Virus record (IMG/VR): IMGVR_UViG_3300049009_000874 | Span: 1-64,000 of that record | DNA from: a virus | Lineage: Duplodnaviria; Caudoviricetes | DNA: 64,000 nucleotides | Direction: 5' to 3' (one strand) | In this document: in pieces, positions 1 through 64,000 of the stretch | Numbering within the stretch: position 1 is the stretch's first letter | How the letters are laid out: each line of letters starts with the position of its first letter | Program-made: the position numbers and the translations under genes | The notes under the pieces: generated by a model | Told to the model about the DNA's origin: nothing | Databases searched by the model: none | Seen by the model: the letters and a program-made list of their open reading frames with translations, nothing else

Positions 1-1267
<1,267 letters not shown>

Positions 1268-1331
1268 AATTTCCTCCTCCAATTATTTAGGCTAAACGCC
1301 TCTAAATAAAAAATTATTTCACAATAAATGG

Positions 1332-1360
1332 TTGACCTTTTCACGCAACTCATAGATAAT
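1332..1360 (+). promoter_or_regulatory. Sigma70-like promoter for uvsW
   Basis: TTGACC-17 nt-GATAAT, 19 nt before ATG 1380. Confidence 0.5.
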
Positions 1361-1379
1361 TGCGCTCCAAGGAAAAAAC

Positions 1380-2816
1380 ATGGAAAAAGACACGATACTC
1401 ATAATAGAGAACGATTTCTGCCAACTCATAACGACCAACGGAAAGCTCAAGCACACCCTCTGGGACTGCCTTCGTTTTCGTGAACGCAACTATTTCCACA
1501 GCAGGCTCTACAAGCAGAAACTGTGGGACGGCTACACCGAGTTCTTCAAGAAGGAAACCGGTAGATTCCTCACGGGGCTACTTCCGGAGGTCAAGGCGGC
1601 GATGAAACACTTCGAGATAGACGCCGAGGTGAGGGACAACAGGACGAAGATCGATTTCAGGCACGACGAGATAAACCACAGCTTCCTCAACTCGTGGCTT
1701 CCCGAGGGCATGGACAGGATAACCCTCCACGACTACCAGGTGGAACTCATAAACCAGTCCATAAAGCACCGTCGCGGAGTCGTCTACGCCCCGACGAGCG
1801 CGGGCAAGACCTTCATCATGCTCGGCATACTCAAGGCTCTCCCGCCGAACACGCCGACCCTCATCCTGCAGAACAGGGTCGGTCTGGCTGAGCAGAACTA
1901 CTCCGAACTGTCCAAATGGGGGTTCGAGAATCTCGGAAGGCTGTGGGGCGGTAAATTCGATCCGAACATCGTGACCGTAGCCAGCGTCCAGTCCGTCGAG
2001 AAGATAGAGAAGGAGCTCCCAAAGATAAAAGTCCTGATAGTCGACGAGATACACGACATGATGTCCGCGACCCCGAAGGGCGTCTACAAGAAGCTCAAGG
2101 GCGCCGGCATACGCATAGCGATCAGCGCCACCCCGTTCAAGTTCGGCGAGACCGACAAATGCCAGAAACACCTCGTGAAGGGTTTTTTCGGACCGGTGCT
2201 GAAGATAAAGTCGGCGGAGGGCGGCGTGCTGACTACCGCGAAACTGCAGGAGCGTGGCATACTCTCGTCCAGCAAATGCGTTTTCTACCCGGTAAGCGAA
2301 CCGAGGATACCGCACGACATATACATCGACGCCGTCACCAGGGGCATAGCCCAGAACCAAATGCTCAACGACATGGTGACCAAGATAGCCAAGAAGTGTT
2401 CGGGAAGGACGCTCATACTGGTCGACCGCATAGCCCACGGGGACAAGCTCAGCGAACTCATACCAAACTCGCTCTGGGTGCAGGGGAGCGACAACTCCGA
2501 GACCAGAAAGAAAGTCATATTGGAGCTGCAGAAGTCCAAGAAGTCGGTTGTCGCCATAGCGACCCAGCAGATATTCAACACGGGCATAAACGTCTACTGC
2601 CACAACCTCATAAACGCCGCCGGGGGTCAGGCTGACCACCAGATCATTCAGAGGATGGGAAGGGGTCTGAGGACGGCGAAGGACAAGGACGGGCTCAGCT
2701 ACTACGATTTCACGTTCGACATAAACCCATACCTCCTGGAACACAGCAACAAGAGGATATCCATCCTGAGGAAGGAAGGTCACGAGGTCGACGTCCGCGA
2801 GGCTTTCGACCTATGA
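1380..2816 (+). CDS. uvsW: UvsW-like superfamily 2 DNA helicase
   Basis: LHDYQ Q-motif, APTSAGKT, DEIH, SAT, QRMGRGLR; N-terminal WDG segment typical of UvsW. Confidence 0.85.
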   Translation: MEKDTILIIENDFCQLITTNGKLKHTLWDCLRFRERNYFHSRLYKQKLWDGYTEFFKKETGRFLTGLLPEVKAAMKHFEIDAEVRDNRTKIDFRHDEINHSFLNSWLPEGMDRITLHDYQVELINQSIKHRRGVVYAPTSAGKTFIMLGILKALPPNTPTLILQNRVGLAEQNYSELSKWGFENLGRLWGGKFDPNIVTVASVQSVEKIEKELPKIKVLIVDEIHDMMSATPKGVYKKLKGAGIRIAISATPFKFGETDKCQKHLVKGFFGPVLKIKSAEGGVLTTAKLQERGILSSSKCVFYPVSEPRIPHDIYIDAVTRGIAQNQMLNDMVTKIAKKCSGRTLILVDRIAHGDKLSELIPNSLWVQGSDNSETRKKVILELQKSKKSVVAIATQQIFNTGINVYCHNLINAAGGQADHQIIQRMGRGLRTAKDKDGLSYYDFTFDINPYLLEHSNKRISILRKEGHEVDVREAFDL

Positions 2817-3124
2817 ACACCCCCGAATTCGAGAAGTCGTTCTACGACAGCCAGATAGATCTCATGTGCGAACGCTACTCGTCGGTGTTCAGGAAATGGA
2901 ACATGAAATGGGAAAGCTTCTTCTCCATGGTGTCCGTGAAGCTCAAGGGAAATCCGTACAAGACGTGGATATTCCTTTTCGGTCTCGAGCCGGTTCTCCG
3001 CGAGTGCGGCAGGATAAAGAACCGGTCCGACAGGGTGTCAGCCCTCAAGGCGACCACCCAGAAGAGGCTCATGTCCCTCACGAAGGGCGATGACGACATA
3101 AGGTTTTACATAAACAACATCTGA
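2813..3124 (+). CDS. Hypothetical protein
   Basis: 103-aa ORF, ATGA overlap with uvsW, genome-typical codon usage. Confidence 0.7.
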   Translation: MNTPEFEKSFYDSQIDLMCERYSSVFRKWNMKWESFFSMVSVKLKGNPYKTWIFLFGLEPVLRECGRIKNRSDRVSALKATTQKRLMSLTKGDDDIRFYINNI

Positions 3125-3175
3125 AGCATTGAAAAAAATCTCCCTCAAACCTTATAACTCTATGGGGGGGAAAAC

Positions 3176-3445
3176 ATGAGAAAAACGATAAACAAGATAG
3201 CCAAGAAGCATACCGAGGGCAAGTGCCAGCTGTGCGGCGAATCCGACTACGCAGTCCTGGACTGCCACAGGATAGTACCGGGGGAGGATGGCGGCGAGTA
3301 CAGCGACTTCAACACCGTGGTACTCTGCTCGAACTGCCACAGGAGAGTGCACGACGGTCAGATCGTAATGGACAGGAAGTACCAGACGCTGGAGGGTAGG
3401 TGGGTCCTGAGGTATACCGTCGGCGACGAGGAGAGGTGGGCTTAA
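3176..3445 (+). CDS. Small HNH endonuclease
   Basis: CQLCG...DCHRIVPGEDGGEYSDFNTVVLCSNCHRRVH. Confidence 0.85.
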   Translation: MRKTINKIAKKHTEGKCQLCGESDYAVLDCHRIVPGEDGGEYSDFNTVVLCSNCHRRVHDGQIVMDRKYQTLEGRWVLRYTVGDEERWA

Positions 3446-3742
3446 TCATCTCATCTCGAGCTGATCGGCGATCTGCTTGACTATGTCGAACACCGTGCCC
3501 GGCTTTTCCGAGTCTATCATCGACATGACGTCATCCCTCGATTTCCTCGTCAGGCTGGCGAAAGACCCCATCGACTTGATCCTAGCCTTGAGCGAGGCTG
3601 GGTCGAACACATCTATGGGGGTGTCCTCGGTTACTTTCGACGAGTCGCTTGTCTTGATGGCGGTAAGCGACGAGACGACCTCGTCCCTTACGTCCTCGAA
3701 GTCGGATCTCGACTCCAGCCACTGCCTGAATGTTTTTTCCAT
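3446..3742 (-). CDS. Hypothetical protein with capsid-targeting-like N-terminus
   Basis: Begins MEKTFRQWLE; ATAGATA motif 4 nt upstream. Confidence 0.7.
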   Translation of the reverse strand: MEKTFRQWLESRSDFEDVRDEVVSSLTAIKTSDSSKVTEDTPIDVFDPASLKARIKSMGSFASLTRKSRDDVMSMIDSEKPGTVFDIVKQIADQLEMR

Positions 3743-3796
3743 GACCTATCTATGGAACACGGGCGACAATTACGCCACAAACAACTATATAGATTT

Positions 3797-4603
3797 ATGG
3801 AAAAATACAGCTTCAGGAAATATGCCGAATGGGCGGATTACGGTTTCAACACCAAGGACGTCAAGGACGAGAAGGTCGTCGGAGGCACCAGGGATGTTTC
3901 CGGTCACAACCCCATGGACATAATACATTCAGGCAAGATAATATCCGAGATAACGGACGGGAAGGACATCGGCAACCTGGTAATGAACCACAGGTTCCAG
4001 AACTTGATCGAGTGGGGGTCGGAGCCCGGCGCGCTACAGATGCAGATCACGCCTCTCGGAAGCTACAAGATAATAACGAGAAGGATGATAAGCGACCTGC
4101 AGGGTCAACCCAAGTGGATATGCAAGAAGATATTCCCGCTAGAGGAAGACATCCACAACACCAGGGAGGAAGGCTACGCCTCCGAGGTCAGGGACTATCT
4201 GGAGTCGCTCAACGGGACGATGCTGGAAACCGCCAAGCCGAAGTTCGAGAAGTTCGACATGCTCTCAAGCAAGATGTTCGCGTCCGTGAGGAAGAACTAC
4301 CCTTCGTACATCATGTTCCCCATCGGCATGGTCAAGAAGAGCGACGACTACCACAAGTACGTGTTCGAGTTCAGGGGTCACGGGGCTGAGGCTCCCGGCA
4401 AGACCAGGGCGGAACAGTTCAACATAGACCTGTATTGGGACGAGAATGCTGGTCTGGTCAAGTGCTGGGGTTACAACATAGATTCGTCCATGCGCCACCA
4501 CACGTGGTACGTGCAGCCTTCCGAGTGGGATGAGTGGTTCGCGCCGTCGCAGGACCACAAGGAGATCATAGAGTCCGTTGTCGCCGCGTTCATGACATAC
4601 TAG
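3797..4603 (+). CDS. Hypothetical protein
   Basis: ORF 3752..4603; likely start MEKYSFRKYAE, 5 nt after CTATATA. Confidence 0.75.
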   Translation: MEKYSFRKYAEWADYGFNTKDVKDEKVVGGTRDVSGHNPMDIIHSGKIISEITDGKDIGNLVMNHRFQNLIEWGSEPGALQMQITPLGSYKIITRRMISDLQGQPKWICKKIFPLEEDIHNTREEGYASEVRDYLESLNGTMLETAKPKFEKFDMLSSKMFASVRKNYPSYIMFPIGMVKKSDDYHKYVFEFRGHGAEAPGKTRAEQFNIDLYWDENAGLVKCWGYNIDSSMRHHTWYVQPSEWDEWFAPSQDHKEIIESVVAAFMTY

Positions 4604-4611
4604 GAGTTCAA

Positions 4612-5058
4612 TTGAGAAGCCCATTCAACATCATCCTGTCGCTGGTCTGCCTTTCAATGCTCGTCATGGCGACCAAGAACAAGAACGAGATCAAGCTCAC
4701 GAAGGCGAACTCCGAGGGGCGTCCCGAAAAGCCGGCGGAGGCGACCTACCCAGGCATCATGGGGAAGGCGAAGTCCGAGGGTAGCCGAGTGGTCTTGGTT
4801 TTCGGGGCTGGATGGTGCGTATGGTGCCAGAAGCTGGAGTCCGAGACGCTGACCGCCTCGAGGGTGAAGTCCAAGATGGACGAGATGAAATTCCTCAAGC
4901 ACAAGGTCGACATCGAGAAAAACAAGGATATAGCCATGAGGTACAACGTCAAGTCCATCCCTGTCCTGATCCTGGTCGATGGCGACGAGAAGGTGGTCAG
5001 GAGGCATGATGGCTACATGAACGTCAAGGACACGGTTTCGTGGCTCGGCATCAACTGA
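4612..5058 (+). CDS. Thioredoxin-like protein with N-terminal hydrophobic signal/anchor
   Basis: FGAGWCVWCQKLE and YNVKSIPVLILVD; AGGAG SD before TTG 4612; hydrophobic IILSLVCLSMLVMA. Confidence 0.8.
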   Translation: MRSPFNIILSLVCLSMLVMATKNKNEIKLTKANSEGRPEKPAEATYPGIMGKAKSEGSRVVLVFGAGWCVWCQKLESETLTASRVKSKMDEMKFLKHKVDIEKNKDIAMRYNVKSIPVLILVDGDEKVVRRHDGYMNVKDTVSWLGIN

Positions 5059-5746
5059 ACTCGTTCGGGAAGGTTTTCCTGAAAAAGTCCCGGGCGTTAT
5101 CGTCGACCCCGTTCTCGTACAGCTTGATGTCGAAATTGAGCCTGGAAAGCATTTCCTCCCTGACCACCTTGGACATGAACGGCGACATCACCACGTAGTA
5201 TGGCGAGATCTTCCCGAAATTCATCCACCTGTACAGGGTACCGTCCGATTCAGCCTTCACGTATTCGGACATCGCCGGGCTTTCGCCGAGCTCCGCCTTC
5301 AGGAACGTCTTCGACTTCCTCAGGGCGTCGAGTATCTTTTGGTTCGAGACTTTCGAAGGCATGGCATCGGTCTTCATGTTGGCTATGGAGTCATACCTCC
5401 TCTTCCAGAGTTTCCACCTTCTCCAAGCCTTGTCGCCTATGAGGCATCCGGCGTCGACTGAAGGATGACCGTCGCCGATCTTGATGTTCTTGAGTATGTC
5501 TATCTGAGCCCTGATGTAGAGGTGGAACTCGTCGTCCTTCACGAGACCGCGGGTTTCCCTGATGAGCTTGTAGCAGAGCTTGAAAAGGTAGCTCTTCCTC
5601 GGGTCTCCCCTGCCCATGCCGGCGTTCTTGTAGTCGGGGAAAGCCTTGCTGCTCTTCTCGACCCAGATGAGACCGACCGTGTAGGCTAGCGATTCGGTCT
5701 CGTCCATCTTGTACTTGACTATGATCTTCTGCACTTCCTTGTCCAT
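5051..5746 (-). CDS. Hypothetical protein, divergent from the structured RNA/PolA locus
   Basis: ORF 5051..5776; AAGGAG SD before ATG 5746; C-terminal GKISPYY only weakly recalls gp59-like proteins. Confidence 0.75.
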   Translation of the reverse strand: MDKEVQKIIVKYKMDETESLAYTVGLIWVEKSSKAFPDYKNAGMGRGDPRKSYLFKLCYKLIRETRGLVKDDEFHLYIRAQIDILKNIKIGDGHPSVDAGCLIGDKAWRRWKLWKRRYDSIANMKTDAMPSKVSNQKILDALRKSKTFLKAELGESPAMSEYVKAESDGTLYRWMNFGKISPYYVVMSPFMSKVVREEMLSRLNFDIKLYENGVDDNARDFFRKTFPNEFS

Positions 5747-5873
5747 GGCAACTCCTTGTGCTATACAATATAGCACACTGCCTATGTTCTTGGCTACCGA
5801 TTTCGTTGGTCGGCGACATTTTTCTCATTGTTGAGAAAGCCAGCCACTTTATTTTATAAAACAAAATTAACCG

Positions 5874-5901
5874 TTGATTTCGTCGGGTTTCTTGGTATCT
5901 T
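5874..5901 (+). promoter_or_regulatory. Sigma70-like promoter firing into the ORF-free structured region
   Basis: TTGATT-16 nt-TATCTT with extended -10 TG. Confidence 0.55.
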
Positions 5902-5907
5902 AACCTT

Positions 5908-6445
5908 AACTTGTCACAGAAACCTTTGAGTAACGAAGACGGTAGCTTTCTCTACCACTTTGGATTCGGGAACTGAATGTACCCCAGCCCGGATCCGACT
6001 TCAGAAGAAACCTGAGCAGCCCTAACGGGTAAGTCTTTGTAGTAATTATTTTACGAATGGCGCCACGAGAGCCATTGTTATGCTCGGAATGCTAGGTAAG
6101 CCTTGGATAGAACAAAAAACGCCGACATCCGTTCTTGCAGACGAGGGAATGGACTAGCCAAGAGTTAGGACGCATAAACTGGTACTGTTGTTTTCGGTTT
6201 TAGGGTCGTCAACCCAAAGTTACGTTCCGTTTCGCGTTGTTTGGTCCGGAAAGCGAAAGAACAAATGTTTTTTTACTTGAAGGCGAAACAATGACGACGC
6301 GTATCGTCTCATTTCGTTTGTCGATCCAACTTGGCGGTATTTTGGGTTGAATGGTGTAGGATATGTTTAAACACAGAGCATTCCATTCGATTCAGATGTA
6401 GAAACAAGAGGATTCAAAGGGAATCCATATGTCTTTTACACTGAA
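5908..6445 (+). ncRNA. Candidate large structured non-coding RNA, family unknown (3' end may be at the T7 run 6268-6274)
   Basis: No listed ORF; many complementary arms, several with G-U pairs on the + strand: 5941-45/5952-56, 5962-70/5988-96, 5997-6001/6031-35, 6056-61/6071-76, 5928-36/6076-85, 6128-34/6147-53, 6410-15/6421-26. Confidence 0.55.
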
Positions 6446-6563
6446 CAAGATACAACACTAAGTCGGCACTCGTTTTATGGTAATTAAAGACAAACTTGGT
6501 AGGAATATACCAATTTGGCTGAATAGTGTTTGTTTTGCGACGATTATCGTGTATCATCCCATC

Positions 6564-7898
6564 ATGTTGCTAACAAACGAAACACAGATGATCTCGGCTC
6601 TAGCCGAACTTGACGCCGAAGGGGTCGTTTACTTCTCCTGCAGCGACGAAATACTCGACTTCACGGACAAGTCGAGGCATGGAGCCTATACGGTGGCTTT
6701 GTCTTCGAAAAAGGGCGTATACGAGTTCCTGGTGCATGACGAGTGGGCTGTTAGGTTGTTCGTGAAGGCTGCGTCGATGACCGTATTCACCAAGGGCAAG
6801 AAGGTCATAGCCTGGGACTGGAAGAATTTCTGCAGCTTCTGCCTCGGGAGACACGGCGTCAAGGTGGTCGTCGAATGCTCCCTGATCGACCTGAAGATAA
6901 TCGAGCATTACGTCGGGTTCAGGAACGAAAAGCCGAAAACGGTCGGCGAGTGCACGAGGCGTCTCAGGTCGGTCGTCGAGTCCGGGTGCTGGGACAAGCT
7001 CCAGGTCGTGTACAAGAGCGTCTACCTTCCCCTCGCCTGCGAGGTTCTCCCGTGCATGGAGACGATAGGCATCCTCGACAGGGAGAAGCTCCACGCCCAC
7101 TACGACATAGCCGGTCAGGAGAACGGGAGGCTGCTCTGCTTCAACGCGTACTCCAGGGGTTACGTGCCGCATGTCCTGACGCAGGAGCAGAAGGAATGCC
7201 TCAAGCCGATAGCGCTGGACCAGCTGTTCGTGTACCTCGACTACAGGAGCATGGAGGTCAGGGTTCTGGAGTGGCTCACGAAGGACGCGGAACTCACGAA
7301 GGCTTGCGAGTCGCCTGACATATACAAGGCTCTGTACGAGACGGTCACCAAGAACGCCTGCGACTCGCCCGAGAAAAGGTCGTTCTGCAAGTCGTTTTTC
7401 CTTCCCGTGTTCTACGGCATGTCGCCGTCCACCCTTTCGGAGAGGCTTGGCGTGTCGCAGTCCACGTCCGAGTCCATAGTGGACAGGGTCAGGAAGATAT
7501 TCCCTACGGCTTACGGTTGGGTCGAGAGGCAACAGGCGGAAGCCAAGGAAGCCGGCTTGTCCACGGATCTTTTCGGCAGGAGGAGGGTTCTGGAGGACAA
7601 GCACTACAGGGCTAGGAACTTCGCGGTCCAGTCGCCGGCGGCTCTGTTCTGCCTGAAAAAGCTCGTGCACCTGCACGAGTCATTGAAGGGCAAGGGTTCC
7701 GTCGCTTATAATGTGCATGACGGATACATGATCTATTCCAGCAGGGAGAATGTCAGGGAGGTGGTTCTGGCGGCGATGTCGGCTCTCCGTTCGGAGGACT
7801 CGGCGTTCCCGTCGCTGAGGATGGAGGTCTCCTGCTCCGTGGGCAGGCGGCTGACGGAGATGAGAGAGTTGAACGTCGCAAAAAAAGGAACAGCATGA
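6564..7898 (+). CDS. Atypical family A DNA polymerase: thumb deleted, degenerate 3'-5' exonuclease
   Basis: Motif A DYRSMEVR, motif B RSFCKSFFLPVFYG, FGRRR, NFAVQS, motif C VHDG; ORF open from 6477, likely start 6564. Confidence 0.8.
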   Translation: MLLTNETQMISALAELDAEGVVYFSCSDEILDFTDKSRHGAYTVALSSKKGVYEFLVHDEWAVRLFVKAASMTVFTKGKKVIAWDWKNFCSFCLGRHGVKVVVECSLIDLKIIEHYVGFRNEKPKTVGECTRRLRSVVESGCWDKLQVVYKSVYLPLACEVLPCMETIGILDREKLHAHYDIAGQENGRLLCFNAYSRGYVPHVLTQEQKECLKPIALDQLFVYLDYRSMEVRVLEWLTKDAELTKACESPDIYKALYETVTKNACDSPEKRSFCKSFFLPVFYGMSPSTLSERLGVSQSTSESIVDRVRKIFPTAYGWVERQQAEAKEAGLSTDLFGRRRVLEDKHYRARNFAVQSPAALFCLKKLVHLHESLKGKGSVAYNVHDGYMIYSSRENVREVVLAAMSALRSEDSAFPSLRMEVSCSVGRRLTEMRELNVAKKGTA

Positions 7899-8458
7899 AA
7901 AGCATATGTCAGTCCTTCCCGATAACGCACATGGAGTTCGAGGAGTTGAACAAGAGTTTCGGGAAGCTTTGCTTCTACGCAGCCCACCAGCTCCAGAAGA
8001 AGAATTCCAAGAACAACTACACCGACGACTTCGACGACATAAACCAGGAGCTCCAGCTATCGATAGTCCGCGCCGGGTCGTACTACAAGAGGCAGATATA
8101 CATAGAGAGGTGTTTCGAGGTCGTCTACGAGTACAATTCCGACCCGTTCCTTCTGGAGGTCGCGAACAAGCTCAGGGACCTGTGGACGAACCGCACGAGG
8201 CACGGAGCCAACCGCCAGAAGTTCGGAGCAAGGCAGGAGGTCATGCTCGAGAGGATGGTCATCAGGACCGTGCCGAGGGGCAAGAGACCCGACAGGATGT
8301 CGCCGCTCACCATCGACACCAAGTTCTCGACGTATTGCAAGGCTATAGTCTGGAACGGGCAGAAGAGCATGGGGAAGAAGATAACCAGGGAGAAGTCGAT
8401 AAGGAGCGGGCAGGTGTCGCTCTCGGAATTTGACTATTTGGGCTCAAGCGAATTATAA
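7895..8458 (+). CDS. Sigma70 region-2-like protein lacking region 4 (candidate phage sigma factor)
   Basis: DDINQELQLSIVRA resembles region 2.2 and TKFSTYCKAIVWN resembles region 2.3-2.4; ATGA overlap with polA. Confidence 0.55.
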   Translation: MKSICQSFPITHMEFEELNKSFGKLCFYAAHQLQKKNSKNNYTDDFDDINQELQLSIVRAGSYYKRQIYIERCFEVVYEYNSDPFLLEVANKLRDLWTNRTRHGANRQKFGARQEVMLERMVIRTVPRGKRPDRMSPLTIDTKFSTYCKAIVWNGQKSMGKKITREKSIRSGQVSLSEFDYLGSSEL

Positions 8459-8515
8459 TGAACAAGGGGCGGAGAAATAGGTTGCCGGGCTAAATATATA
8501 TCCTTTCAAGACCCA

Positions 8516-9382
8516 GTGATGCAGCCCTGCGCCCCTTTCTCAAACACATCCATGAAGATAGTATACATACTTAACGAGTTCGAGTTCTACCTGTCTCTGG
8601 CGGTGTGCAGCATGACCACGCTAAGGAGGTACAACCCCGACATCCCGGTCGAGGTGTTCTACGTCTGCGACAGGGGCGAGAACAACAGGAACCTCGGGCG
8701 TCTCCCTTCCGGGAACATGCCCAAGGTAACGAGGAACGAGTTCATGCAATTCTGTTCCGACAAAAACGTCACGGTGAGAATGGTGGAGGACCTGGACATG
8801 GGTTCCGAGTCCAGGTACGCGCCGGTCCAGAGGATGTGCCTGTCCTCCCTGGGGGACGAGAGGGTGATGCTGATGGACGCCGACACGTTCGTGTTCGGCG
8901 ACGTGTCTGCTCTTTTCGGTCTTCTGGACGACTGCGACTTCGTCGCCGACAAGAACAACTACGGGGAGAAGGCGACCATAACGCACAACGGCGTCTGCCT
9001 TCGCCCGTTCAATTCGGGGGTCACGCTTTGGGGCGGTGGCATGCTCCGGGAATACGCCAAGGTCGTGTACGACTACTGCCTCGCGCTCAAGGATAGGAGG
9101 CACTACCTCGGGGAGTGGCTTTACAAGGTTAGTCCCGACGCCATAGGTCGCGAGGAACTAGCCTGCACGCTCTTCGTGGCGGACAGGAAACTGAGGTTCA
9201 GGTATTTCTCCCAGTCCGAGGTCCAGACCGGAAATCACCAGGGCGACACGCTGATCTACCACACGCTCACGCAGAACTGGATGGAATCGTACTTCAGGCT
9301 GAGAGGGCACGTCTTCGGCGAGAGCCGAAACAAGCCGAACATCAAGCCCATGCTGGTATCTCGGAAAAAGCGCTTTACTTGA
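8516..9382 (+). CDS. Glycosyltransferase (GT8-like, GT-A fold)
   Basis: RVMLMDADTFV (DxD) and FNSGVTLW; start 8516, 8519 or 8552. Confidence 0.75.
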   Translation: MMQPCAPFSNTSMKIVYILNEFEFYLSLAVCSMTTLRRYNPDIPVEVFYVCDRGENNRNLGRLPSGNMPKVTRNEFMQFCSDKNVTVRMVEDLDMGSESRYAPVQRMCLSSLGDERVMLMDADTFVFGDVSALFGLLDDCDFVADKNNYGEKATITHNGVCLRPFNSGVTLWGGGMLREYAKVVYDYCLALKDRRHYLGEWLYKVSPDAIGREELACTLFVADRKLRFRYFSQSEVQTGNHQGDTLIYHTLTQNWMESYFRLRGHVFGESRNKPNIKPMLVSRKKRFT

Positions 9383-9421
9383 GACGTCATTTCTGATATT
9401 TTTTCCACACGGAGAAAAATC

Positions 9422-10939
9422 ATGAGACCATTGACGCCAGAAGAGCAGCAGAAACTCGATTCGTTCACGGACCCGGACACGGTGAAGTCAAGGTTCGCCT
9501 GGGACGACACGTTCCAGAGGAAGCTGCTGAGCATGCTGATGTGCGACGACTTCATGCTCATACAGAGCATAGACAAGCTCCAGCCGAACTATTTCAGCAA
9601 CGAAGTCCACGTCATGGTCTGCAAGACGCTTTTCGCCCTCTTCCAGAAGAACAAGGGCGTCCCCAAGAAATGGGTGATGAGCCAGGAGATAACGGACCAG
9701 CTCAAGGACAAGGACAAGTCGGTCCAGCTATACCATCTGGCCGAGCTCGACGCCCTGTACGACTATTACACTCCCGGTGTCGACACCAGGGAGTACCTTC
9801 TCGACAAGGTTACCTATTTCGCGAAGGTGCAGGCTATAAAGGTGGCTTTCCACGGCTGTCTCGAGAAGATGTCCGAGGCTCCGGAGGACGAGGCTACCTG
9901 GACCTACATATACGACAAGATGCGTTCCGCCATGACCGTGGACAGGAGCTACGAGCCCGGTCTCGAGTATTTCCTCAACATCGAGGAGATGTTCAGGAGG
10001 ATGGAGAACCAGTTCGAGGGCAAGGAGAGGTACACCTCCGGATTCGAGTCCATAGACAACGCGTTGACGGGGAACGGGATCTTCAACGGGCAGATAGGGT
10101 CGTGGATAGGTCTCCCCGGCACCGGCAAGAGCTTGGCTCTGGTCAAGGCAGCCGTAGCCAACGTTCTGTTGGGTCACAAGGTCCTCTACCTCACGATGGA
10201 AATGGACGAGCTCGGCATCACGCAGAGGTTCACCTCCCAGTTCGCCAAGATAGACATAAACCTTCTCCTCGAGCAGAGGGAGGAGATCAAGAGGACCATA
10301 GCCGAGTTCGGCAAGGACAAGGATGACAAGAACCTCCTCATAGTCAAGCAGTTCCCCGGAGGCACGGTGGACGTCAACGGCATCAGGGCTTTCTGTTCGC
10401 AGCTGGAGATAAGGGGATGGAAGCCCGGTCTCATCGTGATCGACTATGTCGGCGAGATGAGGGACGACCCGAATGTCAAGAAGTACGAGAGCGCGTACAG
10501 GATATTGAGGGACTTGCGCGGATTTGGGGTGGAGAAGCAGCATTGCACGCTGACATGCGTCCAGCCGAACCAGACAGCCGCCAAGCTCGAGATCAGCCAG
10601 TACATAGACGAGAGCAACATCGGCACGTCTTTCGACCAGTTCAAGCCACTTGATGCGTTCTGGAGCATCAACCAGCAGACCATAGAGAAGGACGCGGAGG
10701 TCGGTCGCGGTTTCGTGATCAAGCACAGGAACGGGAGATCGAGATTTCCTTTCAAGATGGGTTTCGATTTTTCCATGGGAACTCTCGACATATTCGAGAT
10801 ATCAAAGGAACGCTACAAGGAAAGGCTCATGAACGTCCAGCAGAAGCGTTCGGAGGAAATTGAGTTCGACACGTACTCTGTTGACAAGAGGAAGAACAAG
10901 AAACCAAGGAACAGCGTCATAGACGCAGATGAGGAATAA
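9422..10939 (+). CDS. Replicative DnaB/gp41-like helicase
   Basis: GLPGTGKS, VLYLTMEM, LIVIDY, KHRNG. Confidence 0.9.
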   Translation: MRPLTPEEQQKLDSFTDPDTVKSRFAWDDTFQRKLLSMLMCDDFMLIQSIDKLQPNYFSNEVHVMVCKTLFALFQKNKGVPKKWVMSQEITDQLKDKDKSVQLYHLAELDALYDYYTPGVDTREYLLDKVTYFAKVQAIKVAFHGCLEKMSEAPEDEATWTYIYDKMRSAMTVDRSYEPGLEYFLNIEEMFRRMENQFEGKERYTSGFESIDNALTGNGIFNGQIGSWIGLPGTGKSLALVKAAVANVLLGHKVLYLTMEMDELGITQRFTSQFAKIDINLLLEQREEIKRTIAEFGKDKDDKNLLIVKQFPGGTVDVNGIRAFCSQLEIRGWKPGLIVIDYVGEMRDDPNVKKYESAYRILRDLRGFGVEKQHCTLTCVQPNQTAAKLEISQYIDESNIGTSFDQFKPLDAFWSINQQTIEKDAEVGRGFVIKHRNGRSRFPFKMGFDFSMGTLDIFEISKERYKERLMNVQQKRSEEIEFDTYSVDKRKNKKPRNSVIDADEE

Positions 10940-10940
10940 C

Positions 10941-11426
10941 ATGTCAGAGGCTCCATTGGAAAAGGTCACGGTCACGGTCAACGGCAAGGATCTCGTCCTT
11001 GACCCGGAGAACATGAAGTTCAACGAGTTCACGCTCAGCGAGTACATGGACAAGGAATACGCCTGGATAGATTATTTCGGCAAGCAGCTTGAACTGGCGA
11101 CCAAGGAGTTGGCTCTCGCCGAACTTGCTTACGAAACCAAGTTCAACGAGATATTCATAGAGACCAAGGACGGCGGCGGATCCGACACCTACGGGAAGGC
11201 TAAGTCTCAATCACACCCTGATTGCGTAATCCTCCACCAGGCTGTCATAGACAGGAAGTCGGTCGTAGGGTTCCTCAAGTCGCACCTCAAGGCTTGGGAC
11301 AGGAATCACGACAATGCCCAGAACCGAGGACACACTCTCAGGAAGGAACTCGACAAGCTCAACAAGGACATCTACCATAAGAAGGATGATGGTCTATGTG
11401 AGGCGGAGGACTTTCTTGGAAAATAG
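10941..11426 (+). CDS. UvsY-like recombination mediator
   Basis: Helical ~160-aa protein next to the helicase; size and C-terminal pattern (LKAWDRNHDNAQNRG) resemble UvsY. Confidence 0.55.
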   Translation: MSEAPLEKVTVTVNGKDLVLDPENMKFNEFTLSEYMDKEYAWIDYFGKQLELATKELALAELAYETKFNEIFIETKDGGGSDTYGKAKSQSHPDCVILHQAVIDRKSVVGFLKSHLKAWDRNHDNAQNRGHTLRKELDKLNKDIYHKKDDGLCEAEDFLGK

Positions 11427-11433
11427 GGGAACG

Positions 11434-11937
11434 ATGGATCAGAAAATAAGATGGGTCACCAAAAGGGACATGTCGTCCATAACCACTATCGAGTCGGTTT
11501 CGTTCTCGAAGCCATGGAAGAGGTCCGACTTCGAGAAATGTCTCGGCGACCCGACCAACAACAGGATAGGAAAGGTTTTCGAGGTCGATGGCGAGGTTGT
11601 CGGGTTCATAATATATGAACTACAGTTCGACAGGTTCTACATCATAAACATGGCTGTCATCCCTAGCCACAGAAAGCGTGGCATAGCCAGGGAAATGATA
11701 GATCACGTGACGTCGAAGCTCAAGAACGGATACAAGCGCAGGAGGAAGGTGGAGACATACGTTTCCGACCATTTCCTTGATGCCCACATTTTCTTCAAGA
11801 GGGTCGGGTTTAGGGCTATAGGGGTCGAAAGGGATTTTTTCGGCAAGGATTCCGGCGACGCCTACCTTTTCTGCTACCGCTCAGACAGTCTCGGTTTCGA
11901 CTTTGACGATTCCGTCTTCGTCGGGGACTACGCATGA
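11434..11937 (+). CDS. RimI-like GNAT acetyltransferase
   Basis: VVGFIIYEL, INMAVIPSHRKRGIA acetyl-CoA motif, FFKRVGF, DAYL. Confidence 0.85.
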   Translation: MDQKIRWVTKRDMSSITTIESVSFSKPWKRSDFEKCLGDPTNNRIGKVFEVDGEVVGFIIYELQFDRFYIINMAVIPSHRKRGIAREMIDHVTSKLKNGYKRRRKVETYVSDHFLDAHIFFKRVGFRAIGVERDFFGKDSGDAYLFCYRSDSLGFDFDDSVFVGDYA

Positions 11938-12386
11938 GCGACAAGTGGGACTTGAGGTTCATAGGTCTGGCGAAACACGTCTCGTCGTGGAGCAAGGACC
12001 AGTCCACAAGGGTCGGAGCAGTCATATTCGACCGCGACAATAGGGTCATATCCGTTGGCTACAACGGTTTCCCCAGAGGGGTCGGCGATGACCCTTCGAG
12101 GTATGCCGACCGCGAACTCAAGTACAAGATGGTTGTCCACGCGGAAATGAACGCCATCATGTTCGCCGGCTGCGACCTCAAGGGCTGTTCCATAGCGACC
12201 TACCCGTTCATGTCCTGCTCCGCCTGCGCAGCGTCGATAATACAGTCCGGCATATCGCGGTGCGTCGCGCCGACGCTCACCGAGGATCTGGCTGCAAGAT
12301 GGCAATCAAGCTGCGATATCGCGACGATGATGTTCAGGGAGTCCGGAGTCGAGCTCAAGCTTGTGGATCACGTTTCGATTCCGTGA
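11934..12386 (+). CDS. dCMP deaminase
   Basis: SKDQSTRVGAVI, GYNGFPRG, VHAEMNAI, SCSACA. Confidence 0.92.
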   Translation: MSDKWDLRFIGLAKHVSSWSKDQSTRVGAVIFDRDNRVISVGYNGFPRGVGDDPSRYADRELKYKMVVHAEMNAIMFAGCDLKGCSIATYPFMSCSACAASIIQSGISRCVAPTLTEDLAARWQSSCDIATMMFRESGVELKLVDHVSIP

Positions 12387-13491
12387 AGTCCTTGAATTTC
12401 TGGATTGCCGAGGCTACGCTCTGGTCCATGTCGAGATATTTGTACTCCCCAAGACGACCGCCGAATATCACGTTGCTTGGCTTTATCGACTTGTACTTCT
12501 GGTACATTTCGGAATTAGCCTTGTCGCGTATCGGATAGAAAGGGTCTGGGTTGTCCCTGTAGGGCACGGGAATGTCGTAGGTCACCACGCTCTCCCTATT
12601 TTGGCTCGCCGCGTCGTAGTGCTTGACCGACTCGCCATGCCTGTAGAAATGCCGGTGTTCGATGCTTCGTATGTGCGGCACCGAGTCGTCGGCGTAGTTG
12701 ACCACGGCATTGCCCTGGAAGTCCCCCGGATGGATTTCCTTGGTAAAGCGCAGCGTGTTGTATTCGAGCTTGCCGAATTCGAATCCGAAGAATTCGTCGA
12801 CCGGTCCCGTATACACGACATACTTGCACATGGACGAGAGCCTTTCCCTTTCCTTGATGAAGTCTACCTTGGTGTCCACGTCTATGCCATCCAGCATTTT
12901 CGTTATGAGGTTCGTGTATCCGTTCTGCGGCACACCTTGGTGCTTGGTCGTGAAGTAGTTCTCGTCGTACGTGAGCCTTATGGGGATCCTCTGTATGATT
13001 GAGGCTGGAAGTTCCCTTGGTTCCCGCATGTATTGCTTCTTCGTGTAACCGTAGAAGAATTTCCTGTAGATCTCCTCGCCGACCATGGATAGAGCCCACT
13101 CCTCGAAGTTCGAAGGCTTGTCTATCTTGACCCTAACCTCGTCAAGTTTCCTCGAGGCTTCGGAAGGCGTCTTCACGCCCCACATCTGGTGCAGAGTCAT
13201 GAGGTTTATGGGGAAGGAGTACATGACGCCCCCGCTCAGAACCTTCGGTCTGTTGACGAACGGAGTGAACTTCTCGAATTGGTTGACGAAGTTCCACACC
13301 TCCTCGCTGTGCGTGTGGAATATGTGGGCGCCGTAGGACGACACGTAGTAGTCGTCGTGTTTCGTGTCATGGGCTGCGCCGGCTATGTGGTCTTTCTTTT
13401 CGACCACCAGGCACTTCATCCCGGAATCGGTCGCCTTCCTCGCAAACGAAGAACCGAAGAAGCCAGATCCTACAATCAGAAAATCGTACAT
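12355..13491 (-). CDS. glf: UDP-galactopyranose mutase
   Basis: IVGSGFFG, YGAHIFHT, GYTKKQ, PFYPI, GRLGEYKYLDMDQ. Confidence 0.93.
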   Translation of the reverse strand: MYDFLIVGSGFFGSSFARKATDSGMKCLVVEKKDHIAGAAHDTKHDDYYVSSYGAHIFHTHSEEVWNFVNQFEKFTPFVNRPKVLSGGVMYSFPINLMTLHQMWGVKTPSEASRKLDEVRVKIDKPSNFEEWALSMVGEEIYRKFFYGYTKKQYMREPRELPASIIQRIPIRLTYDENYFTTKHQGVPQNGYTNLITKMLDGIDVDTKVDFIKERERLSSMCKYVVYTGPVDEFFGFEFGKLEYNTLRFTKEIHPGDFQGNAVVNYADDSVPHIRSIEHRHFYRHGESVKHYDAASQNRESVVTYDIPVPYRDNPDPFYPIRDKANSEMYQKYKSIKPSNVIFGGRLGEYKYLDMDQSVASAIQKFKDFTESKRDPQA

Positions 13492-13523
13492 ATTTCACCA
13501 TGGGTTGAGTCTTATAATATTTT

Positions 13524-14150
13524 ATGGTGAGAGCCGAAGATATACAAAAAGAAATCAACGAAATTCTGCACAACAAGCTTTTGGGCGGCAAGGTGCTTTT
13601 GCAGGACTGCCGTTTCGTGGACGAGAACTCGAGGCTGAGCCCAGCCTACGGCGATCCCATGTACGCCCCGTTCTACTACCATCTCGGGAAGATGGTCAAG
13701 CCGAGGAGCGTCATGTCCATGAGTTTCAACCTCGGATTCCTGGAGAAGTGCTTTTTCATGTCCTGCAAGGAAACGGACAAGTTCCTGGCTTTTAGGCAGC
13801 ATGATTCGAAGCAGTATTACTCGACTAGGATGGGATTCTACAACGTGAGGAAGTCGTTCAAGAAGGAGTTCCTGTTCTACCAGGGAGACATAAACGACGA
13901 CAGGATGTCTGTCGGGCATTTGGGCTCCGAATGGGATCTGGTGTTTCTGAACGAGGATTCGACCTACGACGAAATACTCCTCAAGATCGAACATTCTTGG
14001 AAGCTCATGGCGGAAGGGGCTATGTTGGTCGTCGAAAACGTCTGCGACATAAAAAGGGTAAAAAAAGCTTTCGATGCTTTCGCGGACAGCGTGGACAGAA
14101 AGCCGGTGGTGTTCGAGACGAGGTACGGAACGGGAGTTTTGACGAAGTGA
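13524..14150 (+). CDS. Class I SAM methyltransferase-like protein (degenerate)
   Basis: KPRSVMSMSFNLG, WDLVFLNED, WKLMAEGAMLVVEN follow the Methyltransf_24 layout, but the glycine motif is degenerate. Confidence 0.5.
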   Translation: MVRAEDIQKEINEILHNKLLGGKVLLQDCRFVDENSRLSPAYGDPMYAPFYYHLGKMVKPRSVMSMSFNLGFLEKCFFMSCKETDKFLAFRQHDSKQYYSTRMGFYNVRKSFKKEFLFYQGDINDDRMSVGHLGSEWDLVFLNEDSTYDEILLKIEHSWKLMAEGAMLVVENVCDIKRVKKAFDAFADSVDRKPVVFETRYGTGVLTK

Positions 14151-14181
14151 AACTATAATATATGGAACACTGGGGGTATTT

Positions 14182-14904
14182 GTGGGCTACGAAGTAATTT
14201 ATTCATATCACGAGCGGATCGATGGCGTGTACAACAAGGATGAGACAAAGACCCTCAAAAAGAAGGTCGGAGATCCTTTCGAGGAAATCCACCTAGAGAA
14301 ACTGGCGTCCACAATAATGGGTCAGTTGGCTAGGCGTGACATATTCGTAGTCGGCGTCGAGGTTTTCGAACTTGCCAAGAAGAAGATCAGCTTCCGCGAG
14401 ACGGACAACGGCGTGGTCATAAAGAACAAGAAGTTCTCTTTCGACAAGACGACGGGCGATTTCAGCGTGCAGGATATCCCGGACCCCTCGCAGGTTGAAA
14501 ACCATGTGCAGATCCAGCAGACCAACCAGAAGTTCGTGTACCCGCACGAGCAGATGGCTATAAACAAACAATCGGGAAGTCCTAGCCGCAGAGCCATAGA
14601 CACAATGGTTTTCTCTCCCGAGTTGCCCATGATTCATGAGGTCAAGACCAAGGGTTTCAAGTTGACGGTGGACAAGAAATATCAAGTTTTCTCTCGAAAA
14701 AGCTCCGTCACCGGGGAGATACTGTCCATAGTGGATGACCAGGACAGGGAGATTCAGATATCCGACAAGTATTTCATTCCAGCCAATGTTTCGCTGATAG
14801 CCGATAAGGAATTGAACTTCTCGGAGAAGTCCAAGGACAGGGATGGCGGCAACCTTTTTTGGGGTAACGCCAGCAGCGACAACGTTCCAATCATTCGAAA
14901 GTAG
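14182..14904 (+). CDS. Hypothetical protein
   Basis: 240-aa ORF, GTG start with GGGGG SD. Confidence 0.75.
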   Translation: MGYEVIYSYHERIDGVYNKDETKTLKKKVGDPFEEIHLEKLASTIMGQLARRDIFVVGVEVFELAKKKISFRETDNGVVIKNKKFSFDKTTGDFSVQDIPDPSQVENHVQIQQTNQKFVYPHEQMAINKQSGSPSRRAIDTMVFSPELPMIHEVKTKGFKLTVDKKYQVFSRKSSVTGEILSIVDDQDREIQISDKYFIPANVSLIADKELNFSEKSKDRDGGNLFWGNASSDNVPIIRK

Positions 14905-14913
14905 AGGTGCATC

Positions 14914-15330
14914 ATGAAAAGAGAAGACAAGATAGCAAAGAAGCGCAAGGAAAGAGCGAAAAAATCAAGATCGAAGGTGCTCAAGATAAGGGGAGTGGTC
15001 CGCAAGGACAGGAAGGAGGAGTCGAGAAAGCAGAGGCTGGAGAAGATGCTTTCCCCCAAGCAGAAGCCTATCGTCAACGAAAAGAAAGAGGACGAGGAGA
15101 CCAAGAGCCAGAGGATCAAGGAGCAGCTGATCAAGAACCAGCAGATACTCGCGGCGATAGAGGAAGAGATGAACAGGGAAAGGTCGCTGAGGCAACAAGT
15201 CAACGAAAGCCTCGAGTCCGACGGTCATGAAACCATGAAGGAAAAGTTTTCCGCGATGCACAAGTCCGCGGTTGAATCCCAGGAAAAGTTCAAGGACGGC
15301 GAACAGCAAGCGATGATCGGCAATGATTAG
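14914..15330 (+). CDS. Hypothetical basic coiled-coil protein
   Basis: GAGG SD; K/R-rich N-terminus. Confidence 0.7.
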   Translation: MKREDKIAKKRKERAKKSRSKVLKIRGVVRKDRKEESRKQRLEKMLSPKQKPIVNEKKEDEETKSQRIKEQLIKNQQILAAIEEEMNRERSLRQQVNESLESDGHETMKEKFSAMHKSAVESQEKFKDGEQQAMIGND

Positions 15331-15443
15331 TGGTGATTTTCTTTTTTAAAAAAAAGTCACTTTCTTTTATAAATTAATCTTGTGCGAAAAACTAAATAGC
15401 CTTATAACGATGAAAAGGGATTGGGGGAATGTCTCCCAGTCCA

Positions 15444-15505
15444 AACTTTTGTGTAACTTTTGTGTAACTTTTGTGTAACTTTTGTGTAACTTTTGTGTAA
15501 CTTTT
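15444..15505 (+). repeat. Perfect 11-bp tandem repeat (AACTTTTGTGT)x5 plus a partial copy, in the ssb leader
   Basis: Read directly; preceded by hairpin 15418-15442; ends 18 nt before ATG 15524. Confidence 0.95.
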
Positions 15506-15523
15506 AACCTACGAGGTGTAACG

Positions 15524-16567
15524 ATGTCACTTGACTTTGAAGAACTTGACGTAAACGAATTGAGATCAGAATCCAAGAGGGTAAACTCAGAATCCACCGG
15601 CGGCGGTGGCGGCTACAGCGATGAGTACCTCGAGAAGTTTGTGAGGCTTCCCGAACGAGACGGCTTCGTTCTGATGAGATTGCTGCCAAAGAGGAAAGGT
15701 CAGAAACTCTATTGCGCAACCAGAACCCACATGCTTACGAACCCAACCACCAGACAGAAGAAGAGCATCCATTGTCCGAAGGTGTTGACAAGCACCGATA
15801 AGGGCGACATGTGGAAGGGCGAATGCATAATATGCAAATACTACAGCGACCTCTGGCAGAAATCCGACTCCTGCTCCGGCAAGGAACAGGAAGACCTCCA
15901 GAACAAGGCTAGGGAACTCAAGCCCCTTGAGCGGTACTACTACAACGTTATCGTTCGGTCAGAGAGCGACCCGAAAAACAAATCCGTGGTCAACACCAAT
16001 GTTGGACCGAAGATATACAGCTGCGGCAAGCAGGTTCACGCTCGCATACTGCGAGCCATACTCGGCGACGAAGCCGCTGGCGAGAAGGGTCTTGGCGACA
16101 TAACCAACCCGACTACCGGCAGGGATTTCCGTCTCGTGAAGAAGGTCGTGAAGAGCGGCAACCGTGAGTATCCCAACTACGACCATTCCAAGTTCGAGGA
16201 CGTCTCATCTGCTGGAACACCAGCCGAACTCGAGAAATGGCTGAGCAATCTCAACGATCTCCAGGGCTTGAGGAAGCTGAGGACTGTCGACGAGATGAAG
16301 CATGCCCTCCGTGTGCATGTAGGCATGGTGGTCGAAGGCGACAGATCTGCTGACAGCGAACTTGACGAGTTCAGGAACGCGGACGCCAGCATGCTGAAGT
16401 CTGCCAGATCAAGCCAAGGATCCAATTCCAGTTCGTCCGTCATATCTGGCGCAGACAACATCAACGAGGAAGCCATAAAGCCAAAGCCATCCGCCAAGTC
16501 GGCTATCGAGGATGACTCGACATCGCTCGCGGACGAGGAGTTCATGAAGGATCTGGAAGGAATTTAG
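15524..16567 (+). CDS. T4 gp32-like single-stranded DNA-binding protein
   Basis: MRLLP, H...CPK...CIIC Zn ligands, RYYYNVIVR, GRDFRLVKK, YPNYDHSKF, acidic tail; GAGG SD. Confidence 0.88.
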   Translation: MSLDFEELDVNELRSESKRVNSESTGGGGGYSDEYLEKFVRLPERDGFVLMRLLPKRKGQKLYCATRTHMLTNPTTRQKKSIHCPKVLTSTDKGDMWKGECIICKYYSDLWQKSDSCSGKEQEDLQNKARELKPLERYYYNVIVRSESDPKNKSVVNTNVGPKIYSCGKQVHARILRAILGDEAAGEKGLGDITNPTTGRDFRLVKKVVKSGNREYPNYDHSKFEDVSSAGTPAELEKWLSNLNDLQGLRKLRTVDEMKHALRVHVGMVVEGDRSADSELDEFRNADASMLKSARSSQGSNSSSSVISGADNINEEAIKPKPSAKSAIEDDSTSLADEEFMKDLEGI

Positions 16568-16589
16568 TTCCCTCTTGCTTTCAAATTGA

Positions 16590-16625
16590 GGGCGCTGGCA
16601 TTTCTTATGTCCGCGCCCATTTTTT
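16590..16625 (+). terminator. Intrinsic terminator after ssb
   Basis: GGGCGC...GCGCCC stem followed by ATTTTTT. Confidence 0.7.
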
Positions 16626-16654
16626 CACATCTAAAAAACAAAAAGAGGTTTCAA

Positions 16655-17857
16655 ATGGCTAAGAAAAAAGTCGGCGAAGAAGATTCGTTTTTCCAAGATT
16701 TGGCTAGCAAGACTGGCGGAGACATAGTGGCGAACATAGACAGCGTCAAGTATTTCGTGGACGCTGGGAATCTAGCCGTGAACTACATATGCAGCGGTCG
16801 GTTCATGGGCGGCGGCATACCGGGGGGCAAGTTGACCGAGATATACGGTCCATCCTCGTCTTCGAAGTCGCTGATAGGAACAAATATACTTTTCGGCTGC
16901 CAGAGGGCTGGCGGCGTGGCGATACTTGAGGACTGCGAGAATTCCGCGAACAAGGAATTCATACAGATGGCTTCCCACTGTGACCTTTCGAGGATAGTCA
17001 GGCACACGCCGCAGACGCTCGAGGAGGTTTTCCACAAGATGTACAAGTCCATGGAATTCATCCGGTCCAAGAAGAAGGACGGTCCGATAGCCATAGTTTA
17101 CGACTCTATAGGGGTCAGCCCTTCCGCCAGGGAACTGAGGGAGGTCGACTTGCCGGAGAATGCCTCGAAAGCTGACTTCAAGCGCATCGTTGGCGGCAAT
17201 GAACAGCCTGGCGAACGTGCCAAGATTTGTTCCAGGGAATTCCGCAAGCTAAACACCGTCATGGAGAAGAACGACGCCACCGTCGTTATCCTCAACCAGA
17301 CGAGGTCTAAGATAGGAGTCATGTACGGCAATCCGACCACCACCGCCGGCGGCGGCAACGCGTTGCCTTTCTATGCCTCATGTCGATTGGAAACGTCGAC
17401 GATGAAGAAGATAGAGTACAAGCTGTCAGCCAAGAAGACAAAGATTCTCGGCATAAACATCAGGATAAAAAACGTCAAGAACAAGACCCACAGACCGTTT
17501 ATTTCGACCGAGAACATTCAGTTGCTTTTCGAACACGGGATAAACCCGGTCAGCGGTCTTCTTTCCTGCCTTATGGACGCCAACAGGGTTGTCGCCAAGG
17601 GCACCGGGTATTTCATCGTGTCTGAGCCGTACTGCAACGGGGAGGAAGTAAAATTCAAGGCTTCCCTCGAGAAGAACGAGGTTCCGATCGAAGTTCTCCT
17701 GAGGTGTCCGTCCATCATAGACGCCGCTTCCGAGGAAGAGGTCTCTGAATACCTCGCTCCTTTCAAGGCAGCCATGGATTTCCAGATTTCTGGCGACATC
17801 ATAGAGACCGACATCGTTGGCGAGTCGGACGATGACATTGACTCGGAAGTGGAATAG
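16655..17857 (+). CDS. uvsX: RecA/UvsX recombinase
   Basis: GGGIPGGKLTEIYGPSSSSKS, IVYDSI, ILNQTRSKIGVMYGNPTTTAGGGNALPFYAS, VKNK; GAGG SD. Confidence 0.9.
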   Translation: MAKKKVGEEDSFFQDLASKTGGDIVANIDSVKYFVDAGNLAVNYICSGRFMGGGIPGGKLTEIYGPSSSSKSLIGTNILFGCQRAGGVAILEDCENSANKEFIQMASHCDLSRIVRHTPQTLEEVFHKMYKSMEFIRSKKKDGPIAIVYDSIGVSPSARELREVDLPENASKADFKRIVGGNEQPGERAKICSREFRKLNTVMEKNDATVVILNQTRSKIGVMYGNPTTTAGGGNALPFYASCRLETSTMKKIEYKLSAKKTKILGINIRIKNVKNKTHRPFISTENIQLLFEHGINPVSGLLSCLMDANRVVAKGTGYFIVSEPYCNGEEVKFKASLEKNEVPIEVLLRCPSIIDAASEEEVSEYLAPFKAAMDFQISGDIIETDIVGESDDDIDSEVE

Positions 17858-18307
17858 TCACTGGGGTTTTTCTGTCGGCTTTATCTTGTATTGGGATTTG
17901 TCGGTCTTTTCTAGGTTCATTCCGATGCTTTTTAGATGCTTGACAGCCATGTTTATTTGGGAGTGGATGTTCTTTTCATCCACTCCTTCTTTTTTGAACT
18001 TAACCATTATCTTCTCGATGTCTATCGATTTCTTCTGCCTGAGGGTTTTCATGATGTAGTCGAAAATCTTCCGGTTGTTTTTCCTTACTATCTTCTGAAC
18101 CTCTTCGTAGGCGAAATCTTCCTGTTTTTTGTTGGTGTCGCATATCTCGTCCGCAAGTTGTTCGAGCGTTTTTATGTTCTTGTGGCTGGTTCTTACTATT
18201 GATAATTCGGCGTTGAATGTTTTGGAAAACTCGACCAGGTGGTTGATGTTCTTTTTGTTTGTGAGAAACTTTCTTTTGTCGCTCAGCTTTATCATTAGGC
18301 AGTTCAT
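17858..18307 (-). CDS. Hypothetical protein
   Basis: 149-aa K-rich ORF with GAGG SD. Confidence 0.65.
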   Translation of the reverse strand: MNCLMIKLSDKRKFLTNKKNINHLVEFSKTFNAELSIVRTSHKNIKTLEQLADEICDTNKKQEDFAYEEVQKIVRKNNRKIFDYIMKTLRQKKSIDIEKIMVKFKKEGVDEKNIHSQINMAVKHLKSIGMNLEKTDKSQYKIKPTEKPQ

Positions 18308-18354
18308 AGTTCAAACCCTCTTGAATGCCTTCATTATAAAAGGAACGAGAAGCA

Positions 18355-19368
18355 GTGAACAATGACATTGGCAAAATATATTGTAATGTTTTCAGGCGTT
18401 TCGGAGTCGAGATAGAACTCAACTCGTTCGACGGGAGAAACAGACCCGTGGACTATGAGTTCGGTGTTCTCCCGGAAGGCTCACACCACATAGCCAACCT
18501 TGTGCACAAGTCCGTCAGGGACAAGGTGTTCCTTCAGAAATGGCAGAACAACCACAATAACGACTGCTGGATACTGAAGCCAGACAGCAGCTGCGGCATA
18601 GAGGTCTGCACCCCGGTACTCAAGGGCATGGACGGTCTCAGAAGCGTGTGTTCCGTGGTCGACGCGTTCGCGAGGGACGTTCTGGTCATGTCGGACCAGA
18701 GATGCTCGTTCCACGTGCACGTGGACGTGCACGACCTGAACGTGGGAGATATCGCAGCACTTGTGTCGTGGTGGGTGAAGATGGAGCATTTTTTCATGCG
18801 TATCGTTCCGATGGGCAGAAGGAGGAACAGGTATTGCCAGATGCTGTCTTTTTCATCGATATTCGAAAAAGGGGTGGAACACATGATGTCTGACGCCCAT
18901 CTTGTGGCGTCCGTAGGAAGGCACAAGTATTATTCCCTCAACGCATACCACATGCAGAAGAAGAAGCGTAAAACTGTCGAGTTCAGGATCATGGACTCCT
19001 CGTGCTGCCTTAGCTATCACGACGCAAAGAACTACCTCCTCCTTTTGCTTCACTTTGTCGAGCTAGCCGTGGAGAAGGGGTCGCCAAGGGAATATGACCG
19101 AGACGACCCGCTCACCGGGTATTCTTGGCTCGGGGTCGCCGAGTCTCTCTGCTTTCTGAGGATGGATGAGAAATCGAGCCTGTCCGAGGGAATGTCCGAG
19201 GTCAGAAGGTGGCTTTACGGAAGACTCTTGCGAAACGAACACAATGGCGAAAGCGGAATATTCGGATACAGATGCAAGTCTTTGTCCGAAGAACACTTGC
19301 GTCTTTTCAGCTTGTTTTGCGATGATTATGGCAATTTTAAATTTTCGGAAGATAAGTTCCTCGAGTGA
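18355..19368 (+). CDS. Putative amidoligase (COOH-NH2 ligase, Amidoligase_2-like)
   Basis: FGVEIE, WILKPDSS, IEVCTPVL, CSFHVHV, KYYSLN, TVEFR. Confidence 0.85.
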   Translation: MNNDIGKIYCNVFRRFGVEIELNSFDGRNRPVDYEFGVLPEGSHHIANLVHKSVRDKVFLQKWQNNHNNDCWILKPDSSCGIEVCTPVLKGMDGLRSVCSVVDAFARDVLVMSDQRCSFHVHVDVHDLNVGDIAALVSWWVKMEHFFMRIVPMGRRRNRYCQMLSFSSIFEKGVEHMMSDAHLVASVGRHKYYSLNAYHMQKKKRKTVEFRIMDSSCCLSYHDAKNYLLLLLHFVELAVEKGSPREYDRDDPLTGYSWLGVAESLCFLRMDEKSSLSEGMSEVRRWLYGRLLRNEHNGESGIFGYRCKSLSEEHLRLFSLFCDDYGNFKFSEDKFLE

Positions 19369-19402
19369 TGATATATAGAGTCAGACATAGGAAGGTAAAT
19401 CA

Positions 19403-19874
19403 TATGTCGGATAAAATGAAAAAGATCGAAAAATCGGTGCTGGAACTAAAGAATCTTGGAAAGATTCTTATTCCATACAATTATCCAATTTCCAATTCAA
19501 ATCTTTACGAGGATGACCTCGTAATTCTGAAAACAAGGCTTTTCGTAATAGACGGGTACTCGATAGTCGCGCACTACCAAAGGTGCGACTACGATGATTG
19601 CTATATGGATGTCTTGCAGATTTACGGCGACTACAGCAATTTTCTCCCGATATCGGTTTCGTGCAAGATGGCGAAGCTGTTTCTCGGCGAAAGCGAGCTG
19701 TTCCTCATAGAGACTTATAAGGAAAGCAAGAAGATATATTGTTGGACTGTTTATCTGGACAAGGACGGCAACGTCATAAAGTCGCCATCGAAGGATGAGG
19801 GCGACCTACCATACAGATATTACGATGATTTTAAGTACTTTTATGTTCCTCCACACAAGGTTTTTTTCATTTAG
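19403..19874 (+). CDS. Hypothetical protein
   Basis: ORF 19365..19874; GGAAGG SD before ATG 19403. Confidence 0.7.
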
Positions 19875-19899
19875 AAAAAATTCACAACGAGGTGCCAAC

Positions 19900-20199
19900 A
19901 TGAGCAAGAACAAAATTCAGTCTATGATAGTGGAGCATTTGATGAAACACGGTCAAATAGAGTTGCTTCTTCCGGACAACGTAACGTTGGAAATAGGCAT
20001 AACCCAAGAGAATCAGACGGGAAAGTTTGTCAAAAAGAACAATTATTGCTGGGTCATGGCATCGCGCGAGGACAGGACCGCGTGTCTCGACTCGTTCAAT
20101 CTTGGGCTTCGTTTTGCGGATGAAAAAGCCGCTCTCATATTGGATGACACCATTATAAACCAGTATGGGGAGCATGTTCGGCGCCTGGATGTCGTTTAA
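19900..20199 (+). CDS. Hypothetical protein
   Basis: GAGG SD before MSKNKIQ. Confidence 0.7.
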   Translation: MSKNKIQSMIVEHLMKHGQIELLLPDNVTLEIGITQENQTGKFVKKNNYCWVMASREDRTACLDSFNLGLRFADEKAALILDDTIINQYGEHVRRLDVV

Positions 20200-20540
20200 T
20201 CGCTCCCGAATATATTGCCTAAAGTCTTTGACACGCTTAAAATTCCATTAGACAGTAGGAACATCTCGGTTGTTCCTACGGCAACTTGGTCTTTTTGCAA
20301 GGGAACTAAAAAGTCAATCCATATAGTGAATCCGTGGCTCGCCATTTGGAAGCGCGAAACCATTATCTGGATGCTCTTTTTTTTATATTTCGTGTTCACA
20401 ACATGCTCGAATGAATCCCTGTTATCCTCGACGAGGCGAGATATGAGCTCGATAAGTTTCGAGCCGTCGATGAATTCCGTCCATTTCAGGACCAGAAGAT
20501 CCTCGAATTTCTTTTGGTCGAATATTTTTTCAGTTCGCAT
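20196..20540 (-). CDS. Hypothetical protein
   Basis: 114-aa ORF filling the gap. Confidence 0.6.
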   Translation of the reverse strand: MRTEKIFDQKKFEDLLVLKWTEFIDGSKLIELISRLVEDNRDSFEHVVNTKYKKKSIQIMVSRFQMASHGFTIWIDFLVPLQKDQVAVGTTEMFLLSNGILSVSKTLGNIFGSD

Positions 20541-20552
20541 ATGAGGTTCGCA

Positions 20553-20807
20553 ATGAAGAAGAATGATCCGCTTTTGAAGGAATATTTCTATAGGCTTTCT
20601 GACGAGAACCTAAAGATAATCCACAGCAGGTTGAATTTCAGGTACTCCGGAGATATACCGGAGATACTGAACTATGTTTCCAACAACAAGGATATCGACC
20701 GATGGCTCGGAAACGCGGCATCCTGTGTCGAATTGTATGGGATGATAGACAATATGCACGAGGTGGTCAATAGGGAGTACTACAAAAGGTTCGACATAAA
20801 CAGGTAG
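20553..20807 (+). CDS. Hypothetical protein
   Basis: GAGG SD before MKKNDPLL. Confidence 0.65.
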   Translation: MKKNDPLLKEYFYRLSDENLKIIHSRLNFRYSGDIPEILNYVSNNKDIDRWLGNAASCVELYGMIDNMHEVVNREYYKRFDINR

Positions 20808-20812
20808 TTATC

Positions 20813-21643
20813 ATGGGATTCTCCCTGGTTGTTTTGTATTCGGAAGACCGAAGGTCGCAGTTTCTGAATTCGGTCGAGTGCTGGGGCGATTGCCCCGGCT
20901 ACGCGTCGGCGCAGAAGATCCTTTGCGTAGACGGGGAATCCGATATTTCGATAGAAGGCTGGACGATCCTCAAGATAGGGCGAGCCGGCGATTTCTTCTG
21001 CTGGGCTGACAGCATCAACAAGGGTGTCGGCTTGGCTTCCGAGGAAATTGTCTTCTATATGGATTCGGACCGTATAGTTCCGACCGACTGGTTTTCCGAA
21101 TGCTGCTCTCTGTTGTCCGCCGATAAAAATCGTTTCCTGTACCCATCTAGGCTGTATTCCCTGAAAAGCCATGTCGGCGTCGACGCCCTGCGGGAAATAA
21201 GGGACAATGTCGGTTCGAACGAGCGGCTGCTGACGCCAGACCACAGGCAGGACGACCCGAAGGTCTACGGAAGAAAGAACCCGTTCTCCGGATGCGTAGC
21301 CTTTGGGAGATCGGCTTTTTTGGATTGCGGTGGGTTTGACGGGAGATTCGTCGGCTGGGGATACCCGGACTACGATTTCATGATGAAGGTCAAGGCTCGC
21401 GGGATTCCCTTGATCCCGATCGACGCCTCGGAACTTCACCAAAGACACGAATACGCCATCGACAGGAGGATGTTCAGGATGCACAACCTGTACAACCTGC
21501 GCCAGTATGTCGAGAAGTGGGATCTCCCCAGAGACCATCTGGAGAGGGTGGCGGAGAACATCGGCGTCGACAGGCGCCATCTCTATGGTAGCGAATCGCT
21601 GAGGCGATTCCTGTCTTTGGTCAACGGACCGACGCTTGGCTGA
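20813..21643 (+). CDS. Glycosyltransferase family 2-like
   Basis: INKGVGLA, YMDSD, GGFDGRFVGWGYPDYDF. Confidence 0.85.
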   Translation: MGFSLVVLYSEDRRSQFLNSVECWGDCPGYASAQKILCVDGESDISIEGWTILKIGRAGDFFCWADSINKGVGLASEEIVFYMDSDRIVPTDWFSECCSLLSADKNRFLYPSRLYSLKSHVGVDALREIRDNVGSNERLLTPDHRQDDPKVYGRKNPFSGCVAFGRSAFLDCGGFDGRFVGWGYPDYDFMMKVKARGIPLIPIDASELHQRHEYAIDRRMFRMHNLYNLRQYVEKWDLPRDHLERVAENIGVDRRHLYGSESLRRFLSLVNGPTLG

Positions 21644-22474
21644 TCATATGGGCATGTGCACAGTCTTGAATTCCTTGAATATATCCCATCCCGGATGGTC
21701 GCACCTTCGGTTCGCCCCCACGAAATGAAATCCCTTGCACCTGCCTATGGTCTTCCAGATCCTGGAATTGTACTTCTCTATTCTTTTGTTGCCCTCCGAA
21801 ACATTGCACCAGAAGAACCCGTGGGCATGCAGGGTCACGATCGAAGACGTCTCGACCAATATGTGATCCACGCCGGTAAGCACGTATGACACCAGACCCT
21901 GCTCATCGGCGTAGGTCATCTTTTTGTTCTTATCGATCGACCAGGCATCATGCAGTTTCTTCTTGAAGTCGAATCCGGGGGGAAGCCCTATGAGTCCGGA
22001 ATTGTAGCATCCACCTTTTTCGATCATGGAGTCGTACCTTCCGTAGAATCTTCCGGCGCCCTGCGTGATCATAGTCTTTTCGGAGGCGAGGAATTCATCT
22101 ATCTCGTGGAGTCTTTTCTCGAGAACTATGTCGTTGTCCATGATTATCTCGTGGCGACGAATGTCGATCCTTGGCGGGCATAGTTTCCAGGTGCTTCCCG
22201 TGGAATCTTGAGGATTATCGAAGTTGTAAGCCGTTTCAGGTAGGGTGTCGTTAACCGGGGAGTCATCCCATTTCTGTTTCATCGTCTTGATGCCGTATTT
22301 CCTCGATATCGACAGTACCATTTCCGTCTTTTCCTGGTCTTCGCCGTTGTGGCATACGATCCATTCGAAAGAGTCTCCGTATATTCCTATGGCTTTCTTG
22401 ATTGACATGTCAAGCACGTCGAAGCCCCTTCTCAGCGAGTTGCACCCTATTGTCCATCTAAATATTGGTTTCAT
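21644..22474 (-). CDS. Glycosyltransferase-like (GT-A fold)
   Basis: EIIMDNDIVL, YNSGLIGL, DEQG, HFVG. Confidence 0.65.
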   Translation of the reverse strand: MKPIFRWTIGCNSLRRGFDVLDMSIKKAIGIYGDSFEWIVCHNGEDQEKTEMVLSISRKYGIKTMKQKWDDSPVNDTLPETAYNFDNPQDSTGSTWKLCPPRIDIRRHEIIMDNDIVLEKRLHEIDEFLASEKTMITQGAGRFYGRYDSMIEKGGCYNSGLIGLPPGFDFKKKLHDAWSIDKNKKMTYADEQGLVSYVLTGVDHILVETSSIVTLHAHGFFWCNVSEGNKRIEKYNSRIWKTIGRCKGFHFVGANRRCDHPGWDIFKEFKTVHMPI

Positions 22475-22486
22475 GGATATATAATA

Positions 22487-22987
22487 GTGCGCCTAACTCA
22501 ACATGACTCAAGACTATGGGGGATAATGAAGGAATGGAAATGCCACATCTGTGGCAGCAACGACATGTCTCTTCGTTACACTTCGGGTCTCAAGTTTTGC
22601 AAGGACTGCCAGAAATACAAAAACATCAAGACGAACTCAAAGGTCGCCAGGAAACACAAGAAGTGTCCAAATTTCAACCTCAAGCACGAGGATTTCATGG
22701 CTTGGATTTCCTCCAAGGAGAAGAAGTGCGAATACTGCTCAATATCGGAGGCGGATCTCCAGGGTCTGGAGATGAGGTCGTCCATCGGTCTGGTGATCGA
22801 GTCATTAGGCATTGACAGGGTCGACAGTTTTGGCGATTATACCTTCGACAACATGGTGCTCTGCTGTTTCGTGTGCAACAGGATCAAGGGAATTCAGTTC
22901 TCCAGCGCCGAGATGAAGATCATAGGCAAATCCATATGCCAGATATGGGAATCCAGAATGAAGGTCAACGATGCCTCCGATTATTGA
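22487..22987 (+). CDS. Zn-binding HNH-type endonuclease
   Basis: CHIC, CKDC, CEYC, GIDRVDSFGDYTFDNMVLCCFVCNRIKG. Confidence 0.8.
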   Translation: MRLTQHDSRLWGIMKEWKCHICGSNDMSLRYTSGLKFCKDCQKYKNIKTNSKVARKHKKCPNFNLKHEDFMAWISSKEKKCEYCSISEADLQGLEMRSSIGLVIESLGIDRVDSFGDYTFDNMVLCCFVCNRIKGIQFSSAEMKIIGKSICQIWESRMKVNDASDY

Positions 22988-24995
22988 TGTGGGCGACAAG
23001 AACGATCTTGTGCCGACCAAGAACTACACTCACGCCTCGTGGGATTTCGAGAATTTCAACCCGGTCCAGAGCCGTGTCTTCGATTTTTTCGACAAGGACA
23101 TCAACGCCCTGATAGCGGCTAGGACAAGCGCCGGGAAAACCGTCATCGCCGAGATGTTTTTGGCTCACGAGATAAGGGTGCGAGGAGGCAAGGGAATGTT
23201 CCTCGCCCCGCTCAAGGCTCTGGCTCAGGAAAAGATAGACCAGTGGACGGACCCCGATTCGCATTTCGGCGACATAAACATATCCATATGCACCGGCGAC
23301 TACCGCATCACGCCCAAGCGGCAGATGGAACTCGATGAGTCCAACCTCATAATCATGACCTCGGAGATGCTCAACCACAGAGCCAGAAACATAAAGTCCG
23401 AGAAGAGCGCCTACCTCAAGGACATCGGGACTTTGGTCATCGACGAGTCTCACCTTCTCACGGTCCCGGGAAGGGGGGAACACCTTGAGGTCGGACTCAT
23501 GAAATTCACCCAGATAAACCCGAAAGCCAGAATCGTTCTTTTGTCGGCGACGATGCCGAACGTGAACGAAATAGCTGAGTGGCTTTCCTATTCCCTGAAC
23601 AAGAAAGAGACATATGTACTCAACTCGGAGTACAGACCGGTTCCGCTCGGAGTCCATTACGAGAACTACGACGACGAGGCGCACACCTACGACGACATGG
23701 AGAAAAACAAGGTCGAGAAGGCTCTGGATCTAATCAAGGACTACCCGGACGACAAGTTCCTCGTTTTCGTCCACACGAAGAGGACGGGAGAGTTGATGAC
23801 GCAGACTCTGAAGTCCAACTCGATCAACGCGGAGTTCCACAACGCAGATCTCGACAAGGAGAAGAGGATCGACCTGGAGAAGAGGTTCAAGGGGGACAAG
23901 AGCCTTAGGGTGGTCATAGCGACCCCGACCCTGGCTTGGGGGGTCAACATGCCGGCTAGGAGGGTGATCATAGTCGGAATCCACAGGGGAAGGGACGAGG
24001 TCGAGACCTACAACATAACGCAGATGATAGGAAGGTCCGGACGTCTCGGGATAGACCCTCGCGGGGACGCCTACATCCTGCTGCCGAATTCCGAAGCCAA
24101 GAAGCACAGGGACAGGCTTAACACGCCGCAAAAGATAACTTCGAAGATTTTGGACAAGCCAAGGAATCTGGCGTTCCATCTGGTCAGCGAGATACACCAC
24201 GAGGACATAACGAACTTCGAACAGATCAAGGTATGGTTCGAGAGGTCGCTAGCCTATTTCCAGAACAGGATCCTCAACCAGACCTACCTCAAGGAGCTTT
24301 TTGAGGAGCTGATAAAGAAGGAGATCGTCCATGACGACGACGGCGTTTTGTCCGCCTCCAGCATCGGCAGGATATCGAGCATATTCTATTATTCCCCGTT
24401 CGACGTGGCTGACCTTAGGAGGAACTTCTACTTCCTCTTCCTCCACAACAAGCATGAAGACGACATGCATGTCGCCCTCGCTTTGGCGAAGACGGACACG
24501 CACAGGTCCGTGATCGTGAACAACGCGGAGAAGCAGGAACTGCGCATGTTCGACCAGAAGCTCCAGCGGGACCTAGGGGTCGACTACAAGTACATCACCG
24601 AGGGCATCAAGAAGACGGCTTTTTGCTATCAAAACCTCATGAACGGTCGAAACTCAGGAGCCTTGTCCGGATTCCAGAGGGGATTGCAGATAGACTTCGA
24701 GAGGATGGAGCAGATATTGGTGGCTATGGACTCGATGAGCGGCAAGTGGGGCAAGGAGACATTCATGAGAAATCTGGCGAAGAGAATCAGGCATGGCGTC
24801 CCGAGCCATCTGGTCGACCTGTGCCAGCTTCCGAATGTCGGCAAGGTAAGGGCTAAAAAGCTGTACGACATGGGATACAAGGGGGTCGAGGACATCGTCG
24901 CCCTCGGGCACGACAAGGTCAAGTCCATCCTGAACATGAAGGAAGCCATGGTCGGCGACATCATCAAAGAGGCTTTAAGGATTTCTTCTCTTTAG
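22971..24995 (+). CDS. Ski2/Hel308-like SF2 helicase with C-terminal HhH
   Basis: FNPVQ, ARTSAGKT, PLKALA, DESH, LSATMPN, TPTLAWGVNMPA, QMIGRSGR, LPNVGKVRAKKL. Confidence 0.9.
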   Translation: MPPIIDVGDKNDLVPTKNYTHASWDFENFNPVQSRVFDFFDKDINALIAARTSAGKTVIAEMFLAHEIRVRGGKGMFLAPLKALAQEKIDQWTDPDSHFGDINISICTGDYRITPKRQMELDESNLIIMTSEMLNHRARNIKSEKSAYLKDIGTLVIDESHLLTVPGRGEHLEVGLMKFTQINPKARIVLLSATMPNVNEIAEWLSYSLNKKETYVLNSEYRPVPLGVHYENYDDEAHTYDDMEKNKVEKALDLIKDYPDDKFLVFVHTKRTGELMTQTLKSNSINAEFHNADLDKEKRIDLEKRFKGDKSLRVVIATPTLAWGVNMPARRVIIVGIHRGRDEVETYNITQMIGRSGRLGIDPRGDAYILLPNSEAKKHRDRLNTPQKITSKILDKPRNLAFHLVSEIHHEDITNFEQIKVWFERSLAYFQNRILNQTYLKELFEELIKKEIVHDDDGVLSASSIGRISSIFYYSPFDVADLRRNFYFLFLHNKHEDDMHVALALAKTDTHRSVIVNNAEKQELRMFDQKLQRDLGVDYKYITEGIKKTAFCYQNLMNGRNSGALSGFQRGLQIDFERMEQILVAMDSMSGKWGKETFMRNLAKRIRHGVPSHLVDLCQLPNVGKVRAKKLYDMGYKGVEDIVALGHDKVKSILNMKEAMVGDIIKEALRISSL

Positions 24996-25721
24996 CCTTC
25001 TCACTTTCTCGACCAGCTTTTGTTTGTTGAGGTAAGCTTTGTTTCCTTTCTCCACGGAGCTTATCCTGTAGAGGAGGTTTCTCTTGGCGTAGTTGTACGT
25101 CGAAGCGCACTCGATGTTTATGAGGCAGGACTGGCAGCATTCGGAGTTGGGGTTTAAGGCTTGGATTGTGATGTTGACGACATCGCCATCGTTCAGGAGC
25201 GCGGCGTCTTTCGTCCCGTTCACCATCACCATGAAATTGCAGTTGGCTGACATGTAGGACGCGGAGACCGTTCCGTCTCCCACAGCCCTTATGGTCGCAG
25301 TGGCGCCTGTCCCTATCACTTCGAGGCAGCATCCCGATGTCGTAAGCAAGACATTGATTGTCACGCATGGGATCGAACAGGAACTTCCGAGAGAAAACAC
25401 GAAATCGTCATCCCCGAACATTTCCTTTTTAGTTTCCGGGCTGAATTTCGGGAACGGTATCTTTTTCTTGCTGCTGAAGCGAGAATCCCAGTCTATCTCG
25501 TCGAGCAGCCTTATTTCCCTTGTCTCCGCCATGGGGGATGGGGATGGGGATGGGGTGTCGCACGGGCATCCGGAAGGTACTATGTCGTAAGACGTGCCTA
25601 TCTCGTAGGTAAGGACTACGGAACTGCAGCATGCCGGCGGACAGCACTTGCTCTCTGGGCACAAACACCCACAGACTAAATCTCCTGCAACTCCGTACTT
25701 GAATGGACCGGAACAACCCAT
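24975..25721 (-). CDS. Cys-rich hypothetical protein
   Basis: Many CC/CxC clusters, PSPSPSP linker; GAGG SD. Confidence 0.7.
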   Translation of the reverse strand: MGCSGPFKYGVAGDLVCGCLCPESKCCPPACCSSVVLTYEIGTSYDIVPSGCPCDTPSPSPSPMAETREIRLLDEIDWDSRFSSKKKIPFPKFSPETKKEMFGDDDFVFSLGSSCSIPCVTINVLLTTSGCCLEVIGTGATATIRAVGDGTVSASYMSANCNFMVMVNGTKDAALLNDGDVVNITIQALNPNSECCQSCLINIECASTYNYAKRNLLYRISSVEKGNKAYLNKQKLVEKVRRLKRRNP

Positions 25722-25727
25722 TGTTCA

Positions 25728-25985
25728 TCAGTCCTCTTTTCCAAAGAAGTTCTTGGGATACTCTATTTTCACAGTTCCGTTTCCATCCGTGATCTCTCCT
25801 TTGTTGTTTTCCGTCCACCATCTGACTTGCTGAACCTCTATGCCGAGTTCGTCCATGTGACAGCGGTCGTTTGGACTCACGGGAAGATGATGCTCCACGC
25901 CATCGATCAGGATCGCGACCTTGCACTCGCGCTTATCGTGGTTGTACAGCAAACAGTTCTTGCAATATGGCTCTGTCTTTTTCAT
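25728..25985 (-). CDS. Small Cys-containing hypothetical protein
   Basis: CKNCLLY...C...C, possible metal site. Confidence 0.7.
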   Translation of the reverse strand: MKKTEPYCKNCLLYNHDKRECKVAILIDGVEHHLPVSPNDRCHMDELGIEVQQVRWWTENNKGEITDGNGTVKIEYPKNFFGKED

Positions 25986-26042
25986 AAATTATCACTCGAT
26001 GAATTATAAGTTCAAAACTGTGCCAAAAAACAGATTGATGTG

Positions 26043-26071
26043 TTGATATTGTTCTTAAATTGTTTTATCAT
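26043..26071 (+). promoter_or_regulatory. Sigma70-like promoter
   Basis: TTGATA-17 nt-TATCAT upstream of the dNMP kinase. Confidence 0.55.
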
Positions 26072-26104
26072 TATCCTATACAATGAATCAACGAGGTTAC
26101 CGCC

Positions 26105-26737
26105 ATGTCTATTATCGGTTTCGCTTCGCAGTTGGCTATGGGCAAGGATACGGCTGCCGACTACCTGAACGACGAGATGAATCGTCTGGGAATCTTCGGA
26201 AAATGGGAAAGGTCAGCCTTCGCCAACGCCGTAAAGGAGACATTCTGCACGTCTTTCGGCGTAGACCGCCAGTTCCTGGAGAAATGGAAGCGCATAGATG
26301 AAGCCCCACCGGGTATGAACATGAACGTGCGGAAGGCTTTGCAGTTCATAGGCGACGGATTCCGGCAGATCAGGGAGAACATCTGGATAGAGATAGCCCT
26401 GAGGAACAAGGGTAGAAAGCTCATAATATCCGATTGCAGGTACATCAATGAAGCCAAGCACATAAGGCGCCATGAGGGCATAAATATCATACTTTACAGA
26501 CCGAACTACATCAACGACGACCCGAATCCGTCCGAGTCGCAGATGCGAACCATGATAGATTGGTGCTTGCGCACGCAGAAAGAGGGCGCCATATCGCACA
26601 GCACGGAAAACCCTCCGGAAGGAAGCCAGTATTACGATTTCTTCCTTATAAACGATGGCGACATACCGCAGCTGCACGGCAAGATAAGGAATTTGCTCAT
26701 ACCTTACATAGAGAGGACTTACGGATGCCAAATCTAA
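26105..26737 (+). CDS. Deoxynucleoside monophosphate kinase (T4 gp1-like)
   Basis: IIGF...GKDTAA, FANAVK, RKALQFIG, IISDCRYINE, SE. Confidence 0.85.
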   Translation: MSIIGFASQLAMGKDTAADYLNDEMNRLGIFGKWERSAFANAVKETFCTSFGVDRQFLEKWKRIDEAPPGMNMNVRKALQFIGDGFRQIRENIWIEIALRNKGRKLIISDCRYINEAKHIRRHEGINIILYRPNYINDDPNPSESQMRTMIDWCLRTQKEGAISHSTENPPEGSQYYDFFLINDGDIPQLHGKIRNLLIPYIERTYGCQI

Positions 26738-27096
26738 CATCTACCATAGACCCCAACGTCTTCGTTCCAAAAGGCTGGGGCAATGAGCTTTGGATATGCA
26801 ACGGGGAAAAGTACTGCGGCAAGATACTGACTTTCAACCCCAACAAGAAATGCTCCATACATTACCATATTGTCAAAGATGAGGTCTTGTTCATCGACAG
26901 CGGCTCGGTCGAAATGGTTTACTTCTGGAATGAAGGCGACGAGAAAAGCTCACTGACCTTGACCCATGGGATGTCGTTCCATGTCTCGCCCGGATTGAGG
27001 CACCAGATGATAGCCGGCGATGACGGAGCCAAAATAATAGAGTTCTCGACGCACCATGACGATGCCGATTCCATAAGGGTCGTCAAGGGTGACTGA
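26725..27096 (+). CDS. Cupin, sugar-isomerase-like
   Basis: VPKGWGNELWI, YCGKIL, CSIHYHIVKDE, LRHQM, IIEFST. Confidence 0.8.
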   Translation: MPNLTSTIDPNVFVPKGWGNELWICNGEKYCGKILTFNPNKKCSIHYHIVKDEVLFIDSGSVEMVYFWNEGDEKSSLTLTHGMSFHVSPGLRHQMIAGDDGAKIIEFSTHHDDADSIRVVKGD

Positions 27097-27119
27097 TTTT
27101 CCGACCTGAGCCAAAGCAC

Positions 27120-27488
27120 ATGAGCGACAGCAATATTTCCACTTCGACAGGCGCCAAGAACCCAACCGCCATCGCCTACAACATAACCTTCTGCGACTCC
27201 AACGGCACCAGGAAGGACAGACCGAACGGCGGTCTGTACGTGAGCGAGACGCAAGTGAGCAGCACGCTGACCCAATCCGGGATCGGCACCAACATTGTCT
27301 GCCGCGGAGTCAGACGCCTGACTCCCGTCGAGTGCGAGCGACTGCAGGGATTTGACGACAACTATACCGATATTCCTTGGAAGGAAAGCAGCCACTCGCC
27401 CGACGCGGCACGGTACAAGGCTTTGGGCAACTCGATGCCGGTTCCTGTCATGAGATGGATTGGCGAGAGGATAAGGTCGACGGTCTGA
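27120..27488 (+). pseudogene. C-terminal part only of a C5 cytosine methyltransferase (remnant, or small subunit of a split enzyme)
   Basis: RRLTPVECERLQGF (motif IX) and RYKALGNS (motif X) present; FxGxG and PC motifs absent. Confidence 0.7.
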
Positions 27489-27490
27489 GG

Positions 27491-28153
27491 TCAGTTTCCC
27501 TTGGCGCTCTTCTTCAGCTTTCCTATCCCGACCTCGGTCATGACCATGAATTTCCACCCGCGAGCCTCGCAATGGTGCTGGCAGGCAGCCCATTTAGCCT
27601 GGTTCTTGGGGAGCGCCGTCTGGTTGGCTGGCTTTATCTCCCAGATCTCGACATGCCCATCCATGAAGTATATGCTCAAGTCGGGATTGTACTCGTGCCT
27701 GTCCCCTTCGAATATGTAATCTACCTTAAAAGGCTCGACATCGTATTTTATGACCTCGTGGAGGCACTCCAGGCACTCATACACGTCGCATTCGTACCCG
27801 CTGCGGTAATGCATCTCCTTGCCGTTCTTCGCCGACATGTAGTAGCCCTCGCGGAAGTTCGGCTTCCTCTGCGTCATCTTGCCGGTCTGCTTGTTTATGT
27901 CCTTCCACACCGTCGCCTTCATCTGCCCGCATTTGGGCACTTCCTTTTCGTTCGGGTGCTTGGACGAGAAATGAAGCCTTAGATCACGGACTGGGGCGCG
28001 GCACCTCTGCAGGGGACACACCACGTATTCCCTTCCCTGCTCGTGGCTTTCGGTTATGTGCGTGGAGTATTCCTCGTAGAGGTCATAGTTCTTGCCGCAG
28101 ACGAAGCACTGGTAGCGCCTTTTCGAGTCGGCTTTCTTGAATGGAAGGTTCAT
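27491..28153 (-). CDS. C2H2 zinc finger fused to a TnsA/T4 gp4-like PD-(D/E)xK nuclease
   Basis: CFVC..H..H and C..C..H..H; YRSGYE, YNPDL, EIKP, KW..GWKFMVMTE. Confidence 0.8.
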   Translation of the reverse strand: MNLPFKKADSKRRYQCFVCGKNYDLYEEYSTHITESHEQGREYVVCPLQRCRAPVRDLRLHFSSKHPNEKEVPKCGQMKATVWKDINKQTGKMTQRKPNFREGYYMSAKNGKEMHYRSGYECDVYECLECLHEVIKYDVEPFKVDYIFEGDRHEYNPDLSIYFMDGHVEIWEIKPANQTALPKNQAKWAACQHHCEARGWKFMVMTEVGIGKLKKSAKGN

Positions 28154-28497
28154 TTGGGTTTCAGAAGCCTTTTCTCGGCTTCCTCGCGGTCTATGATCTT
28201 TATTCCCTTTAGGTCTTTTTTCGAAAGGGTCGCCTCGGACTTGTACCCGTCAATGCTCTTGCTCAGGTTTATCGCCAGGATCCTTATCTCGTTCTTGAAT
28301 TTCGACTTCTCCTTCTTGTCCTTCATCGTGGCGAAAGCCATTCTCCCGTCCTCGGAGGTCCCGTATACGCTTCCTCCCTTGACGAAAAAAAGTATCAGGT
28401 CGTTTTCCTCGATCAGCTTTATCAAGCTGTTCTCGAAAAGGACGAAGCTGTCCCATGCGGATTGTGTTTCCTTGTATCTTTCTATGAAGTTTTTCAT
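28150..28497 (-). CDS. Hypothetical protein
   Basis: 115-aa ORF, ATGA overlap with the next gene. Confidence 0.7.
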   Translation of the reverse strand: MKNFIERYKETQSAWDSFVLFENSLIKLIEENDLILFFVKGGSVYGTSEDGRMAFATMKDKKEKSKFKNEIRILAINLSKSIDGYKSEATLSKKDLKGIKIIDREEAEKRLLKPK

Positions 28498-28504
28498 GGT
28501 TATT

Positions 28505-28514
28505 CCTATATAGG
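28505..28514. promoter_or_regulatory. Palindromic CCTATATAGG, candidate bidirectional late promoter
   Basis: Lies in the 19-bp gap between divergent start codons and gives CTATATA on both strands. Confidence 0.55.
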
Positions 28515-28516
28515 GT

Positions 28517-28999
28517 ATGAGTTATTTATTCAGAAGCTTCAAAACTTTTTTCGAGGAAATGGATTCGGACATGGAAAAGATGTCCGGCAGCGACCCGATC
28601 GGGCAAGACCCGGTCGGAAATGATTACATAGACACCCTCGAGGACGAATTCGGAATCAACTGGAAAAGCATAAGCAGCACCCTGACCTCAGAGCCTTGGA
28701 TATCGACCCATTTCAAGATCGGAGACCTCAACGACGAAATGACGTACAAGATCTCCGCCTGGGAGATAGACAAGGACACCATCACCCCGAAAGGCGCGTA
28801 TATCAGGTTGAAGCCGACAAAGGGAGTGAGGGGAATCCTCAAGAACGGAGACATCAACAAGGCAGCCCCGGACAACAAGAGATACTATCTCGACAGGGAT
28901 GAGCTGGTCGACTTCCTCACCACCGCGTGGGTGCCGCCAGAGGCACCGCCCGGAGGCGACCCCGGCATGGGCGGTTCTGGACTAGGAGGACTGCAATGA
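28517..28999 (+). CDS. Hypothetical protein with capsid-targeting-like N-terminus
   Basis: Begins MSYLFRSFKTFFEE; Gly/Pro-rich tail. Confidence 0.75.
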   Translation: MSYLFRSFKTFFEEMDSDMEKMSGSDPIGQDPVGNDYIDTLEDEFGINWKSISSTLTSEPWISTHFKIGDLNDEMTYKISAWEIDKDTITPKGAYIRLKPTKGVRGILKNGDINKAAPDNKRYYLDRDELVDFLTTAWVPPEAPPGGDPGMGGSGLGGLQ

Positions 29000-29262
29000 T
29001 AGGATTCAAGCAATGGCTTCAGAACGAGGTCGGCACATCGACCGCGAGCATAGCCACTTTCGCCAGACCCATAGGCATAGGCGCGGTTTCCAGAACCTCG
29101 CCCAGCCTGATCACCGTGGACGATCTCGAAAGGGAGAAACACAAGAAGCACAAGGGTCACAAGAAGCACAAGAAACACAAGAAACACAAGAAACACAAAT
29201 CCAAGGTTCTCGACATGTTTCCAGGAAAGAACGTCGTCATGGGCGACATCGGCTATTTTTAG
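28996..29262 (+). CDS. Small His/Lys-repeat protein
   Basis: AGGAGG SD; MIGFKQWLQNE; KHKKHKGHKKHKKHKKHKKHK. Confidence 0.75.
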   Translation: MIGFKQWLQNEVGTSTASIATFARPIGIGAVSRTSPSLITVDDLEREKHKKHKGHKKHKKHKKHKKHKSKVLDMFPGKNVVMGDIGYF

Positions 29263-29322
29263 CCTAGGATTTATTTTCAAATCTTGATAACATCATCGTG
29301 ACACAACCAAGGAGTCTCGACG

Positions 29323-30198
29323 ATGCATGATGTTCTGGAAAACATACCAAACAAGACGATCAAGTGTCTGGACAAGGGTCACGTGACCATAATGGACACC
29401 ATGCCCAGACTGGTCCCGGACGACAGGAAAACCGCCGACTACGCCATCGTGCAGGCTGCGAGGGTGTCCTACGGCGACGGAACGAAGACGGTCAACGAGG
29501 ACCGCGGTCTCATACGCTACCTCATGAGGCACAAGCACACTACCCCGATGGAGATGATAGATTTCAAGTTCTGCATGAAAATGCCCATATTCGTAGCAAG
29601 GCAGATGATACGTCACCGGGCTGCCAGCGTGAACGAATACAGCGGACGCTATTCAATCATGAGGGACGAGTTCTATATGCCAGAAGCCGAAAACGTCAGG
29701 GCTCAGTCCAAGACCAACAGGCAGGGCGGCGAAGAACCAATGAGAAACAGCGATGCTGTAGGGTTTCTCTCCGACCTGGAATCAATATGCTCCAAGTCAT
29801 ACCAGAACTATGAGTCCAGCATGGCTTGCGGGATCTCGAGGGAGCAAGCCAGAATGCTCTTGCCCGTCAATTTGTACACGGAGTGGTACTGGAAGATAGA
29901 CGCCCACAACCTCCTTCATTTTCTGGCTCTGAGGTGCGACAGCCACGCTCAGATGGAGATAAGGGTTTTCGCAGATGCGATACTGGAACTCATCAAGCCG
30001 ATAATCCCCTTGACGATTGAGGCTTGGGAAGACTACAGCGAGCATAGGGGCGCGAGAAAGATAACGAGGCTCGAGCTTGACGCCATCAAGTCCTCGCTCG
30101 AAGGGTCGATGGTCGATAAAATAAACTCGGATAATTCCAGAGAGCAAGCGGAATGGGCGGAAAAGGCGAAAATCATGGGGCTTCAGGTCAGGAAATAA
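29323..30198 (+). CDS. thyX: Flavin-dependent thymidylate synthase
   Basis: AARVSY, HTTPME, RHRAASVNEYSGRY, EQARMLLP, LRCDSHAQMEIR. Confidence 0.95.
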   Translation: MHDVLENIPNKTIKCLDKGHVTIMDTMPRLVPDDRKTADYAIVQAARVSYGDGTKTVNEDRGLIRYLMRHKHTTPMEMIDFKFCMKMPIFVARQMIRHRAASVNEYSGRYSIMRDEFYMPEAENVRAQSKTNRQGGEEPMRNSDAVGFLSDLESICSKSYQNYESSMACGISREQARMLLPVNLYTEWYWKIDAHNLLHFLALRCDSHAQMEIRVFADAILELIKPIIPLTIEAWEDYSEHRGARKITRLELDAIKSSLEGSMVDKINSDNSREQAEWAEKAKIMGLQVRK

Positions 30199-30244
30199 AG
30201 ACGAACCGACACTCGAATAATGGTAACCAACATTATTCGAGTAC

Positions 30245-31624
30245 ATGAACATGATTGACATATTGGAGAAGATAAGGAACAGCGACTTGAGGATAGGCGT
30301 CATCGGCGACGCCATGCTCGACGAGTACTTCGACGTCAAGGTGAAGAAGATATCCCCGGAGTTCCCTATCCCGGTCATGCACAGCGACGAGGCTGAGCCA
30401 AGCCTTGTTCTCCCCGGTGGAGCCGCGAATGTCGCGTTCCAGCTAGCCAACTTCAACAAGAAAACATTTTTGTGTTCCCTCCTGGACGGGCACGCCGAGG
30501 CTGTCCTTTCGAGGCACGGGATAGACACGTCATTGTCGGTCAGGATAGACCCGTGTCACGTGCCGAGGAAAAGGAGGTTCTACAGCGATGGCTTTCCGAC
30601 ATACAGGTGGGACGTCGAGAGACCTCTGTACGGTTCGGAGAAAGACACGCTGAGGTCATACTGCGCCGAACTGAAGAGGAAGATAGACCAGAGCGATTTC
30701 GACGTGCTGATATTCTCCGACTACGACAAGGGAGTTTTCTTCGACGACATAGTGTCCGAGCTCTCCAGGACTCACCGCTGCGCGATACGCATGGTCGACC
30801 CAAAGAACGACATCCTCAAGTGGAAGGGATGCACCCTCATAAAGCCGAACCTTTCGGAAGCCAAGTCCATAACCGGCAAGTCAAAAGTCGTCGACCAGAT
30901 AGAGGAGATAATGAACATGACCTCAGCCGGCAGCGTGGTCATAACTAGGGGGGGCGACGGTTTTTCAGGGTATGACGGAAGCCATTTCGAACACGACGTT
31001 CTCCAAAGCTCCGACAAGGTGAACAGCGTCATAGGCGCCGGGGACTGCTTCATAGCGTTCTGCGGCTTGTGCCTAGGGAATGGGGTCGACCTTCGCAGGG
31101 CTTCCGAGTTCTCCTTCAACATGGGCGCGATCTATGTCACCGACAAGCACAACAAGCCCCTTGACCACCAGAGGATAACGACGTTCATCGACAAGCCTAG
31201 GTCGAAGATCGTTTCCCCGGAGACCCTGGCGAAGCGCGACTTCACCTTGGTCATGACGAACGGTTGCTTCGACCTGCTGCACGCCGGTCACCTCGACAGC
31301 CTGAACTTCGCGAAGAGGCATGGGGAGAAACTGGTTGTCGCAGTCAATGGCGACGATTCTGTATCCAGGCTCAAGCCCGGCAGACCGATCAACAAGCTGG
31401 CGGACAGGATGTCCATGCTTTCCAACCTGGAGTGCGTGGACTATGTCGTCAGCTTTGACGAGGACACTCCCCTGGAGGTGATAAGGAAGATAGTTCCGGA
31501 TGTGCTAGTGAAGGGGTTTGATTACGACGGCAAGGAGGTCGTCGGCTCGGATATCGTCAAGTCGGTGGTTCTCGCGCCGATGCTGGACGGGTTCTCCACC
31601 ACCGGGATTCTCGGAAGGATCTAG
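30245..31624 (+). CDS. hldE: Bifunctional heptose-7-P kinase / heptose-1-P adenylyltransferase
   Basis: IGDAMLDEY, ISPEFPIPV, GGAANVA, SDYDKG, GAGD; TNGCFDLLHAGH, KPGRP, STT. Confidence 0.92.
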   Translation: MNMIDILEKIRNSDLRIGVIGDAMLDEYFDVKVKKISPEFPIPVMHSDEAEPSLVLPGGAANVAFQLANFNKKTFLCSLLDGHAEAVLSRHGIDTSLSVRIDPCHVPRKRRFYSDGFPTYRWDVERPLYGSEKDTLRSYCAELKRKIDQSDFDVLIFSDYDKGVFFDDIVSELSRTHRCAIRMVDPKNDILKWKGCTLIKPNLSEAKSITGKSKVVDQIEEIMNMTSAGSVVITRGGDGFSGYDGSHFEHDVLQSSDKVNSVIGAGDCFIAFCGLCLGNGVDLRRASEFSFNMGAIYVTDKHNKPLDHQRITTFIDKPRSKIVSPETLAKRDFTLVMTNGCFDLLHAGHLDSLNFAKRHGEKLVVAVNGDDSVSRLKPGRPINKLADRMSMLSNLECVDYVVSFDEDTPLEVIRKIVPDVLVKGFDYDGKEVVGSDIVKSVVLAPMLDGFSTTGILGRI

Positions 31625-31818
31625 TCGCAAAGGCACTTGTCCTTGCATTTGTCCTTGTCCGCCACGCAGGAGCATGATTTTTCGCACACGCATTTCTGGC
31701 AATACTTGTGGTCGTGCTTCTTCTCGTCCTTGATCAGGATGGCGCTCATCACGAACATGCACAGGAAAAAGCCGAATATGAATCCGAAGATCATGTTTTG
31801 TAGGCAGCGAAGTTTCAT
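31621..31818 (-). CDS. Small membrane protein with Cys-rich tail
   Basis: TM segment followed by a metallothionein-like CQKCVCEKSCSC...C. Confidence 0.6.
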   Translation of the reverse strand: MKLRCLQNMIFGFIFGFFLCMFVMSAILIKDEKKHDHKYCQKCVCEKSCSCVADKDKCKDKCLCD

Positions 31819-31873
31819 TTTTGATTCCTAAAAGTTAAAACCGATGACCTATATATTGTAAAAGAGAGGAAAT

Positions 31874-32182
31874 ATGATCGGATTCGCAGAATGGCTCAGA
31901 ATTGACGAGACACCTGACCTTGCAGGCATAATAGGACCGCTCACGGCTGCGGAGATAGCCGCTTCGGGCGACAAAGCCAATCCCGGGGAAATTGTCGCCA
32001 AAGTGATTAAAGATCCAACCGTAACCAAATTTCAGCAAAAATCAAAAGACATCACCATGATTGACCCCAAAAAGCTCGGGGATCTCGTGAAGGTACAAAT
32101 AGCGAATTCGAAAAAACCCAAACCTCCCGGCGCAGTCGGAACCGTCGGCGCCGCAGGAACTGTCGGGGCTGCAGCTCAATGA
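31874..32182 (+). CDS. Hypothetical protein with capsid-targeting-like N-terminus
   Basis: MIGFAEWLRIDE; GAGG SD; CTATATA at 31849. Confidence 0.75.
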   Translation: MIGFAEWLRIDETPDLAGIIGPLTAAEIAASGDKANPGEIVAKVIKDPTVTKFQQKSKDITMIDPKKLGDLVKVQIANSKKPKPPGAVGTVGAAGTVGAAAQ

Positions 32183-32328
32183 TGACATTCTGGCAATACA
32201 TTTCAGAGATGAAGATCGGCTCCGGCAACCGCCGTGTCATCGCCGTCGTTAGACCCGCCAGCCCGGCGAACCCGGAAAAGCCGCCAAAGCAGAAAAAGAT
32301 TCCCGTCAAAAAAATGTTCGGCAACTAG
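32179..32328 (+). CDS. 49-aa basic protein with capsid-targeting-like N-terminus
   Basis: Not in the ORF track; MMTFWQYISEMKIGSGNRRVIAVVRPASPANPEKPPKQKKIPVKKMFGN; ATGA overlap. Confidence 0.65.
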   Translation: MMTFWQYISEMKIGSGNRRVIAVVRPASPANPEKPPKQKKIPVKKMFGN

Positions 32329-32336
32329 ATTAAAAC

Positions 32337-32960
32337 ATGATTGGAAACCTAGGCGAGAACCTCAGCGTCCTTATATACTGTAATCACTCGGTGGCGCACG
32401 ACTGGATGTCGTTCCTCTGCTGGTACTCCTTCTACAAGAACCTCCCGGAAGCGAAAATAGCCGTAGGGTGCTCGAGAAGCAACCTCCGGTTCGACCTTTA
32501 CTTCTGGACCAAGAGGCTCAACATAGACTTCGAGTACATTAAGGACGACTCGCCGATCTCCTACATGGAGCGTTTTTTGTCGAAGGGTAAGCTTTCGCTC
32601 CCATGCCTCCTGGTCACGCCGGACATACTCAGCGTAAGGGAGATGGATGGGCACGAAGGTCTTTTCGGCGCGGGAAAAAACTCACGGAAAAGGGGTTTCA
32701 TGGTCGTCAACGACCCGAAAGCTGGATTCGAGCCGAGGGAGGATTTGTTCTGCGAGGCGGTCGAAAACAAAATATCGAATTTTGTCTCCTATTCGCAGGG
32801 ATGGGGAAACTTTAACACCGCAGAATGGATAGATAGGGATGTGAACGCCCTCACGCCATACGTGCGTCTAAGCAAGTCGCCGTCGGGGCTGAACGAGAAG
32901 AGGATCAGCGAACTTTGGCACGGAGCCGTAAACGTTTTCAAGAATGTATCGAGAGGTTGA
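32337..32960 (+). CDS. Hypothetical protein
   Basis: 207-aa ORF. Confidence 0.7.
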   Translation: MIGNLGENLSVLIYCNHSVAHDWMSFLCWYSFYKNLPEAKIAVGCSRSNLRFDLYFWTKRLNIDFEYIKDDSPISYMERFLSKGKLSLPCLLVTPDILSVREMDGHEGLFGAGKNSRKRGFMVVNDPKAGFEPREDLFCEAVENKISNFVSYSQGWGNFNTAEWIDRDVNALTPYVRLSKSPSGLNEKRISELWHGAVNVFKNVSRG

Positions 32961-32962
32961 TC

Positions 32963-33265
32963 ATGAAAAGGTTCGATTTTGAAGGCGAAAATGATGACGA
33001 TGATTTCTTCGAGGACGAGGAAGAGGATGATGACGGACAAGGCAGGGCGATGTCCCCGAGGGAATACAAGGAAATGCTCGACGAGGAGCAGATGATACAG
33101 CAGGAAAGCGTCGAGTTGGCGTACATATCGCTCAACCAGGAGCTCATAGGCAAGGCTATAAGCCTGTGTAAAAATTCATTTTGGTGGAAGTTTTGCACGC
33201 TCGACACTCAGATAGGTATGATATCCAAGGTTTACGACAAACTCAAAAAGCTTCAGGATTCATAG
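32963..33265 (+). CDS. Hypothetical acidic protein
   Basis: GAGG SD; D/E-rich N-terminus. Confidence 0.7.
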   Translation: MKRFDFEGENDDDDFFEDEEEDDDGQGRAMSPREYKEMLDEEQMIQQESVELAYISLNQELIGKAISLCKNSFWWKFCTLDTQIGMISKVYDKLKKLQDS

Positions 33266-33276
33266 GAACAAAACAC

Positions 33277-33642
33277 ATGCCTTTATATGCCTTCAGATGC
33301 AAGAAATGCGAGAAAGTTTGGGAAGAGATAGCAGACCACGACAAGCGCGGCAAGTACAGCGGCGTGTCATGCCCGGGCTGCAAGTCGAAATCCAAGGAAA
33401 AACTCCTTACCTCCTGCACTTTCAAGTTTTCCAACCCCGTGGGGACAGACAAGTGGAACAGCGATTCCACGGGTCATGACTTCAGGCACAAGTACAACAT
33501 GGAGCGACCCGGAGGGGTTTCCGAACAGAGGGCTTTCGCGGAGGAGAACTCCCACGTGGGCGCCAGACCATACCAGGAAGCCGAACGGTCGAACCCGATA
33601 AACGATATCGAAATCGACAGTTCCTGGGGCGAAGTAAAATAA
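33277..33642 (+). CDS. FmdB-family zinc-ribbon protein
   Basis: MPLYAFRCKKC...CPGCKS. Confidence 0.85.
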   Translation: MPLYAFRCKKCEKVWEEIADHDKRGKYSGVSCPGCKSKSKEKLLTSCTFKFSNPVGTDKWNSDSTGHDFRHKYNMERPGGVSEQRAFAEENSHVGARPYQEAERSNPINDIEIDSSWGEVK

Positions 33643-33721
33643 TTCCGAGCAGACCTTCCCAACCAAAACCAACCAGACTTATAATGCTAGTGGCAAACCA
33701 GAATTTCCACGGAGACAAACA

Positions 33722-35794
33722 ATGAGCGGACTGAAAAAATTCATAGGCAACTTCAACCAGAACAAGTTCAAGACACTAAACAGCGAGATGTCGTTCTCCG
33801 AGTACGTAGATCTCTGCTACCAGAACCCTAGACTGCTGAGGAACTCTTGGCAGATGATATACGACATGATCATCGAGAAGGGTCATGGGGTCACCGAGGA
33901 ATACCGGAAGACCTACAAGCACTACAACTTCTTCGACAACCCAGAATGTCCCATCATCGGTCTGACCCCGACGAAGGACGCCCTCGTCAAGTTCATCAAG
34001 GGAGCCGCCGGCAGCTTCGGCGCCGAGAAGAGAATCCTCCTGCTCCACGGACCAGTGGGGAGTTCCAAATCGACCATATGCCGATTGTTCAAGAGGGAGA
34101 TGGAGACATACTCCACCACCGAATCCGGAGCCTGGTATTCGTTCAAGTGGGTCGACCTGCCCACCGGTCAGGACGGGATATATATCAAGGACGAGGACGA
34201 GTGCCCGATGCACGAGCAGCCGCTGAAACTCCTTCCTCCCGAAGTCCGGAACCCGATCGTCGCGGATCTCAACCGCATACTGCTGGAATCCGTCTCCCCC
34301 GAGGAGAGGACCGACATGTACACGCTCAAGTGCGAGGGCGACCTCGACCCGAGATGCAACCTGTTCATGAACGAGCTCCTCAAGAGATATGACGGCGACC
34401 TGGAGAAGATACTTGAGAAGCACATCAGGGTCATCCGCAAGGTGTACAGCGAGTCGTCGAGATGCGGCATCGCGACCTTCCAGCCGAAGGACGAGAAGAA
34501 CCAGGACAGCACCGAACTCACCGGCGACATAAATTTCAGCAAGATCAGCATGTTCGGCGCGGACTCGGACCCGAGGAGTTTCAATTTCGACGGGGAGTTC
34601 TGCGTGGGGAACCGCGGCATCATAGAGTTCATAGAGGCTCTCAAGCTGGACCAGGCGTTCCTCTACGACTTGCTAGGGGCGAGCCAGGAGCAGAGCATCA
34701 AGCCGAAGAAGTTCAGCCAGGTATCCATAGACGAAGCCATATTCTGCCATACAAACACCCCCGAGTACGAGAAGCTGAGGAGCAACCAGTACATGGAGGC
34801 TCTCAGGGACCGAACCGTCAAGATAGACGTGCCGTACACGATCAGGTGGTCAGAGGAACTGAAGATACTGGAGAAGGACTACGGGTCGAGCAAGGTGAGG
34901 CAGCACATAGCCCCGCACACGCTCGAGGTCGCAGCCCTCTGGTCGGTTCTGACAAGACTCCACGACGACAAGGACGGCAAGCTTAGCCTCGTAGAGAAGG
35001 CTGAACTATATGACGGCAAACTGCTACCGGGATGGACCGACGAGCAAGTCAAGGAACTCAAGGACAGGTACGCCGACGAGGGAATGTCCCGCGGCATATC
35101 GGTCAGGTACGTGCAGGACAAGCTCTCCAACTGCCTCGCCAACAACCACGAGTACGTCAACATGTTCATGGTCCTCAACGAACTGCGAGAGGGACTCGAG
35201 GGAAGCTCCTTGCTGAACAACAAGGACGACGTTGGTCGTTACATCACCTGCATAGACTTGGTGGTCAAGAAGCTTACCGACATATTGAAAGCCGAAGTCC
35301 AGAAAGCCCTGGTCGGAGACGAGGACGCGGTGATCCGACTTTGCGGCAACTACATCGACAACATCATGGCTTACATCAACAAAAGTAAGATCAAGGACCC
35401 AATCACCGGGCAAGACCGAAAGCCCGACGAGAGGCTCATGCGGTCCGTCGAGTCGAAGATAGACATCCCAGAGCCTGGGGCGGACGACTTCAGGAGGCAG
35501 ATAGCGGCATTCATCGGCGACCTCGCGGTCAAGCAGAAACAGTTCCGCTGGGATTCCAACCCGAAACTCAGGAACGCCTTGGAGGCGAAGCTCTTCGAGG
35601 ACGTCAAGGACACGATCAAGCTCTCGGCGCTCAACGTCAGCGGGGCTACCGTGGTCGACAAGGACATCCAGGAGAAGATCGACGCGATAAAGACCAGGCT
35701 GATCAAGCAGTACGGTTACAACGAGCGGTCCGCCACCGACGTACTCGATTTCGTCGGAAGCATCTTCGCCCGCGGGGACCTCGCGGAAGACTAA
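33722..35794 (+). CDS. prkA: PrkA/YeaG family AAA+ serine kinase
   Basis: EKRILLLHGPVGSSKST, CPMHEQPL, QPKDEKNQDSTELTG, GNRGIIEFIE, HIAPHTLEVAA. Confidence 0.93.
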   Translation: MSGLKKFIGNFNQNKFKTLNSEMSFSEYVDLCYQNPRLLRNSWQMIYDMIIEKGHGVTEEYRKTYKHYNFFDNPECPIIGLTPTKDALVKFIKGAAGSFGAEKRILLLHGPVGSSKSTICRLFKREMETYSTTESGAWYSFKWVDLPTGQDGIYIKDEDECPMHEQPLKLLPPEVRNPIVADLNRILLESVSPEERTDMYTLKCEGDLDPRCNLFMNELLKRYDGDLEKILEKHIRVIRKVYSESSRCGIATFQPKDEKNQDSTELTGDINFSKISMFGADSDPRSFNFDGEFCVGNRGIIEFIEALKLDQAFLYDLLGASQEQSIKPKKFSQVSIDEAIFCHTNTPEYEKLRSNQYMEALRDRTVKIDVPYTIRWSEELKILEKDYGSSKVRQHIAPHTLEVAALWSVLTRLHDDKDGKLSLVEKAELYDGKLLPGWTDEQVKELKDRYADEGMSRGISVRYVQDKLSNCLANNHEYVNMFMVLNELREGLEGSSLLNNKDDVGRYITCIDLVVKKLTDILKAEVQKALVGDEDAVIRLCGNYIDNIMAYINKSKIKDPITGQDRKPDERLMRSVESKIDIPEPGADDFRRQIAAFIGDLAVKQKQFRWDSNPKLRNALEAKLFEDVKDTIKLSALNVSGATVVDKDIQEKIDAIKTRLIKQYGYNERSATDVLDFVGSIFARGDLAED

Positions 35795-35836
35795 CCGAAA
35801 GCTGTAAGCCGAACAAAAAAAGGAACGAGGTGATTT

Positions 35837-37051
35837 GTGCCACGACGCATAGAAGAGGACCATAAGGACTTTATAGATGTCGTCTCGGGGAGACTCAGGA
35901 AAGCCCTGAAGAAATTCATAAAGTCAGGCAAGATAGTAAGATCCCGCGGGAAGCGCGGAAAGATATCAATCACCATCCCGAAGATAGACATACCCCAGAT
36001 ACTTTATGGTGACAACGGCACGGGAACCGGTCGCGGTCAGGGCAAGGACGGCGACGTGATAGACAAGGGCAAGAAGGACAAGGGCAAGGGCAACGGCGCC
36101 GGGCAGGATGAGGGCGAGGGCATAACGGTCAGCCTCGACCTCGACGACGTCCTCAAGTTCATGCAGTCCGAGCTGGAGCTCCCGAACCTCAAGCCCAAGG
36201 TCAACGACACTTTCGACGACATCAAGATCAAGTACAACAACATATCGATGGTCGGTCCGGAGTCCCTGCGCAACAACAAGAGGACTTTCCTCGAGGCTCT
36301 CAAGAGGCAGTCCGCCGACGGCAGCATCGACAAGCTCGAGATGGTGCCCGGTATCAAGGTCCCGATCAAGATGGTCAAGCCGATCAAGAGGGACAAGCGC
36401 TACAGGCAGTACAGGGAGATCAAGATACCGTCCAGCAACGCCCTCATCGTCTACGCCAGGGACGGTTCCGGGTCCATGGACCAGATGAAGTGCGAGATAG
36501 TATCCGACATGGCTTGGTGGATAGACGTCTGGATCAGGAAGTTCTACAAGCGCGTCGAGAGGCTCTTCGTCTGGCACGACTCCATAGCGATGGAGGTGGA
36601 CGAGGAGAAGTTCTACAACTACAGGTTCGGCGGCGGCACGACCTGCTCTTCCGCCCTCAAGTTCATAGCCAAGCAGTTCGAGAACCGGTACAACCCGCAC
36701 AAGTGGAACATATATGTCTTCTACTTCACGGACGGCGATAACTGGAGCGAAGACAACAAGGTGTTCATCGACACGCTCAGGGAGTCGTTCCCGGAGAATC
36801 TCGTCAACATGGTCGGGATAACCCAGATACTCCCGTGGAACTACACGAACAGCGTCAAGCACGTGGTCGACCAGGCTGTGCAGAGCGGCGACGTCGACAG
36901 AAGGAACGTCAGGACGGCGGAGATAGGCTCCAACGGCTCGGATTTCACGGAGGAGATGAGGAACGAGCAGATAATGGATGCGATAAAGACGCTGATGGGT
37001 TCTGACAGAAGTAAAATAAAGTTTCCCAAGGAGCTAGAGGATGGCGAGTAA
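35837..37051 (+). CDS. yeaH: YeaH/YhbH (DUF444) VWA-domain protein
   Basis: DGSGSM MIDAS, GGGTTCSSA, WNIYVFYFTDGDNW. Confidence 0.9.
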   Translation: MPRRIEEDHKDFIDVVSGRLRKALKKFIKSGKIVRSRGKRGKISITIPKIDIPQILYGDNGTGTGRGQGKDGDVIDKGKKDKGKGNGAGQDEGEGITVSLDLDDVLKFMQSELELPNLKPKVNDTFDDIKIKYNNISMVGPESLRNNKRTFLEALKRQSADGSIDKLEMVPGIKVPIKMVKPIKRDKRYRQYREIKIPSSNALIVYARDGSGSMDQMKCEIVSDMAWWIDVWIRKFYKRVERLFVWHDSIAMEVDEEKFYNYRFGGGTTCSSALKFIAKQFENRYNPHKWNIYVFYFTDGDNWSEDNKVFIDTLRESFPENLVNMVGITQILPWNYTNSVKHVVDQAVQSGDVDRRNVRTAEIGSNGSDFTEEMRNEQIMDAIKTLMGSDRSKIKFPKELEDGE

Positions 37052-38618
37052 GTTTTTCCACGGATCTTCGCTTCTCATAGGCAACAACACCATACCGGGC
37101 GTTCAGCTCCCGAAGGATCTGCGGGATTTCGCGCAGAAGATACTGTACGCGTGCAAGGACTGGGGTCTCGACTTCTATCCCACGGTCGTCCAGCTTCTGA
37201 CCTACGACGAGATATCCGAGGTCGCGGCGTACGGAGGCTTCCCTGTACGTTACCCCCACTGGTCTTTCGGGATGCAGTACGAGGAACTCCAGAGGGGATA
37301 TGAATTCGGAGCTCACAAAATATACGAAATGGTTATCAATGCCTCGCCCTGCTACATCTATTGCCTCGACAGCAACACGTTGCTGGATCACCTGACCGTC
37401 ATAGCCCATGCCACCGGGCACAACGACTTCTTCAAGAACAACATACACTTCTCGGCGACCGATACCAACATGCTCAACAACATGGCGAACCACGCCAGCC
37501 GCATAAAGAAGTACATGACGCGGTGGGGCAAGGAGAGGGTCACGGAGTTCCTCGATTACCTCCTCAGGATAGACACGCTCATAGACGGCGCGTCAGCCTG
37601 GCACCAGAAGGTCATCAAGGACCGCAACATAGCCGACAAGAGGGACTACAGGGTCCCGGTAAGGCTCAAGGTGGACAGCGACAGGTTCTACATGGACTCC
37701 TACATAAACACCAAGGACTTCAAGGTCCGCGAGGACGAGAAAGCCAAGGACAAGGACCTGGCTGACGAGCTAGGGTTCTTCGTCGAGCCGGTCAGGGACA
37801 TATTCGGGTTCCTCAGGGACAACGCGCCGCTCAAGCCGTGGCAGCAGGACATCATGTCCATGATCTACGAGGAGTCGATGTATTTCTACCCGCAGAGGCA
37901 GACCAAGGTATTGAACGAGGGGTGGGCTTCACTGACGGACCATGTCATCATGGCGGAGCAGGGCTACGTTTCCCTCGGTCAGAAGACGCACGACTCCGGC
38001 ATAATCGATTATGCCATACACAAGATGGGGGTGCTCGGCGGCAAGTACTCCACGAACCCCTACAAGCTTGGGTTCAACCTCCTCATGGACATAAAGAAGA
38101 GGTGGGACAAGGGGCAGTTCGGCACAGAGTGGGACAAGTGCACCAACTCCAGCACGAAGGAGAAGTGGGACACCAAGGCTATGCTCGGCAAGGAGAAGAT
38201 TTTCGAGGTGAGGAAATACTACGACGACCTCACCCTGATCCACGAGTTCTTCACCGACGACTTCTGCCGCGAGCAGGAGTATTTCGAGTACAAGAAGTAC
38301 CCGAACGGCGAGACCGTCCTCGAGAGCCACGACCACAAGAAGATAAAGAGGCATCTCATGGCTCGCCACGTCAACGGCGGGCTTCCCGACATAAGGCTGG
38401 CTGAGCCAAACTACAAGGGCAAGGGATACCTCATGCTCGAGCACCACCACGACGGGAGACCGCTGTACGACCCATACCTACGCGACGTCATGGTTGGTCT
38501 GAGGTTCATATGGCAGAACGACGTGTTCCTGTCGACCAAGGGGCACGACGGGAGCGACGTGGTGTACGAGTGTTTCGACTCGGACCCAGCCAACATCAAG
38601 GTCAAGGGCAAGAAATAG
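37041..38618 (+). CDS. spoVR: SpoVR/YcgB family protein
   Basis: AYGGFPVRYPHWSFG, IYEMVIN, HATGHNDFFKNN, QTKVLNEGWAS, NPYKLG. Confidence 0.93.
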   Translation: MASKFFHGSSLLIGNNTIPGVQLPKDLRDFAQKILYACKDWGLDFYPTVVQLLTYDEISEVAAYGGFPVRYPHWSFGMQYEELQRGYEFGAHKIYEMVINASPCYIYCLDSNTLLDHLTVIAHATGHNDFFKNNIHFSATDTNMLNNMANHASRIKKYMTRWGKERVTEFLDYLLRIDTLIDGASAWHQKVIKDRNIADKRDYRVPVRLKVDSDRFYMDSYINTKDFKVREDEKAKDKDLADELGFFVEPVRDIFGFLRDNAPLKPWQQDIMSMIYEESMYFYPQRQTKVLNEGWASLTDHVIMAEQGYVSLGQKTHDSGIIDYAIHKMGVLGGKYSTNPYKLGFNLLMDIKKRWDKGQFGTEWDKCTNSSTKEKWDTKAMLGKEKIFEVRKYYDDLTLIHEFFTDDFCREQEYFEYKKYPNGETVLESHDHKKIKRHLMARHVNGGLPDIRLAEPNYKGKGYLMLEHHHDGRPLYDPYLRDVMVGLRFIWQNDVFLSTKGHDGSDVVYECFDSDPANIKVKGKK

Positions 38619-38636
38619 AAACAAAAGGAGTCCGTC

Positions 38637-38855
38637 ATGGATTGGTTGCTTTCGGAAGAGTTTGTCTCGTTCTCGCAGAAGATAGCCGAAATATACGCGG
38701 AGAAGAAGAAGGTCAAGCAGGAACTCAAGGAGTTCTACGACAAGTCGCAGGTCAAGCTGAAGGAACTGGAGTCCAAGGCTTCCTCCCTCCAGGACGATTT
38801 CGAGTCGTGGAAGAAGTCCCAGCCGGACGACCAGGCGAAGCCGAACAGAAAGTGA
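38637..38855 (+). CDS. Small coiled-coil protein
   Basis: AAGGAG SD; 72 aa. Confidence 0.7.
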   Translation: MDWLLSEEFVSFSQKIAEIYAEKKKVKQELKEFYDKSQVKLKELESKASSLQDDFESWKKSQPDDQAKPNRK

Positions 38856-38857
38856 TC

Positions 38858-38886
38858 TTGTCAAAAGACGGCTTTTGATTTAGATT
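38858..38886 (+). promoter_or_regulatory. Sigma70-like promoter for the dnaE N-part
   Basis: TTGTCA-17 nt-TAGATT. Confidence 0.55.
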
Positions 38887-38928
38887 CTCCCTCATGTCTT
38901 TTCCAGGCGCGAGTAAGTGGGTTTCGCT

Positions 38929-40284
38929 ATGAAGGTTGAAATCGTCGGTTTCGAGCATTTGCATTTACACTCCGACTTCTCCGTCCTCGACGGGCTTGGA
39001 ACGTGCGAGGAGTACGCCCTCCGCGCCACCCAGATAAACCAGAACTTCCTCACCATCAGCGACCACGGAATGCTCGGCGCCGTACCGAGGCAGATACGAG
39101 CCTGCGACAAGGTCTGCGACAAGTTCGGCAAGGACAAGCTTTCCCCCATATTCGCCACCGAGCTTTACGTCAACAGGCTTCAGCCGCAGAGCAACTCGCT
39201 CGAGGACATGCAGAAGTTCTCTGGAGACCTTTCCCCCGAAGAGTTGCTGGAGCTCCGCCCAAGCCCCCACCTCCTCGCCATAGCGCACAATGAGATCGGC
39301 TACAAGAACCTCGTGAGGCTCACCAGCTGGGGCTGGACCAAGGGGTTCTACCGCAAGCCGAGGGTGAACTACGAGCAGCTCGAGAAGCACAAGGAGGGCT
39401 TGCTCTTCACGAGCTGCTGCTACAACAGCGAGATCGGGCGGGCGTTCGAGTCCGGCGGCGAGGAGGCTGCGCTCTCCATGATCGACAGGTATGTCGGGAT
39501 GTTCGGCAGGGAGAACTATTTCCTCGAGATAATGCTGCTTGATTTCGTGAAGCAGAAGCCCTACGACGCCTTCATAGTCAAGGCTCACCAGAAGACTGGT
39601 CTGAAGATAATCCTTTCGAACGACGTCCACTACTGCCGCAAGGAGGACAGCAAGCTGCAGCGTCTCATGCTGATGGTGCAGACCGGCAGGACGATACAGG
39701 ACATAGAGAAAGCCATGAAGGAGGACTCCATGCAGGACTTCTTCGAGCTGCAGGACAGCAACCTCTGGATGAAGTCGGAGGAGGAGATCAACGAGAAGTG
39801 GCTGAGCCACTACAGCGACGTCATCCCTTACGAGATATTCTGCGAAGCCAAGAAGAACACGGTCGAGATTTGCAGGAAGGCGAAAGGGGTGCAGCTGGAC
39901 AGGAGCCTGAAGCTTCCCGTCTTCCCGGACTGCGACGAGAGGCTCAAGGAATATGTCGTCATCGGGTTCAGGGGCAGGAATCTCCCTTCGACCAGGGAAT
40001 ACAGGGACAGGATCAAGGAGGAGCTCAGCCTTATCATAAGGAAGGGGTTCAGCACGTACTTCCTCATCCAGAAGATGATGACGGACGAGGCTAGGAAATG
40101 GTGCAGGGAGAACGTCGGCGGCGACGGGACCCAGGCTGTGGGTCCGGGGCGCGGATCCGCTTGCGGTTCGCTGGTGTGCTACTGTCTAGGGATAACGGAC
40201 GTCGACCCGGTCTACGAAGGTCTGCTGTTCAGCAGGTTCATGAGCGAAGCCCGCGGGGGAAGGTCTATCTGCTTCGATGCCTGA
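38929..40284 (+). CDS. dnaE: DNA polymerase III alpha, N-terminal part (PHP domain plus first half of palm)
   Basis: HLHLHSDFSVLDG, SDHG, NDVHY, GPGRGSACGSLVCYCLGITDVDP, LLFSRFMSEAR, then stop. Confidence 0.92.
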   Translation: MKVEIVGFEHLHLHSDFSVLDGLGTCEEYALRATQINQNFLTISDHGMLGAVPRQIRACDKVCDKFGKDKLSPIFATELYVNRLQPQSNSLEDMQKFSGDLSPEELLELRPSPHLLAIAHNEIGYKNLVRLTSWGWTKGFYRKPRVNYEQLEKHKEGLLFTSCCYNSEIGRAFESGGEEAALSMIDRYVGMFGRENYFLEIMLLDFVKQKPYDAFIVKAHQKTGLKIILSNDVHYCRKEDSKLQRLMLMVQTGRTIQDIEKAMKEDSMQDFFELQDSNLWMKSEEEINEKWLSHYSDVIPYEIFCEAKKNTVEICRKAKGVQLDRSLKLPVFPDCDERLKEYVVIGFRGRNLPSTREYRDRIKEELSLIIRKGFSTYFLIQKMMTDEARKWCRENVGGDGTQAVGPGRGSACGSLVCYCLGITDVDPVYEGLLFSRFMSEARGGRSICFDA

Positions 40285-41332
40285 CGTTTCTGGCATGGAG
40301 GTCTATGTCTCTCTCGACCATGTCCTTCACCAGCGAAGAGAAGTTCGTTTTCGGTTTCCACCCTAGGCTTTCCCTGGCTTTGCCGGACACCCCCCTCAGC
40401 GCGTCGATCTCTAGCGGCATATTGAGGGAACTGTCTATCTCGACCTTACCCTTCCATTCCCCGAGACCTGCGCAGACGAACGCCTGGCTCAGGAATTCCT
40501 CGACGGAATGGGTCTCGCCCGTCGATATCACGAAATCCTCAGGGTCGTCATTCTGGAGCATCATCCACATCGCCAGGCAGTAGTCCTCGGCGTGACCCCA
40601 GTCCCGCATAGACGATATGTTCCCTAGCTGAAGCTTGCCTTCGGACAATCCGTTCTTCTTCCTGCCGATCCAGCTCGTTATCTTCCTTGTCACGAAATCC
40701 TCGCCCCGCCGCGGGCTTTCGTGGTCGAACAGTATTCCCGAGCAGGCGAACATCCCGTGGGACTTGCGGTATATGCTTATGAGGTTGTGGGCAGCCAGCT
40801 TGGATACGGCGTAAGGGGAGTTCGGGGACATGCATGTCCGCTCGTCCTGGAAGGCTTCGAGGTCGAGGAACTCCTTCGGGTCGACCTTCCCGCTCCGTTC
40901 CGCCCTGTTGCCGTCCTTGTCGATGAACGAGAAGCACGACCCGAACATATCGCTCGTCGAAGCCTGGTAGACCCTGGAGCGCCAGGAATGGTTGACGACG
41001 GCTTCGATGAGGTAGAGAACCCCCTTGAGGTCAACGTCTATCGTGTAGGAGGGCTGGATGAAGGACTCTCCGACATGGCTCTGGGCAGCCAGGTTGTATA
41101 TCTCGTCCGGCTTGTGCTCCGAAACGACCTTCCGCACGAACAACGGGTCGCATATGTCCCCCTGCACCACCGAGAACCTCCTGTGCCCCAGCACGGTCTC
41201 CAGCCTGGACATGTTGTTCGAGGACGACCTCCTCGAGATGCCGGTCACCTCGTATCCCTTGCCCAGGAGGATCTCCGAAAGGTAAGATCCGTCCTGTCCT
41301 GTGACTCCGAAAACCATGGCTGTTTTTGACAT
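40265..41332 (-). CDS. gmd: GDP-mannose 4,6-dehydratase (variant active-site residues)
   Basis: GVTGQDGSYL, YNLAAQSHV, SPYAVSK, HESPRRGEDFVTRKI, RDWGHA. Confidence 0.9.
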   Translation of the reverse strand: MSKTAMVFGVTGQDGSYLSEILLGKGYEVTGISRRSSSNNMSRLETVLGHRRFSVVQGDICDPLFVRKVVSEHKPDEIYNLAAQSHVGESFIQPSYTIDVDLKGVLYLIEAVVNHSWRSRVYQASTSDMFGSCFSFIDKDGNRAERSGKVDPKEFLDLEAFQDERTCMSPNSPYAVSKLAAHNLISIYRKSHGMFACSGILFDHESPRRGEDFVTRKITSWIGRKKNGLSEGKLQLGNISSMRDWGHAEDYCLAMWMMLQNDDPEDFVISTGETHSVEEFLSQAFVCAGLGEWKGKVEIDSSLNMPLEIDALRGVSGKARESLGWKPKTNFSSLVKDMVERDIDLHARNVRHRSR

Positions 41333-41419
41333 TTTTTTCCTTTTTGGTGTATTATCTGAAATAGTATTTTTTGCGAATATGTCATTTGAAAATTTAAAAA
41401 AACAAACTATATTGATTTT

Positions 41420-41839
41420 ATGGAAACTACAATCACCGTAGATCTCGGCACGATGCCGGATCTAATCTACATGATCATCAAGGACGAAACTTTATTCGCT
41501 GAATTGAAGGCGGAATTTCCAGATATTCTTGCCGACCTGACAACACTGAAGACCAACCCGAACTGCTCATGCAGGGGCAAGGTTGGCAAGTTCTTCTCCG
41601 ACAAAGTGGCTACCGATCCGAACATCTTGGAGAAGTACTACAAGGACAAGGCTGCGATAGTCAAGGAACTTGAAGCGATCAAGCTGAAAAGAGTCAACAA
41701 CGCAATCAACGGCAAAGTCTTCAAGGTGCAGCTCGGCGACGAGGCTTGGGCTAATTTCAACAAGACCATTGTTGGAAAAACCTTCAGAAGCTTCTCCGTT
41801 GTCCGAGAGTTCGACTACATGTGGGTATACTTCCTATGA
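41420..41839 (+). CDS. Hypothetical protein
   Basis: 139 aa, NPNCSC motif. Confidence 0.75.
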   Translation: METTITVDLGTMPDLIYMIIKDETLFAELKAEFPDILADLTTLKTNPNCSCRGKVGKFFSDKVATDPNILEKYYKDKAAIVKELEAIKLKRVNNAINGKVFKVQLGDEAWANFNKTIVGKTFRSFSVVREFDYMWVYFL

Positions 41840-42129
41840 TTGAGTCGTTTTTGATCTATCTGGTCGCGTGCCTTGGCGTCACCTACGCCTGGTCCGACAC
41901 CGATGTAGCGCGACCTTTCAGGAACCTGGTAGCCAGGATACCATATGTAAATGTCCCGATGCTCTGCCACGAGTGCAGCAGCTTCTGGTTCTCGTTGGGA
42001 ATCTCATTTCTGCTCAACCCGGTTGGCGAACTATGTGTTCCGTTTTCCGGGAATCTGATTTCCGCCTTTTGCGGCTTTTTCGCGAACCTGGTGTTCGTTC
42101 GAAACCGGTTGGTGGCATACAAGGAATAG
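41836..42129 (+). CDS. Small membrane protein (DUF1360-like CxxCxxFW)
   Basis: Hydrophobic segments; LCHECSSFWFS; ATGA overlap. Confidence 0.65.
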   Translation: MIESFLIYLVACLGVTYAWSDTDVARPFRNLVARIPYVNVPMLCHECSSFWFSLGISFLLNPVGELCVPFSGNLISAFCGFFANLVFVRNRLVAYKE

Positions 42130-42146
42130 GGATGACTTGAAATAGG

Positions 42147-42183
42147 GAAAAGGGCTGGCTTGATATTCAAGCCAGCCCTTTTC
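42147..42183. terminator. Bidirectional intrinsic terminator
   Basis: Perfect 17-bp inverted repeat GAAAAGGGCTGGCTTGA-TAT-TCAAGCCAGCCCTTTTC between convergent genes. Confidence 0.88.
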
Positions 42184-42187
42184 TCGT

Positions 42188-45100
42188 TTAGCAACCCTGA
42201 TCGTCATAGCCGTTGAAGAAGAACGTGTGGGTTGGAGGGTTTGGCGGCGAACCGGGATATGTGGCTGCCCTTGTGTGCGACAGCGTGCCCGAGCCGGCAT
42301 ATCCGCTGAGAGACACGGTTATAGAGGTTCCGACCGGAACATTTACGGCTCCAAACGAAATTGCGGACGACGAGTTGCTTATGGTGCCGCCCGGACCCCA
42401 GGATGTCGTGTAGCTCATCGATCTGGATCCCGGGGTAAGAGCGGAAGAGACGCAAGACGGGGAATTGTATGGATAAACGCAATCGCCGCCGCATCCGTAA
42501 GCCTGGAAGTAAATCTTGATCGTCAATGGCGGCAAGTTGCATGACCCTAAAATGCATTCTTCGCCCGGTTCGCAGTCGTTTCCGCATTCCCCGCAGTTTG
42601 CTTCGTCTGTCTGGAAGTACGAGCTGTCCCGGCAAGTCCCGGCGCAGCATGTTTGCCCCGCAGTGCAGGCGTTTCCGCATTCCCCGCAGTTTGCTTCGTC
42701 CGTCTCGAGGGAGCTGGTGGCGACGCATGAGCCGGCGCAACAAGTTTGTTCCGCGGTACAAGGTTGTCCGCAACCGCCGCAGTTTGCTTCGTCCGTCTGG
42801 AGGGAACTGGTGGCAATACATTCCCCGCAGCATGTTTCGCTTTCAGCGCAAACGATTCCGCAGTTCCCGCAGTTGGCTTCATCCGTCTCGAGGGAAATGG
42901 TGTCGATACATGACCCGGCGCAACATGTTTCCCCGGCGGCGCAAGGTTGTTCGCAACCGCCGCAGTCGGTTTCGGAGGTCTGGAAGTACGAGCTGTCCCG
43001 GCAAGTTCCGCCGCAACATTCCCCGCCAGCGCAAGGTTGTTCGCAGCCTCCGCAGTTGGCTTCGTCCGTATCGGTGTTCACGCACGACCCGCCGCAACAT
43101 GTTTCCCCGGCGTCACAAGCGATGCATAGCAGACCGCAGTTTGATTCGTCGGTATCCGTATCCTTGCAGTCTCCGCCACAGCAATGACCCGTAATGCATA
43201 CATTTCCGCAAGATCCGCAGTTACTATCGTCGTTCCCGTAGATGTCTTTGCATTCCCCTCCGCAACATTCCAAGTCTCCGGTGCATTTGTTCGGACATGA
43301 ACCGCAATGGTCCTTGTCGTTGTCGAGATTTTTGCAAGAGCCATCGCAGCATGTCTGTTCCGCGAGGCAAACATTCGGACATGTTCCGCAATGACCTTCA
43401 TCGTTCTTTGTGTCTACGCATGTATCGTTCGGAAAATCACCGCAACATGTAAGTCCGTCGGGGCATGAGCCGCCGCAAGGTGCGCATGTCGGGAAATGCT
43501 CGGATTCGTCTTCGTAAACAGATGGACAGCCACCATTGCAAAGCGTGCCCCCTGGGTGTTCATGATCGCAACAGGTATAGTTGCTTGGATTAGCCCCATA
43601 AGTTCCAAGAATGTCGTAGTTGCAACCTACTGCGTCGTGCCCCCATGGAGCCGTGCATTTATATTCCGAAGGGTTATCATAGTCAAGATACCTGCAACTT
43701 GCGCATGGTCCTTCTCCGGCGGAACAATATCCCACAGAAGGGCATGCATTTCCATGTGCCTCCGCAAAGGCTCCCGTGCATTCCGGGACATTGCAGGAGT
43801 CGTAGCATTCGCAACTGACGAGTTCCCATTGCAGGTTATTCACGTTCCCTATCGCCTTGTATTCGCAGCCTCCGAAGCATGTTTTTGCCGGCAGCGAGGG
43901 ATTTGGCGGCGGATCTGATGGAGGACATGCGTCATAGGTGCATGGTATGGTCGTTCGTTGACCCCAGAAGGTTGGCGCAGATCCCAACAAAAAAGCTTGT
44001 TGGGATTCTGTCGGAAGTTTGCATGTTCCGCACGGAACACACTCGCCATTCACGCATTTTGTCGTTGGAGGATCGCCCGACTCAGGGCATTCAGCACCAC
44101 TTTCCACTGCGTTGCATTTATTCCCGCAACCGCCGCAGTTGTCGTTGTCCGTATTTGGGTCTACGATAGTCGCGGTCGGTTTTGGTAGATCGCCATAAAT
44201 ATTTGGAGGACCCCACTTTGGGCAGCAAATATCAGTGCCAACAGTTCTAATCCCGCAACCGCCGCAGTTGTCGTTGTCCGTCAAAGTGTTAACGGGTTCC
44301 CCATCACAGCACTTTTGTTGCACTTGATCGGATGTATCCACAGCGTTCCCGCAACCGCCGCAGTTTTCGTCATCGGTGTTTGGGTCTACTTGAGTGGCTG
44401 TCGGTCTTGGTAGCTCGCCATAAATATCTAGTGGACCCCAATGTGGGCAGCAAATCTTAGGAGCTTCAACCCTAACGCCGCAGGCGCCGCAGTTGTCGTC
44501 GTCAGTCAAAGTGTTAACGGGTCCCCCATCACAGCACTTTTGTTGCACTTGATCGGATGTATCCACAGCGTTCCCGCAACCGCCGCAGTTTTCGTCATCG
44601 GTGTTTGGGTCTACTTGAGTGGCTGTCGGTCTTGGTAGCTCGCCATAAATATCTAGTGGACCCCAATGTGGGCAGCAAATCTTAGGAGCTTCAACCCTAA
44701 CGCCGCAGGCGCCGCAGTTGTCGTCGTCAGTCAAAAGGCTGACTGGTTCACCCTCACAGCATTTTTGTTGCACTTGATCGGATGTATCCACAACATTCCC
44801 GCAACCGCCGCAGTTCTTGTCATCGGTGTTTGGGTTTACTTGGGTTGCGGTTGGTGGTGGTGGATCGCCATATGCATCTGGAGGACCCACATGCGGGCAG
44901 CAAATCTTAGGCGCAAGAGCCCTAGTGCCGCAGGCACCGCAGTTGTCGTCGTCAGTCAAAAGGCTGACGATCTCACCATCACAGCATTTCTCTTTTACAT
45001 ATGGCGATGTGTCCGCGACATTCCCGCAACCGCCGCAGTTTTCGTCATCGGTATTCGTGTTGGTAATAAAGAAAGTTGATTCGTCTGGAGCGCCAGCAAT

Positions 45101-48100
45101 AACAACTGGTTTCGGACAGCAGGATGTCGGATCTGTTGGATTGTCTGGATCGGCTGTGTCTCCGCAACTCAAGCAATTTTCATTTGACCCTTTTGCCGTC
45201 GGAACCCCGTCGCAGCAAAGTTCTTCGGCTACTACTTCGCAATCGCCGCAATTTTCAAGATCACTAAGTACATCTATGCACGAGCCACCGCAGCATTTTG
45301 TTCCTTCTCCGCAAGCGTCGCCGCAATCGGAACAGTTGGTGTCTGTGCCGACGTCGGTGCATTCGTTTTCGCAACACATCTGTCCTTCCGTGCATGAGTT
45401 CGGACAGTCACCGCATGGATTGTCAATGCATGTTCCAGAACAGCATTTCTGTTCCGGATAGCACACTGGAGTTTGGCAAGACGTGCAACGTCCATTCCCG
45501 TCACAGTATTGATCCGCGGTGCAACATGCCTTGTTGTTCCCAGAGCCACAGCAAATCGTTCCGGCGTCGCAACACTCGCCGTTGCAGCAGGTCGTTCCGG
45601 GAACTGTACATTCGCATTCCACGCACCCGCCGCCTTCTCCGCAATAATCGGAATCCGCGCAGCACCCGTCATTGCAGCAAACCTTGCAGCATGTCGTTCC
45701 GCCTTCGCAGCATGTTTCGCCCTCGGCGCACGGAGAAGGGCATTCTGCGCAAACTCCATCTTTGCAAGCCTGTCCTTCAGCACAAGGGGCTGCATCACAA
45801 CTACCGCAATGGGCGGTGTCGGTCTGCATGTCAACGCATTGCGAATCACAACATGTCTTTCCGTTTGGGCAAGGATTTGGAACGCAAACGCTTCCGTCCC
45901 CGCTGCAACCGGCGGCGCAGTTCTCCGCCCCGATGTACTCTCCTATCTTCGCCTGGGTTTCAGCGTTGAACGATGCTTTTGGTATACAGTAGGTTGGCAT
46001 ATCTTGTCCTTCTATGTTATTTACACAAAAATATATATCTCCGACACACGCCAATTTATCGTCAACACATGACAATCTGTCGTCCGCGCAATACGTGTAG
46101 TCCGGTTCTTGTCCGCAAGTGCCATAAAAAGCAGAATACCCAGGCTCCTCGTGTAAAACCCAAGCACCTCCCACGGCATCAAAATAACAAGATCCATCAC
46201 AGCTTACTGTATTTCCAACGCATGAAGCCACGAAAGCGACATCGTTCGGTTCGGGTTGTGGAGGCATTCCCTGTTCGTATCCCTGACACTCACATTCTGG
46301 TTCCGCACAGTTTCCCAAGAAGCATTTCGGAACTGTAAATGTGTCGCCTGGAGGTTCTTGGCATGTCAATCCGCAGATCCCGCAGTTGTCGGGATCAGTT
46401 TTTAGGTTTCTGCAAACGCCATTGCAGCATTGCCACAGATTGATCTGGTTGATTCCTTGCGGACACTCTATTCCGCAGTCACCACAGTTGTACATGTCGT
46501 TGAGAGGGTTCTTGCAAACCCCACCGCAACATATAAATCCAGGAGCGCAAGCGTATCCGCAAGAGCCGCAGTTGCTCTCGTCAGACCATATGTCGATACA
46601 TGAATTGTTGCAGCAAGCGGTTCCAGCCGCAAGACATGGAGGGTTGCATGCCAAGCAAACTCCATTTACGCACGAGTGTCCTCCGACACATACGGTTCCG
46701 CAATTCCCGCAGTTGTTGTTGTCGGTGTTTCTGTTCACGCAATTGCCGTCGCAACAGGTGTTTCCGGCAGGACAGCAATTGCCGTTGCAGCATGTTTCGT
46801 TAATGCCACAAGGATGGTAGCAAGATCCACAATGGTTTACGGAAACATTTAAAGGTATGCATTCGTAATTGCAGCACTGAATGTTGAGGGCAGGATCGAA
46901 AGCGCATTGGAAGTTGCAACTTCCGCAATTAAATGTCGAGTCTTTTATGTTTTGGCATCCCCAGGCTGTTTCGTCATAACAACATGTTTCTCCTTCCGCA
47001 CAAACACTGCCGCAATATCGGCAATTGTTAGGATCGGTCCGTAAGTCTTTGCACTCGCCATCGCAGCATGTCTGTGGAGTCGTGCTTCCCGGACCGCTGC
47101 AAAATGTAACGCAATCTCCGCAAAAATCCGGGTCGTTGTAGATGTCCTTGCAAGTTGGTGTTCCATCGACGGTGCAGCAGCCGTCTTCTGTGCAGCATTC
47201 GCCGTTGCAGCAGAACCCCAGAGGAAATAGACACGGAATTCCGCAACCGCCGCAATTTGCGTTGTCGTCATTTGTGTTTTTGCACTCACCGCCACAGCAT
47301 TCTTGTCCTTCTCCGCATGCCGGGACGCAACTGGCGCATTCGTAGGTTACGACCTGACCATCGGTACCATCTGCCGTCGGCGCTTCTCCTGGACAGTTGC
47401 ATCCCTGTGGGCATGTCGCAGTCGCAGTCCATGATCCAGCCAACGCCCTTACTGTTCCGTTTTCATCCTCGTCTGTTGACAATGCGTGGAATGAGGGATA
47501 CATGCACACGCAGTTTTGAAAAGCAGTTTGTCCAGACAGGCAAACATCCGATGGCATTCCGGGAGCGACTTTTCCAGTACAACCAGCGGGGCAGTCATCG
47601 GGTGTAGTCCAGCTTCCAGTAAGAAAAACAGGATTCGAAGGGTCTTCTGGACAAGAAGGACTTGGCAACCAAGTCCAGTTAATTGTAACATTGCAATCTT
47701 CTGGAAGGCACTGACCACATGGTTCGAGAGCTTCAGGTGGAGACCATATTTTATATTCGGCACCAAGACATGTTGGGCGATCAGGAACTCCGATAGCTTC
47801 ATAATCAAAACAGCAAGTCGAATCTCCAGTTGAACAATTTTCTTCTGTTGGCACAAGACTAGTCAAGTAAAAACCCAACTGAGCATTTCCATTACTAGGA
47901 TCGTTAGCAAGGCAGGTGTAAGTTTTACAGCACCCAGTAGTAGTAGTACATGGCTCTGGACTCCATGTCAGGTAAAAAAAACCTGTAGATTCTGGGCTTC
48001 CATCGCAAGGTATATTTGGAGGGCTATCGACAGAGCAATCTGTAACTGACGGGTATTGCGATTGAAACACATACTCATTTTCAGTCGAACAGACATAACG

Positions 48101-48784
48101 GCTACAACATCCAGTAACGGTTTCTTCACCCCAAGTCCAAGAACAGTTGTTCAACGCGCAAGGGTCTTTGCAGACACCATTGTCGCATATTTTACCGGAC
48201 GCACATGGAACACCGCAACCACCGCAGTTCGATGTGTCGGAACCCATGACGTTCACGCAAGAACCGGAACAGCAGCTTTCCCCGGCAAGGCAAGTATTTC
48301 CGCAATAGCCGCAGTTCGCAACATCTGTCTGGAGTGATTCCGTGTCGATACAATCGCCGGTGCAGCATGTTTCCGAAGGTTCGCAAGCTATTGTGCAAGA
48401 ACTGCAATGGTCATGATCAGTTTGCAGATCCACGCAAACATTGTCACAGCATGTCTCTGATGGTTCGCATTGAACGCCACCACAGAGGCAGCAGGTGCCG
48501 GTGCATTCGACTTGAACGATACCTTCGCAGCACCCGATTAGGGTTTCATTCGATCCTTCGAAGTCAGGATCGCATGGAGGAGGATTTGTCGGCAATCCGG
48601 GCGGCGGAGAAGATGAGCATCCTTCCGGACAAGGAACAGTCAGAACCCACTGGACATTGTCAAGTGGTCCGCCACATTTTCTCGGGTCCCAAACTACAGC
48701 TTCATAAGAGGCAGAGTGTCCGCAACCTTTTTCGGCAAGTGCGAAAACTATATCCCAATTCTCCACCAGTTTTGGATCTATCAT
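42188..48784 (-). CDS. Giant 2198-aa Cys-rich protein made of Stig1-like repeats
   Basis: Dozens of D-x-x-(N/H)-C-G-x-C-G-x-x-C...CC-x-G-x-C units; no signal peptide or TM seen. Confidence 0.85.
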   Translation of the reverse strand: MIDPKLVENWDIVFALAEKGCGHSASYEAVVWDPRKCGGPLDNVQWVLTVPCPEGCSSSPPPGLPTNPPPCDPDFEGSNETLIGCCEGIVQVECTGTCCLCGGVQCEPSETCCDNVCVDLQTDHDHCSSCTIACEPSETCCTGDCIDTESLQTDVANCGYCGNTCLAGESCCSGSCVNVMGSDTSNCGGCGVPCASGKICDNGVCKDPCALNNCSWTWGEETVTGCCSRYVCSTENEYVFQSQYPSVTDCSVDSPPNIPCDGSPESTGFFYLTWSPEPCTTTTGCCKTYTCLANDPSNGNAQLGFYLTSLVPTEENCSTGDSTCCFDYEAIGVPDRPTCLGAEYKIWSPPEALEPCGQCLPEDCNVTINWTWLPSPSCPEDPSNPVFLTGSWTTPDDCPAGCTGKVAPGMPSDVCLSGQTAFQNCVCMYPSFHALSTDEDENGTVRALAGSWTATATCPQGCNCPGEAPTADGTDGQVVTYECASCVPACGEGQECCGGECKNTNDDNANCGGCGIPCLFPLGFCCNGECCTEDGCCTVDGTPTCKDIYNDPDFCGDCVTFCSGPGSTTPQTCCDGECKDLRTDPNNCRYCGSVCAEGETCCYDETAWGCQNIKDSTFNCGSCNFQCAFDPALNIQCCNYECIPLNVSVNHCGSCYHPCGINETCCNGNCCPAGNTCCDGNCVNRNTDNNNCGNCGTVCVGGHSCVNGVCLACNPPCLAAGTACCNNSCIDIWSDESNCGSCGYACAPGFICCGGVCKNPLNDMYNCGDCGIECPQGINQINLWQCCNGVCRNLKTDPDNCGICGLTCQEPPGDTFTVPKCFLGNCAEPECECQGYEQGMPPQPEPNDVAFVASCVGNTVSCDGSCYFDAVGGAWVLHEEPGYSAFYGTCGQEPDYTYCADDRLSCVDDKLACVGDIYFCVNNIEGQDMPTYCIPKASFNAETQAKIGEYIGAENCAAGCSGDGSVCVPNPCPNGKTCCDSQCVDMQTDTAHCGSCDAAPCAEGQACKDGVCAECPSPCAEGETCCEGGTTCCKVCCNDGCCADSDYCGEGGGCVECECTVPGTTCCNGECCDAGTICCGSGNNKACCTADQYCDGNGRCTSCQTPVCYPEQKCCSGTCIDNPCGDCPNSCTEGQMCCENECTDVGTDTNCSDCGDACGEGTKCCGGSCIDVLSDLENCGDCEVVAEELCCDGVPTAKGSNENCLSCGDTADPDNPTDPTSCCPKPVVIAGAPDESTFFITNTNTDDENCGGCGNVADTSPYVKEKCCDGEIVSLLTDDDNCGACGTRALAPKICCPHVGPPDAYGDPPPPTATQVNPNTDDKNCGGCGNVVDTSDQVQQKCCEGEPVSLLTDDDNCGACGVRVEAPKICCPHWGPLDIYGELPRPTATQVDPNTDDENCGGCGNAVDTSDQVQQKCCDGGPVNTLTDDDNCGACGVRVEAPKICCPHWGPLDIYGELPRPTATQVDPNTDDENCGGCGNAVDTSDQVQQKCCDGEPVNTLTDNDNCGGCGIRTVGTDICCPKWGPPNIYGDLPKPTATIVDPNTDNDNCGGCGNKCNAVESGAECPESGDPPTTKCVNGECVPCGTCKLPTESQQAFLLGSAPTFWGQRTTIPCTYDACPPSDPPPNPSLPAKTCFGGCEYKAIGNVNNLQWELVSCECYDSCNVPECTGAFAEAHGNACPSVGYCSAGEGPCASCRYLDYDNPSEYKCTAPWGHDAVGCNYDILGTYGANPSNYTCCDHEHPGGTLCNGGCPSVYEDESEHFPTCAPCGGSCPDGLTCCGDFPNDTCVDTKNDEGHCGTCPNVCLAEQTCCDGSCKNLDNDKDHCGSCPNKCTGDLECCGGECKDIYGNDDSNCGSCGNVCITGHCCGGDCKDTDTDESNCGLLCIACDAGETCCGGSCVNTDTDEANCGGCEQPCAGGECCGGTCRDSSYFQTSETDCGGCEQPCAAGETCCAGSCIDTISLETDEANCGNCGIVCAESETCCGECIATSSLQTDEANCGGCGQPCTAEQTCCAGSCVATSSLETDEANCGECGNACTAGQTCCAGTCRDSSYFQTDEANCGECGNDCEPGEECILGSCNLPPLTIKIYFQAYGCGGDCVYPYNSPSCVSSALTPGSRSMSYTTSWGPGGTISNSSSAISFGAVNVPVGTSITVSLSGYAGSGTLSHTRAATYPGSPPNPPTHTFFFNGYDDQGC
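42580..43150 (-). repeat. ~90-93-bp (30-31 aa) tandem units near the 3' end of the Cys-rich gene
   Basis: CCGCAGT anchor at 42591, 42684, 42777, 42867, 42960. Confidence 0.8.
44120..45050 (-). repeat. About four near-identical 225-bp (75-aa) tandem units inside the Cys-rich gene
   Basis: GGGCAGCAAAT recurs at 225-bp spacing (near 44220, 44445, 44670, 44895). Confidence 0.9.
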
Positions 48785-50064
48785 TTTGTTTCCACCTTTT
48801 CAGATGGAGTTATGTTCTGTACTTTTTGCGATGCCAATATTTGGTCTGGTATAACCTTGAATCTCAACTTGTGCGACTTGAAGATTTCAATCACTTCATC
48901 TTTTTTCCCTGGATCTATTTCCCTGTTCGAAACGATCTCTATGAAATCGTTTCCGCAATTCACCTGCCTTATCTCCGTCAGACCGGTTTCCATCAGCTTC
49001 TTCTTGTATTCGTTGATCGAATGCCCTTTTATGGCGAAGGGACGGTTCTCCAGGAACTTGAATTCCCTGTACAACCTTCCGCAAGAGCATCTCTGGTATT
49101 TATCGCCTATCTTGCACCTGTCTCCGTTCCAGAATTTGACGAAAGGACAAGCCAAGGAGAAGTAATCGGTCGACACGAGCCTTTCCTCGTTTTCGACACA
49201 CCAGGAGAGGTTATCCATCAAATGATAGTTCTTGTCCCTGCATGTAAAGAATGAGGAGCCACCATCCCAACATCTCATATGATCGCATATATGTGACACA
49301 TAGTTGTTGTCGAGAAGAAACTTAGAGTCTTCATCTAGAATTTTTTCATTACTATTACTTAACAAGTTGCACAGTTTCCCCTTATAGTTTTCCTTTTTGA
49401 TGTAAGAGCATATTTTTTTTATTTGCGGTCCGGGAGCGAATATCACATCCATTTTTTTTGCATTCAAATATTTGAGTAGATATTTTTGGAATACTTCTTC
49501 TTTTTCTTTTTGGAGTTTCGTGTTTGCGTAATGGACCATTGCGGTTCTTTTCGTTCCGTGGTGTTCCATGAAGTTCTTGCTTTTCGATGTGTTGCTTATG
49601 GGTCTTGGACCACTTCCGAACGAGGAGTTGAAAAAGTACATGATGTGTGGATTCTGTGGTATTTCGTATTCGTCTAGAATTAGGTCGTAGTGGTTTTCTC
49701 CTTCGATGAAATAAAGGAAAGGTTCCCATCGCAAGTACTCGAATCCCTCGCCGGTGGTGCTTCCGCTGCTTTTCATCGGCATGGATTCAGCTTCCAGGCA
49801 TTTCACGTACCACTTGCTTTTGTCTGCGAGATCCTTTTTCACAAAAAAAGGCAGGTCTTTCTTGTTCGCGTAAGCTTCGGAATGCCTCTCAGCCCAGGAC
49901 GATATGTTTCTTTTCAGTATGTCTATCGTCTCGGCGACGAGTTCCTCGTCGTGCAGGAGTAGGTCTTTGCATATTGGCTTGTAGTCGTAGGGAATTTGCG
50001 TGGAAGGATCGGCGAAGTTTTTCCACTTCTGGATGAACTGTTTTATTTCCTGTGTATTCCGCAT
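48781..50064 (-). CDS. Phenylacetate-CoA ligase/CapK-like adenylate-forming enzyme
   Basis: KSSGSTTG P-loop, FVKFWNGD, CSCGR. Confidence 0.7.
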   Translation of the reverse strand: MRNTQEIKQFIQKWKNFADPSTQIPYDYKPICKDLLLHDEELVAETIDILKRNISSWAERHSEAYANKKDLPFFVKKDLADKSKWYVKCLEAESMPMKSSGSTTGEGFEYLRWEPFLYFIEGENHYDLILDEYEIPQNPHIMYFFNSSFGSGPRPISNTSKSKNFMEHHGTKRTAMVHYANTKLQKEKEEVFQKYLLKYLNAKKMDVIFAPGPQIKKICSYIKKENYKGKLCNLLSNSNEKILDEDSKFLLDNNYVSHICDHMRCWDGGSSFFTCRDKNYHLMDNLSWCVENEERLVSTDYFSLACPFVKFWNGDRCKIGDKYQRCSCGRLYREFKFLENRPFAIKGHSINEYKKKLMETGLTEIRQVNCGNDFIEIVSNREIDPGKKDEVIEIFKSHKLRFKVIPDQILASQKVQNITPSEKVETK

Positions 50065-50735
50065 CCGTCCCTCAGAAAGAAATTAAGTGTTACCTTGTTG
50101 GTGTGACTCCATTTCACATCGGGAACCCATCTCGAGACTATGTCCCAGTCGTTGCACTTTTTAACGTAGCGCCAACCTCCGTGTTTTTCTATGAGGTATC
50201 TAGTGTGCATAATCTCAGAAGTATCTATATAACCAGCCTTTGGAATATCGTTGTGAATTCTCTCCCCGACAACTTTTTTGTTGGAATCGTAAAGTCTGGT
50301 TCCCGTGTAGCACATGTCGCTTTTCGTTTCGGTTATGGTTCTGTAGAGGGACTCTATGTGGTCCGGCTCATACCAGTTGTCGTCGTCCAGATAGGCTATG
50401 AGATCGTGCTTCGTGTTCATTATGGCGAAGTTCCTGGGAGCCCATCCTGCTCCGCTGTGGTTGACCGGGAGCGTGAAGAACTTGAACCTCTCGTCCTTGG
50501 AGCATATGTCCTCGAAATATTTCTGGGTGTATTTGCAGTTGTCGCATTCCAGGCATGTCCTTTCGAAATTGCTGAAAGTGCAGGCTTCGGAGCATCCGTC
50601 CTTGACGACGTAGCAGTCGAAGTTCTTGAATGTTTGTTTCAGAAGTGATTCCGTGCACCTTTCTAGCCACTCTGGGCTTGAGTGGTAGGTAGGCAGGCAT
50701 ATAAGAACTTTATCCAGACATCCATGTCTTGACAT
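50043..50735 (-). CDS. Glycosyltransferase family 2
   Basis: LPTYH, SLLKQT, VVKDG, PRNFAI, IAYLDDDN; GGAGG SD. Confidence 0.88.
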   Translation of the reverse strand: MSRHGCLDKVLICLPTYHSSPEWLERCTESLLKQTFKNFDCYVVKDGCSEACTFSNFERTCLECDNCKYTQKYFEDICSKDERFKFFTLPVNHSGAGWAPRNFAIMNTKHDLIAYLDDDNWYEPDHIESLYRTITETKSDMCYTGTRLYDSNKKVVGERIHNDIPKAGYIDTSEIMHTRYLIEKHGGWRYVKKCNDWDIVSRWVPDVKWSHTNKVTLNFFLRDGCGIHRK

Positions 50736-50782
50736 TTACCTCCTTGTGTAAAAATCTAACGAGAAACTATCTTTGTTTCTCG

Positions 50783-51781
50783 TTAGATTTCGTCAACAGG
50801 TCCGGGAACTGGTCCCATCTTTTTCAGCGCCTTGTGAGCGTGGTGGCGGTGGCGGTGTCCGCCGATCGATTTCGAAAGGGCTGAATCGCCTTCGCCATCT
50901 TCGCCGTCATGGTCCTCATCGCCTTCGCCGTCATGGTCCTCATCGCCTTCGCCGTCATGGTCCTCATCGCCTTCGCCATCTTCGTCGTTTTCCATGTCTT
51001 CATCGTCTTCATCTTCATGATCTTCATCGCCTTCGTCACCTTCCATGTCTTCATCGCCTTCATCTTCATGGTCTTCTTCACCTTCGCCTTCTTCGTCACC
51101 TTCCATGTCTTCATCCCCTTCACCTTCGCCGTCAATTTTGAACTCATCGTCTTCCTCTTCGCCATTGCTTGAGTCGCCATCCATATAGCCCATCTCGTTC
51201 ATCATTTTCTGGAATGTGTTGTTGACTTTTATCTCCTCGATGATGGCTTTGATGGTGTTCTCGTGCTTGCAGGCTTCCGACAAGAACGAATCTATGAGGT
51301 TGCTTCTTTTTAGTTCCATGACAAGCTGTGACATGTTCGCTTGCGACTTGGAGCATAGATGTACTGCTTCCTTGATCTGACCATAGGACATGTTGCTTGT
51401 TTCGTTTCGCATCCCGCTTATGAAGCTGGAATTGCTCATGTTCTTCGTGTTCCTCAGCCATTCGGACACGCTTGTGGTTTTCGGCCAAGTCGGAAGCTTC
51501 TCGTGTTCTGATGACTTAACGACGGTTTCTGGCTCGTAAACCAATTCCTTGTCTCCCATGTCCGCGAACCCATCAGATGACTTGTTTGGGTTTTTTGCCA
51601 TTTTGTTCGCCATATATGGCTTTGGAGCCATGTTCGATTTTGCCCCGCCAGCGTTCTTGTCCACTTCAGCCTTAGGTGGAGCGGACGAGCTTGGTCCCTT
51701 GTAATCCGGAACCATCTCGGTTGCTGGGGTTTTGATTTTTTTGTCGTGGGTCAAATATTCTTGAAAACTTCTGAATGCCAT
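50783..51781 (-). CDS. Protein with capsid-targeting-like N-terminus, very acidic repeat region and His-rich tail
   Basis: MAFRSFQEYL; GEGDEDHD repeats (24 bp x3 at 50900-50971); HRHRHHAH. Confidence 0.8.
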   Translation of the reverse strand: MAFRSFQEYLTHDKKIKTPATEMVPDYKGPSSSAPPKAEVDKNAGGAKSNMAPKPYMANKMAKNPNKSSDGFADMGDKELVYEPETVVKSSEHEKLPTWPKTTSVSEWLRNTKNMSNSSFISGMRNETSNMSYGQIKEAVHLCSKSQANMSQLVMELKRSNLIDSFLSEACKHENTIKAIIEEIKVNNTFQKMMNEMGYMDGDSSNGEEEDDEFKIDGEGEGDEDMEGDEEGEGEEDHEDEGDEDMEGDEGDEDHEDEDDEDMENDEDGEGDEDHDGEGDEDHDGEGDEDHDGEDGEGDSALSKSIGGHRHRHHAHKALKKMGPVPGPVDEI

Positions 51782-51860
51782 GATTGCTCCATAATAATTC
51801 TTGTTAGGATGACTAATCCTATATAGAAGGATTTCTTTTGAAAATAATTCCGTTTGGGTG

Positions 51861-51889
51861 TTGATTTTTTAAATTGTATCTGTTAAATT
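51861..51889 (+). promoter_or_regulatory. Sigma70-like promoter
   Basis: TTGATT-17 nt-TAAATT with extended TG. Confidence 0.5.
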
Positions 51890-51920
51890 TCTCGATCTGT
51901 GCTTAAAGGATTTTTCACCC

Positions 51921-52445
51921 ATGAAGGAGTTTGGCATGAATCAGTATGTCGTATATGGATTTTTGGCTGTTTCCGTAGCAATCAACGGATATCAGGTCTA
52001 CAGAATGGATAACATGAGGGAAGTGGTTAATCTGGTGACCCAGAAAGACCAGTTGACCCAGTCGGGATACAGCGAATTGCTTTACAACCACATAAACAGC
52101 TTGAGAAACGACCAGATTGAGGCTTCGAGGAACCAGGGGAAGATCGAGGGAATCATCTCCGTCGTCAACAACGCGAAACCGGAAGCCAACGAGATAAGTT
52201 CGATCTGGCATAGCGGCTACTATAGAGGCATGGACCAGGTTGAGTTTGTCAGGGTTATGGCTTATGAGGATGGATACCACAGAGCTACCGAGGACATAAG
52301 CTGCCCAGCAGGGAATTCGACCAACAATAAAACCAAAATTGGAACCAAGCCCGAGACCAAGCCCGAGACCAAGCCCGAGACCAAGCCAGAGACCAAGCCA
52401 GAGACCAAGCCAGAGACCAAGCCAGAGACCAAGCCGATCAAGTAA
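51921..52445 (+). CDS. Membrane-anchored protein with TKPE repeat tail
   Basis: N-terminal hydrophobic helix; (TKPE)x7. Confidence 0.75.
   Translation: MKEFGMNQYVVYGFLAVSVAINGYQVYRMDNMREVVNLVTQKDQLTQSGYSELLYNHINSLRNDQIEASRNQGKIEGIISVVNNAKPEANEISSIWHSGYYRGMDQVEFVRVMAYEDGYHRATEDISCPAGNSTNNKTKIGTKPETKPETKPETKPETKPETKPETKPETKPIK
52344..52436 (+). repeat. 12-bp tandem repeat ACCAAGCC(C/A)GAG x7 plus a partial copy
   Basis: Read directly. Confidence 0.95.
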
Positions 52446-52459
52446 TTCGTCGATCAGGC

Positions 52460-52692
52460 TGTCACTTTGCGCTTCTCAAAAAAACTAAAGTGCATTGGAA
52501 TTCGTTCTGCGGTGGCGCGCAGGGCTCTCTCACACGGAGACATACATGAGAAAACAAGTCGTGATGTCTTTTAACGAGGTTTTTAGTTTACCTTATCCTG
52601 TAGATATTCGCCAAAATTGATCGAGGTTGGGATCGAACCTTGAGCGACTTGTAGGCAAAGTGCGACAAAAAGGGCTTAAACGCCCTTTTTGT
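52460..52692 (+). ncRNA. Candidate ~210-230 nt structured RNA (rod with central bubble, 6S-like?)
   Basis: Nested arms 52460-70/52655-67, 52475-79/52640-44, 52513-17/52609-13, 52520-23/52597-600, 52538-43/52564-69; ends in a terminator. Confidence 0.45.
52665..52692. terminator. Bidirectional intrinsic terminator
   Basis: ACAAAAAGGGC-TTAAAC-GCCCTTTTTGT perfect 11-bp inverted repeat. Confidence 0.85.
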
Positions 52693-53093
52693 TATTTGTG
52701 CTCTCTGTTTCTTATGAGCAGTTCGCCGACGACTTCTATCTTGCCGACCAGTTTCTGGAACTTGCTCTGGTTTACTTTTTCTATTTTTTCCATGTAAGAG
52801 TGGAGTTCCGAGCACAACCTCTTGTATTCCTCTTGCATTTTTTCTTTGTCGAACTTGCCTTGCGCTACCTTCTTGTAATATGGTAGTTTCACCGAGAAGT
52901 GGTCATACGTGAGCATCGCTATGCCTCCCTTGGATTTGGCGCTACTTGCTATCTTTTCAGCCCCATCGTGTCTCTTTTTGGCGAACTCATCAATGGTAAG
53001 CTCTGATTTCTGCTCATTGAGAACACCAGAAAGTAAAAGCATTTGCGCGCGTGTCTCTTCGTTCATTTCGACCTCTGTTTGTATGGAATGCAT
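52692..53093 (-). CDS. Hypothetical protein
   Basis: 133-aa ORF; GAGG SD favours start 53066; TATAGATA upstream. Confidence 0.7.
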   Translation of the reverse strand: MHSIQTEVEMNEETRAQMLLLSGVLNEQKSELTIDEFAKKRHDGAEKIASSAKSKGGIAMLTYDHFSVKLPYYKKVAQGKFDKEKMQEEYKRLCSELHSYMEKIEKVNQSKFQKLVGKIEVVGELLIRNREHK

Positions 53094-53144
53094 TATCTAT
53101 AGTAGCTTGATGGAATATTTCTCTTATTGGAAAAGGCAAAAGCC

Positions 53145-55883
53145 ATGCTTAATTCTTACGAAAAGATAGAGAAACTTCTCTGGCACATATTCGACCGCAA
53201 GAGCCTTTCCGACAAGCACAGGAAGAGGCTGGAGTGGGAACTCCGCGAGATAGATGTCCAAGGGAAGTCCGACCACCTCATAAAGATGTTCAAGGACAAG
53301 GTTCGGTGTGACGGAAACGAGAACAACCTGATTTCATTCTGGCTCCTTGGCTTGTGCCAAGAATTCGACGTGGACCGCGACCCGAAATTCACTCAGGGCG
53401 ACATGCCGGACATAGACGTCGACTATCTCAGCGAGGTCAGGGACTACCTGAAGAACAAGTGGGCTTGCGAGACGTTTGGCGTGGACTACGTCTGCAACAT
53501 CGGCAACTACACGACCTTCGGAATCAAGAGCGCGTTGATCGACATGGCTAGGGTTCACGGTCTTCCAAGGGGTGATATGCTCGAGCTAACCAAGAACCTC
53601 GACGCCAAGGACGACGAGGGGAAGACGATGACCTGGGAGTCGGCGATGAACCTCTACCCGAAACTCAAGGAGTACTGCGACGCCAACCCGGACGTTGCCG
53701 AGTCGGCGCGCAAGCTCATAAACAGGAACAGGGGCATGGGTCAGCACGCCGGGGGTCTGATCATATCGTCGATGCCACTCCACGATCTGGTGCCGCTCGT
53801 GAAGAGGAAGGACAATCCGCAGGCGTCAGCCTGGGTCGAGGGTCTGAACGGACAGGACCTCCAGCCAGTCGGTCTGGTGAAGTTCGACCTCCTCGTGATC
53901 TCGAACCTGCAGCAGATATCGAGTTGCTGCGAGCTCGTGAAGAAAAACCACAACATGGACAGCATATGCGCCCTCCCCGGGCAGTCAGACTGGAGCGACG
54001 TCCAGAGGTGGAGGAACGACCCGAAGTCTTTGGCTATGGCTGACGTCGGGGACCTGAAGTGCATATTCCAGTTCGACAGCGAGGGCATCAGGAGGCTGGT
54101 CAAGTCCGGGGGCGTGGACCGTTTCGAGGATCTCGTGGCGTATACAGCCCTCTACAGACCCGGTCCGCTCGGAATGCTCATGCATGAAAGGTACACCAAG
54201 AGGAAGAGGGGCGAGGAGTCCTACGAGTTGCACCCGCTGGTCCAGCCAATACTCGGCGACACGTACGGGGTGATGGTGTACCAGGAGCAGATCATGCGCA
54301 TACTGAACAAGGTGGGCGAGATCCCGCTGCGGGACTGCGAGATCGTGCGGAAGGCTATATCCAAGAAAAAGGTCGAGGCATTCCAGAAGTACAAGAACAT
54401 GTTTGTCTCAAACGGACAGAGGAACCTCCAGACGACGGAGGAGGACATCATCAGCCTTTGGAATCAGGTCCAGGCTTTTTCTGAGTACGGATTCAATAAA
54501 AGCCATGCCGTCGCGTACACCTACGTCTCGGCGAGGCTGCTTTACTTCAAAGCCCATTACCCGCATGAGTTCTACACCTCGGTTCTGGGCTGCGAGACCT
54601 TGTCGGAGAAGATCAAGGAGTACAAGATAGAAGCCAAGAACCACGGCGTCGACATGCACGGCGTCGACATCAACAAGTCGAAGTCCACCTTCGAGCTGGT
54701 TGGGGATTCCATCTATTACGGTCTATCGAACGTCAAGGGCGTAGGTCAGGTTCCGGCGAAGAAGATCGTCGACAACCAGCCCTACGCCGGGTTCGAGGAT
54801 TTCCTCACGAGGTTCGGCACGGACGCCAACATAGTGAAGTGCGTCGTTGGTCTAAGGTGCTTCAGTGACTCGAACCCGATAACCTTGTGGAAGTTCTACG
54901 AGCACTTCAAGGAATGCCAGAAAAAGCTCGACGACAAGAAGAAAAGGTTCCTGGCGAGCATGGAGCAGTACGACGTCGAATTCCTCGAGCTTTTCCCCGG
55001 AGAGACCAGAAGCCTTTCCGAATTCCACGGCGACAGCCCATTCGACGGACCGGAATGGGCTGGCTTCGACATCGACGAGGTCATAGAGACCGAGAAGACC
55101 GTCGAGTGCGACCAGAGCCAGGGCAAGCCGAAGCTCGAGATGGAGTATGTCCCGATCCAGGGCACCGACGACTTCGTCGAGGTCCAGACGATCAGGAACT
55201 ACAAGTCGATCAAGGTGAAAAAGAACTGGAACAGGCTGAAGGAGCTGAAGAGGCTGTGGTCGAGAAGGGAAAAAGCCATGGCTAGGCTCGAGGACTCCAA
55301 GTCGTTGTCGCTGCCGACGCTCGCCTCGTTCAAGCCAAACGATTTCGAGATAGACAAGGATTTCGCCAAGGAACTGCGGAACAAGGTAGCCTGCGAGATG
55401 AAGTATTACGGTTTCGCCTGGATACACAACGTGGAGAACAGCCCGGACTTCAAGGGCAACACGTTCCAGACGCTGAGGGAGAACGACGGCTGCGTCTGCC
55501 CCGTCGAGGTCGAGGTCGTCTCGAGGAAGGTTTGCAAGAGCAAGAAGGGCAATTCCTACCTGCAGCTCGAGGTCGAGGACGCCATGGGCGAGAAAAACCG
55601 CCTGAACGTCTGGGAGGACGATGTTGCCCGCTGGGACAGAGAAATGAAGAAGGGTAACTTACTTAGGTTGAGGCTGATGCCGCCGGACAAGGGCTTCTCA
55701 ACGTATACCCTGGAACAGAACAAGAAGATGCCGAACAAGGGCTGGGCTTACAGGTTTCCGACCAAGGACAGCGACTACAGGGTTTTCGTGATGAAGCCGC
55801 CGGTGTCGGCGGAGGACAAGTACCAGACCGAGGACGAGGTTCTGGAACAGTTTGGAAATTGCATAATGGAGGACAAGAAATGA
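53145..55883 (+). CDS. dnaE: DNA polymerase III alpha, C-terminal part (catalytic aspartates, fingers, HhH, OB)
   Basis: MPDIDVDY, GQHAGG, VKFDLL, IFQFDS, ALYRPGP, YQEQIM, YGFNKSHAVAY, GLSNVKGVG. Confidence 0.92.
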   Translation: MLNSYEKIEKLLWHIFDRKSLSDKHRKRLEWELREIDVQGKSDHLIKMFKDKVRCDGNENNLISFWLLGLCQEFDVDRDPKFTQGDMPDIDVDYLSEVRDYLKNKWACETFGVDYVCNIGNYTTFGIKSALIDMARVHGLPRGDMLELTKNLDAKDDEGKTMTWESAMNLYPKLKEYCDANPDVAESARKLINRNRGMGQHAGGLIISSMPLHDLVPLVKRKDNPQASAWVEGLNGQDLQPVGLVKFDLLVISNLQQISSCCELVKKNHNMDSICALPGQSDWSDVQRWRNDPKSLAMADVGDLKCIFQFDSEGIRRLVKSGGVDRFEDLVAYTALYRPGPLGMLMHERYTKRKRGEESYELHPLVQPILGDTYGVMVYQEQIMRILNKVGEIPLRDCEIVRKAISKKKVEAFQKYKNMFVSNGQRNLQTTEEDIISLWNQVQAFSEYGFNKSHAVAYTYVSARLLYFKAHYPHEFYTSVLGCETLSEKIKEYKIEAKNHGVDMHGVDINKSKSTFELVGDSIYYGLSNVKGVGQVPAKKIVDNQPYAGFEDFLTRFGTDANIVKCVVGLRCFSDSNPITLWKFYEHFKECQKKLDDKKKRFLASMEQYDVEFLELFPGETRSLSEFHGDSPFDGPEWAGFDIDEVIETEKTVECDQSQGKPKLEMEYVPIQGTDDFVEVQTIRNYKSIKVKKNWNRLKELKRLWSRREKAMARLEDSKSLSLPTLASFKPNDFEIDKDFAKELRNKVACEMKYYGFAWIHNVENSPDFKGNTFQTLRENDGCVCPVEVEVVSRKVCKSKKGNSYLQLEVEDAMGEKNRLNVWEDDVARWDREMKKGNLLRLRLMPPDKGFSTYTLEQNKKMPNKGWAYRFPTKDSDYRVFVMKPPVSAEDKYQTEDEVLEQFGNCIMEDKK

Positions 55884-56353
55884 GCGAATTGATAATAGAC
55901 CAGGATAATTTCGGGCAACACTTCTTCGACACCCGCAGGCACAAGCCGGAGAAAGGGCAGGTCATGGCGAAATACACGGCGATAGCCGAGTTCGTCGACG
56001 GCATGATGAAGAAGAACATAATAGACCTCCTGCACAAGGACAAGGCTGAGGCAGCCGTGCAGGTGCTGCACCGTCTCGGGTGCGCGGCTGAAGAGGACGC
56101 GGTCAGGGTTTGCAAGGAGATCTGTCAGGACCTGATAGAAGGCATGACGGACGAGCAGGTCGAGCACAAGGTTTACAGATACAGGCTCGAGTCCTTTTAC
56201 TATACGGACAGGGGCAATGTCCCGATCGGCGATCCGCACTGGACCCTAATAGGCATAACCAACCTGGACGAATTCGTGGACTCGAACAATAACAGGTGCA
56301 AAATAAAAACAAGGATAGTAGATAATATCGATGAAACGGAAAAAATCGAGTAA
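55880..56353 (+). CDS. Hypothetical protein
   Basis: GGAGG SD; ATGA overlap with dnaE-C. Confidence 0.75.
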   Translation: MSELIIDQDNFGQHFFDTRRHKPEKGQVMAKYTAIAEFVDGMMKKNIIDLLHKDKAEAAVQVLHRLGCAAEEDAVRVCKEICQDLIEGMTDEQVEHKVYRYRLESFYYTDRGNVPIGDPHWTLIGITNLDEFVDSNNNRCKIKTRIVDNIDETEKIE

Positions 56354-56900
56354 TTTTGGCGATGTCCTGTTCATGGACACGGTCTACAGACCGGCGGTCG
56401 GCTCCTTTGGAAAACCAAGGTCCGACAAGGGTGAGAGGTATGTGGTCTGCACATGGCACTCATGCAGGGACATATGGCACAACCAGATGTATAACGCCAA
56501 GATATTCTTCTATGCCCACGAGGCTTGCAAGAACAAGTCAATAGCCGCCTTCTTCGAGAGGGTGGAGGACATGCTCAAGCTCGAGTCGCCGAGCCAGTTC
56601 GGACCAACGCAGAAAAAGTCGATCATGTACATAAAGCCCTCAAGATGGTGGCTCAAATACGCCATGAGGAGGTCGCTTTTCACCATATTGCTTCGTTCGT
56701 CGACTGGGTACGACATCTCCTCCGAAAATTTCGAGGAAGCCCTGAGAAGCGACGTTTACGCCTTGCGAACAAGCATTGCCATAAACCATTTCCTTTCGGG
56801 GAACACCGTGTACAAGGGTCGAAAGAGGGGATGGTACAAGCAGTTCTGCGAACCGTTCGCCGATGACGGGTTTCTCGGGCGAACGCTCATGCCAGAGTGA
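56331..56900 (+). CDS. Hypothetical protein
   Basis: 189-aa ORF. Confidence 0.7.
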   Translation: MKRKKSSNFGDVLFMDTVYRPAVGSFGKPRSDKGERYVVCTWHSCRDIWHNQMYNAKIFFYAHEACKNKSIAAFFERVEDMLKLESPSQFGPTQKKSIMYIKPSRWWLKYAMRRSLFTILLRSSTGYDISSENFEEALRSDVYALRTSIAINHFLSGNTVYKGRKRGWYKQFCEPFADDGFLGRTLMPE

Positions 56901-58596
56901 CTTTTTTCCTCGGATGAAGTTCCGGCTTGTAGAATGACTTCTCCATATCGCGGTATTTGACGTATATCTTTTCCATCTCTGGGAACTTCTTTATCTCCGA
57001 CTCCAGTTTCTCGATGTTTTTCCCTGAGTCGATCAGGGATATCTTGCACGCGGTGTCGCCATCGAACCTTTCAATCTCCAGGCGGTTGTTCGCTATCTTG
57101 TCGAAAACGAAAGATCCCATGCAGAGATTGATCGACTGGTATTTTTTCGACTCGCCTTCCTTGAACGACCCTATCGTGTTGTGTTTTCTGTGCCAATTGG
57201 TGAACAGGTTGAAGCTTGTCAGGTTTCCGATCGAGTGTTCCATGTTGACGGTGTACCCGGACCATTTCGCCCCTATTTCCTGCATCGTAGGTTTCTTGCA
57301 CAGGACAAATGACGTGTCTATGCACGGGACAGATATGGACTTATCGTCATTCTCCAGCACGTGAATTCCGGGATTCCCCCATATCTTTATGATCGAGCTT
57401 TCGTTCGACATGAAGCCGTCGATCTGGTCGCACCAGAGATTGTCGAGAACCATAGTGTCGTCGCGCATCAGCACATACGTTTCGGTGTCGGCTAGGTTGC
57501 TGATCTGTTCGGCGCAAGTGGAATGTTCGATCTCGCCCCACACGCGCGATATCGTTATCGACACGTCCATGCGGTCTTTCGAAGCAACGCAGAGCTCCTC
57601 TAGGAATGATTGTTTCGCGTCCTGTGTCTTCTTGTCCGATTCCGGTCCGTGTATTCCCACGATTATCTTGTTCAGAACCCTCGGGGAAGATCTCAGCAGT
57701 ACCGACATCACGGAAAGCATCATTTGGCGAACCGAGCTTCCCGATGTCGGAATGACGGCGCACGTGCCCTTGTTCGACGTCCTTTTCTCGCATTCCTTTA
57801 TCGACAGCAAGGTTTCGACCTTGCCGTCGACGTCCTCGATGAGCTGTATGGGATTGAACTGTTCCTCGTAGACTCCCCAATACTCTTCCCACCTGCCGAG
57901 AAGGGAACAGTCCCACATCCAGTCCAGGAACGATGTCCAGTGCATGTAGTTCTCGGATTCCGCCTTGGAATGGCATAGCTCTAGGTCGAATCCCATGTCG
58001 CGAATTTGTTTTAGGATATGGTTCGGTCCATATTCGAAATCATGACCGCACCCGTGATTGAGGTCTCTGTACCACGGCAGCTCGAACAGTTCGGAGACGG
58101 ATCTCTTGGTTGCGTAAGCGACGGTTCTGATGTGTCCGCCGACTTCGCCTCCCATTTCGGCGGACCCTCTTCTCGGCTCATAGCACTGAGCGACGAGTCC
58201 GACATTCGGCTTCGAGATCTTCTCGACGAAAGGACGGAGGAACGTCCTCCTCATCGGCAGCATGTCGTCTGTGAACCAGAACAGGTAGTCCCATTCCGGC
58301 AACGGTATGATTTTCTTCAGCACCATGACGAGCGCTCCGAAGTCCTTCAGCGGAGTGTTGTGTATCGGCACGTAGAAATCAGGTTTGTGTTGCAGTATGT
58401 TGTCAACCTCTTCCTGTTTTGGTCTCTTCCCGTCGAAAGCGTGTATGACGGCTATTTTCGTCCCGTAATGCTCCGCGTTGTTCCACGCCCGAAGCCACTT
58501 GGACACGAACTCCTTTCGGTCGTGGGTGACTACTACCGCGAGCTTTTCGCACGGTATATTGGGTATTACCGCAAGTTCCTTAAAGTAATGTAGCAT
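56887..58596 (-). CDS. Two-domain glycosyltransferase-like protein
   Basis: VVVTHDR...LFWFTDD and YVLMRDD GT-A-like motifs; C-terminal half paralogous to the neighbouring gene. Confidence 0.65.
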   Translation of the reverse strand: MLHYFKELAVIPNIPCEKLAVVVTHDRKEFVSKWLRAWNNAEHYGTKIAVIHAFDGKRPKQEEVDNILQHKPDFYVPIHNTPLKDFGALVMVLKKIIPLPEWDYLFWFTDDMLPMRRTFLRPFVEKISKPNVGLVAQCYEPRRGSAEMGGEVGGHIRTVAYATKRSVSELFELPWYRDLNHGCGHDFEYGPNHILKQIRDMGFDLELCHSKAESENYMHWTSFLDWMWDCSLLGRWEEYWGVYEEQFNPIQLIEDVDGKVETLLSIKECEKRTSNKGTCAVIPTSGSSVRQMMLSVMSVLLRSSPRVLNKIIVGIHGPESDKKTQDAKQSFLEELCVASKDRMDVSITISRVWGEIEHSTCAEQISNLADTETYVLMRDDTMVLDNLWCDQIDGFMSNESSIIKIWGNPGIHVLENDDKSISVPCIDTSFVLCKKPTMQEIGAKWSGYTVNMEHSIGNLTSFNLFTNWHRKHNTIGSFKEGESKKYQSINLCMGSFVFDKIANNRLEIERFDGDTACKISLIDSGKNIEKLESEIKKFPEMEKIYVKYRDMEKSFYKPELHPRKKVTLA

Positions 58597-59575
58597 GGGT
58601 TTCCTTTGCCTCCTTTGTTGGATTGTATTTCCTGTAGAGTTTCGCGAACTCTGGATGCCCGTCTATTTCCTTCTCGATGCTTTCGAACACGCTTTTGTAT
58701 TGCTTTTCTCTGTTCTCGACATAATTTACATCATCAGTCCAGCTTGATTTTACGAAGTGAATTATTTTTTCGTTAAAGAAAGTTTTGATGTCATATCCGT
58801 TTTCCTTGATCTCGTGAATCATCCATGATCCTATGTCCAAACTCAAACCGTTGTAGTCGCCATTTTCTCTTGGGAATACCACCATGCTAATGTCTTTGTT
58901 TCTGTATTGATCATTATATTTAAGGTATTCATCGTAATTGATGCTTTTCATGCTGTAATCCTTGACGATATGGTATCCATACCATCTGGCTCCAACTTTT
59001 GTCATAATTGATTTTTTGCAAACAGCGAATGTTGAATTGATATGTCCATTTTCTATGAATTTTTTATCACCTTCGAATGTGAATTCTCCACAATGTCCAT
59101 ATTGACTTGGGTGAGAATGAACGATAGCCACCTTTGGGTCTTTGAATATTTCATTTGCCTCTTCGCACCAATCGTTCTCTAGGACGATCACGTCATCGTG
59201 CATGATCGTGTAGTATTCGGTGTGAACCCAAGGGATCGCCATCTCCAGCGATTGGGCGTGCCCAACCCTGCTCCATGCCCTTATCACTGTCAAGGGCATA
59301 TCTCTCCCGAACCATTTCAGTTCGCGCAGGTCTTCCAGAAAGCGCTGTTTCTCGTCCTGGACAGATGGATCTCCGCACCTTGTGTCCGCGCCATTTATGC
59401 AAACCATGACATGTTCGAGGTGTTTTCGGCTGCTTCTGAGAAGAAGGCTGAACAGCGTCAGCATGAGAATCCTTATCGGACCCTGGGACGTGGCCATTAT
59501 TGCCGTGTTTTTCCCCGGAATCAGCGTTGCGTTCTCGCACTCTTCTACAGAAAAAATCATGTGGTCGTGAGGCAT
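58580..59575 (-). CDS. Glycosyltransferase-like protein (GT2-like)
   Basis: GHAQSLE, TEYYTIMHDDVIV, DIGSW, IIHF; GGAG SD before ATG 59575. Confidence 0.7.
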   Translation of the reverse strand: MPHDHMIFSVEECENATLIPGKNTAIMATSQGPIRILMLTLFSLLLRSSRKHLEHVMVCINGADTRCGDPSVQDEKQRFLEDLRELKWFGRDMPLTVIRAWSRVGHAQSLEMAIPWVHTEYYTIMHDDVIVLENDWCEEANEIFKDPKVAIVHSHPSQYGHCGEFTFEGDKKFIENGHINSTFAVCKKSIMTKVGARWYGYHIVKDYSMKSINYDEYLKYNDQYRNKDISMVVFPRENGDYNGLSLDIGSWMIHEIKENGYDIKTFFNEKIIHFVKSSWTDDVNYVENREKQYKSVFESIEKEIDGHPEFAKLYRKYNPTKEAKETHATLL

Positions 59576-59664
59576 CAAGATACTCCGTTTGCATTTATTA
59601 TAACAAAATCGGAGTTGGAAAACTAGATATATGTGAACCAAGGTTACCAAAAGAAAGGACTCCA

Positions 59665-59793
59665 ATGCTTACTTGCATTTTTTGTTTCTTGGCTGGACTC
59701 GTAATCGGCTGGAATTTCCTGCCCCAACCAGCTTGGGTCAAAGATATAGTGGGAAAAATGTTCGGAAAAAACAACGGAGATACAAATGTCTAA
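59665..59793 (+). CDS. Small membrane peptide
   Basis: AAGGA SD; MLTCIFCFLAGLVIGWNFLPQPAWVK. Confidence 0.7.
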   Translation: MLTCIFCFLAGLVIGWNFLPQPAWVKDIVGKMFGKNNGDTNV

Positions 59794-60346
59794 TTTTCGA
59801 GATGATATAGAAAGACTTACGAAGGTTTGGGATAAAGCCCTATCACAGGGCATATTCGACGATGCCGACGCCAAAGCGGCGAAGGAAGCGAAGAGCAGGG
59901 GGACCAACTTTTTCGGTCAGACTCCAACAGTCCATGACACCGAAATCACGAGAGGCGACCTTGACGGGTGGAACGACGTTTTGAGCACCATGCATGACGG
60001 GATTGCCAATTCCGGGGAAATGCAGGTGATCACCGAGGAAAGGACTCCATCCAAGAAGAAAATCGCGAACCACGCCAAGAAGTTGGCTAGCTCCAACAAC
60101 CCGGTCTATCCAAATACGGTTGGGAAGGACAGCAAGATCAAGCCGGAAACCGATTTCGCTGGCGGCAAGAACCTTCAGAAGCTCATAGACATGAAAGACC
60201 AGCTTCACAATCTCAAGGTGGACTTGACGAAGGGCGAGACCCTAGGCAAGGACGTCAGGAAGATGCGGTCAGCCGTGGAGAACATCAGCCGCGAGATCGA
60301 CAAGATAAGCGACATGTTGAACGGAAGCATCACAGACAACAAGTAG
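59786..60346 (+). CDS. Hypothetical protein
   Basis: GGAG SD; 186 aa; coiled-coil C-terminus. Confidence 0.75.
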   Translation: MSNFRDDIERLTKVWDKALSQGIFDDADAKAAKEAKSRGTNFFGQTPTVHDTEITRGDLDGWNDVLSTMHDGIANSGEMQVITEERTPSKKKIANHAKKLASSNNPVYPNTVGKDSKIKPETDFAGGKNLQKLIDMKDQLHNLKVDLTKGETLGKDVRKMRSAVENISREIDKISDMLNGSITDNK

Positions 60347-60350
60347 AGAC

Positions 60351-60755
60351 ATGGGAAAAAGAAGCAAACTATTGTCATTGATCGCCATCCTTGGGGTGGC
60401 GATTGTTTTCGTGTCCACATTCGGGTCCCCGTTCTCGAGCAACAAAATCAATGGAGAGGAAAAGGGTGAATCCTTCCACAGGATCACGAGAATAAGGGTT
60501 GTGTCCGGAGACAGGTATGAGATCACCTATGTCAAGGGCGGCGATTTGGTGTGCGCGAATTGTTTCTTGAAAGTAAAGACGGTGATGGACTCCAAAAGCA
60601 AGATAATAAACCTGTTCAACGCGGTCCAGAAGCCCAAGGTGTGCGTGCTGGGCAAGAGCGATACGGAATATATGGTGGACATTATTTTCGTTCAAAATTC
60701 CAAAGAGTTCAAATTTTCAGACTGGCTGAAGTCTAATAGGTTGACGTATGGCTGA
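60351..60755 (+). CDS. Signal-anchored protein, possibly a degenerate SNase/OB fold
   Basis: N-terminal TM; RVVSGDRY recalls the thermonuclease RVIDGDT motif without its catalytic residues. Confidence 0.55.
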   Translation: MGKRSKLLSLIAILGVAIVFVSTFGSPFSSNKINGEEKGESFHRITRIRVVSGDRYEITYVKGGDLVCANCFLKVKTVMDSKSKIINLFNAVQKPKVCVLGKSDTEYMVDIIFVQNSKEFKFSDWLKSNRLTYG

Positions 60756-60927
60756 AAGAAACATGATCAAGTGTCCAAGGTGTAGTTGGTCCAGGGTTGT
60801 CGGCAACGACCCCAAAGAGGTGACCGACCTTTATGAATACAAGGGATGCTTGAAATGCAATAATTTCAAAAAGTTCAGGTGCCCAAAATGCGGTCGAATG
60901 GCAAAACAGCTCCCCATAAGAGGCTAG
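60748..60927 (+). CDS. 59-aa protein with three CxxC motifs
   Basis: Not in the ORF track; MAERNMIKCPRC...CLKC...CPKCGRMAKQLPIRG. Confidence 0.7.
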   Translation: MAERNMIKCPRCSWSRVVGNDPKEVTDLYEYKGCLKCNNFKKFRCPKCGRMAKQLPIRG

Positions 60928-62102
60928 CGCTTCTTGCCGGATACGACTATGTGGCTGGAAGCCGCAAGAGAGCCAATCCGGAACGCCGACTTGACAGCTT
61001 GAAGTTCAAGATACACAAATTCAACAACAGGACCAGACCGACGGACAAGAGCAAGATACTTGTCGTCCCAGCCTTCTATGAGTTCGGCGTGGAGACCATA
61101 GGTCTGTCGTTTTGCCTGCCGCAAATAATCCACAAGAATCCCGACCGTTATGTCATCATGGTTGGATGGTACGGAAGGTCGTACCTGTACAGCAGGATAG
61201 CCGACGAGTATTGGGAGCTTGACGAAGAGCACCAATGGCTCAGAGAGTACAGCGACGCCTTCAAGAACGAATCTAGGAACATATCGAGGCTTCAGGGCAA
61301 GCTTTCGAATGTAGGAACGGTCGTCTCCGGAGATGCCATGGCGCAGCTGTGCGTTGAGTACTTCTGCCTTTTCTGCAAGTTGAATTTCGTGACGCACCAG
61401 CACATAGAGACGAGATGCCCGCAGTGCGACGGGCAAGATCTTGTCAAACCCATATTCGGCGACCTCGGGGCTAGCAAGAAGAGGTGCTATTCCGTGCCGA
61501 GCCCCAGTCAGGCTAAGCTCTTGCAGGCGGAGCGGCTGCTGAAGCCAAGGTCGGTCGGTGTTTTCGCGAGGAACAGGGGGAGGTACGGAAGGAACTTGAC
61601 GATTGGCTTCTACGAGAGGCTGCTGGAATCCCTGATCGCGATGGGATACAACCCCGTGTGGATGGGCGAGAAGCAGAGCGTCCATGAGTGCCCGAGGTCG
61701 GATATCGTCAACTTGGTCGGCTGCGAAGACTCCAGAGACTTGGAGTTCACGCTGGCGGTCATATCCAAGTTAGAATTCACGGTTCAGTTCTATACCGCCT
61801 CGACAAGGTTGGCGTCCATGGTCAAGACGCCTTGGATACTCTTCGAGAGCGCGGACCAGGTCGTCGGCAACGGGCAGGAGGGGATGAGGGTCATATTGAC
61901 CACGGATTTCGACAAGAAAAAGATAGTCATATCCAACTTCCAGAGGCTGGCGGAAGACCATGACGGGGGGCTGTCGTTCTTCGAGAGAGCCGTGAGGGAA
62001 GTGAATAATGGAAATTTCGAGACTATAGTAGCTATGGTTGACAATCAAGCTATGACCGAAATGAACATGCGCAAGTTGGACTACTGGTGGAAAACAAGTT
62101 AG
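60879..62102 (+). CDS. GT9-like (heptosyltransferase-type) glycosyltransferase with zinc-ribbon insert; start uncertain
   Basis: GT-B-like layout (YGRNL, DLEFTLAVISKLEFTV, ASTRLASMVKTP); CLFC...CPQC insert. Confidence 0.5.
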   Translation: MPKMRSNGKTAPHKRLALLAGYDYVAGSRKRANPERRLDSLKFKIHKFNNRTRPTDKSKILVVPAFYEFGVETIGLSFCLPQIIHKNPDRYVIMVGWYGRSYLYSRIADEYWELDEEHQWLREYSDAFKNESRNISRLQGKLSNVGTVVSGDAMAQLCVEYFCLFCKLNFVTHQHIETRCPQCDGQDLVKPIFGDLGASKKRCYSVPSPSQAKLLQAERLLKPRSVGVFARNRGRYGRNLTIGFYERLLESLIAMGYNPVWMGEKQSVHECPRSDIVNLVGCEDSRDLEFTLAVISKLEFTVQFYTASTRLASMVKTPWILFESADQVVGNGQEGMRVILTTDFDKKKIVISNFQRLAEDHDGGLSFFERAVREVNNGNFETIVAMVDNQAMTEMNMRKLDYWWKTS

Positions 62103-62134
62103 ATTTCGGCTAAGTGTAAAAAAGGCAGGTCGAT

Positions 62135-63271
62135 TTGAACAATGTATCTGATTTTCTCAAGAGGGCTTCGCAGCGAAACGGATTCGTGAGGGAGAGGTAC
62201 GAGGAGAAGAACGTCCCGACCGAATTCGGCGATGTCTGCATCCTCCCTTTTTTCGGCGACAACCACAGCATGTTCCTCCTGTCGGCTTTTTTCTTACACG
62301 CATACAGGAAGCAGTACAAGTCCAGCAAGTATTTCATAGTTTGCAGCTATCCTGGAATGGCTGGGATGTTCCCGTATGTCGACGAGTTCTGGGGGTTCTC
62401 CGACCATGGGCAGCTTCCGAGGGTATACGAGAAATCGGACGGGTTCGAGAATCATTCCGACATAGTCGCGATCTACAAGAGAAACCTGAACGAGTTCTTC
62501 AGGAACGTCATAGATATTAAGGACGTTTTCTCGAAGTACGGGAACGGGTTCAAGAAGGAGTTCACGAAGGGCGACATCGAATTGTTCCTTCCTTTCGTTC
62601 CCTCGTCGTCCATATTGAGCAAGGAATTCGTAAGGCAGGTGAACACGAGGGCTGGTTACAAGGTCATGTTCTCGCCGACCCTGTACTGCAAGCAGTGGCA
62701 CAACGGCAAGTCGAGGAACGTCAAGTCGAAGAGGGAATTCTGGATGACATTGGCGAGGAAGCTGGAGTCCAATGGTTTTGTGCCGGTGGTGTGGCAGAAC
62801 CACCTCACCCACGACATATCTTCGGAAATGATAGATTCCTGTCTCTTCTTCAACGACAGCGACATCACGAAGGTGCTGTCGGCTATGAGGGCGTGCGGCT
62901 GCTTCATAGATGTGTTCAACGGAACGTCCAGGCTCGCAATCATGGCTAGGACTCCCTTCCTTTGCGTAGACGAGAGATCCAGGTATAACAACATGAAGGA
63001 CTACGAGGTTGAGGATTTGTCCTCGTTTGGTCTTCCCAAGCAACATATTTTTACCTTCAGCACTATTATAACTGATGGAAGTGTGGACACTTGGAACCAG
63101 GATATAGCTCAGAATATAGTCAACAGGCTTAATTCTTTTCTGCCGGATCTTGATCGTGACAATTGGCCGACCACATCGGAGACCTACGATAAGGTCTCTT
63201 TTGAAGACAACGTGAGAACCGTTGAGCCACTTAAAATTGGCAAAAAACTATTGATGATAAATCGAGATTGA
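62135..63271 (+). CDS. GT9-like glycosyltransferase, paralogue of the upstream gene
   Basis: FPYVDEFW, VLSAMRACGCFIDVFNGTSRLAIMARTP. Confidence 0.55.
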   Translation: MNNVSDFLKRASQRNGFVRERYEEKNVPTEFGDVCILPFFGDNHSMFLLSAFFLHAYRKQYKSSKYFIVCSYPGMAGMFPYVDEFWGFSDHGQLPRVYEKSDGFENHSDIVAIYKRNLNEFFRNVIDIKDVFSKYGNGFKKEFTKGDIELFLPFVPSSSILSKEFVRQVNTRAGYKVMFSPTLYCKQWHNGKSRNVKSKREFWMTLARKLESNGFVPVVWQNHLTHDISSEMIDSCLFFNDSDITKVLSAMRACGCFIDVFNGTSRLAIMARTPFLCVDERSRYNNMKDYEVEDLSSFGLPKQHIFTFSTIITDGSVDTWNQDIAQNIVNRLNSFLPDLDRDNWPTTSETYDKVSFEDNVRTVEPLKIGKKLLMINRD

Positions 63272-63279
63272 GGTGATTG

Positions 63280-63546
63280 ATGAGATTAGTACGAGTTGAG
63301 GCTAGGGAACTTCATCCAAATTGTTCCAGCTACGAAAGGGAGATAGCATTCAAGAGATTGTTTGCGACCTTCAAGAAGGCGGTTACCGACGCTGGCATTC
63401 TCCACGACTACAAGGAACATGAGTTCTACGAAAGCGAAGGCAGGAAGAAGCGCAAGAAGAAGCGGGAAGCCGAGGTTCAGAGACTCAAGTACAAGCTTAG
63501 GGAGAACTTCCCCAACAGAAAGACCGACAAGAAAGACAACAGATAG
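63280..63546 (+). CDS. rpsU: Ribosomal protein bS21
   Basis: FKKAVTDAGILHDYKEHEFYESEGRKKRKKKREA. Confidence 0.85.
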   Translation: MRLVRVEARELHPNCSSYEREIAFKRLFATFKKAVTDAGILHDYKEHEFYESEGRKKRKKKREAEVQRLKYKLRENFPNRKTDKKDNR

Positions 63547-63561
63547 GTCAAAGGAAAAAAT

Positions 63562-63831
63562 ATGAGCAAGAAGGGTAGCATCATGAGTTTGTCCGTGGAT
63601 TCCGAAATTCAGGACAAGATGAAGATCGTAGCCAAGAAGAGGAACATATCGGTTTCCAAGCTCGTCAGGGATTTGGCCGACAAGTTCCTCAACGAGGAGG
63701 ACAACGTCGACATGGTTGTTCTGAAGATACCTAAGATCCTAAGAAACGATGAGGTTAAACTGAGGGAATGGATAGACCAGAGGAAGGAATTGGTAACGAG
63801 AACCCTGATGTCTCTAAAAGACCCGCAGTAA
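63562..63831 (+). CDS. Ribbon-helix-helix (CopG-like) protein
   Basis: IMSLSVDSEIQDKMKIVAKKRNISVSKLVRDL. Confidence 0.75.
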   Translation: MSKKGSIMSLSVDSEIQDKMKIVAKKRNISVSKLVRDLADKFLNEEDNVDMVVLKIPKILRNDEVKLREWIDQRKELVTRTLMSLKDPQ

Positions 63832-64000
63832 ATTTCAAGTCTCTTTCGATAGTGGGTCTGGACAAGATCCCGCTCGCGAAGGAGTCGCCGGTCGATGACC
63901 TGATGTATCTTTACGGGATTTCCAGCGCGATGATCAAGCTGTGCGTGGACGGCGGCGGCGTCGGTCTCTCGGCGGTGCAGGTCGGATTGCCATTCAACCT
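63768..64000 (+). CDS. def: Peptide deformylase, N-terminal part (runs off the window end)
   Basis: Not in the ORF track; manual translation gives GGVGLSAVQVG (PDF motif 1); start 63768 or GTG 63852. Confidence 0.75.
   Translation, partial: MDRPEEGIGNENPDVSKRPAVNFKSLSIVGLDKIPLAKESPVDDLMYLYGISSAMIKLCVDGGGVGLSAVQVGLPFN

Follow-up and report, generated by a model that had tools for sequence, protein, structure and literature searches.

A large, intricately folded RNA encoded upstream of a short family A DNA polymerase gene in freshwater phages

The phage DNA analysed here, a stretch of 64,000 nt referred to below as the window, has about 800 nt without genes directly upstream of the gene for a short family A DNA polymerase (PolA). 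The question raised by this locus is what the gap encodes, and whether its content works together with the polymerase and with the small gene that follows. As judged by comparative sequence analysis, the gap encodes an RNA on the plus strand that is previously undescribed and intricately folded. The features of the locus are collected in Table 1.

Table 1. Features of the locus, in window coordinates. Helices are given as 5′ strand/3′ strand.
Feature	Position	Strand	Remarks
Divergent upstream gene	5051..5747	-	About 231 aa from ATG 5747; no known family
Candidate σ70-type RNA promoter	5874..5901	+	-35 TTGATT 5874-5879; 16-nt spacer; extended -10 TGgTATCTT 5893-5901
Structured RNA	5909..6477	+	nhmmer and covariance model (CM) matches in relatives; covariation
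Hairpin H2	5941..5956	+	5941-5945/5952-5956; 5 of 5 pairs covary, 100% of cells paired, 29 sequences
Hairpin H3a	5962..5996	+	5962-5970/5988-5996; stem kept with lineage-specific sequences (alignments read by eye); loop holds GUACC 5979-5983, the 5′ strand of PK0
Multibranch 5′ domain	6010..6097	+	Closed by H4 (6010-6018/6081-6097), which encloses H5 (6019-6022/6027-6030), H6 (6042-6044/6052-6054) and H7 (6056-6061/6071-6076); CM R1/R2; same helices found by RNAalifold
Conserved single-stranded junction AAGUCUUUGUA	6031..6041	+	First five bases are copy 1
Second domain	6089..6175	+	H8 (6089-6093/6171-6175), H9 (6102-6110/6154-6162), H10 (6127-6136/6145-6153)
Strand X	6121-6128	+	Within second domain; 5′ strand of PK1
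PK0 3′ strand GGUAC	6181..6185	+	Pairs with 5979-5983
Hairpin insertion	6195..6320	+	Window's own lineage only; missing from all other lineages
Third domain	6324..6394	+	H12 (6324-6328/6343-6347), H13 (6348-6357/6384-6394), H14 inside (6364-6366/6373-6375)
3′ tail	6460..6472	+	PK1 (6460-6467/6121-6128); PK2 (CUCG 6469-6472/CGAG 6066-6069, the latter in the H7 loop)
A/U-rich motif AATTAAAGACAAA	6482..6494	+	Directly after the RNA; conserved in different clades, with constant spacing from the tail
TATCAT	6552..6557	+	6 nt before PolA ATG; putative -10 box of a leaderless PolA mRNA
Short family A DNA polymerase (PolA)	6564..7898	+	444 aa from likely start; Pfam DNA_pol_A 1.4e-25
187-aa protein	7895..8458	+	Basic, all-helical; possible σ region 2 domain with insertion

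The gap and its flanking genes

The gap is genuine, as the preliminary description of this DNA had held, and is by far the largest stretch of the window without open reading frames. The longest run lacking reading frames of 80 aa or more, at 5865-6476, measures 612 nt, and the runner-up 246 nt. No credible reading frame is found between the ATG of the minus-strand gene and PolA, whether translation is done with table 11, with TAG read as Gln or with table 4, and no tRNA or tmRNA genes were detected in the window by ARAGORN. The minus-strand gene itself is found in several relatives, yet it is an inconstant neighbour of the RNA; locus L029 and others carry different upstream genes.

Position 6564 is taken as the likely start of PolA because homologues align only from about residue 30 of the long reading frame. 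The PF00476 match scores 90.5 bits against a cut-off of 34.3, PDB profile matches to the Taq and Bst polymerases stand at 1e-16, and Foldseek gives fold matches at 1e-15. At E ≤ 1e-30 the family comprises 227 clusters. Motif A (D..E) and motif B (R..K..YG) are kept, with D226, E231, R272, K276 and Y284-G285. No variation is seen in the steric-gate Glu (E231) or in the Asp residues that bind metal, which is the pattern of an ordinary DNA-dependent DNA polymerase. Motif C is not HDE; it reads VHDG in six of six close lineages, and D386 does not vary across 33. The profile alignment begins at Taq residue 558, and since only about 173 N-terminal residues are left for an exo-like domain plus thumb, the full thumb has likely been lost. 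In this N-terminal part the structure model is poor (pLDDT below 50). DnaE is also encoded in the window, as had been described, split into two places, and because of it PolA would not be the main replicase. A DnaB helicase gene lies 3 kb downstream.

The PolA stop codon and the ATG of the following gene overlap as ATGA (7895-7898), in line with the proposed coupling of the two genes. The 187-aa product of the second gene had been described as a sigma-2-only protein. It has no sequence match in Pfam, PHROG or PDB, and Foldseek gave nothing below E 0.5. About 14 σ2 domains (SigB, σ28, SigE, SigK, σ70, RpoS and σ32) appear among the top 50 rows of VIA-align at Z 5.3-6.6, values within the noise range of helical bundles, and an Atlas lead (0.95) points to a viral cluster with Sigma70_r2 in 34% of its members. 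In fold the protein weakly resembles a σ2 domain. The protein is far better conserved than PolA, being 73-76% identical between lineages whose PolA sequences are about 50% identical.

Fold of the RNA and its support

The ends of the RNA were inferred from the onset of conservation and from the 3′ pseudoknots, and on this basis it measures about 570 nt here, against 430-480 nt in most relatives. The σ70-like promoter proposed ahead of it can be read in the sequence, with transcription expected to start at about 5908-5909, and similar putative promoters occupy the same place in relatives. That of L170 (TTGACA-17-TATAAT) agrees with the consensus at 12 of 12 positions and has the TG, that of L157 reads TTGCAA-17-TACAAT, and TATAAT boxes stand at this place in L006, L009 and L110. 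The candidate promoter of the window was not listed by a simple promoter scanner.

At least a dozen helices make up three domains, and three long-range pseudoknots connect these. Through two of the pseudoknots, PK1 and PK2, the 3′ tail is fastened to the 5′ domain and to the middle domain. In the relatives, as a structured RNA upstream of PolA would require, pairs are kept by compensatory changes beyond controls, and on one strand. All 25 modelled nested pairs of the 5′ domain covary among 29 sequences, with 97.5% of cells paired, as opposed to 37-49% in slid controls; the CM spans the 5′ domain only, and the paired percentages are inflated because the alignment (A8) had been fitted to the model. 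RNAalifold, applied to six lineages, predicts 91 pairs, 40 of them with a compensatory change, and it is in these six sequences that compensatory changes are seen in H8 to H10. In the third domain, the loop of H14 (UUAAAC, 6367-6372) is invariant, and its stem covaries (UA/GC/AU and UA/CG). One helix of the preliminary description is not borne out: the closing pairing 5928-36/6076-85 is unsupported, and covariation instead joins the 3′ strand at 6081-6097 to 6010-6018.

The pseudoknots are also seen in the alignments. For PK1 and PK2 together, 92.6% of cells are paired, against 22-42% when the strands are slid, and 4 of the 12 pseudoknot pairs have double-sided changes (CG/UA/AU, AU/GC and GC/CG). 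PK1 was found independently by RNAalifold. The PK2 states CGAG/CUCG, CGGG/CCCG and CAAG/CUUG agree in 25 of 25 sequences, and CAAG/CUUG is present in five further lineages. PK0 was read by eye from the alignment, as an automatic search for the longest helix was swamped by chance helices. Across 18 sequences it has eight pair states: GUACC/GGUAC, GUAUC/GAUAC, GAUACC/GGUAUC, GUACU/AGUAC, GCGCU/AGCGC, GCACU/AGUGC, GUGCU/AGCAC and GCGUU/AACGC. The near-clade form of this helix is also predicted by RNAalifold from six sequences.

Within each RNA, copy 1 is identical to the opening bases of the 3′ tail, even as the sequence itself varies between RNAs. The matched variants are AAGUC, GAGUC, GAGAC, GGGUC, AGGUC, AGAACCUU and AAGUA. 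Since it is the tail copy that pairs with strand X, a strand exchange can be read from this identity: copy 1 may hold X at first, and the tail may capture it later, whether in the course of folding or in a switch.

That the element is an RNA of the plus strand is in keeping with its many G-U pairs, the invariant ones being valid on that strand only, as had been noted. The plus strand also folds better than shuffled controls (z -4.8), and the minus strand does not clearly do so (z -1.9). The core of the RNA is about 80% identical between lineages whose PolA sequences are about 50% identical.

Distribution on the polymerase tree

At 26 distinct phage loci, homologues of the RNA are found upstream of a short (about 430-445 aa) family A polymerase, whose sequence identity falls as low as about 35%. 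At all of them the CM match lies 350-600 nt upstream of PolA and on the same strand, and the neighbourhood is thus conserved. The carriers are large freshwater phages of one clade. A single copy is present in the 189-kb record to which the window belongs.

Within the polymerase family the RNA is co-inherited with the short PolA in one half only. On a quick IQ-TREE tree of PolA its presence is clustered, with 4 changes as compared with 15.5 when the labels are shuffled. In the other half it is detectable at none of 16 loci, although PolA is just as short there and is followed by the same small gene, and it is likewise missing from three lineages nested among RNA-bearing ones, though these keep both genes. 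In all, 21 of the 47 PolA loci examined have the short PolA (428-450 aa) and the small gene without the RNA. Five RNA-negative records were searched over their whole length, and none has a copy; one of the five is 100% complete. At RNA-negative loci, L191, L195 and L197 have another conserved element upstream of PolA, and LR756511.1 has a 387-aa reading frame there.

Wider scans were also made. A pattern scan with GGTAAGTCTTNGTAGT gave 79 loci, which are chance matches except for the known contigs and L029, and the gapped-pattern matches L100 and L101 are due to chance. A metagenome scan returned the same lineages, plus chance matches at L108 and L111. Four MAG matches from a scan of genome contigs are all fortuitous, having neither a CM match nor a PolA nearby, and that scan revealed no prophage or host context for the RNA.

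Possible roles of the RNA and comparison with known systems

The reading preferred here, and held with somewhat less than even confidence, is a new class of large folded RNA that acts as a stable RNA particle, as the RNA of a ribonucleoprotein or as a ribozyme. The RNA would be transcribed early by the host RNA polymerase from its own σ70-type promoter. It would form the first part of a transcript that continues into PolA and the σ2-like gene; because no intrinsic terminator is found between the RNA and PolA, the transcript probably does run on in this way. The folded RNA would then work in its own right within a replication and late-transcription module, and not as a simple on/off leader. A role in replication or late transcription is inferred from the gene neighbourhood only. 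It should be noted that, against a free RNA, the missing terminator, the fixed orientation and the position before PolA fit a 5′ leader equally well, and that the two co-varying 5-mers are reminiscent of segments that pair alternatively in riboswitches or attenuators.

The main rival reading, somewhat less probable, is that the RNA is a giant 5′ leader that acts in cis on the PolA/σ2-like operon. Exchange of X between copy 1 and the 3′ tail would set downstream expression, and the signal sensed by the fold might be physical, or it might be a ligand or a protein, with PolA and the 187-aa protein as candidates. The constant placement directly upstream of PolA at 26 loci, the strong σ70 promoter ahead of the RNA with no intrinsic terminator before PolA, and the parallel variation of the two segments able to pair with X, which is like terminator/antiterminator logic, are all in its favour, as is the conserved, locus-specific motif between tail and PolA. 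(As a recurring promoter this motif is not enriched in the window, with 5 matches versus 3.7 expected.) There are precedents as well, in the RNA operator by which T4 gp43 represses its own mRNA and in a group I ribozyme under c-di-GMP control that lies in a 5′ UTR of Clostridioides difficile. However, no expression platform was found. For sequestration of the PolA ribosome binding site by the tail there is no cognate excess, the tail pairing with its own PolA start region at -9.4 kcal/mol and with those of other lineages at -9.0 kcal/mol (sd 3.4). The distance from tail to start codon ranges from 79 to 229 nt, and in L135 a 66-aa reading frame intervenes. This variation in spacing, the lack of a cognate excess and the absence of a terminator argue against a classical leader. 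The -10-like box 6 nt before the PolA start suggests a separate promoter in several lineages (TATCAT-N6-ATG is found also in L135 and L184, other lineages having plain Shine-Dalgarno sites), the nested RNA-negative lineages keep the same operon, and the size and three pseudoknots of the RNA are far beyond known bacterial leaders.

The preliminary description had favoured a dedicated partner of PolA, the RNA being a template, primer or scaffold that compensates for the reduced thumb in a system with the 187-aa protein. This is now considered unlikely. It draws on the co-inheritance of the RNA with PolA and the small basic protein down to about 35% PolA identity, on a 187-aa protein conserved as strongly as RNA-binding proteins often are, and on the unusual PolA itself, with its HDG motif C and only about 170 residues before the palm; some family A polymerases are able to copy RNA. 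A template, primer, scaffold or thumb substitute is nonetheless unsupported, as equally short PolAs exist without the RNA, at 21 of 47 loci and in five whole records devoid of any copy. The invariant steric-gate Glu and metal-binding Asp are those of DNA-dependent DNA polymerases, there is neither a template-like repeat nor a product-like DNA to be seen, and only adjacency ties the RNA to PolA. The boldest form of the idea is that the RNA is a catalytic or obligate subunit which, with the thumb-poor PolA and the σ2-like protein, makes up a machine for RNA-guided, primed or templated DNA synthesis without a reverse transcriptase, or for transcription coupling. This, too, is improbable; the RNA-negative relatives would then use another RNA or a protein instead.

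Very unlikely is an origin transcript, that is, an RNA that persists as a hybrid with DNA and is processed and extended by PolA before DnaB and DnaE take over. ColE1 RNA II and the origin transcripts of T4 and T7 are the models, the layout of σ70 promoter, structured RNA of about 500 nt, PolA and DnaB 3 kb downstream would suit, and so would a PolA that is not the main replicase beside the split DnaE. The cumulative GC skew has its minimum near the left end of the window; here, however, skew tracks gene orientation, and the record is cut at position 1. Three covarying pseudoknots indicate a compact free-standing fold and not an RNA-DNA hybrid, no DNA unwinding element or iterons are seen, and RNA-negative relatives replicate without the RNA. 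Finally, it is hardly credible that the gap holds no RNA but conserved DNA, in the form of binding sites or packaging signals, or else a recoded coding region: the region is conserved between divergent genes, and huge phages sometimes recode stop codons, but Watson-Crick and G-U pairing is maintained by compensatory changes on one strand only, no long reading frame appears with TAG as Gln or with table 4, and the conservation exceeds that of the flanking proteins and has no three-base period.

Known RNAs of such size and tertiary complexity are rare in nature, and those with an established function are ribozymes, ribonucleoprotein cores or self-assembling particles. With three well-supported pseudoknots, some 30 diverse sequences and a fixed genomic partner, the present RNA is suited to structure determination and biochemistry, and the constant PolA/σ2-like neighbourhood provides concrete candidates for its partners. 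Its study could bring to light a function not yet seen in RNA, within the programme by which large phages replicate or time their genes.

Comparison with catalogued families bears on whether the RNA is new. No gathering-level match to Rfam 15 was obtained in the window. At E ≤ 10 only three chance-level matches, to eukaryotic families, fall within 5700-6620, and there is none over the RNA in 11 relatives. The families left unmatched include GOLLD, ROOL, OLE, HEARO, RNase P RNA, tmRNA and 6S, as well as group I and II introns and riboswitches. Literature searches yielded no account of a large PolA-associated RNA, although a catalogue of about 10,000 viral RNA candidates (PMC10690425) could hold fragments.

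Among polymerase-linked systems, retrons, DRTs and telomerase are similar in that the gene for a structured non-coding RNA directly precedes that of a polymerase and the two are inherited together. They differ in that the PolA described here is a family A enzyme with a steric-gate Glu and not a reverse transcriptase, that the RNA has no template or repeat feature, and that the same polymerase is widespread without it. ColE1 RNA II is likewise a σ70-driven, folded RNA of about 0.5 kb in a replication context with a Pol I-type enzyme. However, it acts as an RNA-DNA hybrid and lacks a conserved pseudoknotted core, and no origin features were found at the RNA locus of the window.

Long-range helices that clamp domains together are shared with the group I intron core and with RNase P RNA (P4 pseudoknot). 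The order of strands (PK0 5′, 5′ domain, PK1 5′, PK0 3′, hairpins, PK1 3′) is similar to that of the group I P3-P7 core, and the GACU/AGUC core of PK1 resembles the R/S pairing. In contrast to group I introns, the RNA has no flanking exons, recognisable P1 or G-binding site, and its H4 domain encloses three hairpins, unlike P4-P6. Motifs CR-I to CR-V are not recognisable, and 12 lineages gave no Rfam match. For the 187-aa protein, the nearest likeness is the late σ factor gp55 of T4, in size (about 185 aa) and in putative σ2-only logic. The gene sits in a replication cluster beside a glycosyltransferase gene, as in T4, where gene 55 adjoins α-gt. The likeness is limited, in that the protein matches no PHROG or Pfam σ family.

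Closest in kind are GOLLD, ROOL and OLE, large ornate RNAs of bacteria and phages whose functions are at best partly known, which are also several hundred nt in length and phage-borne, have many helices and pseudoknots and no reading frame, are conserved above the neighbouring proteins and were discovered by comparative genomics. GOLLD and ROOL were recently shown to be self-assembling particles (bioRxiv 10.1101/2024.12.08.627333). Large ornate phage RNAs are a known category, and the novelty lies in the RNA family itself. It matches none of their covariance models (E ≤ 10), has no adjoining tRNA genes and, unlike them, is bound to one neighbourhood, that of the short PolA and the σ2-like gene in large freshwater phages.

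A conserved RNA in the gap upstream of the polymerase gene

The gene-free gap noted in the preliminary description is confirmed. Translation with table 11, TAG=Q or table 4 yields no ORF that crosses it, and positions 5865-6476 are the longest ORF-free stretch of the window (612 nt vs 246 nt for the runner-up). The + strand folds far better than shuffled sequences (z -4.8), and the - strand shows no clear advantage over them (z -1.9). The invariant G-U pairs are valid on the + strand only, in line with the + strand G-U pairs noted there.

The gap is followed by the genes for the short family A polymerase (PolA), a 187-aa protein, a GT8-like glycosyltransferase, replaced in some relatives by a NUDIX gene, and the DnaB helicase. 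DnaE lies further along the window in two pieces, with profile positions 17-98 in one frame and 98-259 in the other. The IMG/VR virus record, of which the window makes up the initial 64 kb, is 189 kb long and 39% complete according to CheckV, thus the phage is probably large. Near-identical DNA is found in lake, estuary, runoff and drinking-water metagenomes.

The order gap, PolA, ~186-aa ORF is kept among PolA homologues in IMG/VR, and the gaps of relatives can be aligned with that of the window, with a core identity of ~80% while the PolA proteins share only ~50%. RNAalifold, with six lineages, gives 91 pairs, 40 of which display compensatory change. A covariance model of the 5′ domain (R1, window 5932-6088) matches 20 more loci, on the + strand and 350-600 nt upstream of PolA genes whose products are 35-44% identical; a second model (R2) adds three loci. 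The covariation that the preliminary description proposed to look for is present in the 5′ domain: in a 29-sequence alignment, itself fitted to the model, 25/25 pairs have double-sided changes and 97.5% of cells are paired vs 37-49% with slid (shifted) partners. An unfitted 11-sequence MAFFT alignment gives 98.8% vs 36-50%, with 10/25 pairs changed on both sides. These comparisons indicate that the gap encodes a conserved RNA. No Rfam family was matched in 12 lineages, a check also suggested at the outset. In one relative (L006:2808-3455) a 215-aa ORF, not present in other lineages, lies 5′ of the RNA in an enlarged gap of 1.28 kb.

Features of the RNA, its flanks and related loci (window coordinates unless a locus is named)
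Feature	Position	Strand	Remarks
Gene of no known family	ATG at 5747	-	borders gap
Thioredoxin-like gene			neighbourhood of RNA
Candidate σ70-like promoter, window			TTGATT-16-TGgTATCTT, 5′ of RNA, read from sequence
Candidate σ70-like promoter, L170			12/12 consensus with TG, 5′ of RNA
Candidate σ70-like promoter, L157			TTGCAA-17-TACAAT, 5′ of RNA
H2	5941-5956	+	5′ domain
H3a	5962-5996	+	5′ domain
H4	6010-6018 with 6081-6097	+	5′ domain; closes multibranch unit containing H5, H6, H7
Middle domain	6089-6175	+	H8-H10
Insertion	6195-6320	+	confined to window's own lineage
Third domain	6324-6394	+	small hairpin with kept loop UUAAAC
3′ tail	6460-6472	+	
PK0	5979-5983 with 6181-6185	+	H3a loop GUACC with GGUAC; read from alignment
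PK1	6121-6128 with 6460-6467	+	strand X with tail; predicted unaided by RNAalifold
PK2	6066-6069 with 6469-6472	+	H7 loop CGAG with CUCG
A/U-rich motif	6482-6494	+	AATTAAAGACAAA, conserved, fixed distance 3′ of tail
TATCAT box to PolA ATG	6552-6566		exactly 6 nt before ATG; window, L135, L184 (three higher-GC lineages)
GT8-like glycosyltransferase	8516-9382		between σ2-like gene and DnaB; weak Pfam match under cut-off
DnaE catalytic domain (DNA_pol3_alpha), split	39982-40254 and 53394-53894		two open frames, 13 kb apart
387-aa ORF	L198 (LR756511.1) 992-2155		in RNA's place, overlaps PolA start; no known family, no Pfam family
Alternative upstream block	L191:1725-2110, L197:1700-2100, L195:1700-2010		RNA-negative loci

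Architecture and long-range pairing

The helix 5928-36/6076-85, previously thought to close the multibranch domain, is not the conserved one; H4 has that place. The RNA domains are connected by three long-range helices, the pseudoknots PK0, PK1 and PK2. PK0 displays eight different complementary states among 18 sequences, and PK2 occurs as CGAG/CUCG, CGGG/CCCG and CAAG/CUUG with no exception among 25 sequences. PK1 and PK2 jointly are 92.6% paired vs 22-42% with slid partners.

In every RNA the five to eight bases that follow H5 (6031-6035) are the same as the start of the tail (6460-6464), and this identity persists across seven different states. Each of the two segments is able to pair with strand X. 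Our reading of the twin segments is strand exchange, which would be a folding step or serve as a switch. Against this reading, a change common to both copies in lineage L148 lacks compensation in X.

Distribution of the RNA and the proteins encoded beside it

The short PolA family has 227 clusters at E ≤ 1e-30, with a ~186-aa gene behind PolA in almost every locus. A quick ML tree, built with 47 PolA proteins, divides into an entirely RNA-negative half (16/16) and a half with 26 RNA-positive and 5 RNA-negative members, the latter in three nested groups. Searches through five entire RNA-negative records, including a 533-kb one that is 100% complete, detected no copy of the RNA; the window's own record has one. 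This distribution, together with the copy-free records, indicates that the RNA is a clade-specific companion of the locus and not a requirement of the polymerase.

Other sequences are found at the same position in RNA-negative loci. LR756511.1, a 595-kb phage, has a 387-aa ORF there, and L188 and L189 have a 551-aa ORF. In L191, L195 and L197 the region upstream of PolA has a different block, noncoding and conserved among the three, which may be another RNA; its hairpin GACAG/CUGUC shows a single compensatory change, and a small basic ORF comes next. In L137 (2248-3000) the tail-reminiscent TAAGTACCGCCGGCACTCGGG lies near the 5′ side of the gap and CCCGGCCACCCGCTTTTGAG near PolA. Rearrangement or strong divergence may hide a version of the RNA in L137 from the covariance model.

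The PolA start is most likely at 6564, since alignments to relatives begin only at about residue 30 of the long ORF. PolA has motifs A and B along with the steric-gate Glu; its motif C is HDG. The enzyme had been called thumb-less: the N-terminal part is indeed short, with only about 173 residues before the palm, but the thumb is only likely to be reduced, the structure model being poor in that region.

The 187-aa protein is 73-76% identical across lineages, and the adjacent PolA ~50%. It is basic and all-helical. As described earlier it looks sigma-like, though weakly so: σ2 domains account for about 14 of the 50 best VIA-align rows, at Z 5.3-6.6, a level that lies within the noise for helical bundles, and the Atlas gives a lead to a viral Sigma70_r2 cluster. 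Sequence searches gave no match. Residues ~66-129 form a helical hairpin resembling an insertion in a σ2-like bundle. The position of its gene, between PolA and the GT8-like glycosyltransferase gene, recalls T4, where gene 55 adjoins α-gt. The simplest reading is that it would be a gp55-like late σ.

Transcription and possible roles

The σ70-type promoter claimed for the gap has a candidate 5′ of the RNA, and candidates also precede the RNA in L170 and L157. No intrinsic terminator was found 3′ of the RNA in the four lineages examined, which makes continued transcription into PolA likely. The A/U-rich motif beyond the tail has the version GATTGTAAATAAAAATT in the distant clade and is not repeated across the rest of the window. 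Boxes of the -N6- type precede the PolA start in some lineages (also TAATAT-N6-ATG in L029 and CATAAT-N6-GTG in L148) and clear Shine-Dalgarno sites are found instead in others, thus start-site usage may differ between hosts.

Our leading, still tentative, reading is that the RNA belongs to a new class of large, folded RNAs. It would be made early, probably as the 5′ portion of the PolA transcript, and would act as a stable RNA, RNP core or ribozyme. The main rival, a giant cis-acting leader, is possible but somewhat less probable. A spacer of variable length (79 to 229 nt) separates the tail from the start codon, and pairing between the tail and the cognate start region is no better than with non-cognate ones. 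The preliminary description had suggested a PolA cofactor, which the RNA-negative lineages weaken and which is now improbable. An origin primer is more doubtful still, and readings of the gap that involve no RNA are scarcely credible.

No earlier account of the RNA turned up in literature searches. The kinds nearest to this folded RNA are GOLLD, ROOL and OLE, all of them large ornate RNAs, and its resemblance to the group I P3-P7 pseudoknot is confined to strand order.

Follow-up and report, generated by a model that had tools for sequence, protein, structure and literature searches.

The window, a 64,000-nt stretch of DNA that is part of a phage of about 0.5 Mb, encodes a family A DNA polymerase that lacks a thumb and lies within a block of replication genes. 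The polymerase gene and the features around it are given here.

5911–6184 (+): conserved structured non-coding RNA of about 270 nt, about 380 nt upstream of the polymerase start (subclade only)
6564–7898 (+): thumbless family A polymerase CDS, 444 aa (Pfam, homologues, AlphaFold2 model, fold search)
7895–8458 (+): 187-aa protein, its start overlapping the stop codon of the polymerase (ATGA); genomic context
9422–10939 (+): DnaB-like replicative helicase
15482–16567 (+): gp32-like SSB, same replication/recombination module
16586–17857 (+): RecA/UvsX-like recombinase, same replication/recombination module
38917–40284 (+): split Pol III alpha (DnaE-type), N-terminal part, presumed main replicase
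53127–55883 (+): split Pol III alpha, C-terminal part

The polymerase lies in an open reading frame that spans 6477–7898 on the plus strand. The ORF call would allow a start at 6477, but the Met at 6564, where the alignments of 420–460-aa homologues begin, is the likely start. The 444-aa product matches Pfam PF00476 at 90.5 bits (cut-off 34.3, E 1.4e-25), with the match covering only profile positions 104–378 of 381. A profile built from 30 homologues finds KlenTaq at E 1e-29, and hhalign to Klenow gives a probability of 98.9%. The AlphaFold2 model has a pLDDT of 93.7 and a pTM of 0.92, and a fold search with it returns Klenow at Z 26.5 over 412 of the 444 residues, in agreement with the original prediction of a family A polymerase at 6564–7898. 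RNA polymerase structures reach only Z 7.8–9.0, against 20–28 for DNA polymerases; these weak matches and an invariant steric-gate glutamate (E231) led us to reject a T7-like single-subunit RNA polymerase.

At least 212 clusters (50% identity, E ≤ 1e-30) have the thumbless form of about 440 aa. Nearly all of the 150 clusters listed are 400–470 aa long, the exceptions being a few fragments and proteins extended at the N-terminus, and the thumbless-polymerase clusters of the protein Atlas are 97–100% viral. Comparison of dN/dS among homologues had been proposed as a means of recognising random decay; the values for the polymerase are 0.05–0.12 in pairs with dS of 0.08–0.9, which means strong purifying selection. 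That the gene is a decaying pseudogene or an annotation artefact is refuted by this selection and has next to no chance of being right. Nothing beyond the missing thumb speaks for it, and the hundreds of intact homologues and the high pLDDT of the model speak against it too.

The polymerase sits in the core replication block at every one of 81 related loci and is two genes from dnaB, which is syntenic, in 76 of them. Five large relatives (343–595 kb, one rated 100% complete) each carry exactly one PolA, always of the thumbless type; Pol III alpha is present in all five and PolB in none. The phage has a split DnaE and its relatives are without a second PolA or PolB, and the thumbless enzyme is therefore auxiliary. 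Because Pol III alpha is encoded both by the window and by all five of these genomes, we rejected a role as sole replicase. A DnaG/TOPRIM primase was found in three of the five genomes searched, the complete one included, and a Prim-Pol match in one relative only, so that a role as sole primase is unlikely.

Thumb deletion and the catalytic core

A thumb is normally counted among the standard parts of a right-hand polymerase. Here the chain passes almost directly from an exonuclease-fold domain into the palm, and the landmarks along the polymerase are as follows.

6564–7058 (+): vestigial 3'-5' exonuclease (DEDD-fold) domain, residues 1 to about 165 (fold search, alignment)
7059–7088 (+): thumb-deletion junction E166...K175, METIGI-LDRE-KLHAHY (AlphaFold2 model, profile, hhalign)
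7122–7130 (+): N187-G188-R189, equivalent to Klenow T-G-R668, primer-terminus minor-groove contact; invariant
7239–7256 (+): motif A, from D226 (metal ligand, Klenow D705) to E231 (steric-gate Glu, Klenow E710); both invariant
7377–7418 (+): motif B/O-helix with R272, K276, L280 (position 762), P281 (763), Y284 and G285 (alignment)
7617–7634 (+): motif 6 remnant N352...Q356-S357 (Klenow N845, Q849), after a deletion of about 11 residues (alignment)
7716–7724 (+): motif C, H385-D386-G387 (HDG for HDE); invariant in 30 sequences

In the 30-homologue profile, 106 KlenTaq residues face four profile positions. Profile positions 170–421 align to KlenTaq 264–530, and positions 144–165 (consensus iYkkvylPLllevipelEtvgi) to KlenTaq 137–157; this shorter segment scores 0.6 bits and is not significant alone, but it is collinear. 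The hhalign alignment to Klenow starts at Klenow residue 651. The AlphaFold2 model likewise shows no thumb: helix 143–168 leads directly into the palm hairpin 175–193, no helices lie between 168 and 207, and the H–I coiled coil is absent. The sequence-based proposal that the thumb is deleted, with LPCMETIGI nearly abutting the first palm motif, is thus upheld by the profile and by the structural model that had been suggested as its check. Two further changes formed no part of that proposal: a second deletion of about 11 residues before motif 6 (the Taq SVREAAERMAF segment), and the exchange of PNLQNIP for G-Y-V-P-H. What remains of palm and fingers is about 275 residues. Of the 10 Klenow residues listed as contacting the DNA backbone (PMC10520511), at least eight fall in segments that are deleted or replaced here.

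Residues 1 to about 165 match the Rrp6, RNase D and ExnV1 folds at Z 10.5–11.7. The ExoI position is occupied by an invariant D-F-T (D32-F33-T34) and not by DxE in 30 sequences, and no conserved acids were found at the ExoII and ExoIII positions, mapped by motif order, in the same set. The DEDD fold is kept and the catalytic set is gone, as anticipated from the missing ExoI DxE when the domain was called an exonuclease relic. Four other residues of the N-terminal domain (W84, K87, E114 and R133) are invariant as well. Together with the DFT they exceed the needs of a structural relic, which hints at an unrecognised binding function.

Conservation of the polymerase motifs was scored over 30 homologues at 31–53% identity. 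D226, E231, R272, K276, Y284, G285 and H385-D386-G387 are invariant or nearly so, and D226, D386, R272, K276 and Y284 align to Taq D610, D785, R659, K663 and Y671. The residues that read the minor groove and the template (R189, N352, Q356, H385 and Y284) are invariant. Position 762 is leucine in at least 90% of the homologues and position 763 is an invariant proline. Motif C departs from His-Asp-Glu family-wide, with Gly387 in place of the glutamate. Both the retained residues noted from the single sequence (the motif A aspartate, R/K/YG of motif B and HD of motif C) and the three substitutions noted there recur across these homologues. Mutation of the corresponding Klenow residue, E883, lowers kcat 26-fold and leaves activity in place (PMC3241644), and by analogy loss of the motif C glutamate would be survivable. 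Given the invariant HDG and the loss of at least eight of the ten backbone contacts, activity could nonetheless be very low or the substrate unusual.

Possible roles of the enzyme

Our best explanation, which we hold at somewhat better than even chances, is that the protein is a functional, template-directed, primer-extending family A polymerase, auxiliary to the DnaE-type replicase, which would carry out distributive short-patch gap filling or repair, maybe while tethered. Such an enzyme would be composed of palm, fingers and a dead exonuclease-fold domain. With no thumb and most of its upstream-duplex contacts lost, it would bind DNA weakly, add few nucleotides per encounter and have no proofreading. 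Its short-patch synthesis would belong to the replication/recombination module and may take place where Okazaki fragments leave gaps, or on intermediates of recombination and repair; this would be the polymerase part of the job that bacterial Pol I does beside Pol III. According to PMC10061031, which cites Minnick 1996, a thumb-truncated Klenow is active with reduced processivity and fidelity. The original prediction of an enzyme that is non-processive or needs a partner is, by analogy, a reasonable one. Of the three roles it offered, gap filling is the best fit for a phage that encodes a DnaE-type replicase of its own. The invariance of the minor-groove and template readers makes nucleotidyl transfer without a template unlikely, and priming is the less likely role for the reasons given below.

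Another replisome protein may hold the polymerase on DNA. The 187-aa protein lies downstream of the polymerase in 81 of 81 loci and is directly adjacent in nearly all, with an identity of 48–97% across loci (55–77% without the near-identical L003 and the outlier L076). Its model is all-helical and sigma region-2-like with an inserted bundle, and its top matches are sigma region-2 structures at Z 5.6–7.2. Profile searches against PDB and Pfam gave nothing significant, with Sigma70_r2 at E 0.05 in two of 19 members. This fold, with no polymerase thumb among its fold matches, does not support the protein as a thumb in trans. The thioredoxin encoded at about 4654–5058 was rejected as a processivity factor of the T7 kind: synteny holds in only 24 of the 81 loci, and the polymerase has no thumb loop for binding it. 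The searches thus identified no thumb substitute. Three further products, orf241 (5051–5776, minus strand), orf283 and orf165, have no Pfam, PHROG or PDB-sequence match. Pfam profiles for the beta-clamp, gp45-clamp and 5'-3' exonuclease, like tblastn queries with the flap nucleases of Immutovirus and Mel-JY01, gave no match in the phage's own 189-kb record or in a 527-kb relative, where divergence may hide such proteins. Flap nuclease and clamps being undetected, these searches point to no Okazaki-maturation partner or tether, which counts against the favoured role.

Among the alternatives, a lesion-bypass or low-fidelity polymerase of the Pol nu, Pol theta or actinobacterial APEX/PolA2 kind, with an open cleft for damaged or hypermodified phage DNA, is unlikely, though it comes before the others. 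A repair function has been suggested for PolA2 enzymes with an inactive exonuclease (PMC12926913), and the present protein has a dead exonuclease, leucine at 762 and the HDG motif C. In addition, genes for a dCMP deaminase, a dNMP kinase, a thymidylate-synthase-like enzyme and several glycosyltransferases lie in the window, and these could be a sign of modified DNA. The best structural match of the model is human Pol nu at Z 28.2, but Pol nu, Klenow and other Pol I lie within 2–3 units of one another, so that ranking first says nothing about function. The surroundings showed no SOS or repair-specific context. At each locus the gene lies in the core replication block. It is slightly less probable again that the protein is a primase-polymerase or initiator like staphylococcal CcPol-MP or the TV-Pols, in which loss of the thumb, last helix included, would admit the initiating NTP and de novo DNA primers would be made for DnaB. 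CcPol is itself a truncated A-family polymerase that primes with a small partner (PMC7581432, PMC10061031), and the proximity of dnaB and the small conserved protein downstream recall that arrangement. Priming is nevertheless the less likely role because complete relatives carry a DnaG/TOPRIM primase, which lowers the need for de novo synthesis, and because the helical 187-aa neighbour is not like the OB-fold, SSB-like MP; the readers of a pre-existing primer-template minor groove are, moreover, invariant. A catalytically dead or near-dead scaffold that binds DNA ends or replisome proteins seems the least probable of the readings weighed in this section. The family-wide loss of the motif C glutamate, the loss of the thumb and most duplex contacts, and the strongly conserved non-catalytic residues of the N-terminal domain would suit it. 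Against it, both metal-ligand aspartates (D226 and D386) and all dNTP-binding residues (R272, K276 and Y284) are invariant across 31–53% identity, which would be unexpected without catalysis, and the Klenow E883 mutant is still active.

Pol I extends RNA II of ColE1, and the polymerase might similarly work with the RNA upstream of it, either extending an RNA primer at an origin or copying the RNA. We give this little credence, a shade more than the scaffold and less than priming by the polymerase itself. The element occurs in 47 of the 81 loci and, in every match on polymerase-centred loci, lies about 250–650 nt upstream on the same strand. RNAalifold predicts 42 pairs, and 35 of these show at least two Watson-Crick pair types; G:U exceeds A:C in the alignment on the plus strand only, and Rfam holds no match at E ≤ 1. 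The RNA is, however, detectable in a subclade only: neither a covariance model of the core nor a motif scan recovered it from more distant loci, and it is absent upstream of Immutovirus divPolA1. The GC skew of the 527-kb complete relative, a genome in which the RNA was not detected, places no origin or switch at the polymerase locus, and an origin there was rejected on this basis; the phage's own contig starts too near the locus for such a reading. Neither the steric-gate glutamate nor the DNA-type readout residues suggest RNA templating, and the RNA may be adjacent simply through synteny or as a 5' leader. Similarly improbable is the stronger form, in which polymerase and RNA would be one device, with the RNA priming synthesis, or with the RNA or another bound factor replacing the thumb by docking on the residues that are invariant in the inactive exonuclease domain. 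If true, RNA priming would be a start of DNA synthesis in huge phages like that of ColE1 RNA II and Pol I.

Comparison with known family A polymerases

A large viral family dispenses with the thumb under strong purifying selection, and its gene keeps a constant position among the replication genes of 0.35–0.6 Mb phages that have a Pol III-type replicase. This raises the question of how a family A palm–fingers core works without a grip on the duplex, for which distributive synthesis, tethering and a special substrate are candidates. The protein is also a naturally minimal family A polymerase for enzymology and engineering.

By sequence and by fold (Z 25–26.5) the closest known structures are Klenow, KlenTaq and Bst. 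Motifs 2, A, B, 6 and C are collinear with theirs, and the two-domain arrangement of exonuclease fold and polymerase superposes as one body. Unlike the Pol I large fragment, the phage protein has no thumb (about 100 residues) and no 5' nuclease domain, its exonuclease domain is dead and shortened, and it differs by L-P at 762/763, HDG, the replaced PNLQNIP and the deletion before motif 6.

Two groups of truncated enzymes resemble it in part. CcPol-MP of SCCmec and the PolA-SSB pairs of Bacillota mobile elements share a partial exonuclease domain, a shortened thumb, a helicase neighbour and a small conserved gene that follows (PMC7581432, PMC10061031). CcPol, however, keeps a short thumb and has an OB-fold SSB-like partner where the present neighbour is helical and sigma-like, and the relatives of the present phage have a DnaG-type primase. 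The divPolA2 of barbaviruses (PMC11348598) is likewise a second, divergent PolA without a recognisable thumb in a phage that has another replicase. It differs in its novel N-terminal globular domain with no exonuclease fold, its variable neighbourhood and its RNA-polymerase-like structural matches, whereas the present protein keeps the exonuclease fold in the canonical place and a fixed replication context.

The nearest counterpart is divPolA1, described from sequence analysis in 14 genomes of 155–190 kb phages and given the same reading as we propose here (Yutin et al. 2024, Virol J 21:200, PMC11348598). In Flavobacterium phage vB_FspM_immuto and its relatives it is a protein of about 440 aa with a truncated thumb, an exonuclease domain without catalytic acids and the palm residues kept; it is extra to a 'regular' polymerase and heads a replication block with DnaB, SSB and RecA. 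The present polymerase shows the same traits, with a regular polymerase in the phage and replication genes downstream, and both families have QS for QG in motif 6 and a small residue for the motif C glutamate. The two share 17–18% identity. BLASTP against Immutovirus divPolA1 gives E 0.45, which is not significant, whereas hhalign gives a probability of 89.7% (E 1.8e-6) for Immutovirus QQO91919 and 87.2% (E 3.8e-6) for a three-sequence profile, collinear over 329–341 columns; the huge-phage divPolA1-like LR756508 homologue alone gives 0.5%. Thumb loss is more complete here, with a linker of 4–6 residues against about 23 in Immutovirus, and motif C is HDG where divPolA1 has YDA. A stand-alone 5'-3' exonuclease lies near divPolA1 loci and was not found in the 189-kb record or the 527-kb relative. 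The present family, in contrast to divPolA1, occurs in phages of about 0.35–0.6 Mb whose regular polymerase is of the DnaE type. Judged from these alignments, common descent is likely, which would make the present family a distant relative of divPolA1, though it may instead be a parallel lineage. The 2024 observation, made in 14 mid-sized phage genomes, now extends to huge phages.

Fold, active site and selection of the polymerase

The window covers the initial 64 kb of an IMG/VR virus record 189 kb long. CheckV puts the completeness of this record at 39%, so the whole phage should measure about 0.5 Mb. The polymerase gene lies in an open frame at 6477..7898 (+). The protein most likely has 444 residues, because the 30 database homologues of 421-461 aa, and a further fragment of 401 aa, start to align at an internal Met at 6564. 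It scores 90.5 bits against Pfam DNA_pol_A (cut-off 34.3 bits), with the match confined to profile positions 104-378 of 381.

The original prediction described a Pol I-like enzyme with the thumb deleted, and profile alignment to KlenTaq, hhalign comparison with Klenow and an AlphaFold2 model all bear this out. Positions 170-421 of the 30-homologue profile align with KlenTaq 264-530 (E 1e-28), and positions 144-165, a helix terminating in a conserved Met-Glu-x-x-Gly, align with KlenTaq 137-157; the latter match is weak alone (0.6 bits) and collinear with the former. Together these segments place 106 KlenTaq residues, the thumb, opposite 4 positions in the polymerase family. The hhalign match to E. 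coli Klenow (98.9%, E 2e-17) starts at Klenow residue 651. In the model (pLDDT 93.7, pTM 0.92), helix 143-168 runs directly into the palm hairpin bearing R189. Superposition on Klenow 331-928, a check proposed with the prediction, matched 412 of 444 residues as a single body, with Z 26.5 and an rmsd of 3.1 Å; Z was 28.2 for human Pol nu and 20-26 for further enzymes of the Pol I type. The predicted fold has no space for a thumb, and its N-terminal domain occupies the place of the exonuclease domain, not that of the thumb.

That domain (residues 1 to ~165) matches the DEDD exonuclease fold of Rrp6, RNase D and phage ExnV1 (Z 10.5-11.7). It had been called an exonuclease relic without the ExoI DxE, and the ExoI position indeed reads D-F-T in all 30 homologues, among which no conserved catalytic acid set was found in this domain. 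Several of its residues are invariant (D32-F33-T34, W84, K87, E114 and R133), which suggests that the relic may now bind something.

The active site is conserved in the pattern predicted. Among the 30 homologues, motif A keeps an invariant D226 and steric-gate E231, motif B retains R272, K276, Y284 and G285, and motif C is an invariant H385-D386-G387, so that the Asp, R/K/YG and HD are all present. The claimed substitutions are also seen: Leu at position 762 (L280), an invariant Pro at 763 (P281), and HDG for HDE. Residues that read the minor groove and primer terminus are invariant, namely R189 (Klenow R668), N352 (N845), Q356 (Q849) and H385 (H881). The family has two further changes absent from the prediction: G-Y-V-P-H stands in place of PNLQNIP, and ~11 residues are deleted ahead of motif 6. 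PMC10520511 lists 10 Klenow residues that contact the DNA backbone; these two changes and the loss of the thumb together take away 8 or more of them.

An exhaustive HMMER search at E<=1e-30 returned 212 clusters (50% identity). Nearly all of the best 150 are 400-470 aa long; the few exceptions are fragments or proteins with an N-terminal extension. Matching clusters in the protein Atlas are 97-100% viral, and 122 IMG/VR stretches encode relatives, on contigs of up to 527 kb; the best 80 stretches were retained for comparison. The gene is under purifying selection, with pairwise dN/dS of 0.05-0.12 wherever dS is unsaturated (0.08-0.9). These ratios, which the prediction had named as a check, and the large family of nearly uniform length refute random decay into a pseudogene.

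Replication neighbourhood

The polymerase sits in a block, orf241(-)/polymerase/orf187/DnaB/orf165, that is syntenic across 81 related loci. The protein orf187 is present in all 81, DnaB in 76, and the conserved neighbours orf241, orf165 and orf283 in 71, 70 and 57, respectively.

3752-4603, + strand: orf283, conserved and syntenic
5051-5776, - strand: orf241, conserved and syntenic
10929-11426, + strand: orf165, conserved and syntenic, overlapping the end of dnaB
38917-40284 and 53127-55883, + strand: split Pol III alpha (DnaE-type), two genes about 13 kb apart
8516-9382, 11934-12386, 12355-13491 (-), 20813-21643, 26105-26737, 29323-30198 and 30245-31624: seven sugar/nucleotide enzyme genes, jointly

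Neither orf241, orf283 nor orf165 matched anything in Pfam, PHROG or PDB sequences; orf165 could be a helicase accessory protein. Farther 3' lie a dCMP deaminase, a gp32-like SSB and a RecA-like recombinase, and 5' of the polymerase are an SF2 helicase and a thioredoxin-like gene. The latter, two genes away (4654-5058, +), encodes a thioredoxin-fold protein with a WCVWC motif and is syntenic in only 24 of 81 loci, which makes a T7-style thioredoxin-polymerase link unlikely. Interleaved with the replication genes are GT8-like and GT2-like glycosyltransferases, UDP-galactopyranose mutase, dCMP deaminase, dNMP kinase, a thymidylate-synthase-family enzyme and an HldE-like kinase/cytidylyltransferase, a set that may serve DNA hypermodification or sugar decoration of proteins.

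The Pol III alpha split recurs in four large relatives, and in LR756511.1 one gene encodes all 1183 aa. In each of five large relatives (343-595 kb, of which one is rated 100% complete) one short-type PolA occurs together with Pol III alpha, and no PolB was found. Searches of five genomes gave a DnaG/TOPRIM primase in three, the 100%-complete relative among them; the two without a hit were the incomplete record to which the window belongs and a relative of 85% completeness. The polymerase is therefore neither the sole polymerase nor the sole candidate primase, and its gene context points to an auxiliary enzyme fixed in the replication module.

Directly 3' of the polymerase, orf187 (187 aa; 7895-8458, +) begins in an ATGA overlap with the polymerase stop. 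Its identity is 55-77% in most loci, above the polymerase's 34-54%, with mean column identity of about 70% across the clade. We asked whether orf187 could supply the thumb in trans or act as an OB-fold partner like MP, and its model (pLDDT 81) supports neither: it is all-helical, and sigma-factor region-2 domains account for at least 14 of the top 50 structural matches (Z 5.6-7.2, each weak, the enrichment consistent). The region-2-like fold carries a ~65-residue helical insertion, and sigma region 4 is absent. On this model orf187 is best read as a sigma-region-2-only protein, with no evident sign that it is a polymerase subunit; nothing corresponding to it stands beside divPolA1, the thumb-truncated second PolA of Immutovirus. 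Its nearly invariant C-terminus, V-S-L-S-E-F-D-Y-L, may resemble the hydrophobic clamp-binding tails of T4 gp55, gp33 and gp43.

A structured RNA upstream of the polymerase gene

Between orf241 and the polymerase lie ~790 nt without an ORF (5777-6563), which contain the following element.

5911-6184, + strand: structured RNA element of ~270 nt (nhmmer, RNAalifold)

The element was found by nhmmer in 47 of 81 loci. In all hits on polymerase-centred loci it lies about 250-650 nt 5' of the polymerase on the same strand, and this also applies to loci whose polymerases share just 38-40% identity. RNAalifold supports 42 pairs, 35 with at least two Watson-Crick pair types, and G:U exceeds A:C (45 vs 22) on the + strand only. 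At its core several helices meet in a junction, which carries a near-invariant GUCUUUGUAG and a hairpin loop of sequence ACG(A/G)G(A/G). Several loci have -10-like TATAAT boxes 5' of the element, and weak terminator-like hairpins occur at 6293-6308 and 6410-6426. Rfam gave no match. A covariance model of the core found nothing in more distant loci, and the element is absent 5' of the Immutovirus divPolA1 gene, so it cannot be a partner that every member of the polymerase family requires. In a complete relative, a genome in which the element was undetected, GC skew does not point to an origin at the polymerase locus. We consider it very improbable that the RNA is functionally linked to the polymerase, whether through RNA-primed initiation or as a cofactor.

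Proposed role and comparison with known systems

The polymerase coexists with a DnaE-type replicase, DnaB, SSB and a RecA-like protein, and in relatives with a DnaG-type primase. Judged by its conserved residues, it would be an active DNA-dependent DNA polymerase, and the steric-gate Glu argues for dNTPs as substrate. Mutation of Klenow E883 lowered kcat 26-fold and did not abolish activity (PMC3241644). By analogy with thumb-truncated Klenow, described as distributive and frameshift-prone in work cited in PMC10061031, it would share both properties unless tethered. Such an enzyme would most likely perform short-patch synthesis, for example Okazaki gap filling or synthesis on repair or recombination intermediates, and would resemble the polymerase half of Pol I's job beside Pol III. 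Phages with divPolA1 encode a separate 5'-3' exonuclease within the same block, which fits a 'split Pol I'. The main gap in the gap-filling explanation is that Pfam profiles (and tblastn for the nuclease) detected neither a 5'-3' nuclease nor a sliding clamp in the 189-kb record or a 527-kb relative. The observation in the original prediction is confirmed and its interpretation partly supported: the reduced Klenow-like core stands, and non-processivity or dependence on a partner is suggested by analogy.

Czernecki et al. 2023 (PMC10201439) distinguish 19 PolA subfamilies, some with 'broken' thumbs, and the passages considered describe none of them as thumbless. The other precedent for a truncated A-family polymerase is the staphylococcal CcPol-MP primase (PMC7581432, PMC10061031); unlike the polymerase described here, it keeps a short thumb and has an OB-fold partner. 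Yutin et al. 2024 (PMC11348598) reported divPolA1 in 14 phages of 155-190 kb, Flavobacterium phage vB_FspM_immuto and relatives; its thumb is truncated, its exonuclease domain inactivated and its set of palm residues conserved. The phages have it on top of a regular family A, B or C polymerase, and a conserved replication block follows its gene. In Immutovirus the 441-aa protein heads a block with SSB, RecA, 5'-3' exonuclease and DnaB.

Proteins of the divPolA1 type also occur in LR756508.1, a 484-kb uncultured phage (7001-8359; 29% identical to that of Immutovirus), and in the 190-kb cyanophage Microcystis phage Mel-JY01 (5947-7173; 27%). The Mel-JY01 gene is annotated only as hypothetical and is followed by RecA, a stand-alone Pol I-type 5' nuclease and a gp41-like helicase.

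By hhalign, the polymerase family matches divPolA1 with a probability of 87-90% (E 2-4e-6) and an identity of 17-18%; the 329-341 aligned columns are collinear and cover both domains. BLASTP between the polymerase and Immutovirus divPolA1 is not significant, and one huge-phage divPolA1-like sequence alone reaches 0.5% against the family by hhalign. The two groups share QS for QG in motif 6, and both have a small residue where the motif C Glu would stand; these oddities favour common descent, with parallel loss of the thumb a less likely alternative. The deletion is more radical here, with a linker of 4-6 residues vs about 23 in Immutovirus divPolA1, and the phages are much larger than those of 155-190 kb. 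The polymerase represents a more extreme and much larger variant of the recently noticed thumb-truncated, proofreading-dead second PolA of large phages.

Follow-up and report, generated by a model that had tools for sequence, protein, structure and literature searches.

A full-size DnaE-type polymerase of an uncultured huge phage is encoded by two separate genes that share out the active-site residues

Two genes divide the active-site residues of DnaE

The DnaE-type (C-family) DNA polymerase of this huge uncultured phage is encoded by two separate genes, dnaE-N and dnaE-C. Taken together, the two chains contain the domain set of DnaE, i.e., PHP, palm, finger, HhH and OB fold, and the GS motif, the two triphosphate arginines and the three catalytic aspartates are all present and invariant, but shared out between the chains: GRGS and both arginines are located in chain N, PDIDVD and KFD in chain C. 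Instead of a catalytic subunit made as a single polypeptide, two open reading frames (ORFs) are found here and likewise in 61 related loci. Based on sequence conservation and on AlphaFold models of the single chains, we consider it likely that the products form a non-covalent two-subunit DnaE with one composite active site to which both chains contribute.

The window, that is, the whole stretch of 64,000 nucleotides that was analysed, belongs to a 189-kb record, an incomplete metagenomic contig that is ~39% complete. Within this record, PF07733 matches only twice, to chains N and C, and an identical copy of the arrangement occurs on a second contig (L004). The initial annotation had described an intein-less DnaE with a divided active site and two intact halves encoded 13 kb apart. 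Both ORFs were located and read as claimed, the Pfam intein domain is absent from both chains, and the cut falls between the triphosphate-binding part (GS motif and arginines) and the metal-binding aspartates. Both halves are long ORFs whose active-site residues are invariant among relatives on either side of the cut. The distance was borne out for this phage, with 12.86 kb between the N stop and the C start, but not as a general trait, as the spacing is due to lineage-specific cargo and amounts to 1-9 kb in relatives. The features of the two genes are as follows:

38929-40284, + strand: dnaE-N; the 451-aa product (ATG at 38929) has the PHP domain and the beginning of the palm
38956-39534, + strand: PHP domain (PF02811, E 2.7e-34; residues 14-206)
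40141-40254, + strand: triphosphate-binding part of the active site, comprising GPGRGS (40141-40158) and the FSRF..R segment (40222-40254)
40255-40281, + strand: N tail, nine residues (GGRSICFDA) past the point where the intact relative continues
53145-55883, + strand: dnaE-C; the 912-aa product (ATG at 53145) has a degenerate palm stub, the catalytic aspartates, the thumb and finger domains, HhH and an OB fold at the C terminus
53145-53396, + strand: head of C, 84 aa, which is conserved and repeats N residues ~340-430 in degenerate form
53406-53888, + strand: metal-binding part of the active site, comprising PDIDVD (53406-53423) and KFD (53880-53888)

For dnaE-N, a GTG start at 38917 is also open, and the ATG at 38929 is backed by the relatives, which begin at the matching methionine. 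The protein covers positions 17-98 of the Pfam DNA_pol3_alpha profile, and its AlphaFold model reached a mean pLDDT of 84.7. Alignment to Mycobacterium tuberculosis DnaE1 (5lew) showed that all nine PHP metal ligands typical of proofreading are retained, and among 63 relatives these residues are invariant or nearly so; the PHP domain of chain N probably proofreads. In alignments to PDB structures, the arginines of chain N match R390 and R396 of Escherichia coli, with R446 of chain N placed on R396. Among 34 relatives, invariance was found for three residues of GRGS (R, G and S), for five of the FSRF..R segment (F, S, R, F and R) and for R-G-G. This palm remnant ranks among the most conserved stretches of chain N, its core being invariant even in lineages that are ~30% identical. 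The short tail aligned as a shortened version of the conserved RGG and strand-like tail of the relatives and appears to be a degenerated duplicate of the catalytic strand.

For dnaE-C, a TTG at 53127 is also open and the ATG at 53145 is backed by relatives, while a simple sigma-70 scan of 52400-53300, uninformative for a phage, yielded no promoter. The chain covers positions 99-259 of the DNA_pol3_alpha profile and carries a finger domain (PF17657, E 1.6e-38) and an HhH domain (PF14579, E 1.4e-11). The AlphaFold model (mean pLDDT 81.1) matched DnaE structures with VIA-align Z scores of 22-23, and residues 774-893 matched OB folds with Z ~9. D95 and D97 of PDIDVD align with E. coli D401 and D403 in the PDB alignments, and KFD is taken as the counterpart of D555; the PDIDVD aspartates and KFD are invariant among 71 relatives. 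In the models of the single chains, the catalytic strands of C (the rest of which is confident) and the last 16 residues of N have pLDDT values below 50, which fits parts that would fold only on the partner.

The cut corresponds exactly to position 98/99 of PF07733 and falls between the aligned counterparts of E. coli R396 and D401. The same boundary is apparent from an intact relative, LR756511, in which one DnaE of 1179 aa (52% identical) aligns with chain N up to residue 433 and with chain C from residue 435.

Chain C starts with a conserved, degenerate copy of the segment before the cut

As had been claimed from the sequence, the start of chain C is a degenerate copy of the segment preceding the split: profiles built from 27 heads and 34 N ends matched over 67 columns with an hhalign probability of 93.5% and an E-value of 2.3e-7. 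In the head, N-E-N-N (53316-53327) occupies the place of GRGS, the arginine segment is lacking, and both triphosphate arginines are missing. Columns of the head had a mean identity of 55%, against 56% over the entire C chain; with conservation on a par with the remaining chain, the stub is taken as a working part rather than a relic. In addition, N58, N60 and N61 of the head are invariant, and this N-x-N-N could be a substitute phosphate-binding motif.

In the model of C alone, the head is predicted with pLDDT ~90, superposes on the canonical palm helices and confidently occupies the site where the helices of chain N would go. Accordingly, the head would have to be displaced in the complex, unless chain C makes use of the head itself. 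The second option would mean that chain C polymerizes alone, with N-x-N-N in place of the GS motif, and that chain N is a detachable PHP proofreading subunit whose palm remnant serves docking only. The position and confidence of the head, its invariant asparagines and the complete set of PHP metal ligands in chain N would all agree with such an enzyme. However, the palm remnant of N is highly conserved, with the core GS residues, F-S-R-F and the last arginine invariant, the head lacks both arginines, and the catalytic strands are poorly modelled in C alone. We therefore regard polymerization by chain C alone as unlikely.

Intein and intron searches at the cut

The Pfam search identified no intein domain in chain N or chain C, while the same Pfam model detected true split-intein halves in the related loci L013 and L028. 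In relatives, a contiguous intein and split-intein halves are located at other sites. Likewise, no Rfam family was matched at an E-value of 0.1 or better within 38-57 kb, and thus no intron. Joining of the halves nevertheless has some points in its favor, whether after translation through a split intein of cryptic or atypical type or, in the RNA, through trans-splicing or ribosomal bypass: inteins (split ones included) and homing endonucleases abound in the gene family, bypass-like inserts occur elsewhere in the N genes of relatives, and the N tail in the window contains a cysteine. CFDA at the N end was considered as an intein start and rejected, since relatives have I, V, K, Q, L or other residues in place of the cysteine, and the alignment puts the tail on the strand-like extension of relatives rather than on intein block A. 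With nine residues, the tail does not hold the HINT blocks with a first Cys/Ser/Ala that an intein N-fragment would have. The start of C, on the other hand, lacks the terminal His-Asn followed by Cys/Ser/Thr of an intein C-fragment, and the head is homologous to the DnaE palm helices. Furthermore, the gap to be bridged is variable (1-13 kb) and mostly coding on the opposite strand. Together with the negative Pfam and Rfam results, this makes a joining of the halves highly improbable.

The split is common among uncultured huge phages

Conservation of the split point and of the duplicated stub in related phages had been proposed as a check; the split turned out to be clade-wide, and the stub to be conserved. 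Chain N ends at the same place in 61 IMG/VR loci, and in 34 of 34 loci holding both halves N is located upstream of C on the same strand, with a gap of 0.97-12.9 kb. Five records of 225-381 kb each contain exactly one N-type and one C-type gene, and more than 1200 N-type and more than 100 C-type protein clusters, the latter without PHP, were found. The layout is therefore not the oddity of a single phage but is common to a very large group of uncultured huge phages. In INPHARED, no named cultured representative with a split gene was found: tblastn with N, C and two distant N-type proteins as queries returned only single-chain DnaE genes and the uncultured LR756511. For one distant split lineage, the related-locus search returned L066 and L067 only, and for P0322 none.

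In the window, the gap between the halves contains the following genes:

40265-41332, - strand: GDP-mannose 4,6-dehydratase gene, cargo (PF16363, E 2.8e-105)
42188-50735, - strand: cargo block of a 2198-aa Stig1-repeat protein, a 427-aa ORF and a family 2 glycosyltransferase
50783-51781, - strand: gene X, conserved, mostly disordered, with an acidic tail

The dehydratase gene is convergent with dnaE-N, and the two share 20 nt at the 3' end of dnaE-N. The cargo varies among loci: the Stig1-repeat protein is common only to the closest relatives, L008 and L009, and the family 2 glycosyltransferase occurs in these two and in L012. The one conserved gene is gene X, which is present in the gap of 34 of 34 loci with both halves and has a homologue upstream of the intact dnaE in LR756511. 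It has no Pfam or PHROG match and yielded no functional lead from the ESM Atlas, where its model has a pLDDT of 0.39. No endonuclease family was matched among the nine gap ORFs scanned in the window; a LAGLIDADG gene is located in the gap of the relative L025.

The 12.9-kb stretch of accessory genes encoded on the opposite strand, and the origin of the record from an incomplete metagenomic contig, might suggest that the halves are pseudogene remnants of a dnaE broken by cargo insertion, or a misassembly. However, 61 independent IMG/VR contigs show the same cut, as do hundreds of protein clusters from several sources, the copy on L004 is identical, and the ORFs are long and intact, with invariant active-site residues on both sides, so that this explanation is barely credible.

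The split DnaE is old and also occurs in lineages that are only ~30% identical. The tree of the N part requires eight changes between the split and the intact state, of which well-supported branches force at least three, and a constraint grouping the 11 nearest split forms was not rejected (p-AU 0.108). Hence, a single origin and re-fusion are both candidate scenarios.

Discussion

In the model that we favor, DnaE would be synthesized as two separately encoded and separately translated chains that bind without covalent joining and jointly form one active site. The obligate heterodimer with a composite palm envisaged in the initial annotation is, to this extent, a prediction from conservation and single-chain models. 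Chain N would provide the putative proofreading PHP domain and those palm helices that bear the GS motif and both arginines binding the dNTP triphosphate, and chain C the three metal-binding aspartates as well as the thumb, fingers, HhH and OB domains. The copies flanking the cut, i.e., the helical head of C without GRGS and arginines and the strand-like tail of N without aspartates, would most likely be built-in docking or fold-completing elements. The layout probably arose by partial duplication of dnaE followed by complementary loss, as the initial annotation had proposed, and the degenerate copies at the head of C and, seemingly, at the N end are compatible with that origin. The space between the halves would later have gathered cargo genes and homing endonucleases.

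A further-reaching reading takes the two chains as an old, separate class of two-subunit C-family replicases, in which reciprocally disabled modules interlock the chains in a pseudo-symmetric swapped palm; we advance this only tentatively. In such a palm, the functional helices of N would contact the functional strands of C, and the two disabled modules, the C head and the N tail, would pack against each other, an arrangement that is conceivable but doubtful. It is similarly questionable whether single-chain relatives of the LR756511 type beside the clade are secondary re-fusions, as this reading would have it. The record also encodes a family A polymerase. Given this second polymerase and the ~39% completeness, the split DnaE is a candidate replicase only.

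Among published systems, the nearest is a 'minimal' split Pol III alpha described for group 2.2 jumbo phages. In this case, a computational prediction only, an N-terminal NTP-binding and a C-terminal Mg/DNA-binding protein are encoded by separate, distant genes and would together reconstitute a single enzyme (Iyer, Anantharaman, Krishnan, Burroughs and Aravind, 2021, Viruses 13:63, PMC7824862). The DnaE described here is of the same kind, being cut between the NTP-binding and the Mg/DNA-binding subdomains, and is a full-size variant, whereas the minimal version is a catalytic core without PHP and other Pol III domains. The minimal version accompanies a family B polymerase; for the phage studied here, PF00136 had no match in the 189-kb, ~39% complete record. 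By description, a further difference lies in the duplicated degenerate modules that flank the cut here. With single-chain DnaE enzymes possessing an active PHP domain (M. tuberculosis DnaE1, 5lew; Thermus aquaticus Pol III alpha, 2hpi; PMC5636811), the split form shares the domains and their order, the motifs and the nine PHP ligands. Those enzymes are one polypeptide, whereas here there are two genes, and the 84-aa head as well as a short tail come in addition.

Cyanobacterial DnaE is split at a site that differs from the cut described here. Split-intein DnaE of cyanobacteria and 'fractured' dnaE genes in metagenomes consist of pieces that bear split-intein halves and become ligated through protein trans-splicing (Dassa et al., 2009, PMC2677866). 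These systems have in common with the present one that dnaE occurs in at least two pieces, between which free-standing endonuclease genes are possible, and relatives of this phage even possess fractures of this type at other sites of the C gene. In contrast, no intein motif is present at this cut, and the extra sequences are copies of DnaE. The dnaE of this group is also heavily colonised by inteins and endonucleases. [quoted passage not shown] The Aeh1 tails arose by insertion of a mobile element, whereas here the tails probably derive from a duplication of the gene itself. Furthermore, mobE resides between the Aeh1 halves, whereas the window gap has no recognisable endonuclease, although that of L025 has one.

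Annotation pipelines that expect a single dnaE will under-call or mis-call these phages, and the layout is a possible template for split-polymerase tools. Replicative polymerases are commonly viewed as single catalytic chains. In this very large group of huge phages, a full-size DnaE with its nucleotide-binding and metal-binding residues on different polypeptides has persisted. If true, the composite site would represent natural complementation within a Pol-beta-like nucleotidyltransferase core, and the gene pair a worked case of gene fission by duplication, degeneration and complementation.

The DnaE polymerase is divided within its active site

The initial annotation described a DnaE polymerase distributed over two genes, and two long open reading frames on the plus strand of the window were found to correspond to them:

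38929 (ATG; or GTG 38917) to 40284, plus strand: N, PHP domain (E 2.7e-34) and Pfam DNA_pol3_alpha profile positions 17-98
53145 (ATG; or TTG 53127) to 55883, plus strand: C, DNA_pol3_alpha positions 99-259, finger domain and HhH motif (Pfam)

Apart from N and C, the 189-kb virus record, estimated by CheckV to be about 39% complete, contains no match to PF07733. In alignments to PDB structures, N ends and C begins at residue 396 of E. coli Pol III alpha, and against the Thermus enzyme N reaches residue 458 and C begins at 460. The active site is thereby divided, with GPGRGS and both FSRF..R arginines on N, and PDIDVD and KFD on C. LR756511, an uncultured record of 595 kb and the nearest one in the phage collection, encodes a single DnaE of 1179 aa, to which N is 52% identical across residues 1-433 and C, from its residue 92, also 52% identical from residue 435 onwards. 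These alignment limits leave N with nine surplus residues at its end (the tail) and C with some 84-91 at its start (the head).

Synteny with LR756511 extends over both flanks. Upstream of N and in the gap between N and C lie:

33181-38618, plus strand: four genes directly upstream of N, syntenic with LR756511 (40-66% identity)
40265-50735, minus strand: cargo block of accessory genes (GDP-mannose 4,6-dehydratase, Stig1-repeat protein, 427-aa ORF, family 2 glycosyltransferase)
50783-51781, minus strand: gene X, a mostly disordered acidic protein of 332 aa with a long Asp/Glu/Gly-rich tail

Gene X was present between N and C in all 34 loci examined, and LR756511 has a homologue some 2.3 kb upstream of its undivided dnaE. 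The protein encoded by X matched no family and no fold. The Stig1-repeat protein (2198 aa, 16 Stig1-like Cys-rich repeats) recurs only in loci L008 and L009, the glycosyltransferase additionally in L012.

The split is shared by a clade

A scan of IMG/VR identified N-type genes with the identical end point in 61 loci (51-100% identity), so that the split is a character of a clade rather than an accident. In all 34 loci containing both halves, the two genes share a strand, with N upstream and a spacing of 0.97 to 12.9 kb. Five records of 225-381 kb each carry exactly one gene of either type, every time with the break at profile position 98/100, and a large protein collection holds more than 1200 clusters of N-type proteins (250-797 aa) and at least 100 of C-type proteins without PHP (about 880-930 aa). 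Because of this recurrence, misassembly and pseudogene formation were set aside as explanations.

The two chains might alternatively be rejoined by splicing. However, as the initial annotation had stated, no intein was identified at the cut: Pfam gave no intein domain in either chain, while the same library recognized split-intein halves around a free-standing endonuclease within the C gene of two relatives (L013 and L028) and a contiguous intein, about 410 aa long, in P0005, which shares 98% identity with C of the window. Furthermore, the Cys in the N tail of the window occupies a position variable among relatives, Rfam returned no match with an E-value of 0.1 or lower from 38 to 57 kb, and coding in the gap is mostly on the opposite strand. 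Splicing and artefact together retain only a small share of the probability.

The head of C and the tail of N

Alignment of the heads from 27 relatives revealed a conserved segment of 81-88 aa with an invariant N-x-N-N at the GRGS position and without the arginine segment. Profile-profile comparison matched it to the last part of N (probability 93.5%, E 2.3e-7, 67 columns), which identifies the head as a degenerate duplicate of N residues ~340-430 and bears out the duplicated stub proposed earlier. Mean column identity is 55% for the head and 56% for the whole C chain; being as conserved as the entire chain, the head is under selection.

In all close relatives the N tail shows an invariant G-G after the last arginine, then a short alternating-hydrophobic stretch, followed in most by an N-I/M-D-P motif; in the subclade of the window it is shortened. 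From this pattern we read the tail as a putative degenerate copy of the catalytic strand that has lost its aspartates.

Inserts and inteins in related loci

Of some 60 related loci, about half carry a tiny insert near the 5' end of dnaE-N that interrupts the PHP motif H-L-H-L-H / (S/T)-D-F-S, disrupting the frame or adding a stop, with the protein sequence conserved on either side. The inserts measure 7 nt (12 loci), 8 nt (11), 6 nt (4) or 5 nt (1); all except three place TAG or TGA immediately after the last His codon, and the other three, of 6 nt (L037, L039, L044), have TAA further along, after a Leu codon. Four loci carry an insert of 40-47 nt with a GC-rich hairpin. The window is insert-free at 38947-38994. 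By their sequence, the inserts look like candidate sites of programmed frameshifting or ribosome hopping, similar to T4 gene 60.

Inserts and inteins in dnaE genes of relatives
L005:9973-10020, L020:2601-2650, L037:6602-6650, L013:9943-10025, L063:10030-10125: examples of dnaE-N inserts
L013:12294-16534: C gene fractured by split inteins flanking a LAGLIDADG endonuclease gene
L028:13910-17965: the same, flanking a TnsA-like/DUF7487 endonuclease gene
L047:12194-12541, L072:12398-12517, and proteins P0293 and P0294: intein within the GS motif of N, between G-R-G and S
L066:12379-13800, L067:12332-12900: head on a separate small ORF, in a lineage only ~30% identical

The window's own C gene is intein-free. 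Where an intein lies in the GS motif, the Ser of the motif is the first residue after it. In L066 and L067 a short stretch resembling an intein comes after the head ORF, beginning with Cys and Ala, respectively, and in L066 a TnsA-like endonuclease gene is next; a short ORF in this lineage then enters the catalytic motif via an ATA-TAG frame change. The position immediately preceding the aspartate strand may be a preferred target for insertions.

History of the split and known systems

Among 1.8 billion representatives searched, lineages with an identity of only 27-38% contain N-only proteins that end 6-40 residues past the same arginine; several of these proteins also have the R-G-G tail, and the head occurs in one distant split lineage (L066, L067). 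The split is old. In the tree of the N part, three single-chain forms, LR756511 among them, are the sister group of the window's split clade, and both are nested with further split forms in a clade that is well supported; a constraint grouping 11 split forms together was not rejected (p-AU 0.108). Two readings stand, namely re-fusion in the single-chain neighbours and more than one origin of the split. A possible route would begin with duplication of the region; one copy would then lose its 3' part and the other its 5' part, and the overlap would decay.

The closest published case is the "minimal" Pol III alpha predicted in group 2.2 jumbo phages, which consists of an NTP-binding and a Mg/DNA-binding protein encoded far apart (Iyer et al., 2021; PMC7824862). 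In contrast, the enzyme described here is a full-size DnaE with PHP and duplicated modules at the cut, and no family B polymerase (PF00136) was found in the 189-kb record, itself about 39% complete. A family A polymerase domain was identified, indicating that the phage has a second polymerase besides the split DnaE:

7080-7850, plus strand: PF00476 (E 3.5e-27) inside a 478-aa open frame

Functional analogies are offered by split-intein DnaE (PMC2677866) and by the NrdA of phage Aeh1, which is assembled through tails (PMC3045599). In the part of the literature covered, no split without an intein is described in surveys of C-family polymerases from bacteria.

Structure models and subunit composition

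Modelled alone, C reached a mean pLDDT of 81. Its head was helical (pLDDT ~90) and superposed by VIA-align on the canonical palm helices of DnaE structures, and residues 4-596 matched residues 311-933 of 5lew (Z 22.6). This would be in line with C working alone and N serving as a detachable proofreader, as would the PHP domain of N, which retains the full set of nine metal ligands characteristic of the proofreading PHP in M. tuberculosis DnaE1 (PMC5636811). However, residues 89-104 (PDIDVD), 200-209 and 235-256 (KFD) of C fell below pLDDT 50 without a partner, and the head lacks the arginine segment in the 27 aligned relatives, rendering an independently active C unlikely. N alone was modelled at a mean pLDDT of 84.7, with its final 16 residues below 50. 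Low model confidence in the catalytic strands of C and at the end of N is consistent with segments requiring a partner; given its position, the head may compete with the N helices or shift aside for them. Of the earlier interpretation, both the cut across the active site, without an intein, and the duplication of the stub were upheld, while we infer that N and C form an obligate heterodimer. The results suggest that the polymerase is probably a DnaE of two non-covalently associated subunits sharing a composite active site.
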